Shown in pieces: positions 1 to 64,000 of a stretch of DNA of 64,000 nt. The notes beneath the pieces are model-generated. The model did no database searches. It had not been told where the DNA came from and worked only from the letters and a program-made list of their open reading frames with translations. Position 1 is the stretch's first letter. Each line of letters starts with the position of its first letter. The position numbers and the translations under genes are program-made. Source of the DNA: Monocercomonoides exilis PA203 (Eukaryota; Protista; Preaxostyla); the NCBI GenBank assembly GCA_001643675.2, contig LSRY02000040.1:372001-436000 (forward strand), written 5' to 3'.

Positions 1-326
1 ACATGGTGGCGTGCCCTTTGTGAATTCATGCATTCACATGGAGTGAGAATAAAAAGAATGCAAGAATATATCTATTCATTTTTGTTTTTCAGAAATCGAA
101 AAGTGGATTTTTCATTTTGATATCGAATGTAATGAAATGCAGCGATGAATAATGCAAAGCTCTTGAGGTTGAAGCTTTTGGGCCAAAAGAAGAGGAAGAA
201 GAGGCTAAAGCTGAAATGCTACACGAAGAAGAATCTTCAGAATAAGATTATGAACTTGAAACAAATACATCATCGGATGGAGTGGGGGAAAGAGCTGATC
301 CATCTGAATGGGATGCTGATAAATGA
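1..326 (+). pseudogene. 3' end of a degraded acidic-tail gene running in from the window edge
   Basis: Intron-like gtgag...ttttcag (about 43-92), then a Glu-rich frame (KALEVEAFGPKEEEEE...WDADK*) interrupted by TAA stops. Confidence 0.3.
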
Positions 327-1315
327 ATTCCGATTTTTCCACAAATCTTTCTTCTTAAAATTAAAATACAACATGCTCTCAATTATTATTTCTTTGTTTG
401 ACAAAGATTTGAGATGTGGCTTATATGAACCATTTGCAATAATAAATCATTCTATCACAAAAATCTGAAAAAAAAAACGAGTTTCTGAATGTATCTTTTT
501 GTTGTGATTAACCAAAAAAACAAATCTCAAAAAAGAACATTCATTCAATATTTTGTATGTTAAAAAACTCTCAAAGATAAAATTATTATTGTTTTCTGAA
601 TGATGTTGAATACAAATTTGAATAATAATCTTTTTCTTTTGTTATTTTGATATTGTTTTGTTTTCCGAATTATATGTTTTTGTTATTTATAAAATCCTCA
701 ATGAAGTTGGGAATTCTTGATCGAAGTCAGTAAATATGAATAAAGAACGTTTCTTCAAATAAAGGTGTGTTTTATTCGATTAGAATGTAGTAATATTTAA
801 TAGAAATTTTTTATTCAAATTTCATCTAGTTTTTCTTAAATGAAATGGGTTTATTCAAATTAAAAAAAACGATTCACAATTCGTCTAACAACTTGATTTG
901 ATATTCATCTTTCAAAAAAAATTTTCTGTGAGCATAAAGAAAAAAGTGAAAGCAAAATAATAATCCTTTCAATATGTTAAAAAGGAAAAACAAATCACTT
1001 TTTAAAATGAAAATTAATTATTTTTCCCAAAAATTCTGTTTAAATACATCTTGTTTCAAACAAGATTACAAATTATCACAGGTTTGGAGTAAGTGAAAAC
1101 ATGAAACAAATGAGATCGAGCAAAAATTACAGAAAAAACCGTGACACAAATATCTCATGTGAAAAAACAAAAAACTTTATGATGCTTTTCACAGAAAATT
1201 TAAAAGATTAATTCAAACATAATTTCAATAGTACTTTGATGGGTTAACCTTCAATGATAACGGATAAAACAGCTTGTTTTAAAGAATTCACATATTATAC
1301 ATGATGAAGAAACGG

Positions 1316-4300
1316 TTACATCCTGTAGCAAACAGCTTTCTTGCTTAGCAGAATTCCTTTCTGGAGATCAAGTTGATCTTCGCTTAAATCTTCCCAATCC
1401 TGGCTTTCTGAAAAGCAGTTGAGTCCATTTGAAGATTCTTCTTCTTCTTTCTCCTCATTCTCCTCTTCTTTCTTCATCATCTTCTTTTCTTTCACTCTTT
1501 TCAGTGATACAAACTCGCATGTCGATCCAGAATGATACAAATGCACACCCACGCGCACAGAGGGTGGGATGTCTGTAACAAAAAGCGGCTGCTCCAATCC
1601 GTTGATGAACAGTTTAGCTTCTCTTGGCTTTGAAGACAGGTTGATAAGCAGAGAAAGCAATGCACTGTTGTCTGCAGAGATGTTCCCGCTGGTATCTGTA
1701 CCATTGCACCACACAACACCACTAATTGAGCGGAAAAGAAATGTTTGAATATTTTCACATTCAGAACATAATCACAACGGCAAATATTCAAATATTCAAA
1801 TTTGAATGAAAACACATTGGAATATTTGAAAATGAAAAAGGTTGTGTTTGTTATTGAATATCATGAAAGCGTGAAATATATGAAGATATATAGCACGTAA
1901 AGGGACAAATGAAGATGGAAAGCATATAAAAGTTAGAATGATTATTTTGAGCGACAAATGTGTTTTCAGCATTTTTTTTAAAGGAAAACAATTGTAATTG
2001 GAAATATAAATCAAAAGATAATAAATTGAAAAAAATGAATATGTCAAACCTTTTCAGAGCAAACGATATTGCAACTATTGAAATAAATGATAAATTGAAG
2101 TTAAGTTTGCATCATCACAATATTATCAGCAGAAATTTCAATTGAACATTTTGCAGAATTCAGACAAGGAGTAAATACACACAAGAAATTGAATGAAAAT
2201 TCGTAATGGATAAGTTAGAATGAATTAAGTTGTTGAATGTTGTTCCAATCAAAGTCACATCAAAATCAAAGAAAAAAGATTGAATGGCAATAAAACAAAA
2301 AACAGTGAGAAATGAAAGAAATTGAAAAATAAAATTATTAAATGATAATCAAAACAAAAGAAAGAAAACACACGATGGTCAAATCGGATATCTGATCTTG
2401 GAACAACCTTATATTGCGATGGGACAATACATAAATCTGTTGGAAGAGAAATTTTAGGAGAAAATATTTTTATTAGATAATTATAATTTCCAAGAATAAA
2501 TAAGTAAATAAGAAAATAATAAGATAATTAAAAAAAATTAAAAAAAAAAAATAAATAAATAAAAATGATTAAAAATAACGAAAAAATTTCGAAAAATTAA
2601 AAATGAAATAATCAAGTTGAATTGAAAAAAATCAAATAAACAGATAAAAAAACAATCTCCTTCCCTTCTCTCCTTTTTCTGCACACATTTGAGATCTTCA
2701 TGAGATGAATTCGAAGCCACTCTCACGTTCCACCTCCATTTCCCTTCGTCCAGCACCTCCCCCACAAAGCAACTGACATGCCCTGTTTTGAGCACTTTCA
2801 AAGAGAGAGAAGAGAGAGAAAGAGAAGAAGAGAGGGAAGAATGTGCTTCCCAGGAAGGATAGAAGAACTCGTCGCGGAGAGGAAGAGGAGGAGGAGGAAG
2901 AGAGAAGGAGAGCGAACGAAGAGAAAGATGAGAGGAAAAGGATGATGAAAAGGGGGAAGAAGTTGCTATTGATGAAGATGAAGATGAAGAAGAAGAAGAA
3001 GACGTTGATAAATTATTTCTTTTTGTTTGGTTAAAAAGAGGAGTAAATGATGTACATAAAGATGGAATTTGTGTGGAAGAAGAATGTGATGAAGAAGAAG
3101 ACAATGATGAAATACATATTGGAGAAGAAGAAGAAGAAGAAGAAGAAGAAGAAGGGGAAGAAGAAGATGATGATGATGAAATGGGAATAAGTGGATTTCT
3201 CTCAACAGAATCAGCTGAATCAGTTAATTTACAGGAGAAAGGAATAACATCTGAAGAAGAAGAAGAAGAAGAAGAAGAAGATGGTGGTGGTGGTGGTGAT
3301 GATGATGATGAAATTTGAAGAGGAGAATGCATATTTGTTGATACATGGATATTTTTTGAGTGCTGAAGAGGAGAAGATGACGTGTTGCTTCGCGAGCGAT
3401 GAGAAAAAGAAGCAGAACGCGCAGAAATGAACGAGGGAGGAGGAGGAGAAGAGGAGAGGAGAGGAATTGGAGAAGAAGAAGAAGATGATGATGATGAGAA
3501 AGAAGAAGTTGTATCTGTTGATATCAAATTCTGTTTTTCTGTCAAAACACATTTTTTATGAAGTTCTTCGCTTGTATCTAACATGTCAGCATTTTGCTCA
3601 ACAACAACATTTATTCTTCCATCTTCTTCTCTTCCTCTTCCTCTTTCTCTTTCTTCTCCTTCTCTTTCTCCTCCTCCTCCATCTTTTCTTTTTTCTTCTT
3701 CTTCTCTTCCTTCTCCTTCTCTTCCCCCCATCAACATCTTCATCTCCTCCACTTCATATCGCAGTTGATAGTTTTCTCTCCCCATCCCATCCACTTCCGC
3801 TGCCAATCTTCTGTTCTCTTCCCAAAACTTCTTCTTCTCTTCCTCCAATTTCTTGTTTCTCCTCTCTGAATCTCTCAACATCTTCTTCATCTTCATCCAT
3901 TTTATGTCTTTCTCTTCAATAAGCTCAAGAAGGCTTCGACATCCTTCGCACAAAATACGAGAAAAATCACTTTTATGAAGATATAACACACTTTCTTTCA
4001 CTTTTTCTCTCTCTTTTACTCCTTCTTTTTCTCCTTCTTTTTCTTTTTCTTTTTCTCCAGCACTTTCTTTATCTTTATCTTCTTTCTCTTTCTTCAGCAA
4101 TTGAGCATTTTCTTCATCTTTTCTGATTATTTTCTCATTTTCTCTTTCTTTTTCTTTTTCTTTTTCTCTTTCTCTTTCCTTCTTTTCCTTCTTTATCTCT
4201 TCTTTTTCTCGTTTTTCTTCTTCCAATTTGAGTTTCACTATCTTTTTCACTTCTTCAATTGACATCAATTCTTCATTCATTTGTTTCTTTTCTTCAGAAA

Positions 4301-6623
4301 AAGAAGAAGAAGAAGAAGAAGAAGAAGAAGAAGAAGAAATAACATATTTTCTTTCTTTCTTTTTCCCCATTCCATAAGGTTCACAAATACCCTCTTTTTG
4401 TTTCTGTTTAAACTTTTCTTCCTTTTCTTCCTTTTCTTCTTTCTCTTCTTCATTTTTTCGTATTTTTTGTATTTTTCTATTTTTTTGAGCTTCTTCCAGT
4501 CGAAGTGCCATCAATTGGGCAGAAGAAATAAAATTCCTGTTGAACGAAAAAGGAGAAAGAGAAGAAGAAGGCAAAGCTGAAGAAGACGACAGAGAACGAT
4601 TTCTTGTTTGAATGCGAAGGAGATTGGAGGAAGAAGAAAAGGGAGGTTGTGTCTGAAGAGGAGGGGGAGGAAGAGGAGGAACAAGAGAAGAAGAAGAAGA
4701 AGAAGAAGAAGAAGAAGAAGAAGAAGAAGAAGAAGAAGAAGAAGAAGAAGAAGAAGATGATGATGATGATGATGATAATGGCTGTTCGATTGCAAGATTT
4801 TGAGGAGGCAAAGAAAGAGGAGAAGAGAAGGGATTAATCTGAACAGAAGAAAGTGGACGAGTGGAAGAGGAAGAAGAAGAAGAAGAAGAAGATGTTGTTG
4901 TTGTTGTTGTTAATTGAGAAGGAGAAGAAGAAGAAGAAGAAGATGGAGTTGAAGAGGAACATGGAATTTGAGTGTCAACTGTGTTGCTAAGAGAATTTTC
5001 TATTTCTTCAGTTTTGTTTTTCTCATCGGTCAAAAAAGATGTTGATTGAAATTCGATTTCTTCTTTTTTCTCTTCAATTGCATCATCGTCATTGCTTTCT
5101 TCTTCTTCCAATTCATCAAGCGAAGATGACAGTGCCAAAGGGGAAGAAGTCTTAACTGAGCACATTAAGCGATCAACAGGAGTCAATTGCGATGTCACTG
5201 AACAAGAAGAAGAAGAAGAAGAAGAAGAAGAAGAAGAAGAAGAAGAAGAAGAAGAAGAAGAAGAAGAAGAAGAAGAAGAAATAGAAGAAGAGGAGGAAGA
5301 AATGAGAAAATTAGAAGAAGTTTGTGTATCGTTGCAATTCACAAAAGAAGGACATAAAAAAAGATTTTCTGATAATTGTGGTTGTGATTGCGATTGTGAA
5401 GATTCAAATGATTGAGAAGAAATTGATGTGTGAAAAACTGAATTTGAAGCAGATGAAGGAGAAGATGGTTTTTCTGCTAAAAACGATACAACAGATCCAT
5501 CTGAAACGCCTTTTGGTGTATTGGCTTTGGGGTATAATGGAACAGTTATTTCTTGTGAACGAAAATAAGAAGATCGTGGTGGTGGTGGCGTCGGCGGTGG
5601 AGGAGGAGGAGGAGATGATGATGGTGAATGCAAATTTGAAGAGCGCTGCATAGAGCTTTCTGAAAATGATGGGAGAGACGAAGATCGCTCGTGACAAATA
5701 TTTGAATAAGTTCGATTATGGACGTCACATCCAAAAGTATTCAGAGTTGATGAAGGAATTTGCTCATTTGTTCTTAAATTTTTTGAATTTTCAATTGAAA
5801 GATTATATTCAATGCCAAAAGATTTGCAATCATCAGGTAATTCGGAAAACTCGAACTGTTGAGAAGAAAACGATTGAGAACGGAACGGTGATATTTTTGA
5901 GCAACACGTTTTTGATCTACATTGATGATCGCTAAATGTTGATGAGTTCGGTAAATGAATAAATGGATTTGTTTCAGTTGATGTGACAGTGGAACCTTTT
6001 GGACCTATAACAGTTGGAAATTGAGTTAAAAAGCGCGGAGAATCGATTTTGTTAATATTGAATTGTGATTGTGAAAGTGAATCAGACGAACACAAATTTT
6101 CATGTTGATGCGTTAAATTCCTTGTGGAAGTTAAATCAATTGGATAATCTTTGTTAGTAATGTCTCTGAATGTGAATTTTCTATTTTTATTGAATTCTTC
6201 TGTTAATTGCGAAAGTGGATCAAATAACGTGACTTCTTCTAATATGGAATTAAACTTTGAATGTAATTTTCCCCCATTGTTTGGTGCTATTTCTTTTTCC
6301 CTTTGTTCAACAGTTCTTCCACCTTTTATATTTTTTATTGTCATAATATGGTTCATCAATAACAAAAGAGAGAGAATAATTTGAAAAATCTTTGTTTCTT
6401 CTGAAAAAAAATAAAGTGAATGTTTGTTCATTCTTTGTTCCTCCTTTTCATAACTATTTTCGAAATTCAACAAAAATTCAAATGCATTAAATAAACTTAC
6501 CAATTGGAAAATGATCAAAGTGATGAGACAATTTTTAAAATTGAAAAATATACTTTTTCTTTTCCTTGGGTGATGTGGTGATTTCTGATGTGCGTTTTTC
6601 GATTTTTGACGGAGGAAATGCAA
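1316..6623 (-). CDS. Multi-exon Ser-rich/coiled-coil protein with C-terminal SPRY/B30.2-like domain (start uncertain)
   Basis: 1361-codon ORF ending in VSCFVGEVLDEGKWRWNVRV with donor GTGTGC at 2686; 63-nt exon 2436-2374 (YLCIVPSQYKVVPRSDIRFDH) bounded by AG/GT; last exon 1721-1316 (GVVWCNG...LFINGLEQPLFVTDIPPSVRVGV). Phases need at least one more small exon between 1724 and 2372 that I could not place. Confidence 0.65.
4686..4780. repeat. (GAA)n/(GAT)n microsatellite encoding poly-Ser on the minus strand
   Basis: Long pure GAA run followed by GAT repeats. Confidence 0.95.
5206..5300. repeat. (GAA)n microsatellite encoding poly-Ser on the minus strand
   Basis: About 25 uninterrupted GAA units. 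Confidence 0.95.
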
Positions 6624-7229
6624 ATTTTCACTTCACAGGAAATAATCATTGAATCATTAAAGTGATAATTTTCATATTTTCATTTTTTTAAAAACACTGT
6701 TTATTATTTTAAATGGCTTATTTTTTTTTGAAAAGTGACATCAGATCAAAAATCTGACCTATGGAAGTTAAAAAATAATCATTCCGTTTCCATTATTCTC
6801 ATGAAAAACCAAACTTTCACCACAATGTTTGATGGTTCATTGCGGACTTCTTTATAAAAATAAAATTCAAAATTAAAAAAATTTGTTTTTCAAAGAAAAA
6901 GTGTTTCACTTGATTGAACCTTTTTGCAATTATTGACATATGAAATGTCCAAGGTGGGTTTTGATTCTATTTCCTGATAAACTTGATTTTCAATGTTAAA
7001 TATAATTTTCATTTGAATAGAATTTTTCTTTTGCAATATGAACATGAACTTTACAGAAATGCGAAAATTGAACACACATATTCTATGCATCTGAAATTAT
7101 GATAAATTAAGTGGTTTCCATAAAATTTTGACAAAAATATTTTATTTTTTATTTATTATTAAATAATGTTTTTTTAATTGAATCATTAACAGTTGATAAC
7201 CAACATTTGCGTTTTCAATTTCATTGTAG

Positions 7230-7876
7230 ACAAATATCTGAATTCAAGAGCAATATCAGGATATTGAAGCACAAGTTCAGAGAAAGGAGGATCGATAGCG
7301 TTATCAGAAGGTGAAGGAAATAAAGTGAAAGTTAAAGGAGGACATTCCGATGAGTGCCTTTGCTCAGCGACAAATGGTCTTGGGGAAGGAATCTTTCTTC
7401 GATTGATGAAAGAAAATACAAATTTCCTGATCTCCACTTCCTTTGGAACAAATACAGCCAAGTGGGGAAGAGATATCTTCGCCTTATCACCAAATCTGGA
7501 AATGACTGCAAAATCAAAAAAGATCTTGTATGTTACGGCATCGTCAGACACTGCTGACAAGGTGAGAGGATATGAGAATGGAAACAACAGTTTGGCTATC
7601 CCTCTGTGCATCTATCTCTTCAACCCAGAAGAAATCTTTGCGAGCAATTCTGAGGCATCCAATCATTCGCACTGTGGAATAGCTGAATTCCCTTGTTTGA
7701 CGATGAAGCACTCACTCACAAGACAAGCAGGAACAAAGAAAGTGGCTTTGAGTGGAATGATTATAATGAGTGACGAATTGGTTTTTGCTGATCGAAAGCA
7801 TGAAATTCGAAGAAATGTTGAACAAAGTGGTTTGATAGTCTCCGATGCAAGTTTCACATCAAATTTTGAGAGATAA
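7230..7876 (+). pseudogene. Fragment of a beta-helix/polymorphic surface-protein-like gene family
   Basis: ORF 7325-7876 has GRDIF and CGIAEFPCLT motifs that match GNDVF/CGRTQQMPCA (37478-39154) and GHDVY/CGMSESAPCKT (46168-47115). No proper start or end. Confidence 0.6.
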
Positions 7877-8279
7877 TTAAAGCAAATGATAAAAAAGTTT
7901 TATCAAAAATTATCTTCTCTCTTTTATCATTATCATTATTATTATTATTATCTTCTTCTTCTTCTTCTTCTTCTACATCTTCGTCTTTATCATCTCATTC
8001 ATCACCATCGAAATCAAAGCAAACAAAACAATCTTCTTCTGCATCGTATACTTCCCCTTCCTCCAATTTTTTCTCTATCGTTTTTTCTTCTGCTTCTTCT
8101 TCTTCTTCGTCTTCGTCTTCGTCTTCGTCTCATCTATCTTCTTCTTCTATTTCTCCTTCTCCTTCTCCTTCTTTCTTTTCAACAACTTCCTCCTTCACAC
8201 TCACAAGTGGCACTGTTATTGCGACCATGTTCTGAAAAGAAGAATTACCCTTTTTCAGATTATCTTTATCTCCATCTCC

Positions 8280-8671
8280 ACGCTAGCCTGTCACACACAA
8301 ACGTCTGTTTGCTTTTCTGCAAACGTAGATGCCACAAAATAATTAGCTTGTTTAACGCATGAACAGTCTCAAAAAAAAAAACAACTCTCATACACTCAAA
8401 TGCATCGCTACCCGCTTTATTTCTTTGACACCCAAACAGATACAGCGAATAAACCAGGAAGAAATGGTTTTGCACACTTTGAGCATAAAGAAAAGAGCCA
8501 CGCGTTGAAATTTGTTCTCTCGGAGTTCCTTCGTTAACTCTTCTTGCTGGAACGTCGCAACTTGTGTAGTCTCTACCTAATTTACGCACAAAGCAGAATT
8601 AGCAGAAGCGGATTCATATACAGACACAGAAGCACAAGTAGCTGCATCAGAAGAAGAAAAAGAAGAAAAAG

Positions 8672-8703
<32 letters not shown>

Positions 8704-10934
8704 GAGGGGGAAGAGGAAGAGAAAGAAGAAGAAAATAAAGAAAAAGAATAGAAAGAAGAAACAAAGTTATCTAGCACATTCTCTGCTTCCATCTTCAATG
8801 CCATGGGAATTCCAAACGAAACAACCACTGAGAAAGCATCGTCAGTTAAAAATGGTGAACGAAGCATCAATTCCGCATTCCCCTATCGTTTGGACACATC
8901 CGATTGTCTTCTTTGAATAAACAACTCTTTGATATCGAACCTCTTGTCAAACTTTTTGAAAGAATCGGCCTCCGATCCTTCTGCGCCTCTGCCTCCATTC
9001 ACTCACCCAGTCAAGTCAGCTGTGTATACGCATCAGACGCCCCATCAAACACACCCTCAAATGCATGCACTAAAAGCATCTCTGAACGATTGCTCGGCAT
9101 CTCCTTTTCATAACCTGCTTCAACTCCTTCTCTGCTCTGCCGTGCATCTTCAATTCCCTTCTCCGATATGAATTTCACCTTCACCGAATCATCTGTACTC
9201 CATCACAACAGACGCTGTCACTCCACAGCACAGTAGCCGCGATTTCATTACAATGTGCTCATTCGCAAGGTGGATCAGCTTATCCTGGCTGATAAAGATA
9301 CCACACACAAACTCGTACTCCTCTGCTTTGCGCTGGAACTATTCAACAAGGCCGTTAAACATAACCGCCAAGTCTTCCACAATCGCCTGCTTCATCCCTG
9401 CTTCACTCTATGTCCCATGCTGCATGAGTATCTCGCACAGCCTTAGAGTCAGATTTCTCTTCGGCTTTGTTCCTCAGCTGTATCTCCATCATTTCACCTG
9501 CATCTTAGCACAGCTTCATGACAGCGGCATGTTCAGCTAACTCAGCACATCAAAAGTCTACACGTCTGCAATGCGCGCACTCATCATTCGCTGATTGGTC
9601 AAGGTACTGCTCATCAGCGCTCGACCAGACAGAACAACTTCGTCGCTCCGTTCTTCAAAGTGTACTCAATCATTCCTCCCTTTTCCTCCCTCTTCCTCCT
9701 CTTCTTTCTCTTCTTCTTCTTATCATTCCTCATAAATCAAACGGCTTTCCCCACCTTTCTTCATGGGATATATCTTATTCCTCAATTATTGTCAAATGAT
9801 CAACTGATATTTCAACCTGTTCCAAACACTTCCTTCACTTCCATCTGAAATTGCTCCAAAAGACATATCTGTTGCTTCTTCTTCTGATGCTCTTCTGTTC
9901 TCCTGTTGAATGCCATCAGATGGAGAAGAACTGCACACTTCAGATTTCATTGGATGCTGCTTGCTTACACACACCTCAGTATCAGCCTTCACAAACCTCA
10001 ACCTACTCAGCCCAAGCGTCTCCACATTCAACTGCGCCATCACTTCTTCCGGCTTCCCCTGGTTCTTTTTGACTCTCTCCACAAACTCTCTGTGCGCTGC
10101 CGGATACCCGCCTTTCACTTCATTCACATCACCTTCCTCTGCCTCTTCCCGCTCCTCCAGCACCACCAGCACAATCTCCTCAGGCAACAGAACCACATCC
10201 TCCATCCTCAGCCCCGCTGCCGACAGCCCCTTCTCCACAATCTCCCCCACTTCACGCGCTGCAACCCCTCACGCCATCACTTCATAAACCAGTTCACCAC
10301 CAAATATTTCAACTGAGAAGATTACGATACCTGCCCCAACGGGTGAAACAGATCGTTGATAACTGTTACTCATTCACATCTTCAACCGATATGATCCGCT
10401 TGCTCCCAGACTTCTTTCTCACAGACACTGCTTGCGAAGGAAGCGACGTAAACAGCGCGACCAGCGGAACAGAAAGCATTGCCGAAAGCGCCACATCGTA
10501 GAAACACACAACACTCCCATGCAGCACAGCCCGCCGCGCCACAACATATCCCTTGAAGCGTCTGCAGCACCCGCGGCGATAGCAGCAGCTGCAGCGACAG
10601 CGGCATGTGCCGCCCATACACCCCAGCCGCCTCTGGCACCACAATCCGCAGCCACCTCTCGATATCGTCCATCACTCAGGTCGATGTGTATGACGCTGCC
10701 ACAGCCGACGCATCTGAAGGGTCAATCGCAGGTGCTGAAGAAGAAGAAGATAGCTTATCATCTCCTGTCACTTTCTTCTCTTCGCTTCTCCGCCTCTGGA
10801 ATGGAGAAGCAGACTGGCGTCCTTATCCAATTGAAAAAGATGAGGAAGACGAAGGTGCAATTCGAAGTCATAATTGCAGCAATGCATTAAAAACACAAGT
10901 CTTGATTCAGTTTCCAAAGAAGAAAGTGTTATAA
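8280..10934 (+). pseudogene. Degraded host-gene fragment(s), unidentified
   Basis: GC-richer coding-like sequence broken into short frameshifted ORFs, ending ...WNGEADWRPYPIE...KKKVL*. Confidence 0.45.
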
Positions 10935-11749
10935 GGTGAAAAAACAAATTGTTAACATACAATGAAGAACTGAACACATTTTATTTTTGAATTGTATTGA
11001 AATAAAATGTGATAGCTGAGGAATGAAAAGATTTAAAAGAAAACGAAAGAATCAAAGAACACTATTCATTATTAAACAATAAAAATGTAAAACATGTTTT
11101 TTTTTTTTGAACTTTTCATGATTACGCTTTTCTGTGTTTAATTTGTAGAAATGCCTCTTTATTTTATTAAAACATTTATTTGTTCTTAATGAGAACAACT
11201 GTTTGAATGGTTTTCTATTGTTGTGCATTTTGTTTTGATGTATTTCTGCTTTTTATCACTTTCTAAAAAAATAATATTGGAAGATAGATATTTATATCTA
11301 ATTTACTAATAGCAAAAAGAAATGTTAAAATATTGCTATTTCTCAAAATATAAAGACGTGAATTGAAACGAATGAAATGAAAACGAAGAAATATTAACAC
11401 ATTATTTATTTAATTTTAATATCTCGAAAGCAGTAGATTACAGAAGTGTATTCTATTAAATAATAAGTTTTCTATATGTTATCATCAAATTTATGAAACG
11501 TTTCTCAGTGATAAGGGTAATATATAGCAATAGATAATATTATTTAAACAATAATGGGAACGGAATGATCAACATTTTTTGATCATTTTAGATCTCTTTT
11601 TCAGATCAGTTAAACGATTGCGACTTTTCAAAAAGAATGACTCATATATCAAACAACAATGGTGACAGAATGATCAAAATATTCTGATTGTTAGTGGTCT
11701 TTTGTGAAGACAAAATTAAAGGCATAGAAGTTTTCAAAAAAAAAAAAGA

Positions 11750-13100
11750 CTTGTCGTTGATTGGGCATATTTCGTGTCTCCTCTTCCATTAATATTGCTA
11801 GGCTCTTGTTGCTTCTCTCTCTGTTCGTGTGCAAATATTTCTTGATTTCTTGACAGTTGCAGGGGAACATGATCGCATCGATTCCTCTTCCTGATCCATG
11901 CAAATATTTTCCTTATTATGCAGTTTATCTTCAACTTCTTTGACTTCTTCATTTTCCTTATTGATATCCATCTCCTCTCCAACGGTCCGCGATGATTGCG
12001 ACTCTTCGATGTACACGTCAATGCTCTGTTCTGTGAGAGAGGGAAGCAGTTGTGTTGGAATGGAACAATTTGTCTGAAAAGATAGTTGCGGGGAATTGAA
12101 AGTTTGTGGTTGCGCCAGCGATAATCCAATTGAGTTTGAAGATTGCAGGCTTTGAAAATACTGAAAGGAAGGCTGAAGATTAAAGATCTGAGGTTGTTGT
12201 TGAGTTGGCACGATGATATTATGTTGAACAGGAGATATGTCAATTGCAGATTGGCTCAACGTCTGGATGTTTGCGGAAGCAGATCCTTGAGCTATTTGTG
12301 CACTCCAAGGTTGTATTTGAGATCCTGTTTGTGGGAATGGTTGGTGTACTGTCAGAACCTGGGCCATCACTTGAGCAGTGTTTGTTTTGAAGAAAGAATC
12401 AGTTGGTGTGTGAGCTGTGGGTGACAATCTTGCAAAGTTTGTAACCATTACCTCCGGAACTCCACCGCAACGAGAGCAGACAAAGCCGCATGCTTTATAG
12501 TGTAAGGCCGAAACGAGGGGTTGATTCCTGCCTGCTTCATTGCCTCCTTTGCGAGTTTACGAATTCCATCCTTGGACATTTTTGATCAGGTTCTCGTGTT
12601 TATTATGAACGTGTATCTTCCTGGATACAAAACTTTAATTTTGTTCCAAAGTTCCAATGTTGCACGCACTGGGTATATATTTGACAGGATCTCCATCAGT
12701 TTGGGGACTGTGATGAACGATCTTGCGAGTCTTGTTTTCAATTGGACTGAAAGATGAATTACATTCTCAGAGATTATCGAATCGTTTATTGAAATGCTCG
12801 CTTGTTCTGAAAACCTGCATGCAGTGAATAACATACACAGAGTTATAGATTTCAATGTCAGAGAGTTCCCGCTCAAAGTCCCGTTTGAGCACAGAGTTCG
12901 GAGATAATTGAAAAGGACCTGTGGATCCCAAATTTCCTCGTACGGAACTCTTTTCTTTTCTTTTCTCATGATAAAGCGAAAGAATGTCTTTATTTTTGGC
13001 TCTGTTCCTAAATCGAAAGAGAAAGCACTTCTAGTGAATTGCTACACTGTAGTCCTTGTTTGCTTTAAGCACTGAGAGTGATAATCTTTATTGTCACTTC
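11750..13100 (-). mobile_element. DIRS retrotransposon fragment (tyrosine recombinase 3' part), near-identical inverted copy of about 33500-34855
   Basis: ORFs 12586-12969 and 11798-12448 match 33565-34026 and 34164-34916 almost residue for residue (ACRFSE, KT, YTIKHA). Confidence 0.92.
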
Positions 13101-13352
13101 AAACGAAAGTCTTCAAGTGTTTTCTTTCCCAAATCAATGAATCTGATGGTTATTCTTTCAAATCCTTTTTGATCGAAGTTTTTGCGTATTAAAAAATCCA
13201 AATACATTTATTGTTAATAAAAAATTTGCAACAGCATACTTTATATGTGGGAAAATATTAGACTTCGAACTTTTTCATTGGAAATAATGCTCTTTTAATA
13301 AGCTTTTTATGATCAATAAATCGAAATTAATTACAACCATTTTCAGAAACTA

Positions 13353-14063
13353 CAGTCTAAACCGGATATAATCACATCGGTTTTTGCACAACTTTTTGTG
13401 ACTATATCCGATTGTGATTATACACGTTGATGCTTTACACAGAAATAAATAAAAATTAATTTATAAAATAATTAATTTTGGGTCGATTTTTTCATTTTTG
13501 GTAATTCTTCATCAAAACGCACTTTTCACTTGCGAAATTAATTTTTTGCATAAACGTATATTATTAAGACTTTTTTGAGCACATTTTTGAAAAATCTAAA
13601 AAATTGTGAATTTTGATCAAAAAGTCGATTTTTCAATGAAAAATCCACACATAATGAAACAAAATGTGATTATATGGGTGATTATTTTTGAAATCAAATT
13701 TTTTCGAACAAAATTTTCGGATTGATAATTTTGTTTTGAATTTTAGTTAATGAGCACAGAAAAGTGATAACTCCAACAAAAACATTTCTGTATCTCTTTC
13801 ACATCAAACATTTGCTTTTGATATAGTTGAATAAATTTTCATATTTCAATGATAAATTTATTTTCAATGATAATGAATATTCGTAATAAACAACACTCCG
13901 AAATTAGTTATGATTTCAAAAATAATCACCCATATATTTTCATCCCTGTGATTATATGCGATGAAAAATGAATGAAAAACAAGCATTTAATGTCGGTGCA
14001 TCGAAAAATGTGACAATAAACGAATGTGATTATATTCAATGTGATTGTATCCGGTTTAGACTG
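13353..14063. mobile_element. Tc1/mariner-pogo-type MITE, 711 bp, TA target duplication
   Basis: TIRs CAGTCTAAACCGGATATAATCACAT (13353-13377) and ATGTGATTGTATCCGGTTTAGACTG (14039-14063), 1 mismatch; TA on both sides; internal TGTGATTATA repeats; no ORF. Confidence 0.9.
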
Positions 14064-15199
14064 TATTTAAAGAATACAAAACTTCACGTGATAATTAAAA
14101 TCATGTTTGCTTTCGGATTATAAAATTCAATTTATTTTGAAATAAGAGAAAATTTCAAAAAAAAATGAGTTAAACAAAATTTTATTGCTTCGTGGAAAAA
14201 TGATTCAAAGAAAGAATTTTCCCGTATATCTCCATCCAATAATTTTTCAATAAATATTTTCATTACATTTTCTTGAATGTCATTTTAAAAAAATGAAATT
14301 TATGTTTTGCTCATTGAAGAATTATTTGGTAAAAAATGGTTATCATTTTCAGAAGATACGAGAAAAGAATAACAACCTTGTGAAAAGAAACGATTGATGA
14401 ATAGATCATTTACAAACCACAACACTTTGAATATAATTTCTTTGACTTTGAATTGTCATTGTTTTTATTTGTGAAAAACTTTGGTGAACAATAATATTGA
14501 GATAACAATTCTCCTCTTCTGAAAAATTGAAAAGCAATGATGAAAAAAAAATTAATAACATTATAGTTATTTCTCAATGACCATTTTTGATTAAAAAAAA
14601 TAAGTATTCAGATAATTCAAACAACAAATGGAAAAAAATAATTTCAGTCAAAATTTTTTTCCATGAAGCCTAAATATTTCTTTCCCCAAAAACTTCATTT
14701 AACTTTTCCAAAAATAATAATAAGAAGGAATTTAAAATTCGTTTGCAGGAATCATTGATATGATTACTCAATGCTTTGTAGCCTCGAAATTATTTCAAAA
14801 AATGGACAGATTTTATTCTTTTTTTTTGTTCACAATAAGTTTTTCAAATATTCATAATTCTTCTATTATTAAGCCTTTTGCAAAATATTTCGTCCCAAAT
14901 GGGAAAACGTGACAAAGTTTTGTATAATTGTTTTCAAAATTTGGATGAAGCTTTACCAAATGAAGAAGAACAAGTTCTGCTTTGACAATGTCAATAAAGT
15001 TTTCTTTTCAAATCCATTTTTCTTTCTCAATAATTTTGGACATTTTTCGAATAAAGGATCATAAATTGACCAAACTGTTCCACCTTGTGATAATGAACGA
15101 AGGATCAGCTTTTTTCAATAAAAGTCTGATGGATTAACTATGGGCTAATTGAGCAAATCGCAGTATTTTCTTTTTGATTTTAAGAAGAAAAGGTACTTA

Positions 15200-16081
15200 A
15201 CTGAAACAGGAATTTATGAAAAGATTAGCTATATGGATGCTTCAGTATATGTTTACAGGTTCAATAACAAAATGAAGTTCGACAAATATGCATTCTTCAG
15301 AATGAGCGTTTGATAATTTTTCTATTGCCTTTTTATGTGCAGAAAACCAGTCTGCACAATAACTTCTTATTGTCACATCAAACGACTGGAATTCTGAGAT
15401 GATATTTTTCTGAATAAAAGAGTATTCATCAGTTGAATAACAACAAGGATATAGGTTCCAGAAAAATGGAGATGACTGCAATGAAAGAGAAGCAACGGAA
15501 ACAACAGTATACGAAACATTTCCAGTTGATCCACAGTCCAGAAAAACGCAAATTCTTTTATTTGTTATTGATATGATTCTTTCAAGCTTTGTTGTTGTTT
15601 TGCTTTTCAAAACCATCTGAGAAACATTTTTTCTTGAAAGATATAGGAAAATCGAAGTTTGTGATAAAGATGAATTTTCTTGACTGATTATCATAAATGA
15701 CGATAAAAATGAATTCATTTCATCTGAGGATGCTGATGAAAATGAAACGTTTCATTTGTAAATCATTTTGACAAATAGATATTCAAGCTCACTTGTAATT
15801 GTTGCTTTTTCTTAATTTAATTTTTCCATTTCGCTGTGAATTGCAAGTTGTTTTCGCTGCTTCAATAATGTTGATATTTGCTGATGTCTTTATCATTGAC
15901 GATTGTGTTTGATGATATGTGGATATGATTTTCTTCCTGACACACCACAAGAAAAACCGTCTTTTGAATTTGGGCACATGTAATACATGTGACAATCATT
16001 CTTTGTAGCTCCATGTTCGTCAACTTTTGAGTAAGAAATCCATAAATTGTAATTCACAATTTCAAAGGATATTTTTGACAA
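15200..16081 (-). pseudogene. 5' part of a decayed hAT-like transposase
   Basis: YMCPNSKDGFSCGVSGRKSYPHIIKH and ICVFLDCG...PFFWNLYPCCY...RSYCADW align with the + strand copy (CSNSK...C...SGRRGNFSIENH; VVMDGG...PLFWKLHPSCY...RCFCSDG). Confidence 0.6.
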
Positions 16082-17191
16082 TTATTGGTTATTTTTTTAG
16101 AGTTCATTAATTTTCTTTCATTATTTTCAATTCGAAACTTGTTTGTAAATGAGAAAAGATTTTGCATTCAAATAGCAAATTTATCTCAACTGTTTTTGAA
16201 ACGTATGTTTTTGTTGAAATGACAATGTGGATGTCATTTAAAAACATTTGTTTTTTCAGTGTTCTTTTGTTAATATTCATGAGAAATTTTCGAACCGAAA
16301 TTTTTCGATTGAAAAAACATGATATCAAAAATAATCACTCAAATGAATCAAACTTATGTTTCGTTTCGTTGAAATATTTATCTCAATGATCAAAAAACAA
16401 AAAATATTAAACTTTATCAGTGTAAATGAAAGGAAGTATTCACGAATCAGTTTCGCTGAATTATTTATCAATTTGGTTTAATAGAATGAAGATCTTTTAA
16501 TTTTTTGACTAACATGGACTGTCAATAACGATTTGATATTTCATTTGAGAAATTATTTTTGAGATCATAACATTTTTCGGTGATTTGATTTTTGTTAGGT
16601 TTTATTACGTTGAATAAATATTTATCATTTCAAAAAAAAATAAATGATAATTGTTCAATAACCCGATGTTGAAGATTAAGTTAATGAGAAAATAAATCTT
16701 TTGAAAGAGAAATAATTATCCAGAATTCATATATCAAAATTCATTGTGCATTTTCAAACCGTATTATTGTTATAGAAAATAAAAAGATTCAAAAATATTA
16801 GCTCAATTTTTTCTTCACTTCAGCACCCCATCTCAATAATTAATGCAATGTTTTTCCAATAAAAAGATAAATAAGTTTATAAATAAAATTGAAAGTGTTT
16901 ATAGATTATTATTCCTTTTTAGAAAATTTTCATCAATAATATCGTAAATATTTTCACATTTGTGAATTCTTCTATCAAGTCAATCAGAACTTAAAAAATT
17001 TCACCTCAACGGATAGTATAACACACAGGTTTTTCTCTTTGAAAACATTTTGATTAAAAAAACTCAAAATTAATTTCACTGAAAAAAACAGATTTTTTAT
17101 TAAATACTTAAATTGTTTATTTTGTTTTCACTTTATTCAAACGCTAATAATTTTTTTCATTATTAATATTGATTCATAGTTTCATAGTTCA

Positions 17192-20003
17192 ATGATTCAC
17201 AAAAGAAAAACATTTTCGATTCCAAGGAGTTTATTCAAATGCAACAAACAAATGAAAGCGAAATTGTCATTTGTGGAAATACAGAATTCAAAAGAAATAT
17301 TTTGGAAAGTTTTCAAGTATCCAATCGATTTGACAAAAATTATTACGAAAGGATTATTAGAAATCGACAAAAATATATTGGAGATATATTTTTTTCCAGT
17401 TTTGCTCAATGGGAATTTAAAAAAAGGAAGTCCAAACTTTTAATGCTCAAATTCCAAAAAAAAAAATGTGCAAAGTTGTTTTTCAGGAAGAAGAGGCAAT
17501 TTCTCAATTGAGAATCACAAGTATTATTTATTGTCAAACCATTGTCTGGAATTTTTGATGAAACCAAAATCAAATGAAGTGGAAAAAACAAATCAAAAAA
17601 AGGAGAGTAAGAAAAGTCAATTAAATCCTTTCAAGCAAATTCAACCTTTGCTCATTAGATTTATCATCCAGTGTTATGTTTCATTTCTTTCAGCTTCATT
17701 CACAGAGTTCAACGATTTTGCATCAACTCTTGTTGCAGTTTCTTAACAAAACCAGACAATTCCTTCAATACTAATATTCCCTAAAATAACACCAAGAAAG
17801 GTTTCAACTTTATTGTCTCAAGAAAAGAAAATGAATGAAATCTTAGTGTCAAAATATGTTTCAAACACAGCAGTTGCTGTTGTGATGGATGGAGGTGTTG
17901 TTGCTGGGCAAAAATTTACTGATGGATATATTGTCTCATTGTTAATGAATGCAAAACCATTATTCTGGAAATTGCATCCATCATGTTACACAAAAAGCGA
18001 TTTTGAAAACCTATCATTGTCTGTACTGTGTGAAATGAGAAATCTGAATTCTGAAGTTCGTTGCTTTTGCAGTGATGGTCTTAAGCCTCAAAAATAAGCA
18101 CTTGAACAAATAAATTCGGTGGACTCTACAGACATTCATGAATAATAACATAATTTATTCTGTTCGATTTTCGTCTATTGCATGAACCATCTGTGCAATC
18201 TAATTCTAACAAGAATCATCAATTGAAACCATTTTTTGTCAAATATTTTTTGTCAAATAATTGAGTTTTCCAAAAAGGCTCATTCTTCAAAATACAAATA
18301 TGCTTTTCTGAGAAAGTGTCCCACATTTGTTTCAACAAGATGGTTGTGCATTTATCAGATGTTCTGATATATCAAGATAAATAAAGAAATAGCAATGAAA
18401 GAAGAACTTCTGACAGAATGTTTTATTTGCGAAGTTTTGAAATTAGAGATTTTCTTTTTCCTCTATATACGTTGCATTTGTTTTTAGAAAAAGATTCATC
18501 AAAATTGGGATACGTTTTTCCAGAATTACTAAAGATATGTGGTAGATATTACACAATTTCTCAAAACCGGAATTTTCATTGCAAAACATGGACGAAATGT
18601 GTCACAGATTTATGTATTGATTTTTTCAACACTTTTTTATTTTGTCAAAGAGGAGATATAATTGCTCTTGCTTTTTCGTTTACTCCATTTGGTTTGAATC
18701 AATTTAGGAACGAACAATTCACAAGCTTCTTCAATACGGAAATTGGAAATTTACTTCATCGCTCATTAAACAAAGCACGTTCACGCACAGATTATTCCTT
18801 TTCTGTTAACGAAGAATCAGATTTGACAAATTCATTCTGTGAATCAAATTCATGTTCATCATTTTGTGCAAGAAATTCAAAAAGAACATCTTTTTCAATC
18901 AATGAAGATGATTTCTCAAGCAATGCTTCCTCATCTTCCTCGACAACTGCAAACAGTGCAATGAAAATATTAGATCAAACAATTGACAAAATAAGTTTTG
19001 CAGAAAATCAATCCTTGTCAATTTCTGATCATTCAGATGAAAGTTCATGTTCATTCACAAGTATTCATTCACCACTTTTTTTACGATCTTTTGAAAAAGC
19101 GATCTCTGTTGCAACGAAGCCTGCACCAGCAAGTTTTGTCTTTAACGATGTTTCAACGGAATGTCCGAGTGATTTAACAACAAGAACAAAGAGAAGTGTT
19201 TCAACCTTTCAAAAAGAAACTGATATTTCATCGTTTCTTTCATTGCTGGATGCTCTGGAAGCAATAGAAAAAGTGGATACAGAAAAGGATAACGAAGATA
19301 AGCAATCAAATGAGGAAACAATTTTTGAGGCTATCTTTGGATTAACTGAGGCAGAATTAGAGACTGAAGATGATGAATATTCGAATTATTCATATCATGA
19401 AAACATGAATGAAGACAAAAGAACGTATGAGTTTTCTTTGTGATCGCGTTTGTCAGGAAGAAATGATGCTGCAAATACATTGACTCAAATAAAAGAAGAA
19501 GAAACATATGAAAACAGCACAATTGAAGATGTCGAAGAAGTTGATGTGTTAATAGTTGGATCAAATGGAAAAATTACTCAAAAAGCTTCTGACAACGTCC
19601 ATTAAAACAACGAAATTATGAAAATTATAAATTCCAATTTTGCATCTTCTTGTGGTTTATGATTGGTTAACGCTTTCGATAAATACGTTGATCAATCATT
19701 GGAGGAGTTCGAGGAAGATATAAAGGTTAATTGCAAAAGACTATACGGAGATTTCCTTTTTCCGATTGAATGTTGCAACATGTATCGAAGTCCTCATTCG
19801 TTTTATTCTGTTATTGGTTTAAAAGGATTATTCTATACAATATTTTCCAACATTAACATTTCCCTCATTTCGTGCAACCACCGCCAATAGTCTTTCCAAC
19901 GTGTTTTTATTCGAATTCGAAGAATAAAAGGAGATCAACTACATTCTCTTTAATTGAAAACAATGAATCCTCTTATTAAAATATTGTCAAAGAAAAAAGA
20001 ATG
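17192..20003 (+). pseudogene. Decayed hAT-superfamily transposase
   Basis: Motifs in hAT order: Zn-finger-like N-terminus, VVMDG (D1), CSDG (D2), YCMNHLCNL (CxxH, about 18175), CPTFVSTRW (about 18315), and a C-terminal dimerisation-like segment QRVFIRIRRIKGDQLHSL (about 19900). Several stops and frameshifts. Confidence 0.75.
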
Positions 20004-20279
20004 AAATTCTTTTCATTTCAATTCAATAACAACAAATAATCACATTATGTTCTTGTTTGTTAAAACAATTTTGAAAGATATTTTGAAAAAAAGCAAAACA
20101 AAAGACATATATAAGAATTGTCACGATATTTGAATGATTCCACGAAGTTCAATGTTGGCTGAAACTTCGACAAACCCATTGTTTTCCATCTTTCTTTTGT
20201 TTTAACAAATAGAAAAATCTTTTCAAGGCATGATTTAAGAATGGAGGGCAAAACAGTTTCAAATAAAAATTGCAAAAAA

Positions 20280-20362
20280 TAGCACCCCTCCGGGTTCGAA
20301 CCTTCGACTCTCCAACTTGGAAGTTTGTGAGCAAGTTGCTGGTACAGATACTCTTGAGTGCT
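20280..20362 (-). pseudogene. tRNA-derived sequence (Gly-TCC-like loop), probably a pseudo-tRNA or SINE head
   Basis: Minus strand AGCACTC...GGGTGCT-A forms a 7-bp acceptor stem; B-box GGTTCGAACCC; loop CTTCCAA; TTTTTT terminator follows. D-arm and T-stem pair poorly. Confidence 0.5.
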
Positions 20363-20366
20363 CTAT

Positions 20367-21341
20367 TAGAACTTGATTGATTTGACTGAATCGCGAAAAT
20401 GTGACTCAGTCAAATCGATTTATGTCTCGTTTATCGAATTTTGCGTATTTTAATTGAATTTCACTCAATCTCACCGAGGGTGAAATTGCGATTTTTTTGA
20501 TCACAACAAGTGATTGAACATTTTTTTGTTTTGTTCATATCTTGACCTGTGAAATCATGTTGATATTGATTTTTTGATATGTCGTTTGTCAACTTATGAA
20601 TTTTTAGTTTTTATTTGTATTTTTGTTGTTGTTTTTTTGGTTTGTTTTTGTTTTTTGTAACTTAAAAATTTCGTAATTGTGACTCAGATGTTAACTTTCA
20701 CTGTTGAAATCGAGCCAACTTTATTAATGTTTTGAACAATTAACATTTTCATATTATTTTTAATTGAAAATTTTCAGCATTTATAAAAAATATAACTTTT
20801 TTGTGTTGTCTTTTCTGATATGTGTTTATTAATCAATCATTTTTCAATATTTTTGCATATTGAATAAAAAATAAAAAGAAAATAAGATTTCAAAGATTCT
20901 TTTTTTGTGTTTTTTCTTTTTTTCTGAAAATTTTTGAGAAATGTTTAAAACAAATGAAATTAGTTCTAAATGTTAAAAAATGAAATGAAATTTTCTTACA
21001 TTATTTAAATAAATCACCAGTAATTATTATCACACAAAAACAATTAGAATTTCCTGGTTTTTCCTAAAAATATCAATAATATAAGAAAAACTTCAAAATA
21101 AAAAACTATCTAGAATGAAAAATTATTAAATTCAATCATTATGATTTAAATCAAACTCAAATAATAAATATTTATTAAAATTTTTTTAAAAAATATTTTT
21201 GGATCATGGTACCCAGAATTGAAAGCATCGGATGTGACTGAGTCACATCCAATTTGACTGAGTCTCAATGAAATTTGATCGATCTTATTGGATGTTGACC
21301 GATCTAATGCCACTTGATGCAGTCAAATCAATCAAGTTCTA
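20367..21341. mobile_element. hAT-type MITE, 975 bp
   Basis: 26-bp TIRs TAGAACTTGATTGATTTGACTGAATC / GATGCAGTCAAATCAATCAAGTTCTA (1 mismatch); TAG start; subterminal TGACTCAG/TGACTGAG repeats at about 20402, 20680, 21235 and 21255; TSD only partial. Confidence 0.85.
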
Positions 21342-22084
21342 TTTTTCTATGCTTTTCTTACACACAAATATTTATAACAAAACCCTAACCAAAAAAATTG
21401 ATCGAAAAATGAACCACTTTTTTCAAGCGCAAACACTCAAAAGAGAAGCGGGAACAAAACCCTAAGCCCAAGAACTGTTACGCTAACTCCACAACCAAAA
21501 CAAAGCAATTTATACAGAGATTGTTTTTTAATTAAAACTCCAAATATAGATCAGTACTGGATCAGATCAATTTTGTTCACCTTTCATAAATATTGCCATT
21601 TGTATTTCTTTCATAACAACACAAAAAAACATTCCTTTTGATGTACCACATTTTCTTTTTTCTTCACGTGCTTTTAACAATATCTTCATCCACAGGTTTG
21701 ATTTCTCTCATCTTTTTTCAGTTTCCATTTTTTCTTTTTTTGATCTTTTGCACTTTTTAATTCTTTGTCAAAAACGAAATATTTTATAAGTTTTCTATCC
21801 TCAACATTTTTCATGAAAAGTCCTTGAAAAATCGACATTAAAATAAGTTTGTTATTTTTATTCTGAATAATTGTTAATAATTAAAAAAAAGATAAAAATC
21901 TTCTGGACAATAAAATAAAAGAACATGAAAAATGGAGAAATTCAAGTGTTCAAAGTTGATAAATGTGAAAAAGATTTGAAATTGAAAAAAAAGAAAAGAA
22001 AGAAAGAAAAGAAAAAATAAAAATAAGAAAGACCACATAAAAGACGAGGAAAAGGAAAACCATGAAAAGGAATAAAGTTATATA

Positions 22085-23301
22085 CTAACACGAACATTTT
22101 CATAAGCCCGGATATTTTTTCATTGTTGAAACAGAATACATATAACATAAATATATAAAAAACAAACTTATAATTGTAAATTTTTCAATACTTTGTACGG
22201 ACAAATATTTTTTGTTTCAATTTTGGTTTATGATGAAGATCAAAGGAATTTCTCATTTTTTTTTGTTCATTTGTTTTGCTCGTTTTATTCCAACTCTCTT
22301 TCTTTGTTTATTTTTAATTACAAAGTCAAAAACATACATAATAAAATTTTGTTATTACAAATATTTTATGGTTTTATCTATTTTTTTCTATTGTTTTTCA
22401 AATTTCATATTTTTCATCATGAATGTTGAAAAAATGAAAATTATGAGCTGTTATTCATTTTGATGAATTATTTAAAACAATTTCTTGCAAATATGATTGA
22501 AAAGATTTTGAGTTATTCATAATAAGTCATTTCTTATTTAATTGAAAACAAAATAAGCATTTTTATTATTTTCAAAAATTGAATAATGTTATGAAAGAAG
22601 CAACATTTAACAAATTTTTTTATACGGAAAATATTTAATTCAAATCTTTATCTTTTCATGCACATTATTTCTCATATGAAAAATATATTGAACAGGTCAT
22701 AATTTTGATTTTTTCAACATTCATGATGAAAAATATGAAATTTGAAAAACAATAGAAAAAAATAGATAAAACCATAAAATATTTGTAATAACAAAATTTT
22801 ATTATGTATGTTTTTGACTTTGTAATTAAAAATAAACAAAGAAAGAGAGTTGGAATAAAACGAGCAAAACAAATGAACAAAAAAAAATGAGAAATTCCTT
22901 TGATCTTCATCATAAACCAAAATTGAAACAAAAAATATTTGTCCGTACAAAGTATTGAAAAATTTACAATTATAAGTTTGTTTTTTATATATTTTTGGAA
23001 TATATGGGTATCTCTTTTTGAAAAGTCGCAAATGTTTAATTTTCAAATAAATTTGAAAATTCATATTTTGCTAAATTTTTGTTGGCATTCACCAAACTCT
23101 TCTAATACGGAATCTATTTCTTGATAATGCCATTTCATTCATTCTGAAGAAATTTCGTGAGTGGAAACATTAATTTGAGTAAACCATGAAAAATTTGATT
23201 TATAAGAAAATTAAACATTTGCGACTTTTCGAAAATAATCACCCAGAAATTCTGTTTCAACAATGAAATAATATACGGGCTTATGAAAATGTTTGTGTTA
23301 A
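22085..23301. mobile_element. Long-TIR MITE flanked by TA/TATA, its left TIR interrupted by a foldback element
   Basis: CTAACACGAACATTTTCATAAGCCCG at 22085 is inverted to CGGGCTTATGAAAATGTTTGTGTTAA at 23276-23301; the rest of the left TIR resumes at 22998-23070, inverted to 23175-23250. Confidence 0.75.
22146..22997. mobile_element. Foldback (Mutator-like) element with about 300-bp near-perfect inverted arms
   Basis: 22146-22452 is the reverse complement of 22691-22997, which explains the mirror-image ORFs 22212-22463(+) and 22665-22931(-); spacer about 240 bp. Confidence 0.92.
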
Positions 23302-23689
23302 TATATCACACAAATAAAAAAGAATAATGTGAAAGTGGATTAAACCAACACTTTCAAAAATTTATAATTCTTTTTAAAATTTTTTTGTAATAAAACAACA
23401 AACATCAAAATATTAATAATAATGTCATGATCGTTTGTCACAACCCAAATAAATTGAATGACAATTATTTAAACAAACATTAATTTATTGCAATAAGTGT
23501 CTTTTTTTAATTCGTATTCACTGCTTCTGTTTTCATTTTCATTTGTATCGGAATCATGATAAATATAATCCTCAACAACAGATAATTCATCTGAACTTGA
23601 TCCCTTATCTGAATTTTCAGAATCACTATTATCTTTTTTTCATAATGGGTATCGTTATCTTTAAAACTGAAAATTTTCTGACAAAATTT

Positions 23690-24029
23690 GACGAAATCCA
23701 GATTCTTTCTTTTGAAAGATATAAATTCAGCAATTGTTTCATCTATGAACCGATCTCTGATACCTGTTGCAGATAAAAATTATCTTATGTTCGACCATAT
23801 ACATTTAATCATATTCGTACACACTCCATTTTCAGTTCTGCAACGATACTTGTCACACACTGTCTTGTGTGTCAATCCATGTTCTTGTAATAATCTGCAT
23901 GCAGTCCATTCATCAGATATAATTGTGCTGTCTTATCTTATGTTTGTTATAATAATTGGTTCAATGAAACATTTTTTTCGACAACTCACTTAAACAACTG
24001 GAGTTTTTCATTGTTTGCATTAATCAATC
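23690..24029 (-). pseudogene. Merlin/IS1595-like (ISXO2) DDE transposase, 3' half
   Basis: Own translation: DSTIISDEWTACRLLQEHGLTHKTVCDKYRCRTENGVCTNMIKCIWSNIR*...IAEF, matching the ISXO2 pattern GSxIxSDxW...HxTVxH...GVxTNxIExxWS. The catalytic E reads K and stops are present. Confidence 0.8.
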
Positions 24030-24269
24030 TAGGTCTCTGCGACAGACCGACATTTTCAAAACAACTCGACGACTCGACCGACAATTTTGTCGAGTTTTTA
24101 TTTTTTGGTAATAAAAAAATTTAAAAAATAAAATTTTATTTTTTAAAATTAAAAATGAAATAAAATTTTTTTCAATATTTTTTTATCTGTAAATATTTAT
24201 AATTTGAAAAGGAAATGAATAATCATAATATTTTCTTTTTTTTCTGAAATTCTATTAATAATAATGGGT

Positions 24270-24340
24270 TATCGACAGTTCTTTGTCGAGATCAGTCGAA
24301 CGACAAAGATCAGTCGTTTGACAAAGATCAGTCGAGTTGT
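24270..24340. repeat. Subterminal tandem repeat GACAAAGATCAGTCG of the large hAT-type element
   Basis: Two full copies and one partial copy, plus scattered CGAC motifs at 24040-24095. Confidence 0.75.
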
Positions 24341-24545
24341 AAGATATGACTAAAAATAAATGATTTTTTAACAATTGTCAATTATTTTATTTTTATTTTG
24401 AGACTTTCTCTCACTTAAAGATTTCATTTTTTTTAATTTTTTAATCATGTTTGCTTTGATTTCTTATTTTGAAGTTCAATGATTTGGTTAAATTTTATAG
24501 CAAATGTTGCATTGCACAAACAAGGCTTTTTAATTATTATTTATA

Positions 24546-27051
24546 CAATGAGTAAAAAACCCGGTACAAAGTAAAAAAACCGGGACTTTAAAAAAAAGAA
24601 TATCTATCTTTCATCAAAACATTAGCTTTGTTTAAACTGATTATTGACTGATAAAACAATATAAGTTGAAAAGTTCAAATTTTTCTAATTATTACGATGT
24701 ATTTCTTCTCAACAAGTGTTGTTCACTTGATAGAATGATTGATTAATATTCTTTATATGTTGTTGAAAATTCAAGATAAAATTTTGCAAATATATTGAAA
24801 AAAAAATTATTATTCCATCACTTGAACTGCCATTTGTTTGTTTGATTGAATAGCCTTTCAAACAATATTTTTTCCATTTTGATCATTTTGATCGTTCCCT
24901 TTTTTGTGATGGAAAAGAAATCAATTTCTTCAGAAGAACTTCTTAGGATTGCTGCTACAAGAGAATATCGGACAATTCATTCCAGATCTCGAAAAATTTT
25001 TGAAATCAAGAAAACATATCCATTGACAGTGAACATCGCAGTCAAAGCGAAAGCAATAACAAGGCAGGCTTGGTACAGAGGCAAAACAGCAGAAAAGAAA
25101 AACAGAGATGTTGGAAAAGAAGGAAGACCATCTCTTATTAATTCTGAGAAACTGGAAAAAATCGAAAATCAGGTCTTGTTTTTATTATCAGAAGGAGTTG
25201 TTGTTCGAATGAAGCACATACAGGAAATGGTTTTCAATTTTTTTATATGATAAATTTTAATCTTTATTTAAATAGGCGATAAAAATGTTGGATGCAGAAT
25301 CAACAGATGAAGAAGAAAACGAGAAACTCCATCCGAAATTATCTTATTATTTGGTTCAAAGAAGTTCTATTTTAAAGGCTGCCTTGGCGAGACCACTTGA
25401 AATTGCAAAAATTCTGTCACAGAGCCCTGAAAATGTGACTAATTGGTTTAAAGAAGTTAAAGAAATCGTAGAAGGAAACAATATCGAAGTTTCCAATATT
25501 TTTAATTTTGACGAATCTTCTGTGAGAATCGGAGAAAGTTCTTCAAAAATAGTGATCTGTTTGAAAGATCAGATCCCTCCTTCTCCTCCAGATCCTCGAA
25601 AAATTGCCAACTCAACTCTTTGCGTTTGCGTGTGTTCTGATGGTTCCTGCCTTCCTCATTTTTTTCTTTATCCAAAGAAAAAAATGCCTGAAGAGTTTTC
25701 TAATTTGATATTTTTTAATATAAATTATATTCCTTCGCCTTCAGGATGGATCACCACTGAAATTTTCAAAATCATCATGCTTCAAAATTGGATTCCTCTC
25801 ATTCATCAAAAAATACAATCAACATCTTCGAAAAAGGCTCTTCTTCTTCTTGACAATCATTCTACACATACATGTTCAGAAGTCATCATAGAAGCTGAAA
25901 ATAACGGAATTTTCATAAAAACATTTCCCCCTAACATGACCCATCTCCTCCAGCCCTGTGACAATGTTATATTTGCCAGATTGAAAAGAACATTATACAA
26001 TAATTTCAAAGTTCCAATCGATGATTCATCTTCTTCATATAGAAAGGCACTTGCTGAGGTCTTACCAGAGGCTATCGCTGCAGCGACCACTCCATCGGTA
26101 ATTAAAACTGCATTTCTCAACACAGGAATCTGGCCACTGGTAGCTTCGCAAGTTCTCACCAAAATAAGTGGATCTCCTTCAAAATCTTCTTCAGCTATTT
26201 CTTCAGATGAAGTTAACAATGAATTGTTTGGTTCTTTTTCCCCAAAGCGCAAAGTTAAATCAACAAAAAATGTTCAAAATGAAATGAAAATTGAAGAAAA
26301 GCACCATAGGGATGAATTCACGCAAACTGATGATTATAATTTCTCAGACGAAGATCGTGATCATCCTTCAAGAAACAAATCAGTATCAAAAAGAATCCCT
26401 CGAATAAGAAAGAAAAAAATCGACGATGACTACATTTATGAAGACGATGAAGCCATATCAAAAGAAAGGCGGATTGATGAGCGAAATGAAAGCATAAAAG
26501 AAACTTGTCCGTCAAGAAGCAAAAAATCCAAAATACGACACGATGATAACGAAACAATGGAAACATTAACCAGTTTGAGAAATACTTATTTATTCATATA
26601 TTTTCTACTTCTTTTTTGAATGATATTTTCATATATGACTTTATATTAATTGCATATTTTGGATTGAATGCTAATTAATAATTGTTTTATTTATCCTTCA
26701 CAATTCATACAAATATATAAGAATAAACAATGGTTGCAAAAGACTGAGCGTTGGAAAGTAAATAGCTTTGGCCAAGTTCACAACAATTTTCATATATCAA
26801 AGATATGGCTTCCATAACTATAGAAATTTGAGGAACATCATTTCACACGATTATTTTTGATTCGCAGAAAAAACATGATAATTTTCTTTGCATGCCATGT
26901 TAAATTCTTCTTTTTTCTTAACGATCATTAATTATCACTTTCAGCATTAAAAAAAACATATCACTTGAATAAAAATTGTAAGAAATTGAAGACACAGTTG
27001 CTGAATAAAAAATCCGGGTTTTTTACTTTGAAACGGGTTTTTTACTCATTG
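24546..27051 (+). mobile_element. pogo/Fot1-like (Tc1/mariner superfamily) DNA transposon, apparently intact, 2506 bp
   Basis: About 40-bp TIRs CAATGAGTAAAAAACCCGGTACAAAGTAAAAAAACCGGGA / TCCGGGTTTTTTACTTTGAAACGGGTTTTTTACTCATTG with TA on both sides. Confidence 0.93.
24909..26619 (+). CDS. DDE_1 (pogo/Fot1-type) transposase, DD35D, spliced
   Basis: Exon 1 24909-25229, 46-nt phase-0 GT-AG intron 25230-25275, exon 2 from 25276; motifs FNFDES, GWIT, LLLDNHSTH, THLLQPCD (35 residues between D2 and D3). A further 3' intron near 26573 is possible. Confidence 0.9.
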
Positions 27052-27639
27052 TATAAGGAAATGGAGTTTTGCATATTTCAAACAATTCTCTTTTATCTTT
27101 TTGGTTTTGATTTTTAATACAAATTTGAGCATCGTTTCAAAAATAACATTTGATTGTTGTTGCAATTATATGAAACGATAAAACTGCAGTTTGAAGACTT
27201 TTGTTATAACTAATAGTTGAAAAATCTTTTGTTCAAAGTCAAAATTTGCACAAAAATGTATGATGCGATTCTTTTTCTGTTTCATGAAACGGTGATAATA
27301 TATTTGTGAAGGAATATTATTTTCGAAACAAAAAAAGTGAATGAAACGAAGTTCAGATAATTCCGTATTAACCTGAGAATGAAATATCGCTCAATTGGAG
27401 TGAATTTGTGAGATGGCTTGAATATTAGGAAACCACAACTGTGATGAAGGAGCAGATGGAGCGGAATGCGAAGCCTAAGTGGACTTTGGAAAATAGGGTT
27501 GCAGAAATGATAAAATAGTCTGATGGAGTGAAGAACATCGTATTTGTCGGAAAGAAATTGTTTGAAAGAAGAGAGAAGGCAAACGGGGGAAGAATGAGAA
27601 TGAGTAAAAGAGAAATAAGAAGGAAAAGATCTCAAAAAT

Positions 27640-30060
27640 TCATGTGATGAAGAGGAAGAAGTGGAAGAAGAAGAAGAAGAAGAATTTGTAGTTGAAGTTG
27701 AATTGGATGAATTGGATAAAGTGGAAGGGAGGGAATGAGCAAGGGCAGGAGCAGGAGAGGCAGGGGGGTGAGTAATGGATGGGTGTGACAGCAGCGCTGC
27801 CGGAGCGTGTGAGTGTGTGCATTCTGAGCGGATTAGAGAGCTGGTGAACAGGATGAAGAGAAGAGGAAGAAGAAGAAGAGGAGGAGGAGGAGGAGGAGGA
27901 CGATGAAGTTAAAGAACTTTTATGTTTGAGTTTTTACGATAGCTTCCGCGAAAGTTTTCATTTGCTTGGCTTGTTAAATGCTTCATCATCGTCACTTTCA
28001 TCCTCATCATCATCGCTATCTCTCTTCTCCATCTTCCTCGTCTCCTTCCTCTCTGCCCTCTCTCTCTCCGAACTCACCTCAAACAGCCTGAATTCCTTCC
28101 ACACGATACACATTTCCCTCTTCGCCTTGCCTGGAATCATCACTTTTGGTGCTTCTTATTCAAATCTCCCTTCTTTCGAAGAGCAAAAAGAGCCGTCTGA
28201 AACAGGCGGGTGCGGAAGAGGGATCGGAATGAGCAGCTCAAATTCAACCAGAAAACGCAAAGTCAAAAACGGGTGCGAATAGCAAAAGCGAACAGAAGAT
28301 GTTTTTTTGGCTTTTAAAGGAGGCAAGTAATTGACAATGTTCATCTTTTTGCCGTCTTTGCGCTGCATCGAAGAAGCTTTGCCTTTCACTAGAGGAATCG
28401 AAAGAGGTTTTTCAGACAGCATTTTGTGGGTGTTGTGCACGAATACATGGAGGGTGCAGGAAAAAATAGTGACAGACTGATCATCTGAGGGGAAAAATAA
28501 AATTGTATAAACAAACAAATAAATAAAAATAAGAAGAAAATGCGAATGAATTATTGAACATAATCACTTCAAAAGCGCAACCCATTGTCTATTCCATTCT
28601 CTGCCAGTCTGATGAAATTCACTTTTGTTCTGATCTGCTCTTCAAGCGATGCATCCATCTTCACACAAACATTCTCCAATTTCAGTGTCGGATGCACAAC
28701 TTCAATTGGATTCGCTGAGAGGTTTAAAAAGAAGAGCGGGCGCTGTGTCACAACTGCACGAAGAGTGCGACAATCAGAAGGGAAGAACGAAAGATAGAGT
28801 GTGCAGAAGCTGAAATCTTTGTTCCTTTCTTTTGTCTGCTCCTTTTCTGTAATGCTGGGCTGCTCGCAGAAGTCTCTCCGCTCCCAAAAACTCTGATCCA
28901 GCCAGGATGAACCCAGAAAGGGAACATATTTTGATTTTGACAGATCTTCATTCTCAATCTCTTCACTCAGCGTTGCTTCCTCGTCTTCTTCGCCTTCTTC
29001 TCCTTCATCGTAGTCATCATAGCTTTCATCCTCACCGTCATCATCTTCTTCGTCTTCTGTTTCTTTCGCTTCAAAGGAGAATTTGTTTTTTTCATCTATC
29101 CGCTCTTCTTCCTCTTTTGTGTTGCTTTCTTATTTGCGTTTCCTTTTGATGGTTTCTGCTATTGTGTCTTTTCCTTTGTGAAGGTTTCGATAATCTTCCG
29201 CTTCTCTTTCATTTCTTCTTCTTCTGATTCTTCTAGAACTGAATTAATCAGATTCAATATCCGCCCCAAAATCAGAAATTAATGTGTTTTTTTGCTTTTG
29301 CGTGGAACTTTCTTTTTCTCCTCTGGCCCTTTCTCTTTCAACTGGCTCGTCTTCATTTTACCAGTTTTTTGGTTTTGCACTTGACTTTTAGATGAAAGCT
29401 TGTCACTTCTTCCTTTTGGATTTCTGTCATCTTCAGAATCTTCAATGCTCTAAGCTCTGCTTTCATTTCCTTTTGGCTCTTTAGCTTTCTTTTTCTTTCT
29501 CGAAGAATCCAATTCTGTCAGCTTTGCTTCAATGAAGTCTTTTTGCTCAAGCAATTCTTTCTTTATCGCCTGCTTCAAAATCACTCAATGTGTTTGTGAT
29601 ATGACGCTTATCTATGACAATGATGCATTCCGCTCGTTGATGATTGAACATGAAGGCAAAGCATGATGAGCTTTGCGAGCTTCTTGCGTAAAACAAATGT
29701 GAAAGTTTGTTCTGATTCCTGCATTTGGAAGGAGATTGGCTGAAAAAACAAAAGAAACAGTTTTTTTTGGACAATAATGCAAACAAGCAAAACAACAAAC
29801 ATTGAACAATAAGATCTGTTTGCACAAGTAGCACTCGCTGAGAACTATCTAATTGCTTTTTTGTTTAAAAATCGAATAAATCAAATAAGAAAAATAACAA
29901 CACACTTTTTTTGTCCCCATAAAATAAAAAAGGAAATATGCGGAAGTTTCAGTGCACGATCAGTCATTTCAGCAAAAAGCGAATAAGCCTCTTCTCATAA
30001 CGTCTTTCTGGCTATTCAAAAATGCGCTTCGACACATTGATGCTGCTTGAAAAGAGCACA
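27640..30060 (-). pseudogene. Intron-containing host-gene fragment inside the large hAT-type element (continues at about 35255-35570)
   Basis: Coding-like segments (28156-28490, 28569-28970, 29000-29850, 29940-30050) separated by AT-rich introns, with stops and frameshifts; no transposase motif seen. Confidence 0.5.
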
Positions 30061-30395
30061 AATATGAGAAGAAGAGAAACAAATAAAAGAAGAAGAGGAA
30101 AAAGATGATGATGATAAAATAAAAGAAGAAAAAACCGAAAAGGGGTTTAAGAAAAAGTTATTTAAAGAAGTTTCTTTTTATTTTTCTTCTTCTTCTCCTT
30201 CTTTCACACAAAAAACAATACAACAAAAGAAAAAAAGATAAATATTCATTTTCTTTACCGTTTTGAAGAAAATGATGAAGATGAATTAAAAAGCGTTAGC
30301 TTCTTAATTCTCGAGAACAAATGAAAATACAACTCCTCTTTCTATATGGGATAGAGCTCCGTTTAATGGGGTCAGCCGATCAATAATTATTAACA

Positions 30396-31397
30396 ATGAG
30401 CGTGCTTCAGCCTGGACTCGAGTCGAGTCTGAATTTTTTATCTCAGGATATCAGCGGACCTCCGAGCAGCGTGGGATTTACGCAATCCACCTCCAGCATA
30501 TTTTCCTCATCAGCCGCTTCTATTCCAACACAAAATATTGCAATGGGCCTTGAAAACACATCAAGCCGAGAAGATCACAATGTTACAAACTTGCTCCATC
30601 CACATTTCCAACAATCTTCTAGCTCTTCTCAGTCCCAAATATTCCCAAGTCCAACAACACTTGAGAGACACCCAATCCATTCTCCGCAAACGACGCAGCA
30701 GCAGAATATTCTTCAAACGATAGACACTTCGCAAGAACATCTGATGGAGAAAGACAATTATCAACCGAACTTCAAGAATATTTGTCTCTCGCTTTTCGGG
30801 GATTAAACAAAGGATTCAATATTCGAAATGCATTTTCATGAACAAGCAGGCTCAAATTCCACAATTTACTCGAATTCATCAGCACCTCCGTTCATTCCAG
30901 AGGCTATCCACCCGATTCAAAGAACATCAAATTGGTGCTACGACGCTCTAGAACAAAATGGATTCAAAATCGAAGAAAAACTGCTATGGGCAATAAAAGC
31001 GCTAATTATTGGAAAAGATATGGTGGATAAGGGATTGGACCCAAGTGCAGTTTTGGCTGATTCTTTCTTAATGATGGTCAAAGCACTCTAGGAAGCGAGA
31101 ACACAAAGGATCCAAGCAGTTTATGGGTTCAGAGCCGCAAGAACATTAAAAGAAGAGGATGGAGATTAATTGCTGTCCAAGAGGAAACTTGAAACGCTGA
31201 AGATCGCTGAGCCGAAACAAAAACTGCTTTCTCGATCGCAGGGATGGGTCAAACCAAAAACAATTATATTCTCACTTAAAAACCAGTTTTTTCTGTCTAG
31301 AAGGATCCCATTTACAAGAAGAAAATTCAGTTCAAACAGCCGCAGAAGCTCCAAGAGAACCAGCAGAACTTGGAGCTCCAACCAATGGGATCCTTGA
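30396..31397 (+). pseudogene. DIRS gag-like ORF1 with in-frame stops
   Basis: Same-frame segments 30396-30806, 30828-31091 and 31170-31397 upstream of RT; similar to 61610-62047. Confidence 0.7.
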
Positions 31398-33292
31398 AGA
31401 AAGTTGGAGAAAGAACAAGACTCTTTCTCAAGAACTGGTCCGAAATAGGGGCCCGGAGAATTGTGGAGAAGGGGGCTTGTCCTGTTTGGAGAAGCAGAGA
31501 GGTACGGAACAAGCTGAAAAAGGAAGTCAAAGCAGGACATGGTTTTATTGGATCCCAGGAGCAGGAGAGGGAGTGCGAGAAGTGGAGAACGGAAGCACTG
31601 GATTGTGGAATATTGAAGAGGGTCAAGTTCGAAGATGCAAAATGCCTGAGCAAACTGTTTTCCGTAAAGAAGAAGAACGGGAAATGGAGACAAATATTGG
31701 ACTGCAGACCTCTGAACAAAGCCCTGAAATCAATCAAGTTCAAGCTGGAGGATCACAGAACTGTGGAAAAGTTGATGGAGAAGTGAGATTTTACAACCTC
31801 GTTGGATCTCTCTCAAGCATATTTCTTAATCCCTGTTCGCGAAGATTTCATCCCGTTTTTGGCTTTCAAATTTCATCAAGAAACAATAGCTTTTCAATGA
31901 CTCACATTTGGAATGAAGAATGCTCCAAGAATCTTCACTAAGATCATGCGTTCAATTAAAAAGCTAGTGAGAATGAAATGGAAGGTTCGTTGCATTTCTA
32001 GTCTGGATGTTTCGTTTTTGTGCATGGACATCCAAAAGCTGGAGCATTAAACAAAAGATGTTCTGGATTGGTTTTTCCAACTTGGTCTGATGGTCAACAA
32101 GGAGAAAAGCGAACTTCAGGCAAAGCAAAGATTCAACTTTCTGGGATGGAAATGGGATTCGATTCAGTCGACAGTGGCTCTGAACGAAGAGAGAATTGCC
32201 TCCATTGTTCAGAAGTGTTGCATTGTGCTGATAAACACAATGAAGAGACGTCCAATCTCAGTCAGAAAGTTTGCTTCAATTGAAGGACAAATATGCGCTG
32301 CCAAATTTGTCCACGCAGACGCTTCATTACACATGACAAACCTTTATCAATGCCTAATGAAGAAAGTCAACATCAATGGATGGAACGGACTATGTCGACT
32401 TCATGATGGAATCATTCCAGAATTGACATTCTGGATAAGCGAAGTTAGGAAGAGAAAACAAAGAACGCTTCAATCCTTTGGCTTCACTCAGGTGACGATT
32501 TCAATAGATGCCTCACAGTGGGCATGCAGAGGAAGTCTAAAAATAGCAGGACAACGCAAGAAGATTTTTCACGTCCCTTTGAACAGAGTAGCTCAGAACC
32601 AAACATCAAACAACAGGGAATTACTAGCAGTCAAAATTGCGCTAGCAAGGTTTTCTCAGGGTATCGCAAAACTGTCGGAAAGGAATGTATTGATACGCTC
32701 AGACAACATATCGGTAGTTTACAACATAAACAGATGGGGAGCAGGAAAGAATCTGCGACCTCTGTTGAAAGAGATCAGGAAACTTGTTGAGAGACAGGGA
32801 ATCCAGGTCAAAGCAGTTCATATTGCATGAAAAAGAAATGTGGAGGCAGATGCCCTGTCAAGACTCGAGCAGTCGGGAGATCACGAAATCAAAAATCAGG
32901 CTCTTCAGATGGAACTCAGCAGCCTCAGGATCAAACCGACTCTGGATGCGTTTACCAGTGCAAAGAACAGAAAGCTTCAACGGTGGTGCGGGCCAGGCAG
33001 CAGATTATGTCAGGACGGTCTGAACTATCCGTGGAAGGGCGAGGTGGTTCTTGCCCATCCGCCAATTCCACTGATCCTTCATACGATGAGGAAAGCGATG
33101 AAGGAGAGAGCGAAGATGATTCTTCTGATACCGGATTGGACGAATCAGATTTGGAGTCAGACCCTTCAACTGTGGAAAAGACGATTCATGAGATGGAGAT
33201 GTTCACGAATGATAGTACTTCCAGGGCAGGGTCTGAAGGCGAGAGTAGCAGCGCTTCCTCCGGGAGGTTTCCTGGCAATAAGCTTTCCCTAG
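31370..33292 (+). pseudogene. DIRS pol: reverse transcriptase, RNase H and adenine-methyltransferase-like domain
   Basis: KKKNGKWRQILDCRPLN, LDLSQAY, FGMKNAPRIF, FLGWKWDS, IDAS, NNRELLA, IRSDN, ADALSR, LDAF...HPP...PDW; stops at 31786 and 32830 plus a frameshift. Confidence 0.92.
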
Positions 33293-34916
33293 TCAAGAAG
33301 GCGGGTGAACAGTGGTTTGAGCAGTACCTTCAAAAACTTAATGTTCCGGACAGCATGATAATACACATTAAAAATAGTGTTGCCACGTCAACATGGACAA
33401 CTTCCACATTTGGATTCGCACATTTCGCTAACGCTTGGATCAAGGGGAATATGGGGGAGTTACCGTCAGGTCCTGTGATTTGGGTGAGGAAGTGCTTGGA
33501 CACTTTCATTTGCTTAGATAATAAGGGTTTTCCTCCTCAATGCTAAAAGCAAACAAGGTCTACAGTGTCGCAATTCACTAGAAGTGCTTTCTCTTTCGAT
33601 TTAGGAACAGTGCCGATGATAAAGACATTCTTTCGCTTTATCATGAGAAAGGAAAAGAATAGAGCTCCGTACGAGGAAATATGGGATCCACAGGTCCTTT
33701 TCAATTATCTCCGAACTCTGTATCCCAACGAGACTTTGAGCGGGAACTCTCTGACATTGAAATCTATAACTCTGTGTATGTTATTCACTGCATGCAGGTT
33801 TTCAGAACAAGCGAGCATTTCAATGAACAATTCGATAATCTCTGAGAATGTAATTCATCTTTCAGTCCAATTGAAAACAAGACTCGCAAGATCGTTCATC
33901 ACAGTCCCCAAACTGATGGAGATCCTGTCAAATATATACCCAGTGCGTGCAACATTGGAACTTTGGAACAAAATTAAAGTTTTGTATCCAGGAAGATACA
34001 CGTTCATAATAAACACGAGAACCTGATCAAAAATGTCCAAGGATGGAATTCGTAAACTCGCAAAGGAGGCAATGAAGCAGGCAGGAATCAACCCCTCGTT
34101 TCGGCCTTACACTATAAAGCATGCGGCTTTGTCTGCTCTCGTTGCGGTGGAGTTCCGGAGGTAATGGTTACAAACTTTGCAAGATTGTCACCCACAGCTC
34201 ACACACCAACTGATTCTTTCTTCAAAACAAACACTGCTCAAGTGATGGCCCAGGTTCTGACAGTACACCAACCATTCCCACAAACAGGATCTCAAATACA
34301 ACCTTGGAGTGCACAAATATCTCTCGGATCTGCTTCCGCAAACATCCAGACGTTGAGCCAATCTGCAATTGACATATCTCCTGTTCAACATAATATCATC
34401 GTGCCAACTCAACAACAATCTCAGATCTTTAATCTTCAGCCTTCCTTTCAGTATCTTCAATGAAAACAACCTTCAAATTCAATTGGATTATCGCTGGCGC
34501 AACCACAAACTTTCAATTCCCCGCAACTATCTTTTCAGACAAATTGTTCCATTCCAACACAACTGCTTCCCTCTCTCACAGAACAGAGCATTGACGTGTA
34601 CATCGAAGAGTCGCAATCATCGCGGACCGTTGGAGAGGAGATGGATATCAATAAGGAAAATGAAGAAGTCAAAGAAGTTGAAGATAAACTGCATAATAAG
34701 GAAAATATTTGCATGGATCAGGAAGAGGAATCGATGCGATCATGTTCCCCTGCAACTGTCAAGAAATCAAGAAATATTTGCACACGAACAGAGAGAGAAG
34801 CAACAAGAGCCTTGCAATATAAATGGAAGAGGAGACACAAAACATGCCCAATTAATGATATCCCAAACAGAAAGAGGAGTTGTATTTTCATTTGTTCTCG
34901 AGAATTAAGAAGCTAA
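33290..34916 (+). pseudogene. DIRS tyrosine recombinase ORF with Gln/Ser-rich tail
   Basis: ACRFSE (Arg), KT (Lys), YTIKHA (HxxR box variant); stops at 33546, 34026 and 34463 and a frameshift near 34147. Confidence 0.88.
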
Positions 34917-34965
34917 AGCTTTTTAATACGTTAGAGAACTAATTTATATACGACTCCTCTTTTCC
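34860..34965 (+). repeat. DIRS internal complementary region (ICR)
   Basis: GAAAGAGGAGTTGTATTTTCATTTGTTCTCGAGAATTAAGAAGCTAA is the reverse complement of the left end; the adjacent CGTTAGAGAACTAATT is the reverse complement of the right end. Confidence 0.93.
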
Positions 34966-35964
34966 CTCCACAAAGCGAAGCTTTTCCCACCCAGGGAACT
35001 TACAGTTAAAAAAACTTTTTCTTACACATTGAAAGTCTTCGTGTTTTGTGGTTATAAATGAAAGATATAACTCCTTAGTGTAAACTTGCACAGCCTTTTA
35101 TTGGACGCAAACTTTTTAATTCTTTTTAACTTTTTCATCACATCAGCAAACACCACAAATCTCACGTCACATTGATCGGCTGAGCCCATAAAACGGAGCT
35201 CTATCCCAAATAGAAAGAGGAGTTGTTTATTAATTAGTTCTCTAACGAAATAAAATTCCTTTCAAAAACGATCGCAAAGTATACGAAAGTTCATTTTCTT
35301 CAGATTTTTCCGAGGAAATGTTTGAGATGCAAATGAATGAAGATTTGAGGAGGAGGAGAGCTGGGAGAATCGGGTTGGAGGAGGAAGAGGAGAAGAAGAA
35401 GAAGGCATTTGCGATATGAAAGATGGTGTTGCGGAGTGCAATGTTAAATGCTGTGATGAAATGATATGAAATTGAAATTGAGTGTCAATGGAAGATAGCT
35501 GTGTTGAAGCGGGCGGAAGCAAAGGAACTGGTGAAATGGAAAAGGAGGAAGAAGAAGAAGATGAATAGAATAATTCTTATTCATGAGTTATTTTTCTTCG
35601 AGCATTTAAAAAAACAACGTTAAAATTATCTCCATTAATCAAATCCACATCAGCAGCAGAGACATTTCAAAAAACTTCCATTCCAAATCATTGTATTTTA
35701 TAAAAAGCAACAATCATTTTGATTCCTTTCATATTTCTTCTCCAGTTTTTTCAGAAATTTCTCATTTGTTTTCAAAACACAATATATATTGTTATAATGG
35801 TAAATAAAAAAAAGCAGCTGAAACAAAAAGTTTTTGTTGAGATAAGTTGGATATTTTCATGTGAAGCAATGTTTGTGAAGAAACAATCATTTCAATTTTT
35901 TCGACAAATGAAAAATTTCTCGACAGACAAATTGAACTCAAAAAATGTGTGTCGCAGAGGCCTA

Positions 35965-36200
35965 AATCATTCCTTTCAACCTTCCCAAAAAGATATATAT
36001 GGGCGATTATTTTTCAAATCATTCCTTTTTTCGGTGTATTGTTTATTTCTTTAAGTTTTTTATCATTAAATAATGATTTTTTAAAATAAATTACAAATTT
36101 CTTCTCATCAGTTTCAAAAATTAATATTTTGCTAAAATAAAGATGTGGATGTCTCTGAAAAGCGTTGTCATTTTTCAGCGTTGATTTCATAGTGTTTGCG
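35965..36200 (-). pseudogene. Merlin-like transposase, decayed 5' part
   Basis: Minus strand reads YLFGKVERND right up to the TSD, matching the ISXO2 WVFGxVER motif that precedes the SDxW motif found at about 23915. Confidence 0.55.
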
Positions 36201-36679
36201 ACTACTCGACAATTCGAAAATTTTGAAAGAAAAAATATGAAAACAAAAATAAATACCTATATTCTTCGTAAATTATTTTTGTTTCATCCAAGATATATTC
36301 AGAAAACTCTTCATATGTGAGAAATAAGATTAAAGTTGCACTGAAGCTCTCTTTTAATAAATTTGTGGCTTCAAGTGCATTTAAATCATATTCATAACTG
36401 TTTTCATGAATATCATCATTCCTATATATCATTTTGAAATAATTAAAATTTAAATTTTGATTTATATATATATATATTTTGATTTTTATATTTTATTTTT
36501 TATTTTTTTGCGATTAAAAATCTTTTTCACAAATATTTCTTTCATTCCATTTTCATCAGATTTCGAAAAAAAAAAGTTATTGTCAAAAGTGGATAACATG
36601 ACATAATATGTTTTTTTCTTGTCAAAATTATAATCAATCGAAACCGAACTTTTCGTGCTCATTAATAAATATCAGATAT

Positions 36680-39600
36680 TAGATACAATGCAGATTAAAT
36701 TGGATCATTTGAATTAATAGAGGTTTTTTTAATAACCCTATGTTAATTTGAATAAAGACCACTTAATTCAAATAAAAGGCCAAAAATTAAAAATCAACAA
36801 GAGATTTTGAATTTGAAAAGATCATTCAAATTAATAACAATTGTGGGAAGTGAAAATAAAACAAACAAAAAACACTGAAAAAATAAATGTGGAAATAAAA
36901 GAAAAATTGAACCTTTTTTGACAGTCTTATTAATCAAACCTCGATAATTCTATGGAAGCGTGTTAACATACTTATATAAAATAAATGTTAAATAAATAAT
37001 TTGTCAATAAAGTGAAATTATAATTTGTTTTCAGTTTTGCGTGAAAAATGATTCGCTTCGAAGAAAATTTTTATAGTTTTTGCATAAATAATAAAAAGAA
37101 AACAACATAATTCTGACAATTATATGAGAAAAATATTTTTCCCGCTAACATTTCATTAAACTGTAAATATTTTCACCACAAGCATTGCACAGCGATGTTG
37201 AAGTTGTGGAATCAAAGGCTAATTTCTTTTGCTTTTATCATTTCCTCAATTTCATTAAATTCTGTCGATCATGTTTTTTTCTGATGTTTCTATTTCAAAT
37301 ATAAAAAATGATCTTTCTCTTTTTCTTTCTTAAAAAAACTCCCTCTTTCTTTTCATCTTGAAAGTCATCTTTATTTTCGTTATCATTTCTCTCTTCATTT
37401 TCAAACCACTACCCCGTAAAATATCTTATGCCAACTTCTTTGAAAAGAAGTACATTTTCTTCCTTTCGCCTTTGCATCTATTTTAAGAAGCATCCCACAT
37501 TCTCTGTAATTTTTTCCTCTTTTATTTTCTTGATGTCCGTTTTCCTTTCGCTCACACAGCAGCTGGAGAAGGTGGTGTTGCTCACTGAAAACGAATTGGC
37601 AGGGGCAGATGAGGCGAATGAGATGCACCCGCCATCTGTGGCAGTCTGTTGGTTTTGTGGAGCTGAGTTGATGTTGGTGATGGTGCAGTTGGAGAGGGAG
37701 AGGGAGAGAGCAGGGGAGGTGGCAGAAGAGAGGACACAGCTGGTGGGGGTGGCAGTGGAGGTGATGTGGGTGATGTTGGAGGAGTTGAGAGTGAGTGGAG
37801 CGGTGAGGGAGGTGAGGTGGAAGATGCTTTGGCTGTTGAGGGCGAGACTGGTGATTGCTGTGTGGTTGAGGGCGAGGGAGCCAGCAGTGAGGAAGAAGAG
37901 GGGGGTTGTGATTGTTATGGAGGTTGTTCCGGTGATGGTGGTTGTGTTGAGTTTGAGGGAAGGGGAGTTACCGGAGAGGTGGAAGAGGATGGGGGTGATT
38001 TGGTTTGTGGAGTTGTGGGTGATGGCGAGGGCAGAGACTGTGAGGGAGCCCTGAGTCTGTTGGAAGAGGGCAGACGAGGCAGATGGATCTGGTGAAGAAG
38101 ATGTTGATGAAGGAAATGAAGAAGAAGAAGAAGAAGCTGGTTGAGGAATTCCACTGGAGGCGATGATGGTGGCATCTGTGCCATTTCCTGCAATTTTAGT
38201 ATTTGTGAAACAGATCGTGAGTGTCTGAGCTGGAGTGAAAGTTGAGAGGAGGATAGAAAGGGAGGCGATTTGGAGGGGGATGAAGCCGTTGAGGGCATAC
38301 TCTATTATGGCGCATGGCATTTGCTGCGTTCTGCCACAGGCACTGACATCAGTTCCGTTGTTTCCAACGATTTTGCTGTTTGCAATGAGAGGAAGCCAGC
38401 TGTTGACAGTTTCATTGGATGCTGTGTTGTTGAGAAAGATTCTGTTTGCTTGGGTTGTTGAGCCACAATTATCAAATGGAGATTGTGTGATGGAATCACC
38501 ATTGAAAAAGACATCGTTTCCTCTTCCATCAGTTGCGAAATTGCCATCGAAAAAGCAGAACGTGATGAATTTTATTCCATTTATCCAGGAAAAAGTTGCT
38601 GTGCAGCACAGCGCAGCACCATCATTGGAAGTTGAAGTTGATGTCAATTTATTGTTTATGAACTGGCAATCATTAACCAAAAATTGATTTGGCTTATTAG
38701 TTGGAGGATAATTAAATGTGAGAGAACCAGCAGAATCGTTACCAGAATTTGAGATGCACTTGCATTTGGAAAACAAGAATTGACCGTTTGATGGCAAAGA
38801 ATATATATGGAAATACCAGCCAGTTCCGCACCAATTTGTTATTGAACAACTTTCCACTCTGTTTTCAGAGAATGTCCAAACAGAATTAGTTTGCGGATAC
38901 CTGATGCAATTTGCTCCTCCATGAGCAGCTGAACAATTTGTAATATTGGATTTTGTGATATTCTCATTTTGCAAACAGTAACTGTATAACGCTCCACCAT
39001 GATCACCAGTTGAACAATTGTTAATTGAGCAAGATGTGATTTCGAGATTTGCATTTGCACAATTAACATAAAGTGCGCCACCAGATGAACCATTTCCAGA
39101 ATTATTCCATATGCACCATTCAAAGCGATGACTGTTTTCATCAAATGAAGCCAATCTTCCTGGTGTTTCTCGTTGAGATTCTGTTCCAATATGAACAACA
39201 GGAGCATTTGGTGAAGAGCGTGTTTGGTGGAGAAAGAAGTGTTAAAGACAGGATAAAAGTGTCGGAACTGTTGACAGAAGAGACAATAGAACAGTTGATG
39301 GTGTTTTGAGTGGGTTGGAAGAGATAACTGAAGAAAAGGACGAGAGAGAATAAATTGTGTGATCATAGAAATAAAATATCTGTTTGCAAGTAATTCTGAG
39401 GATAAAAATACTTCAAATTTTTGATCATCCACATATGAAAGGCTTTCTGTGCTTTAGGTACGAAAGAAAATTGTGAAATAGGATAAATAAGAAGAAAAAT
39501 ATCGAAAAAGAAATTTTTGTAAAAAATATTAAAAGATCTATATTTAAAACGAAATCTTGAAAAAGAAACGTATATACCTTTTAACATTCATCGTTATATC

Positions 39601-40197
39601 TATTTCATGCAAATGATTAAAGGTATTGTTCATCAACAAGGCGAAAAATGAAAAACAATTTTGTTTGAAAATTGCTGTTGCTAAAAACGAAAAAAGCAGT
39701 AATTACCAATGAGGACTGAGCATAATGGCACAGAAGTTATCGTTGGTGCTAAAGTATTAAAGAAACAGCTTGCAATTGCGAAGAAATAAACAAAAAATTT
39801 GATGAAGCTTTTATGATTTGTACATTGGGAAAAATGAATTTTTAATTGTTAAAACCATGCATACTTATGTTATAAAGCTCACGTTTTCGATCACATAAGT
39901 TAAAATAGCATTTTAAACGAATTATCGAATTATTATATTTTTTCGAAGTTGATTATTGAAAGATCAAATTTTTTTCTAAAAGAAAACCAAAATTAACTTC
40001 AGTATTTTTTATAAATCTTTTCTGTTTATTATTTAATATTATTCTTTTTCAAGTTTAAAACATTCAATTCAAAATCGCATGTGTATTTTAAAAATAAGCC
40101 AGTCAATTTAAATAAACAGGGGTTTTTTTAAATAACCCCCACAATTTTGAATTTTTTTTTCAGTTTGAATTATGTGATCCAATCTGCATTGTATCTA
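36680..40197. mobile_element. 3.5 kb TIR element without transposase, carrying a surface-protein gene fragment
   Basis: Perfect 17-bp inverted ends TAGATACAATGCAGATT / AATCTGCATTGTATCTA, extended by TTGGATCA/TGATCCAA; similar GGTTTTTTT(A)AATAACCC motif at 36722 and 40121. Confidence 0.78.
37478..39366 (-). pseudogene. Secreted beta-helix (pectin-lyase-like/polymorphic membrane-protein-like) gene, frameshifted and 3'-truncated
   Basis: 558-codon ORF with GGALY/HGGA repeats, CFFDGN, GNDVF and CG...PC; signal-peptide-like start at 39366 reached only through frameshifts; composition breaks at about 37545. Confidence 0.72.
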
Positions 40198-40559
40198 TTA
40201 AAGTCTTGTTATAAGTTTAATTATCAATCAACATAATCAATCTCTCTGAGATAAAAATCTTTGATCAAACCTATCATTATCTTTTATCATGTTTTCCGAT
40301 AGGTATTTTTTTTCCTTATGTGTCATTCTTTTTGAAAAGTCGCAGAAGATCAAAAAATCGTCCCATCGCAGTTTATTTAATAACACTCCGTTTCCATTTT
40401 TTTATTATTCAACGTATTTATCTTATAACGTTTGTTGGATAATAAATAATCAATTCATAGAAAAAGATTTATCCTTCAAAAAAAATATTTAATATTTTTT
40501 TGATCAAATTGAAATTTAATTTTCCAGAGAAATTGAATTCGTTGTTTGAGGAACGTTTT

Positions 40560-43500
40560 CTCGATGCAGATTAGTTTGAAAGACAAGATGTTCCTGAAAC
40601 TACCACATTAGAAGACAATTGAGTTCATTCAAATTGTTGAAAAACTATTAATAGCATTTATTTTGCTTAAGAAAACACAAATGTTGCACAATTTCCATCA
40701 GAGACTGTTTTTTATTATAACTGAATACTTCATTCATTGTCAGAGGTTAAAGGATGGAAGTCAGGAGTATCTGCCAAAAATTTTTTTTCATTTTCATTTA
40801 ATTTTTATTCAACAATTGAAGTGCACAATTTGGTGATTGTTCATTCTTCTTCATCATTCATGAATATAACATCCAAATCAACTATTATGAAAGGTTACTG
40901 AATTCCCAGTCACAAATCAGCATCACAGTTTTATTTGCAAAGTTGGTCAAAATTCCCAATAAACACGTCTTAAATCCACCAATAGTATGTGCATTCTCAC
41001 ATCTTTGTTTTTTCATTTGATAAGAAGTCTTCCAAAGTTTTGAGAAATTCTATCATGGTAGATCTGACTGTCCTCTTCAAACTATTTCCAATTGTACGGA
41101 AAGAGAAAAAGCGAATAGATCAATAACAATTTCATTTGTAACTTGTCTGTGAAGCTAACCAGGAACAGTGAATTTCAAACGGAGCATTCATGCTATTTGA
41201 GATTTCTAGAACAGTGGAGCCAAGTGTAGGCAGGTTGTACAAATCTGTTGGAAATATAAATATAAAGAAGCTTCATTTTCAAAAGAGTTGATCAATGTTC
41301 ATGATGGAATGATGATGAAGGACAATTTGAAATGAGCAGTTTCTTCTTTGCAGTTTGTTGATTTTTGTCACATTCATTGAATTCATAGTAAAAAAGTTTT
41401 CTGATTTCGGATTCGAAGGGATTTATTGAACAATCACATTGCATTCGATTGCAGGGAGAAAATGTTTCTAACTCAAGAAAAGAAGCTCCAGATTAATTTG
41501 ATGGTAGATAAGAAGGTATTCTCTGCACAACTTCCGACTAGCTCAGAAAGGCAAAACTGCATGAATCCCCAAAAGAAACATTATATCTTTCATATTCAAC
41601 ATACGAAGAATCATAATGTGAATGCTTGCGCGCAAAAAGCTCGTTCTGACCGGAGTTGAAGAAAGAAGTTATTTAATGCAATTTCAAAGCCTCTTTAAAG
41701 AAGGAACGTTTTTCAACAGAACAATAACTACAACGAAGACAAATTCTCATAAAATCCAATTTCTTGTTTGAAGTGATTCTTTCCCTCAGCAAATATTTAC
41801 AACATTGATTGGCCATTTCAAAAATCATATCTATTCAACGAAATTTCTCCAGTAATTATATTTAAAGCTCATAATTTCAATAACATTATTTTCATAAAAT
41901 TTACTTACAGATAGTCTTGCCACCATAAACCTACTCCCATATCGATTTCCACAAAGCTTATAGAATGCAACAAAATTGTAAGTGATATATCCACATTCAG
42001 GATTTGCTCTTCTTCTTCTTTCACGCATCTTCTCCTTATCCATTTCACCAAAACCGAACCAAAATCCATTCGAAACATCACATTCTCGTTACATTCTCAC
42101 CCCAAATGAAGTTTCAACAATTTTATAAAAGACTCAAAAAACATAAAGTTCTTGTGCCAGTGTCATTTCCTCTGCCAGATGCTCTTTTTTCCCCATTTCT
42201 AGTATCATTTGCACACTTTATTCTTCGTCTATGCCTTCAAACTTGTCATCTACCGCAATTATGCTTCCATCTGGCATCTCATTGAATCCTTCTTCTTCTG
42301 AATTCCACTTAAACAAATCCCTTGATTTCTTATCTGCCTTCGTGAGCACAGTCTGCAAGGAAGGCGCGCTTTATGTGAAGCTGATGATCGAGAATTCGAC
42401 AAAGAATCTCAGTTCTATCAAACGGCCGTTCTATTCACACGTAGAGCAACAAATGAAAAAAGAGGAGCAGATTTCACACAACTCAATCAAATAGCTTAAC
42501 TTCTTCTCTTGGGAGGCAAACCATGTGCGCTACTCATGGGACCAGCTTGCGATGATAAGCCAAGCGTGGCCGAGAGCGATGAAGAGTGCGTTTGGTGTGA
42601 AAGGATCCGAAGTTGTGAACTCACCTAAGATCCAGGATGTTGTGGAAGAGGTTGTGACACTGGTGAAGAGCATAATGGAGACTGAGAACAGGAAGTCAAC
42701 GATCGCGACAAACGAGCACGGACAGCCATTTGAAGAAGGAAAGATATTGGAGAACACTGCATCACGAACTTCACTTCTTTCTTCGTCTGTTTTAGCTTCT
42801 TCTTCTACATTTCAGATACTCTTTTTCTATCCAGCGAATAATAAACTTCATTCCATTGAATTATCATTCTTTTTGAGCACAACCATTTGACTTCGCCTTT
42901 TTCTCTTACGTCCTCCTTTTTCTCCTCCTCTTATACCAATACTCACTTCACCCTTAAATCCGAAGAGACACTCGCCTGCTTCATACTCTTTGTTGACGCA
43001 CTCATTTCCTTCCGCCACAACTTTGCACAGCTTTTCTTTCCACACACTCCTTCAATAAATACCTTGCCTTGCGCTCTTGCGCTTTGAGATCTTCCGACAA
43101 AAAAAGTTTATTTCTCTAACTTTCACCATCCTCGTTCCAAACAACCAAAATACAACTTTTTCTTATTTCATGAGAATGTCTCTCTTGTTTTTAAGTACCA
43201 GGCGGCTGAGTTGTTCATCACACATGTCTCTCGACATGCCTTGGCCGACACCAAAGCCATGAACTCTTTTCTCGAACACCGCCATAAATTGGACTTTATC
43301 CTTTCGCTTTATCGGAAATTACATTTGATTGGAAACCGCTTATCCAGTGCTCCTCGGAGACAAAGTGGAGGCAGTGCAGATCTGTATTGGCAAAAGCTGG
43401 CCCTTCATTGTATGGTGTGATGCATCCATTAACTCATTTTTCAACTTTTATCAGGAGACGTTAGGAGCGCCAGCGTAGAAGCTGAATTTGTCGAAGGGCA

Positions 43501-45400
43501 GTGAAACATCATTCAGGGTGTGCTAATAGGGATGAAAGGAGCGCTTTCACTACAGCTTCTCTCAAGATGCAAACGGAAGATGCGCTCCAGGTGTATCGAA
43601 AGGCTACGATGGCTAAGATAATTAAAGAAACAAAGCCTTTTGTGCAGCGGATGGAACATATCTAACAGAATATGCAGAAGATACAGGACAGGAAAGAGAA
43701 AGATGAAAAGGAGGTTTCTGCATTTGTTGCAAAGTTGAATGTGAAATGGAAATGCACAGAGGGAGATAGCGAATACCACATTGGCCAACTTTATCCCGAG
43801 AATTTGGTAACTTCAACCTCAGACTCAGATTTCCCTCCTAATTGCAAAGAAAAGGCAATGTTTGGGATTGTTTACAGACTGCAATGGAATCCTTCGTCTG
43901 TTCATGGCTCAAAGATAGCAACAAATTCACCATCAACTTTTTCTTGTACTAAACTTTCGATGTCTTTGGCTTTTTCATCCAAAGCGTTAGAAAAAGCGGT
44001 TATGTTTGTATCAGCAGGAAAAGAGCGATTGCTTTCAATTTCTTTTGTTTCATCTCCTTTCAGCCATCGCATTCTTCTTCCTCCTCTTCTTCTTCCTCTT
44101 CTTCTTCTTCTTCTTCTCTTTCTTCTTCCTCCTCTTCCCCTTCCTCTTCCTCCTCTTCCTCCGTCCCCTTCTCCACCGCTGTCTCTGCTCTTTCCCAGCA
44201 GATCAACATTCTTCTTGGCTGTTCTTCACAGGGAATGAAGCAGAGGGAGAAATCGCAGCAGACAATTCTCAACAATTCGATTGAAGAAGCAATGAAATTC
44301 CAGCAGAAAGAAGCGACTTTGAGGGGAATACAAAGGAGAAGAGGGGAGAAGGGGGAGAAGATGGAGAAGAAGAAGAATGTGTGTGTTTCATCATCATTAT
44401 CTTCTTCTTCTTCTTATTCTTCTTCTTCTTCTTCTTTGTCATCTGTATCTTCTCCTCCTTTCTCTTCTTTCTCTTCTTTTTCTTCCTCTTCCTCTTATTC
44501 ATTCTCTTCATCTTCATTTTCTTCATCTTCATCTTCTTCATTTTCTAATTCTTCTTCAATTTCCTCGTCAGATTGGACAATTTGTGGTGTCAAGAAAAGA
44601 AAAATGGATCCTAAAGCTTATCTTCGTTTTTTATCAGAAATTGATAGAATGGATGATATGACATATCTGTTTGATCTTTTGAATGGAAGAGGAGGAAGAG
44701 GAAGAGGAAGAGGAAGAGGAAGAGGAAGAAACCGAAGAAGAAAAAGGAGAAATCAAATGGTTGTGCTCAGAAAGGATATTTTTATACGACGTATGATCGA
44801 TCAAGTTACAGGCCAGTGGAAGAGGAATAAGCGATGCAGAAGAACAAGAACAACAACAACAAGAAGAAGAAAGTGAAAGATTCCTCCTCGTAATCTATCA
44901 GGACCTGCAACTGTTCCACCAACGATCCTTAGATGGCGGACACTACCAGATGCCACGCTCACTCAATCGCCCACTATTCACCCACCAATCACACATTACA
45001 CACGCCATTCCCATCTCACATCACTCGTATCACTCGTTCTACCACTCACACAGCGATAACCACACATCCCTTTAAAGCCTCTCAAGAAGCAGACGAGCCG
45101 CTGAAGGATCAGCTGGAGTATCCTCTTTCTCTACCAAACGCGCATGGAAAAAAGCTGTTTGTGATGACCTTTTTGCTCTCGGCAGAGTAAATGCAGGAAT
45201 AGCTGGAGGAGCTGCTTGGAATCTTCGATCAGCGAATGAAAGGAAGCTGAGATATCTTTCTGAACATTGTGAGCAACAAGTTTGGTTCCCAGGGGCTGGA
45301 GAAGACTTCTCGATATCGGCAGCTGCAGATGGACTTCTCCTTCTTATCTACTTAGAAGCATGAACAGCACACACCAATTATACCAAATAATCCTCCTTAA
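40560..45400 (+). pseudogene. Patchwork of degraded gene fragments, unidentified
   Basis: Coding-like composition with many short ORFs (42231-42890, 43672-44238, 44235-44876) and apparent strand switches near 43880 and 44230. Confidence 0.35.
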
Positions 45401-46167
45401 ATGTGATATGCTTTCTATTGTCTTTAATTGTTAATATAAATGAAATAAAATATATTAAATTTTTATATATATTCTTTCAGATAATATAATTATTTAAAAA
45501 AACCACAAAAAGAAATAAGACATGGGACAATTTCTGCATTTCTGAAAAATTCAATTATTTGTTCAAAACATTTACTCCAATCTTATCATTAGATGGTATT
45601 GGAATAAGAAAATTTTATTGAAATAAAAATAATAATTCGAATAACCAAAGTTTATTCCAGATAACACCAGTTTATTCGAATTAAAAAAATTTATTCCAGA
45701 AAGACCAAGTTTATTCCAATTAATCCCTCAACAAAAATTTTAATGATCCTTTTTATCAATACGAATGTGCTGAAAAATGAGAATACTTAAAGAAAAAATA
45801 AACAATATTTATTCATGGAAATTCAATTCTGAAAATAATGTCTGACAGTTATGGTACAAAATTAAAAAATGACTATCTGAAAATTTGTTCCAAAGGATTG
45901 GAGATCGAATGAAATTACATGAAATACTTCAAATCGAAAAGGCTGTATTTTCGAAATTATGAATACGGTACGTTAACATGCAAAATTGGCTGAATATTAC
46001 TCAATGAAGGAAAAAGAGGTAATTAAAGAGGAAATGAAAAGAAATCAGTTAATTATTTGAAGAACATATTTACAGATTTGAGAAAAAATCAAACATTCAA
46101 AGCAGATTATGAAAAAGCTTTTCCTCTAGAGAGATTTCAGATTTTTGAATTTGAATAGGAACGGAAA

Positions 46168-46930
46168 ATGGCAAAGGGGAGAACACACGTATATGAGTGC
46201 TCATTCATTTCGTGTTCTCTTACAAATACTGTTGGCGGAGGGATGTATTGTGCTAATGTTCCGGCTGCATTCAAGATGAGGAGCCTCCAGTTTATTTCGT
46301 GCACAGCAGTGTCGAATGGCGGAGGAATGAGATTTGATCCAAACCAACAAATAGCTCCAAGCAACAACATTTATTGCTATTTCTTCTTCTTCCACGATTG
46401 CAGTTGCAACGCTTCCACTCCGTATGGCCACGATGTGTATTTTGAAGATCGATACAATTTCTTCTCATCGAACAACCCATTCTACGAATCTTATACAACG
46501 AATAGCAATGATACGAGAGTGTGCCTCCAATATTATAACGGAAGCAGTTGGAAATATCAGCATACAGAAAAGAAGTTTTGGTTAAAGGACTGGATGAAGG
46601 ATCGGTATGTTGGGGTGGGTGGAAGTGACGCAAACAATCTGTGTGGGATGAGTGAGTCAGCACCTTGCAAGACCGTGGGACATGCAGTGGTGACAAGTTT
46701 GGTGGAACTGAGCTCGACAATCACAGTGTTTGGTAGGAGGCATGTGAGCGAAGTGACAACAATCAGCGCTGGGGAAAAGAAGATTTCTGTTGTTGGGAGA
46801 GGGAAAACGGTGAGTGTGATTGGGACAAGTGCGCTTTCTTCGTCTGCAACTACTCTGTTTAGCGTATCTTCTGGTAAACTTGAGGCGGGGCATGCCTGGA
46901 TCGATCACAACTCTATCAGAAGTCCATCGC
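46168..46930 (+). pseudogene. Internal fragment of a beta-helix surface-protein family gene
   Basis: GGGMY, NGGGM, FFFHDC, GHDVY, CGMSESAPCKTVGHA; the sequence changes character after HNSIRSPS. Confidence 0.72.
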
Positions 46931-47189
46931 AAAAAATGTTTGCGGAATCACTCTGGAAACAGCAGGAAACATGCAGCAATCGAGCTCAGCTTTTATGTTC
47001 ATCTCCAATCTACCATTTTCCTCATTTGTGCAGCATTCTCTCATCCTCTGCCATCTGCTCAGCCTCGCTCAGATTTCGTGAACAGGACAAGACAGACACT
47101 GCTTTCAGCGGCTAAAGATGGAGAATCTGGTTTTACTCAGTCCCAGCAGATTTCTATGTTGTCGTCGAAATCGCACTGCTCCTCCCCCG

Positions 47190-47285
47190 CCTCCTCGCCT
47201 TATTCTTCTCCTTCTCCTTCTCCTTCTTCTCCTTCTCCTTCTTCTCCTTCTCCTTCTTCTCCTTCTCCTTCTTCTCCTTCTTCAA
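47190..47285. repeat. 15-bp tandem repeat (CCTTCTCCTTCTTCT) encoding EGEEG on the minus strand
   Basis: Visible periodic repeat inside ORF 47200-47487. Confidence 0.85.
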
Positions 47286-47739
47286 CATCTTCCTCTTTTT
47301 CTCCTTCTTCTTTTTCTTCTGCTGCTTCTTCATCTTCGTATTTTACTTCTTCTGCGATTTGCCCTTTTCCACCAACTGCCCCATCTTCAACTTCGTCATT
47401 GTCTTCTTCATCAATTCCTTCTCCAACTTTTTCGATGCCATTATCACTTTCTTTGCATTGGATCGGTATATCAACCTTCTGATTCATAAAAGCTGTTCAA
47501 TTGGAAGCACTGACAAATTGAACAAAATATTAATTCATTCACTTTTTATTCTCTCAACATCGTCATAATCATTATCAATGCCTTTAATTTGTTTTGTAAA
47601 AAATGCTTTAGAACTGCTTTCCTCTTCTGCAGTGGCGCATTTCGCTCTGTTTCAGATCTTCGAACAACTTCAGCGCTCTGGCTGTGCTGAAAGGAGTGAA
47701 TGAGGTGAATGGGGGTATCACAAGAAATGGCAATGGAAG

Positions 47740-48549
47740 ATGGAAGGAGCTGTTAGGCTCATTACGTTCATCCACAAGCTTTGTTTCACTCCGAGAAGTG
47801 AAGAGAGAGGAGCGCGTGTTCAGGAAGATGAGGCAAAGAAAGCAGAGTACAATTGCAAGATGAATGCTGTGCAGAGGAAAGGGAAGCAGTATGAAGAGCC
47901 AAAGGTTAAGACGAAGAAGAAGGAGAAAGACGAGTTTTGCACATCTCAAATTGACGCTTTTGACACAAGGCTTGCACAGGCAGCAACAGAAAGGAGGAGG
48001 AGGGACAGGGGAAGAGAAGAACGAGGTAATGATAAAGATGAACAGCAGCAGATATCCTGCTCATTCGACAGCTCACTCTCATCTGCCCAGCTGCACACTC
48101 AAAACATCACAGCCTCCTCAACATTTGCTTCTCCTCCTTTTTCTCCCTTGCCACACGTCGAATTTTCTGTCACTTCTGTTCTTGTTGGAACCCCGCCGAA
48201 GCCTCTCACTCAGTCATCTCCTGCCACAGACTCTTCTTCAGTCTCACAGGAGTTCAACTGCACATCTCTCCCAAGCTCTGCCTCTTCGTCGAACATGCCT
48301 CCTTCCTCCTCTCCTACATTTTCCTCCTCTAACAATTCATTCATTGGGCTCTATGATTCTCGAAATGCAACAGCCAATAGAAGTTCTAAGAATCTGCAAA
48401 AATTTTGGAAACTGCAGATAACAGATGATCAGGAGAATTTATTCCCTTTGTGCAAATGTAATAACTCAAAAACAACAAAAACATCATTATCTGAAACTGA
48501 TAGAGTTTTTAGTGGAGGGGTGAACAACAAACATAATCAAGTATCTTGA
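47740..48549 (+). pseudogene. Ser-rich hypothetical gene fragment
   Basis: 269-codon ORF preceded by coding-like sequence with a stop; lies inside the 45590-49071 element. Confidence 0.4.
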
Positions 48550-49438
48550 ATGATTTCATCGAAATATTTAACCTTTTGCGATTAGATATTGTTTTTGGTC
48601 TTTTTTCCTGATTGATCATAAATGTGAAGAGAAGATAGAAAAAAGAAACAAAAAAGAATTAACAAACATTGCGAAATGATAAATTATAATTTATTGCTTA
48701 CTGTAAGTCTATTTTTGATTGCTTTTATTAGTTGCAAATTGAAGAATATTTTATTTCATCATTCATTTTTAATAACATTTCAAAAATTTCTAATCGTAAT
48801 GCATTTAAACAAAATCTTGCTAATTAAATAGTTTTTTCCAAAATATAAGTGGAATTAATTAACATGTAAATGCTTTTTAAGAATGTGATTTTAGTGAATT
48901 ATTTTTGAAAACCACAATAAATTTTCGATGAAAAAAGTTATTCCGAAAAGCCAGAGTTTATTCCAATTAATTTTTTTTATTCCAATAAAAATAATTAATT
49001 CCGAATAAATTTTGCTTATTTGAATAAGTTATTATTAATCGAATAAAACCTTTCTATTCTCATTGTATCTATTATAAGTCTTCTATTTTAATGCAAAAAA
49101 ATACGGAAAATTCTATATTTGAGAAAAATATTTGTTAAAGAAAAATGGAACATAATTCAGAAAGCAATAAGTTTCGTCCCAATTTATTCCTTTATCAAAA
49201 TTTTTTGTTGGTTAGATCAAAAAGAAACAAAAGATTTCCATTTCTGGCCTTATACAGCCAATCCTTGAGGCTTCTTCGCAATATCTTTAACACTTCTTTT
49301 TATATAACAAACATTAAACAGTGCGTATTACGATCGTTTTTGTGCTGCAAAATAATCAACGATGTTTGTATTTATCTTTTATTTTGTTATTTGCCCAGCT
49401 TTGCCCTTCTTTTTGAATGTTTTTTTATAACAAGCAGA

Positions 49439-50893
49439 ATGAGTTTGTCAAATGCTGATAAATGTGAAAAAGGAGTTCATGCTAAGGCCAGAACAGAACA
49501 GTTTTCAAGTTTGTGCATTAATTTGGATTAAATAATTCTGAACATAATTTTTGTTTTTTTAAATTCTATTTGAAGAATTGTTTTGCGAACTGGAACATTG
49601 TAGAGAAGATGAACAAATACAGAAAATCAAGGAAATGAATGGATTAATTGATGAAATGAATGGCAAAGAATTTGAATCAATTTTCACAAAAGATCTATAC
49701 AATAAAATTCAGCAAATGATTGAAGAAAAGACATTGTCATGGAGAAACGCAACCTTGTTGTTGAAGCATGTTGGATATTGCAAAGAGCTGAAACATATTT
49801 CATTTTATTCTTTTAATTATTCATCATTGAGCGAAAGAATGAGAGGGATGATCATTGATGAAAATGAGAAGAAGAAAGAAAAAAAAATGAAAAGTTTCTG
49901 CTTGATCTTTGTGAATGCTATGCTTTGCTAAGCTACAGGTGTTCATATGAATTACTTTCAATTGCTGTTCCTTGCCTTCTGAAAGTTGCATTGAAGAAAG
50001 ACGAGACCGAAGAAGCTCAGAAGGAAGTGGAAATGGCGTTGCTGGCTTTGAGCAATATTGGAAATTGGGTTTGAGAACATTTTTCCATTTTGATATTTTT
50101 GCATATTTTCCTCATTTTTTTTCAAAAGGAAATTGAACAAGAACTGTATTTGAACGAGATAACAGAAATCATCAGATATCATCAGGAGCATCACAACCTC
50201 ACTCGACTTGCCTATCAGTCTGCTTGGCAGTTTTTGTTTTATCGATTAATCAGAGATAAAAGTCTGGAAGAAGTCATCGTGAATGAATTGCATTTTGGAA
50301 GAGAGGCAGCAAGAGAACTGGAAGATCTGTCAAAGAGTGTGGATTGGAAGAGAAAAGAAGAAAGAAGAAAAGAAACAAAAGTGAAAGAAGTGTCTGTTAT
50401 CAAGAGATGGCTCGATGTTATTGATAATTACTTTTCCTCGTGTGAATTGTGGAACAAAGAACTTGCTGGACTCATCGGCAGCATTGTTCAAGTGTTTCTA
50501 GCATCAAGGGACAATTACAAAGAAATTCTAAATGGATGCTTCAATACACTAAGATATGCAGCAGATAATAGAAATGTGAAAATTGATGCTTTTGTAAAGG
50601 AAGGAATCATAGTTCTGTTTTCAGAAGAAATGAATCAATCAACTTTGGATGATGAAAATATGTTGAATTGCTTGTATTTCTTTTTGAATATTTCAGAAAG
50701 GTTGAAAGAAAAGAAGGATGAAGAAACGGACGAAACAAAACGAAAAGAGTTGAAAAAAAAGATATTTGAAAAGATGGAAGAAGAAGGACTTGAAGATATC
50801 ATTGCAAGCCTTTATGGATTCATTTCTTTTGTAAACAAAAATGGTTATCGAGATATATCAAAAAATACTTCTGATTATTTTGTGAATGATTAA
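49439..50893 (+). pseudogene. 3-exon helical multigene-family member, copy A (one frameshift in a poly-A run)
   Basis: Exons 49439-49508, 49576-50068, 50129-50893 with GT-AG introns; exon 1 plus exon 2 is 563 nt (not a multiple of 3); the shift at about 49880 may be a homopolymer sequencing error. Confidence 0.8.
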
Positions 50894-51912
50894 CAAAATT
50901 CTTTTCAATAATAATTGTGACTCTAAAATAATATTTTCTTTTCTTTTTTTTCATATCACAAAATTGAAGGAAAACAAGAATTGAATGAATTAAAATGTGG
51001 TTTTTATTTCCCTTTTTAAAAAAATGAAAAATAAGAAATTCTTTTCTTTTCAAAAAATTCCATCAAGAATCTTCGTTGAATTGATTATTGCCCTCCATCT
51101 TCTTCAACAGGATTCATTTTGAGCTTTGTATTCAATTGTTCAGTTTTTGCCTTTTGAAGCCTCCGAACTTTTGAGCTTATTCTATTTCTGATTATATTCT
51201 CAATGAACAAGAGAAGGTGAAGGAGAAGAATGAAATGGTAATTCTTGAGAAGAATACAAAAGAAATGAAGAAAGAAATGTTCGTTGAAGAAACCTGTTAT
51301 CAGCTTCTTTTGTGCAAAATAAAACAGCAATAAATCTGATGACAAAGAAGAAGATGAAGAATGAAAATCTTATTCAAAAACTGCTTGGCTGAAACAAGTC
51401 AATCTCAATTGAATTCTATCTCTGTTTTTCTTTCTCTTTTGCTCAGAAATCTTCATTTGAAATTCATCCAAATTTTGTTTCATTGCCCTTCACTTCCATT
51501 CCATCCATCATCCGAAAGTGACTCAACCACAATTCACCTGAGTTGTGTGTTGTCTTCCTTGTCGAAACGAATGAAGAAGAAGAAGAAAAGGAAGATCACA
51601 ATTGTTGAAATGAAGACAGATGCTGTGTGAATGTTTGAATGAGGGAGGGAGAGTGTGTGAGTGATGTCAAAGTGGAAGATGAGAATGAGAAGATTGAATG
51701 AAATGAATGAAGAACACACAATTTTTGTTGAATATTCTTCGTGTTCAACTGAAAATGTTGCTTCAGAACGAAATCTTTTCTCATCTCTCTTCTCTTATCT
51801 TTTCATATTTGTTTTTTCACATGCTCGCTTTCTTTCGTCTTTCTTCTTCAAGTTTTCTTCTTTTCTGAGATGAGATGAGATGAAATGAATGGAGATGTGT
51901 GGAATATTCCAT

Positions 51913-53386
51913 TTACAGATACGTTAAACATTCAGAAGCATTTTTTGATAATTTAAGATAACCATTTTCGTTAACAAAAGAAATGAATCCATAAAGGCTT
52001 GTTGTGATATCTTCGTATCCTTCTTCCTCCATCTGTTCAAATATCTTTCTTTTCAATTCTTTTCGTTTTGTTTCGAGCATTTCATCATTCTCCTCCTCTT
52101 TCAGTCTTTCCGAAATTGAAAAACAGAATCTCAAACAATGATATACCATTTCGTTATATAATGTTGATGGGTGAATCTCCTCCAGAATAACTTCAACAGC
52201 TCTGCTCTTTTATAAGATATCTTCATGCTCAACTCCGTTTCTTGCTGCAATTATTAATACATCAACACATTCATTGCGTATGATTTGGCATCTACCCCTT
52301 GCTTCTAGAAACACTTGAACAATGCTGCCGATGAGTCCAGCAAGTTCTTCGTTCCACAAATCGCAGAAGTAAAAGTAATCATAAATTGCATCGAGCCATC
52401 TCCTGATAATATGCAATTCTTTCGTTACTTCTCCGCTTTCTTCTTTTCTCTTCCAATCCACATTCTTTGACAGATCTTCCAGTTCTCTTGCTGCCTCTCT
52501 TGCAAAATGCAATTCTTTCACTATCACTTCTTTCAGGCTTTTGTCAATGTATAATCTGTTTATCAAAAACTGCCAAGCTGATTGATGGGCAAGTCGAGTG
52601 AGGTTGTGATGTTCCTTATGATATTTGATGATTTCTGTTATCTCATTCAAATACAGTTCTTGTTTTATTTCCTTATTAAAATCAGAAAAATATGCAAAAG
52701 TATCAAAAAGGAAATAGAAGCAAACATACAAAAAATGTGTTAATATGACTTAAAGCCAGCAAAGCCATTTCCACTTCTTTTTGAGTCTCCTCATTTCCCT
52801 CTTTCTTCGAGGCAGCTTTCAGAAGGCAAGGGATAATTATTGAAAGCAATTCATCCGAAATAGAGCAGAAATTCAGCAAAGTGAAGCATTCACAAAGATC
52901 AACCAAAAGCTTTTCATCCTTTTTCTTCTCATTTTCATCAATCATCATCTCTTTCATTCTTTCGCTCAATAACGAATAATCAAAAGATTCTAAGTAAATT
53001 GTTTTCAGCTCTCTGAAATATCCAACATGCTTCAACAGCAAGATTGCACTTTCCAATGACAATGTCTTTTCTTCAATCATTCTGTAGATTTTATCGAACA
53101 GTTCTTTTGTGAAAATTGATTTGAATTCTATTTCATTCATTTCATCCATCATTCTTTTCATTTCCTCAATTTTCTGCATTTGTTCATCTTCTCTGCAATG
53201 CTCAAGCTCATAGAACAATTCTTCAAAAGGCATTCAAAAAACAAAAATTTTGTTCAGAATTGGTCAATCCAAATTAAAGAACAAACTTGAAAACTGTTCT
53301 GTTCCGGTCGTAATCAAAATTTCATCTTCAAAATAATTATCTTCAGAATTATTATCTTCAGAAATATCATCTTCTGACAAACTCAT
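51913..53386 (-). pseudogene. Same family, copy B (one premature TAA)
   Basis: Exons 53386-53287, 53220-52730, 52671-51913 are in phase; TAA at 52212-52210; shared motifs LLLKHVGY, KEVEMALLAL, HHNLTRLA, EEEGYEDI. Confidence 0.8.
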
Positions 53387-55661
53387 TCTGTTTGTTCCAA
53401 AAAATATTCAAAAACAAGGCAAAGCGTGATAAGAAACAAAATAAAAGATAAATACAAACATCGTTGATTATCTTGCAGTACCGAAATGATCGCAACACAA
53501 ACTGTTCTATTTTTGCTTAATAAAAAGAAATCCAAAAGAAAATTCGAAGGAGCAGCAATGATTAGTTGTTTGATCCAAAAATGGTAATTTTTTGTTTTTT
53601 GATCAAACCAAAAGAAATTCAAGATGGTGAAAACGTTATGATTTTTGAATTTTCTTAGGAATTGAAGCAGTTTTTAACAAATTTCGGAGAAGCATCAATC
53701 AATAAAAGATGAATGGAATATCTATTATTTTGAAAAGTGAAACAAGTAGATAAGTTGATTGTTAAAGAGAAGATGTTATACATATTTCTGGACTTCAATT
53801 CTGACAAAAAACAAGGGCAACTGATGTTTGTGTGCTCAAAAAATGCAATCTGTTTTTGACATTCATGCATTTTTCTTTTGTGCAGATGATTCGTGGAACT
53901 ATTGAAGATGAAAGAATTCGACAATCAAAAAGTATTAACAATACAAAAGCATTGTGCAGTTGCTTTCAAAGAAAGCGAACTTGAAACGAACCAACAAGAA
54001 GAAAGAAAAAGGTGAAAAAGTATCAACCACAAAAGTGGCCAAAAGAATTGGAGAATAAACAAAAATGAAAATCATTGTGAAGGCTAGCTCCAACGGCAAA
54101 GTTTCATCGTTTCACATATTGGTGCTAAAGTAACAAAAGAATAAGCAGACAATGGCTTTTATGTACTAAATCATTGAACACCTTCGACAAAAAGAAAGCC
54201 ATTTTGCGAGATTGAACGGGAAAGAAAGAAAGAGATGCCAAAAGCCTCTAATCCTTGAGAAACATCATTGAATACCGCGAGCGTTTTCTGATTTTCAATA
54301 AAGCAAATAAGATTGATCTGACTTCAACAGAAGGAATTTATCTCATCATATTGATTCTCTTTAACAAAAATATGGAGATTGTTAAACACATTGATTCTTG
54401 TTCTGGAAACATTGTTTGTTCCGATATTATTCCTTTTGAATAATCCAGAGAATCTTTTTAAATTCATTCTTCGATATTTCAACAGAATACAAAAACTTCA
54501 TCTTTACCATCTCCTTAATCCTACGTTTTTTCACAGGAAACACTGAATGGAAAGAATGATTGTGATGTTGAACATCTTTCGAATTTTCAGTAATGTGTGC
54601 ATCCAACAAGCAATTAAAGGAGAAAAGAGAAGAGAAACTGGAAAAAAGGAAAAGAATATTTGAAAAACAATTTTATGAAAAAGGAGAAGAGATGTTTGAG
54701 AGACCAGTTTGTTGGAGGAAATTGAGGAAATTGTCATTAATGGGAAATTGTTAGATCTGCTGAAATGTGAGGATATGAGAGAGAAAGAAGAGAGATAGAA
54801 AAAAAAAGAAAAAGAAGAGGAAGAAGAATAAAGAGGAAAGTGACAAAGAAAAGTATTTGGCAAAAATGAAAGAGAAGAATGCAAAGTTTGTGCTATCGTG
54901 CTCCACTGCCACGAGATAAAAGAAGAGTTTTATTAAAATTATTTTCAAAAACTGAATATTGAAGGTTATTATATTGTTTTTCGCGTATTTATTGGTTTTT
55001 TTCCATTTCTTTGTTGATATTTCCGCTTTTCTCATTTAAAGTGGAACATTTGTCCTTTTTTTTTTATTAAAAATACTTTGTACTTCCATATTGAATTTTG
55101 TTGCTTTTCAGAGTGGAATTATGTGGTAGAAGATTGATTTGATTGATTAATGATTGAATAATGATTTTCTCCTTCTAATTCAGAACTTGAGAAGCTGCTT
55201 TTTCTCTTCTTCATCATCCTCTGAAAAAAGTGTTTTTTTATTAAAAGCATCCAAATTATGCAATCCTTTTTCTATATTACACATTTCAACAACGAAATAT
55301 ACTACCTTTAGCAAATATGGTGCAATATTCCAGCAGTTTTGAAAAATACTGCAATTTGATCCAAACTTTTTCTTCTTTCATATCATAATTAATGAAGCAA
55401 TCTTCTCAAAAAAATTTTTATTTGAATTGAATATTGAATTGAGAAACAATTCAGAAATAATAGAGTGAAACAAAATTCATAAACAAATAAAATATCATCC
55501 CCTATAGAAGCAATAAACGTTATAAATTCAATTTGAACATATTTGTCAACAATACATATCTTTGGCAACAATCATTTAGCTTTTTTTTTTTGTTAAACAT
55601 ACCCTTAATTATAATTGAATAATCAACGTAAATAAAAAAATGCAACAGATCAAAAATCGAA

Positions 55662-56855
55662 ATGGAAAAAAAGGTGTCTGGCAAGCCGAAAAGCATCGAG
55701 CAGCGTAAGCAGCTGTACAGCCTGGATGGGATCCGCGGGATATGCGGGATGTGTGTTGTGTTCTACCACCTGGTGGGGACTATATACCATTACCAGCCGT
55801 ACACGAAGATTGTGAATCACGGATACTTGATTGTGGACTTTTTCTATTTGATCACCGGGTTTGTGTTGGGGTATGCGTACGACAAAAAGAAAACGTCGCT
55901 GTCAGCCTGGAGCTTCGTGAAGAGGCGTTTTGTGCGGCTGCAACCACTGGTATTCCTCACTTCGCTGGTGCCAACGTTTTTCTTGCGGTACTTGAATGCA
56001 CCTTCAATCGGGTGGGTGAATTACGGGGATGTTCCTGTTTTGAACAGGGTGGTACTGCTGATTTTAGCGACACTTAACATTCCAGCGCAGAAAAGTCTTG
56101 TGTACTCAGCAAACCCGTCGATGTTTCCTCTGAACCCTCCTCAATGGTTTTTGGTATATGCTTACATTGGGAACATCCTGTACATAGCGGTGTTGAGGTA
56201 TTGTCGAACTTCTGTTCTTTGTGTGTGTGCTGCAATATCCTCGATATGCACCGGATACATGACTTTCACGTCTGAGTTTGGGTACGTGAACGGAGGATTC
56301 CTTCTAAACGATCGGAAGATGGCGCCGTTTGGGATTGTGAGGCTAATGACACCTCTGCTGATCGGGCAGGTTATAAGCAGGGTTTATCAAAAGCAGGAAA
56401 TGAAGTCGAAAGAAGAGGAAAAGAAGGGAAAGAAGAGTTCAGGGGGAATTCAATTTGCATTCTGGATTGCGAGTGCTTGCCTGATTTCGATGAGCAAAGT
56501 TCCGTATCTACGCAAGGAGGGGGAAAGCGCATACAGAAACGCAGCGTTTGACACAGCAGCAGTGACGATTATTGAACCACTGATATTGATGGTGATCATC
56601 AACGGATGCCAGCCGAGCCAATGGGAGTGCGACTTGTTCGTGTGGATGGGAAAGATGTCATATCCGCTTTTCCTGTGCCATCACATTTTTGTAGACTTTA
56701 TGTTCTGCTGGGTGGCGAACAACAATCTTACGTTTGACTATGTGTGGATCATGTTTGTGGGGATTATTGTGTTGAGTGTTGCTCTTGCGCATTTCTACGA
56801 GATTTACTTCAATGAGCCTGTACAAAAGTGGATATCAACACGTCTTCATGTGTAG
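55662..56855 (+). CDS. Membrane acyltransferase-3 (OafA/YrhL-like O-acyltransferase), intronless
   Basis: 397 aa; LDGIRG..VVFYH, NHGYLIVDFF..TGFV.GYAYD, KRRFVRLQP, GKMSYPLFLCH, YFNEP; about 10 hydrophobic segments. Confidence 0.93.
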   Translation: MEKKVSGKPKSIEQRKQLYSLDGIRGICGMCVVFYHLVGTIYHYQPYTKIVNHGYLIVDFFYLITGFVLGYAYDKKKTSLSAWSFVKRRFVRLQPLVFLTSLVPTFFLRYLNAPSIGWVNYGDVPVLNRVVLLILATLNIPAQKSLVYSANPSMFPLNPPQWFLVYAYIGNILYIAVLRYCRTSVLCVCAAISSICTGYMTFTSEFGYVNGGFLLNDRKMAPFGIVRLMTPLLIGQVISRVYQKQEMKSKEEEKKGKKSSGGIQFAFWIASACLISMSKVPYLRKEGESAYRNAAFDTAAVTIIEPLILMVIINGCQPSQWECDLFVWMGKMSYPLFLCHHIFVDFMFCWVANNNLTFDYVWIMFVGIIVLSVALAHFYEIYFNEPVQKWISTRLHV

Positions 56856-57599
56856 AGTGCGGCAAAATGTTTTTTATGAAGCCATCAAAAATCGGGGGAA
56901 AAAATGAAATTGGCTTGGAAAAGATTGCAGCGATACGAATTCATTTCGAATTTTGATGTATTTATATTTTTGTTTTTTGTTTTTTGTTTTTTGTTTTTTG
57001 TTTTTATTAAAACAAACACCTTTCCATGTCGAAGTGTAAATCAATGCTTTGAGTTGAAAGTGAATTGTAAGCAATGACAAATCAAATATTCATGAAATGG
57101 TATCACTATTTTCTTTGTTTATTTTTAATATTTTGAAACTTTTGGATGGGTGTTGGAAAAATAACTCCTTATTGAAAGCGGAAAGGTTTGATTTCGATTC
57201 TAAGATAGAAATGTTTTTCGTGTTGCGATATTTCATGGAAGGAAAACCATTTCTTCAATCAAATATATGGGAATACAAAAAGGTTTGATTGCTAATGAGA
57301 AACTGAATAAAAATGAACCTTTTTGAACTTCTTTTTGCGAGACTCACAAAATTAGCTTTTTCGAAACATTGCCACTTAAATACTTGTGATATAATTTAAA
57401 CTCATCCTGAAAAACAATAAGAAAATTATTTCTCTTGCATTTTAATAAATATTAAAAAAACAAAAAGAATCCAAATATTCAACATAAAAAATAAGTTCGG
57501 TAACACTCCAAAATCAACGAGGGAGATAAATGAAAAAGCTAAAGTCCTGACTGTTATGATTTATGAATATAATAAACAAAAAAATAAAATCCATCAAAA

Positions 57600-60353
57600 T
57601 CAAAACTGATTTAATGAATCCAAATCTCTTTGAAACGAAAGAAAACAGGAACAAAACCTATCAAACGAAAAGAGAGACGAAACATTAATCATTTCCACTA
57701 ATTCACTTGCGGATTCTGGAATGTCTTGAGAAAATGATTGCAAACGAGTGTCATTGGCCAGCTGCAATCCGCCAAATGAAAGACATTTGCTCAAATTGCT
57801 CAATTTAAAGCAATCAGTTTCTTTCTCATTTGACGAACAAGCTTCTGCCACTCTATCTATCTCATTCACACACATGTGTCCTTTTCCATTCTTTTTCTTT
57901 CTTCTCAGCTTTCTCTTTGCTTCTGAATCCACATGATTCCGTTTTTGCTGCATAAACATGCTGTCCAAATGCATAATCTTCTTTTCTTCCATTTTTAAAG
58001 CCTCAAAAACTTTCTTTTTTCTTTGTTCTTCATTTTCAAACTTCTGAAAAGATAAAAGCAACACAAACACGAAAAGCTCAGAGAAAGAAGGGAAAAGAAG
58101 ATGGTGAAAGAAACTGTGCGAAGAAAACGAAGAAAACGAAGATGATGACGAAAGACGAGATGAAAAAGAATCCTTCAAAGAATTCTGAGTGAAGGTGAAA
58201 GAGGAAGGAGAAGGAGGCAGTTGATGAATACTGAATGGATACAAGGCAGACAGCTTCACAGGAAACTTGTTTGTTTGCAACAGCCCCAAACACGATTTGT
58301 TAGAAGAGAAGGAAGAAGAAGAAGAAGAAGAATTAGCAGAAAATTGATCGAAACAGCATGAAGAGAAATAATCTTTATGTTGAAAAGCAGAATATTCACC
58401 ATACGATTGACAATGCTCAGTTTTATTGCACTTTCCTGAAACCAATTTTGAGGCTATTTCTCTTGCTGAAGAGTCAGAAAGAGAGCGGTTGTGATAGCAA
58501 CAATGATGATATCGGTGACAAGATGTGTTAATGAATTGCTCATTAACATTAACATTGGCGATCTGCTTGTTGCTGTTTGATGAAGAGGCAGACAAAGGCA
58601 ATAAAGAAGACAACGATTGCTGTGAAGAATTAATGAACGGTGAAGAATTGCAAGAAGAGGCAGATGGGAAGAAGCTTCGATATTTCGAAGAAGTTGAAGA
58701 AGAAGACAGATTTATCATCAAACTTTTTGGGTCAGCCGAAAGAGCTGAAGAAGCAGCAGGGGCATTTGAAGAAGGAATGAAAGAAGAAACAGCCGACGGA
58801 TTTGAAGAAGCCAATGAAACAGAATAGCGCTTCATTGGAGAATCAACAGCTGAAGAGTTGTTCCTCCTCTTGTTCGCATTGCTGGCATTTTCTGCAATGA
58901 AAGTGCGTCTCATTGAACTGCACTCGCGGCAATGGCATCTGATTCCAGAAAGAAACATGGAAAGCGGGTGCGTAAGAGAGGAAAGCGAGGAAAGAGAGAA
59001 AGAAGAAGGAGAAGGATGAAGAGAAAGAGGGATCGGAGGAAGATGCAGAGCAGAGGAAAGAGAATTGTCGTTCGAAAAAGACGGGGAGAGAGAAGATAGA
59101 GAAGAAGAAGAAGAAGAAGAGGAAATTGGATGTTTTAATAATATTTCAGCAGTATTCACAATCAAAGAAGAAGAAGATGATGATGATGATAGAGAAGAAG
59201 AAGAAGTCCGAAGAAGAGAAGGAGAAAGAGAAGGAATGCAAGAATATGAAGAAGAACGTTCATCAACAAGTAGAGCAGCAACAAAACTGGATTTTTCTGT
59301 TTCTTCGCCATTTTTCGGAGATTTTGGAGATTTTTGAGAATTTTTTGAGTTTTGAGGGTTTTTTCTGTTTGTTTGTGTTTTGATGGAAGAAGAAGACAAA
59401 GAAGAAAGAGAAGAAAGAGAAAAGGAAGGAGAAGAAGAAGAAGAAGGGAAAGAAGAAGGCGAAACAGTAGAAGGAGTAGGAGAAGGAGAAGAAGAATAAG
59501 AAGAAGACAAAGTTGAATGATGATGAGGAGGTTGAGGGCTCAACACTTGAACAGAATAATACAGAAGCTCAGGAATAGAAGAGGAAGAAGAGGAAGAAAT
59601 AGAAGAAGAAGGAAGAGAAAGAGGGAGAGGAGGATCCAAATGAGGAGAAGAGACGAGAGGAGGATTTGAAAGAGAGAGAGAAAGAGGAGGAGGAGGAGAA
59701 ATTGGACGGGAAGGACTTTCTGAAGAAGAAGAAGAAGATGATGATGATGATGATGAAGGAGAAGGAGAATAGGAAAAGGAAGAAGAAGAAGCAGATTCAG
59801 ATAATGGAGATGATGATGATAATGATGAAGTTAAAGGATAAGAGGAGGAGGAAGAAGAATTTTTAGGAGAAGAAGATGAAGAGGATAATGATGAATCAAG
59901 AGAAGAAGAAGAAGAAGAAGAAGAAGAACTCGAGCATTCTCCGTCGTGGCTTTTCGGATCGCTACTGGTATCAAAGGAACCGGTGGATGCGCAAGATTTG
60001 TCTCGTTTCTCCAAGAAATTTGAAACCCGTCTTGACTTTGACTGCTTCCTGGTCAGCTTCATCTCATTGATTGTGCGTTTTCTATTGTTGTTTAGGCACA
60101 GAAGGTGAAATACATCTGAAGCTGATTGGTGATCTCTTCGAGTGCTTCTTGTTCGACTTTGTAATCTCCTCCTTTTGCCAATCTCGATAAATTGTCTGCT
60201 CTGACGTTTCTCTCTCCGGGAATATGTTGAGCTTTCACAACAACTTTCAGCCCTTGGATTTGTTTTTTTAATTTTTTCTGAAAGGTTTTGAGATTCGTAC
60301 CAGCTCCCCATCGATTCAGATTGTAAACTGCTTTGCGTTGTCTGATCGAACAA
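57600..60353 (-). CDS. Ser-rich hypothetical ORF whose first ~87 codons lie in DIRS sequence
   Basis: 917-codon ORF; 60092-60353 overlaps the DIRS RNase H remnant in another frame; the 3' end probably runs into an intron. Confidence 0.45.
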   Translation of the reverse strand: MFDQTTQSSLQSESMGSWYESQNLSEKIKKTNPRAESCCESSTYSRREKRQSRQFIEIGKRRRLQSRTRSTRRDHQSASDVFHLLCLNNNRKRTINEMKLTRKQSKSRRVSNFLEKRDKSCASTGSFDTSSDPKSHDGECSSSSSSSSSSSLDSSLSSSSSSPKNSSSSSSYPLTSSLSSSSPLSESASSSSFSYSPSPSSSSSSSSSSSSESPSRPISPPPPLSLSLSNPPLVSSPHLDPPLPLSLPSSSISSSSSSSIPELLYYSVQVLSPQPPHHHSTLSSSYSSSPSPTPSTVSPSSFPSSSSSPSFSLSSLSSLSSSSIKTQTNRKNPQNSKNSQKSPKSPKNGEETEKSSFVAALLVDERSSSYSCIPSLSPSLLRTSSSSLSSSSSSSSLIVNTAEILLKHPISSSSSSSSLSSLSPSFSNDNSLSSALHLPPIPLSLHPSPSSFSLSSLSSLTHPLSMFLSGIRCHCRECSSMRRTFIAENASNANKRRNNSSAVDSPMKRYSVSLASSNPSAVSSFIPSSNAPAASSALSADPKSLMINLSSSSTSSKYRSFFPSASSCNSSPFINSSQQSLSSLLPLSASSSNSNKQIANVNVNEQFINTSCHRYHHCCYHNRSLSDSSAREIASKLVSGKCNKTEHCQSYGEYSAFQHKDYFSSCCFDQFSANSSSSSSSFSSNKSCLGLLQTNKFPVKLSALYPFSIHQLPPSPSSFTFTQNSLKDSFSSRLSSSSSFSSFSSHSFFHHLLFPSFSELFVFVLLLSFQKFENEEQRKKKVFEALKMEEKKIMHLDSMFMQQKRNHVDSEAKRKLRRKKKNGKGHMCVNEIDRVAEACSSNEKETDCFKLSNLSKCLSFGGLQLANDTRLQSFSQDIPESASELVEMINVSSLFSFDRFCSCFLSFQRDLDSLNQF

Positions 60354-62120
60354 GCAGATTTCTTATTTCTTGATTTCGAATGGAATTTGAGAAATGAGTG
60401 ATGGATTGATATCAAGAAAATCGCTTTCTGAAATTTGAACTTTGGCTTTTGATTGATGGTGGAAGAGGTTTGAAAAAGTCCAGCATTTGATTGTTAACTT
60501 TCACTGTTGCTCCGATGGCAAATCCTGATGCATCAATTGTTGAAATAGCTTCTGGTCGAAACTTTGGATTCAGTCTCCTTGGTTAATTCTCTTTCAGCCT
60601 TTCGCTCCACTTCCCGAGGCATTTTGTTATCGATGCATTCACATTCAGTTTCCCTATCAACGAGGCAAACTTTTTTATCGAAACAACTGTGTTGTATTAG
60701 GCAATCCTCCTCCATTTCTGGAACTCTTTCATCAGCTCTGTTTTCTTCGACACCTTCATTTGTACCACAAACCGATTGGAATTTGTTGAACAACGAAAGG
60801 GTTTTCTCCACAATAATGTTGAGTTCCTGTGGATTTTGATGAAAAAGAACAAATTCGTCAAGGTGCGCAATAACTGTCAAGTTCCATTATTCCCTCAAAT
60901 ATTTCAGAACTTTTCTTATCACTTTTGTGAACGTTCGTGGTGCGTCTTTGTATCCGAAAGGCATTCCGTGGAAAGCGTAGTATTTTCCTTTGAAAATGAA
61001 CGAAAGGAATGGCGATAATTCTTCGCTGACTTTTATGAGATAATAAGCTTGGATCAAATCCAATGTGACTGCGTAATCCTGTTCTTGTATAATTTTCTCC
61101 ACTGTTTTGTGGTCTTCTTGCTTGCAATAAATCGTCTTGATTGCATTGTTGAGTCTTCGGCAATCCACGATTTGCCTCCAGCCACCATCTTTCTTTCTGA
61201 TAACAAACACTGGGTTCATATGCTTCACATCCTACTCCTGAATTGGCTTGATGATATTTGTTTCCAGTTGCTTCTTGATCATCTCTGAAAAGGCTTGTTG
61301 GGCTTCTTGACTCTGGTGCTCCAAAGGGATGAAAACTCCTGTTTTCTTGTAAGATTCCTTCGCAGCTTTGCTCCTCCATACAGGGATTACTCCTTTCCCA
61401 ATAATGCGTGCTCCTCCAATTTATTCCCATTCTTCAAGAACTTCTGATAGCCTTTGAGTAAGAAGACTGGTAGCTGAGCTCTCCTTCATCTGTGCAGCTG
61501 GACTAAAGCCTAATCTTCCTAAAATTCTTACAAATCTTGCTTCCTTCAGCGCTTTTGAAATCAGGAAAATTCCATCTACAATTGATCCTTTTTCGTCATC
61601 TTTTTCTTTTTATTTCACATGTGTGTAAAGCAGAATTTTAATAGCTGGATACAGAAATGCTTCAATTCTCTCGCCTGCGTTATCCAACACATCGTTCATC
61701 CAATTATCTGTTCCAGAAGCTGAATGAGGAGCCCTATGCAAAAATGGACTTTGATCATCTTCCTTCATGTCAAAAATAAGATCTTCCAAATTTCTTTCTG
61801 GTAAATCCATATCATATAAGTTGCAATTTGGATCTCTGAGAAATATTGTTTTAATACTGTTTTCTAGTAGCCAACTATCCTCGTCAAGGCTTATTTTCGC
61901 TTCTGAAGCTCCGGGGATCTGCTGGGAAAATACAGAACTGGAATGAGATATCATACTCGAAAACATCTCTCCCGGAGGTCCATCTGACATCATCGATGAG
62001 GCAGAATTACACGCGTGTCCAGTGCCGAATGGGGAGCTTAGGAGCATTCTTTTTTTCAGATTCGCTTTGACTGACCCTTAAGTGATACTCTCAGATCGAA
62101 GAGAAGAAAGTGAATTTCAA
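60092..62120 (-). mobile_element. Second-family DIRS retrotransposon remnant (left end, gag, RT, RNase H; no YR)
   Basis: KKDGGWRQIVDCRRLN, LDLIQAYY, MPFGYKDAPRTF, AHLDE (YxDD relic), VYNLNRWGAG, HIPGERNVRADNLSR; 62065-62115 resembles the left ITR of the complete element. Confidence 0.88.
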
Positions 62121-62569
62121 ATTTTCTTTTTTAAAAAAAAATATTAATCGTTTTTGATGAAAAAAATTCTTAATATGGGACAATATTTTTTTCCTTCATG
62201 AATTTCGTTCCATTCAGAATTTTCCAATATTTTTCTTTATTTTTAAAAATTTCTCTATTTTCTTGAATTGTAATGGAAGACTAATAAAAATAATATTGCA
62301 GGAGAAGTTAGGAACAAATCTCAGTTTTTTTCATGATTGCCAAAATTTCGTTTCATACGAAAGTTTTCTATTACAAAATTTTATTTATTATAATGAAGTT
62401 TGCAAAAAACAAACACACATTTTCTTCTTCAGCTGATAACATTTCACACAATTCAATAAAAATTTTCATTTTAAAAAAGCTGCAAACTTCAGTTTTCTGA
62501 TGAGGAAAATTATCCAAAAAGAAAAATATGAAATTCAGAGAAACAGAATTATCTCATTGTCACATTTCT

Positions 62570-63978
62570 TCAAACATAAACAAAATATTTAGAAAAATTC
62601 AACGATAACCCATCATAATTTTTATTGCTGAGAAAATAAACCATTTCATGAAAGCTTGTGATGATATCTTCGTATCCTTCTTCCTCCATCTTTTCAAATA
62701 TCTTTCTTTTCAATTCTTTTCGTTTTGTTTTGGTAGTTTCTCCATCCGTCTTTTCTTTTATTCTTTCTGAAATATTCAAAAAGAAAAGCAAACAATTCCA
62801 CAAAATATCATCATTCACAGTTGATTGATTCATTTCTTCTGAAAACACAACTATTGTGCCTTCCTTCAGAAACACATCAATTTCCACATTTCTATTTTCT
62901 GCTGCACATCGAAGTGAATCGAGACATCTATTGCAAATATCTTTGTGATTGTCCCTTGATTCCCGAATCATTTGAACAAGGCTGCCTATCAGTCCAGCAA
63001 GTTCTTCGTCCCACAATGTGTATGAGTTTAAGAACTCAGAAATCACATCGAACCATCTCTCGATAACAAGCACTTCCTTTGCTTCATTTTCTCCTTTTCC
63101 CTCTTCTTTTTTCTTCCAGTCAACACTCTTTGACAGATCTTCCAGCTCTCTTCTTGCCTCTCTTGCGAAATGCAATTCATTCACGATCACTTCTTCCAAG
63201 TTTTTGTCCCAATAAAATCGATTCATCAAAAACTGCCAAGCTGATTGATTGGCAAGGCGTGTCAAATTATGATGCTCCTGGTGATGTTTAATAATTTCTG
63301 TTATCTCATTCAAATACAGTCCTTGTTCAATTTCCTTTTGAAAAAAAAAGAGGAAAAAATTAATAATTCCAAAATGGAAATTGAAATGCTCACACAGTTC
63401 CATCATCAATGCAACTCAAACACAATAAAGCCATTTCCACTTCTTTTTGAGTCTCCTCGTTTCCCTCTTTCTTCGAGGCAGCTTTCAGAAGGCAATGCAC
63501 AATTATTGAACGAAATTCATCTGGAATGAAGTCGATATATAGAAAAGTGAAGCATTCACAAAGATCAATAAGAAGCATTTCATCGTTTTTCTTCTCACTT
63601 TCATTAATTATCATCTCTTTCATACTTTCGCTCAATGATGAATCATCAAAAGAATCACATAAAAAGCATTTCAATTCCTTGCAACGTCCAACATGCTTCA
63701 ACAACAAGGTTGCAGTTACCAATGACAATGAATTTTTTTCAATCTTTTGGTGAATTTTATTGAATAGTTCTATCGTGAAAATTGATTCAAATTCTTTGCC
63801 ATTCATTTCATCAATTAATCCATTTATTTCCATGATTTTTTGCACTTGTTCCTCCTCATCGCACTCTTCAAGTCCATCAAACAACGCTTCAAAATTTTAA
63901 AGAAAGAAAGAAATGCAATTACCAGAAATTCAAATGCAGCAATTGATGCAAACCAGTGAACTTTTCGGTGATGCTCAT
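62570..63978 (-). CDS. Same 3-exon family, copy C, apparently intact (about 426 aa)
   Basis: Exons 63978-63954, 63886-63396, 63334-62570; GT-AG introns; 25+491+765 nt in frame without stops. Confidence 0.85.
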
Positions 63979-64000
63979 TTTCTTCGACTTTTTGCAAAGC

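What the first reader, a model, noticed from the sequence alone, without database searches (positions are those of the whole stretch)
6625..49071. Recurring 'Pack'-type DNA transposons carrying and fusing host-gene fragments
Seen: at least three, possibly five, TIR-bounded units lack a transposase of their own and enclose broken host-gene pieces (24030-35964, 36680-40197, 45590-49071; tentatively 6630-11712 and a unit starting near 40250). Three contain pieces of the same beta-helix surface-protein family joined abruptly to unrelated sequence. Known: Pack-MULEs and Pack-CACTA/hAT elements capture and shuffle gene fragments in plants. Inference: several TIR superfamilies here act as a gene-capture and exon-shuffling system that could explain the expanded surface-protein and pseudogene families. 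I know of no such description for this lineage.
Basis: partly seen in the sequence, partly recalled or inferred. Interest (0 to 1): 0.85.

Follow-up and report, generated by a model that had tools for sequence, protein, structure and literature searches.

The report
Gene-fragment-carrying DNA transposons in an oxymonad
This stretch of the Monocercomonoides exilis genome holds at least three families of transposase-less, inverted-repeat-bounded DNA transposons that each picked up a piece of a host gene and then multiplied, a kind of element known from plants and animals but apparently not yet described in this group of protists.

Summary
The observation largely holds. By its metrics and protein names the genome is M. 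exilis PA203.

- **Unit B (36680-40197):** TA-flanked, with a perfect 17-nt TIR. About 17 TIR pairs lie 3-4 kb apart genome-wide. It carries a 1.78-kb internal fragment (aa 333-894) of a 3035-aa receptor-kinase-like gene whose ectodomain models as a beta-helix.
- **Unit C (45590-49071):** a second TA-flanked family. It carries the homologous ectodomain region of a sister gene subfamily.
- **Unit A (24030-35964):** a hAT-like element with an 8-bp duplication. A pogo-like and a DIRS-like element are nested inside it. Its 4.5-kb core carries about 80% of a gene that is intact at one other locus.
- **Unit D:** TIR-bounded, but at 6714-11644. Its TIR is shared with an abundant MITE.
- **"Unit E":** only a left end was found.

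Each family shows one capture followed by amplification. The copies then decay. B copies are mosaics that exchanged cargo with host paralogues.

The wider inference fails. These elements hold only a few percent of the surface-gene family copies. No new functional gene, autonomous partner or empty site was shown.

This is a new member of the known Pack-TIR kind. First-stage notes flag at least 8 similar, unchecked candidates elsewhere in this genome.

The parts
36680..40197 (.). Unit B: non-autonomous TA-flanked TIR element, 3518 bp. Perfect 17-nt TIRs. TA at 36680-36681 and 40196-40197.
   Evidence: At least 13 full copies with unrelated flanks. 78 TIR hits against 0 for the control. No ORF of 90 aa or more in the arms. 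The 558-aa ORF has no Pfam match.
37548..39322 (-). B cargo: internal fragment (aa 333-894) of a giant receptor-kinase-like gene. It reads through the 3' junction into about 23 element-derived codons (ORF 37478-39154).
   Evidence: Identical breakpoints against 8 gene loci. 72% aa identity to the L024 ORF. L024 has a C-terminal PK_Tyr_Ser-Thr domain. AlphaFold model pLDDT 63 overall and 80-90 over residues 10-130. The best PDB fold matches are all parallel beta-helices.
45590..49071 (.). Unit C: second non-autonomous TA-flanked TIR family, 3482 bp. Its right end begins TAGATACAATGAG; its left end begins TAGATGGTATTGG.
   Evidence: Six further full copies have identical 30-nt termini and unrelated flanks.
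46152..46953 (+). C cargo: internal fragment of large uncharacterized M. exilis surface proteins. It equals aa 399-648 of MONOS_14295.
   Evidence: 428 candidates, mostly on contigs C42 and C80. (74.5% aa identity to MONOS_14295; 67% to the 2062-aa MONOS_3094). MONOS_9722 carries a kinase domain.
24030..35964 (.). Unit A: hAT-like non-autonomous element. The core is about 4.5 kb and holds two nested insertions. TIR TAGGyCTCTGCGACA. Flanking 8-mers lie at 24022-24029 and 35965-35972 (6/8 alike).
   Evidence: The 8-bp duplication is perfect in copy L030 and 7/8 in L029. No Pfam transposase in 10 ORFs from four copies.
27852..29848 (-). A cargo: about 80% of a two-exon gene for an acidic low-complexity protein, including its start codon. 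The fragment is truncated 143 codons before the end of the gene.
   Evidence: It matches L033 (C25:2520592-2522737). L033 lacks the TIRs and arms and has intact 425-aa and 359-aa ORFs. Element copies carry 0-10 stops in the 425-codon frame and 0-3 in the second exon, plus gaps.
24542..27055 (+). Nested pogo-like autonomous element inside A. It has an intact 444-aa DDE_1 ORF at 25285-26619, is TA-flanked, and its TIR begins TACAATGAGTAAAAAACCC.
   Evidence: (copies up to 97% identical).
30284..35255 (+). Nested 5-kb DIRS-like retroelement inside A.
   Evidence: at least 8 copies at 92-93% identity with internal inverted terminal repeats; weak Phage_integrase and RVT_3 hits.
6714..11644 (.). Unit D: 4.9-kb unit bounded by an inverted pair of the motif CTTTTTGAAAAGTCGCA (6724-6740 on +, 11619-11635 on -). 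It holds degenerate surface-protein-like sequence. No target-site duplication was seen.
   Evidence: (at least 25 collinear paralogues ending at 6722-6725 and 11645-11653).
23005..23245 (.). MITE of about 240 bp with the same terminal motif as D.
   Evidence: There are 434 exact 17-mers in the genome against 0 for the control, and many pairs lie about 207 bp apart.
40319..40344 (+). Lone left terminus of the D/MITE type.
   Evidence: 75% identity over 77 nt to D's left end; no full-length copies of 40198-45589.

Best explanation
The region is a transposon-rich patch of the M. exilis genome. It contains at least three families of Pack-type elements, meaning non-autonomous TIR transposons that carry a host-gene fragment.

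How each family arose:
- A fragment of a host gene was joined once into a transposase-less TIR element.
- The likely mechanism, inferred by analogy with published Pack-TIR models, is template switching during repair or replication of the element.
- B took a 1.78-kb piece of a giant receptor-kinase-like ectodomain. C took the homologous piece of a sister subfamily. A took the 5' 80% of an acidic-protein gene.

What happened next:
- The chimeric element was moved in trans. B and C were moved by a TA-duplicating transposase (Tc1/mariner/pogo type). A was moved by an 8-bp-duplicating transposase (hAT type).
- The families amplified to roughly 20-25 (B), about 10 (C) and about 8 (A) copies at unrelated sites.
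- The cargo is not kept intact in the elements and accumulates stops and frameshifts.
- In B, copies also recombine with each other and with the several hundred host paralogues. Elements with nearly identical arms can therefore carry very different cargo alleles.

Shown: the TIRs, the duplications, the copy families, the sharp shared junctions, the intact parental-type genes, the decay in elements and the mosaicism.
Inferred: the capture mechanism, which transposase moves them, and gene conversion as the source of the mosaicism.
For: Mobility:
- Paired conserved termini with unrelated flanks and TA (B; C), or with an 8-bp duplication (A).

No transposase:
-.

Host origin:
- B cargo equals aa 333-894 of an intact 3035-aa ORF with a kinase domain.
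- 8/8 gene loci are open over about 590 codons with 0 stops. Only 3/14 element copies are stop-free; the rest have 1-4 stops.
- C cargo equals aa 399-648 of MONOS_14295 and its relatives.
- A cargo: L033 is intact, while element copies carry 0-10 stops in the first ORF frame plus gaps.

Single capture:
- Both B junctions are identical in all copies.

Mosaicism:
- Segment-wise distances between B copies are uncorrelated, r about 0-0.4.
- The window copy and L001 differ by 2-7% in most of both arms (11% in one inner arm segment) but by 27-31% in the cargo N-part.
- Element and gene cargos interleave in trees. AU tests reject element monophyly, p = 0.015 for the N-part and p = 0.00035 for the C-part.
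- dN/dS is about 0.25-0.3 between divergent cargos. Most of that divergence therefore arose under protein-level constraint, that is, in genes.

Possible mobiliser:
- The intact pogo-like element in the window shares the 10-mer ATACAATGAG at its tip with C's right end, and TACAATG with B. Five of the eight ATACAATG sites in the window are element termini.
Against: - No autonomous partner with matching TIRs was identified.
- No empty site, orthologous or paralogous, was shown (searches were inconclusive).
- For A, the 'parent' L033 and all its relatives are M. exilis-only proteins of unknown function. L033 could be a rearranged element remnant rather than a bona fide host gene, although its ORFs are intact and run past the cargo breakpoint.
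- Three of 14 B copies and three of 7 C copies keep fully open cargo frames. Short RNA contigs also match B's cargo and a short element-specific tail at 37413-37510. Some copies may therefore be expressed or functional.
- The assembly is ONT-based, so some frameshifts may be errors.
Confidence: 0.8

Rival explanations
1. The element-borne ORFs are working passenger genes. On this view the elements are vehicles that spread truncated, secreted or decoy ectodomain genes kept by selection, not decaying captured fragments.
For: dN/dS is 0.2-0.6 in all B cargo comparisons, including the two closest element-element pairs (0.56 and 0.38). Three of 14 B copies and three of 7 C copies have fully open frames. 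The in-frame element-derived tail is similar across copies. RNA contigs match the B cargo exactly at 38148-38306 and match the element-specific tail at 37413-37510.
Against: Most copies carry 1-5 stops or frameshifts, while 8/8 gene copies have none. The B cargo is an internal fragment with no evident start codon or signal peptide. The arms, including the would-be promoter side at 39324-40197, have no RNA contig cover. The low dN/dS can be inherited from host genes through conversion.
Confidence: 0.1
2. The different cargo alleles in B copies come from repeated independent captures of different paralogues, not from recombination after a single capture.
For: Element cargos are as far from each other as from host genes and are not monophyletic.
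Against: All copies share both junctions to the nucleotide. The arms themselves are mosaic, including element-only segments, which repeated capture cannot produce.
Confidence: 0.05
3. These are not transposons. They are ordinary dispersed or segmentally duplicated members of large gene families whose shared ends merely look like TIRs.
For: L007 and L008 are the same locus duplicated in inverted orientation. For unit D no target-site duplication could be seen, and its content is a whole family-wide 4.9-kb block.
Against: The 17-mer TIR is absent from the reversed control and is paired at a constant 3.5 kb. The termini are far better conserved than the interiors. TA or 8-bp direct repeats sit exactly at the ends, with unrelated flanks in at least 13, 6 and 4 copies.
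Confidence: 0.03
4. The mosaic and pseudogene signals are artefacts of a long-read assembly, such as collapsed or chimeric repeats and homopolymer errors.
For: The assembly is ONT-based and was then polished. Frameshifts are a known residual error.
Against: The cargo alleles differ by 27-31% over more than 1 kb while keeping codon-level conservation. Stops are substitutions in a fixed frame, not only indels. Gene copies in the same assembly are clean.
Confidence: 0.02

Closest known systems
Pack-TIRs of animals (Pack-hAT, Pack-TcMariner; Tan et al. 2021, PMC8277862)
   Same: Non-TE host sequence sits between the TIRs of hAT or Tc1/mariner-type elements. Junctions are sharp, some are transcribed, and template switching is the proposed origin.
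   Different: In animals the captures are small (median 224 bp) and almost always single-copy; only 4 of 370 are multicopy. Here the cargo is 0.8-2 kb of coding sequence and each family has about 8-25 transposed copies. In B there is also later exchange of cargo with host paralogues.
Pack-MULE / Pack-CACTA ('Pack-TYPE') elements of plants (PMC8903248, PMC6379663)
   Same: Non-autonomous, TIR-bounded, multicopy and carrying gene fragments. They inflate gene annotations with pseudogene-like models.
   Different: The superfamilies differ: TA and 8-bp duplications here, against 9-11 bp for MULE and 3 bp for CACTA. No element here was shown to combine fragments of several genes, which is typical of Pack-MULEs. 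The host is a protist.
Ssk-FB4 of Drosophila melanogaster (PMC8277862)
   Same: A multicopy Pack-TIR family that carries coding sequence and may be functional.
   Different: Ssk-FB4 carries a whole small gene and is supported by peptides. Here the cargos are truncated internal or 5' fragments, most copies are broken, and no product was shown.
Silent donor cassettes of surface-protein families that act through segmental gene conversion (my own knowledge; nothing was tested on them here)
   Same: Truncated, promoter-less copies of the variable ectodomain of a large surface-protein family show mosaic exchange with full-length genes.
   Different: No expression site, no direction of transfer and no phenotype are known here. 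The copies are inside transposons. This is a resemblance only.

Membership tests
Pack-type (Pack-TIR) non-autonomous DNA transposon | Terminal inverted repeats at both ends | tested here: met
   B: 17/17 nt. C: conserved termini and roughly 95-nt imperfect inverted ends. A: 14/15 nt.
Pack-type (Pack-TIR) non-autonomous DNA transposon | Target-site duplication and copies at unrelated loci | tested here: met
   TA in 13 B copies and 6 C copies. An 8-bp duplication in A-family copies: 8/8, 7/8, 6/8, and one copy without.
Pack-type (Pack-TIR) non-autonomous DNA transposon | No transposase gene of its own | tested here: met
   No Pfam transposase in the B, C or A-core ORFs. B's arms have no ORF of 90 aa or more. 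The DDE_1 ORF inside A belongs to a separately bounded nested pogo-like element.
Pack-type (Pack-TIR) non-autonomous DNA transposon | Internal sequence derived from a host gene whose intact copy lies elsewhere, joined at sharp breakpoints | tested here: met
   B. A: although the parent is species-specific and of unknown function. C: shown at protein level only.
Pack-type (Pack-TIR) non-autonomous DNA transposon | An autonomous element with matching TIRs that can mobilise it | tested here: inconclusive
   Only a 10-nt tip match between C's right end and the intact pogo-like element. The larger B-TIR pairs could not be read.
Tc1/mariner/pogo (ITm) superfamily (units B and C) | TA target-site duplication | tested here: met
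Tc1/mariner/pogo (ITm) superfamily (units B and C) | Mobilised by a DD(E/D) ITm transposase | not testable with these tools
   This needs a transposition assay or a matched autonomous copy.
hAT superfamily (unit A) | 8-bp duplication and short TIRs starting YARNG | tested here: met
   The TIR starts TAGGC/TAGGT. The 8-bp duplication is CTATTCAT in L030.
hAT superfamily (unit A) | Related autonomous element encoding a hAT transposase (BED finger, hAT dimerisation domain) | not tested
Right-handed parallel beta-helix fold (B cargo) | Stacked three-strand coils; structural match to known beta-helices | tested here: met
   Model pLDDT is 80-90 over residues 10-130, with regular short strands. The top 12 PDB matches are PL6 alginate lyases (E down to 1e-5, probability up to 0.99), followed by tailspikes, pectin esterases and autotransporters. 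TM-scores are low (about 0.2), so support is moderate.
Receptor-type protein kinase (parent of B cargo) | Kinase catalytic domain | tested here: met
   PK_Tyr_Ser-Thr scores 41.7 bits against a cut-off of 23.1 at aa 2860-2955 of the L024 ORF. Only the C-lobe part of the profile (163-257 of 258) is matched. P0022 shows the same.
Unit D as a TIR transposon of the MITE's family | Shared TIR with target-site duplication | tested here: inconclusive
   The TIR motif is shared and paired, and the family ends coincide with it. No duplication was recognisable, and the other copies could not be read.

The most novel reading that the evidence does not exclude
The transposon-borne ectodomain fragments may not be mere debris. 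They could form a mobile reservoir of variable-domain cassettes that exchange sequence with the several hundred giant receptor-kinase-like surface genes by segmental gene conversion. Transposition would then seed donor cassettes around the genome and help diversify the cell-surface repertoire of this gut-dwelling protist.
Probability: 0.12. Interest if true: 0.8.

Novelty: new member of a known kind. Interest (0 to 1): 0.5.

Why it matters
The published M. exilis assembly leaves 35% of the genome as 'unclassified repeats'. The authors noted that these overlap the huge protein-tyrosine-kinase family, and they guessed the repeats were just gene families.

This work shows that part of that overlap is real transposon biology. 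Multicopy non-autonomous elements have captured kinase-receptor ectodomain pieces and other gene fragments, and some are annotated as genes (MONOS_5781, MONOS_9315).

- It extends Pack-type capture to Metamonada.
- It adds TA-duplicating elements with unusually large, amplified coding cargo.
- It gives concrete families for improving repeat and gene annotation.
- It offers a tractable case of exchange between transposon-borne fragments and their parent gene family.

Tried and rejected
1. The unpaired TIR-like hits AAGATACAATGCAGATT (15 sites) were tested as possible ends of an autonomous partner. Thirteen are internal to another repeat of at least 1.5 kb, with conserved sequence on both sides, so they are not termini.
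2. Homology between the B and C arms, which would indicate a common ancestral element, was tested. Only Ser-codon low-complexity matches and a terminal hit no better than shuffles were found.
3. A paralogous empty site for A was sought by searching both flanks. The left flank has about 9 copies and the right flank about 186 candidates, but no locus showed them adjacent. Only 40 candidates were scored, so this is inconclusive.
5. Pfam scans of A-core ORFs in four copies, of D and E ORFs, and of the C second ORF gave nothing above the cut-offs.
6. RNA evidence is limited to short assembled contigs, which lie only on the cargo. The heavy cover of 37596-38171 is the segment that is about 90% conserved with host genes, so it does not show that this copy is transcribed. 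No joint or junction-spanning contig was seen on the 5' side.
7. The look-up of encoding contigs does not serve this genome.
The large B-TIR pairs (5-16 kb), the C42 host genes and the other D copies were therefore never read.
9. A consensus of the A core was built locally only to look for ORFs.


Full report
**Source of the window**

- The window is contig C37:372001-436000 of an 82,301,135-bp assembly in 101 contigs.
- These figures, and a contig of 1,379,369 bp, equal the published size and N50 of the Monocercomonoides exilis PA203 Nanopore assembly (PMC8767320).
- Proteins matching window and related ORFs are named M. exilis.
- That paper reports 46% repeats. Of the assembly, 35% is 'unclassified', often overlapping the large protein-tyrosine-kinase family.

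**Unit B (36680-40197)**

Ends and copies:
- Both ends carry the same 17-mer, TAGATACAATGCAGATT.
- The whole 3518 bp recurs end to end at 77-85% identity at 15 or more loci.
- The 17-mer occurs 78 times at up to 1 mismatch (39 forward, 39 reverse), against 0 for the reversed control. About 17 pairs lie 3.0-4.2 kb apart.
- In 13 fetched copies the ends are in register, the flanks are unrelated, and TA stands on both sides. One pair of loci is a segmental duplicate.

Cargo:
- A block of 1775 bp (B 869-2643, window 37548-39322) also occurs without the arms at many loci, always with the same two breakpoints.
- Those loci are copies of a gene of about 9 kb. One copy (L024) has an intact 3035-aa ORF with a C-terminal PK_Tyr_Ser-Thr domain.
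- The cargo equals aa 333-894 of that ORF at 72% identity.
- The cargo ORF has GGA-type repeats. It models as regular short strands with pLDDT 80-90 over the first ~130 residues. Its best PDB matches are all parallel beta-helices.
- The arms hold no ORF of 90 aa or more, and the ORF has no Pfam match.

**Decay and mosaicism in B**

- Over 564 codons, all 8 gene loci have no stop, and they are open over about 590 codons.
- Of 14 element copies, 3 are clean and 11 have 1-4 stops.
- Conservation along the element is uneven. Termini are 87-89% identical, a cargo C-part is about 88-93%, and a cargo N-part is 65-73%.
- Between element cargos, dN/dS is about 0.25 and dS is 0.7-1.1 in the N-part, against dS of about 0.2 in the C-part.
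- Pairwise distances in different segments are almost uncorrelated. The window copy and L001 differ by 2% and 4-7% across most of the arms (11% in one inner arm segment), but by 27-31% in the N-part.
- Element and gene cargos interleave in trees. AU tests reject a single element clade, p = 0.015 for the N-part and p = 0.00035 for the C-part.
- Both junctions are identical in all copies. I therefore read this as one capture followed by recombination among elements and with host paralogues.
- The window's N-part has no relative closer than 79% among 565 candidates.

**Unit C (45590-49071)**

- Six further full copies (76-85% identity) have identical 30-nt termini, unrelated flanks and TA on both sides.
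- The right end begins TAGATACAATGAG, so it is related to B's end. The arms are not detectably homologous to B's.
- About 800 bp (46152-46953) match 428 candidates, mostly on contigs C42 and C80, at 80-85% identity.
- The 315-aa ORF aligns to internal parts of long M. exilis proteins. These are aa 399-648 of MONOS_14295 (74.5%), aa 394-650 of the 2062-aa MONOS_3094, and aa 486-741 of the 2728-aa kinase-bearing MONOS_9722.
- B's cargo aligns to the same part of these proteins at 21-24%.
- MONOS_9722 is 38% identical to the L024 ORF over 1924 aa.
- B and C therefore carry homologous ectodomain regions of two subfamilies.
- Three of 7 C copies are stop-free in the cargo frame.

**Unit A (24030-35964)**

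- The TIR is TAGGyCTCTGCGACA, with an 8-bp duplication. It is CTATTCAT in L030, 7/8 in L029 and 6/8 here. This is hAT-like.
- Two nested elements account for 7.5 kb of the unit:
  - a TA-flanked pogo-like element (24542-27055) with an intact 444-aa DDE_1 ORF and copies up to 97% identical;
  - a DIRS-like element (30284-35255) with copies at 92-93%.
- Removing them leaves a core of about 4.5 kb, present collinearly in at least 6 copies.
- No transposase domain was found in 10 ORFs from four copies.
- Core positions 3823-5819 (window 27852-29848) match one locus, L033, that lacks the TIRs and arms. L033 has intact ORFs of 425 and 359 aa on one strand, separated by 133 bp.
- Homology starts 85 bp upstream of the ATG and stops 143 codons before the end of the second ORF.
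- Element copies carry 0-10 stops in the 425-codon frame and 0-3 in the second exon, plus gaps.
- Relatives of this protein are M. exilis-only. Two of the annotated genes, MONOS_5781 and MONOS_9315, are encoded on A-family copies (99-100% identity).

**Units D and E**

- An inverted pair of CTTTTTGAAAAGTCGCA (6724-6740 and 11619-11635) bounds 6714-11644. These ends coincide with the sharp ends of at least 25 collinear paralogous copies.
- The same motif occurs exactly 434 times in the genome against 0 for the control. Many pairs lie about 207 bp apart, which is a MITE family; one member sits at 23005-23245.
- D contains a weak match to the surface-protein modules. It has no Pfam domain and no visible duplication.
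- At about 40319 there is a lone left end of this type. The stretch 40198-45589 has no full-length copies.

**RNA**

- Four metatranscriptome runs from one study hold short contigs. These lie only on 37308-39323 and none lies on the arms.
- Most cover falls on the segment shared with host genes.
- A few exact contigs in the variable part, and at 37413-37510 (the element-specific tail), hint at low-level transcription of B-type copies. Contigs cannot prove this.

**What is known**

- Pack-MULE and Pack-CACTA elements in plants and Pack-TIRs in animals are established.
- In animals 87% are hAT or TcMariner. The median capture is 224 bp, and only 4 of 370 are multicopy.
- I found no description for oxymonads.
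- The elements here fit the kind. They stand out for large coding cargo, real amplification and later exchange with the parent family.

**Limits**

- No autonomous partner and no empty site were shown.
- Host loci for C and D were not read.

Noticed in passing
window 24542-27055: Pogo-like element with an intact 444-aa DDE_1 ORF and genomic copies up to 97% identical, so probably recently active. Its tip shares ATACAATGAG with unit C's right end.
   Followed up: partly
window 11754-13186 and 33426-34858: 1433-nt inverted repeat at 95% identity. The second arm lies in the DIRS-like element nested in unit A. The first arm is a separate DIRS-like fragment just right of unit D. Both give weak Phage_integrase hits.
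   Followed up: partly
window 22140-23003: Near-perfect palindrome (313-nt arms, 98% complementary, 238-nt spacer) that abuts the left end of the MITE at 23005.
   Followed up: no
window 49225-53598 and 62564-63893: Set of inverted and direct repeats at 72-87% identity (0.2-0.8 kb pieces) forming a large imperfect palindrome, with a third copy 10.7 kb away. They contain ORFs of 160-280 aa with no Pfam match.
   Followed up: no
window 44388-44570: Unit of about 170 bp that recurs in tandem-like arrays at many loci in the genome (78-83% identity). This looks like a dispersed satellite.
   Followed up: no
window 55662-56855: 397-aa ORF with a full-length Acyl_transf_3 domain (E = 1e-26), a family common in bacteria. 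Its origin was not examined.
   Followed up: no
L040-L054 (e.g. G000:C17:367614, C25:128211): The 17-mer AAGATACAATGCAGATT, one mismatch from B's TIR, lies inside another repeat family of at least 1.5 kb (about 80% identity, conserved on both sides). Two of these sites lie 3-4 kb upstream of giant receptor-kinase-like genes.
   Followed up: partly
G000:C16:1225254-1232170: A B-type TIR pair 6.9 kb apart encloses two B cargo copies in opposite orientation. This may be a head-to-head double element. It could not be fetched.
   Followed up: no
L030, L031 (G000 contigs C1, C8): The NCBI gene models MONOS_9315 and MONOS_5781 are encoded on copies of the hAT-like Pack element, so they are transposon cargo annotated as genes.
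   Followed up: yes
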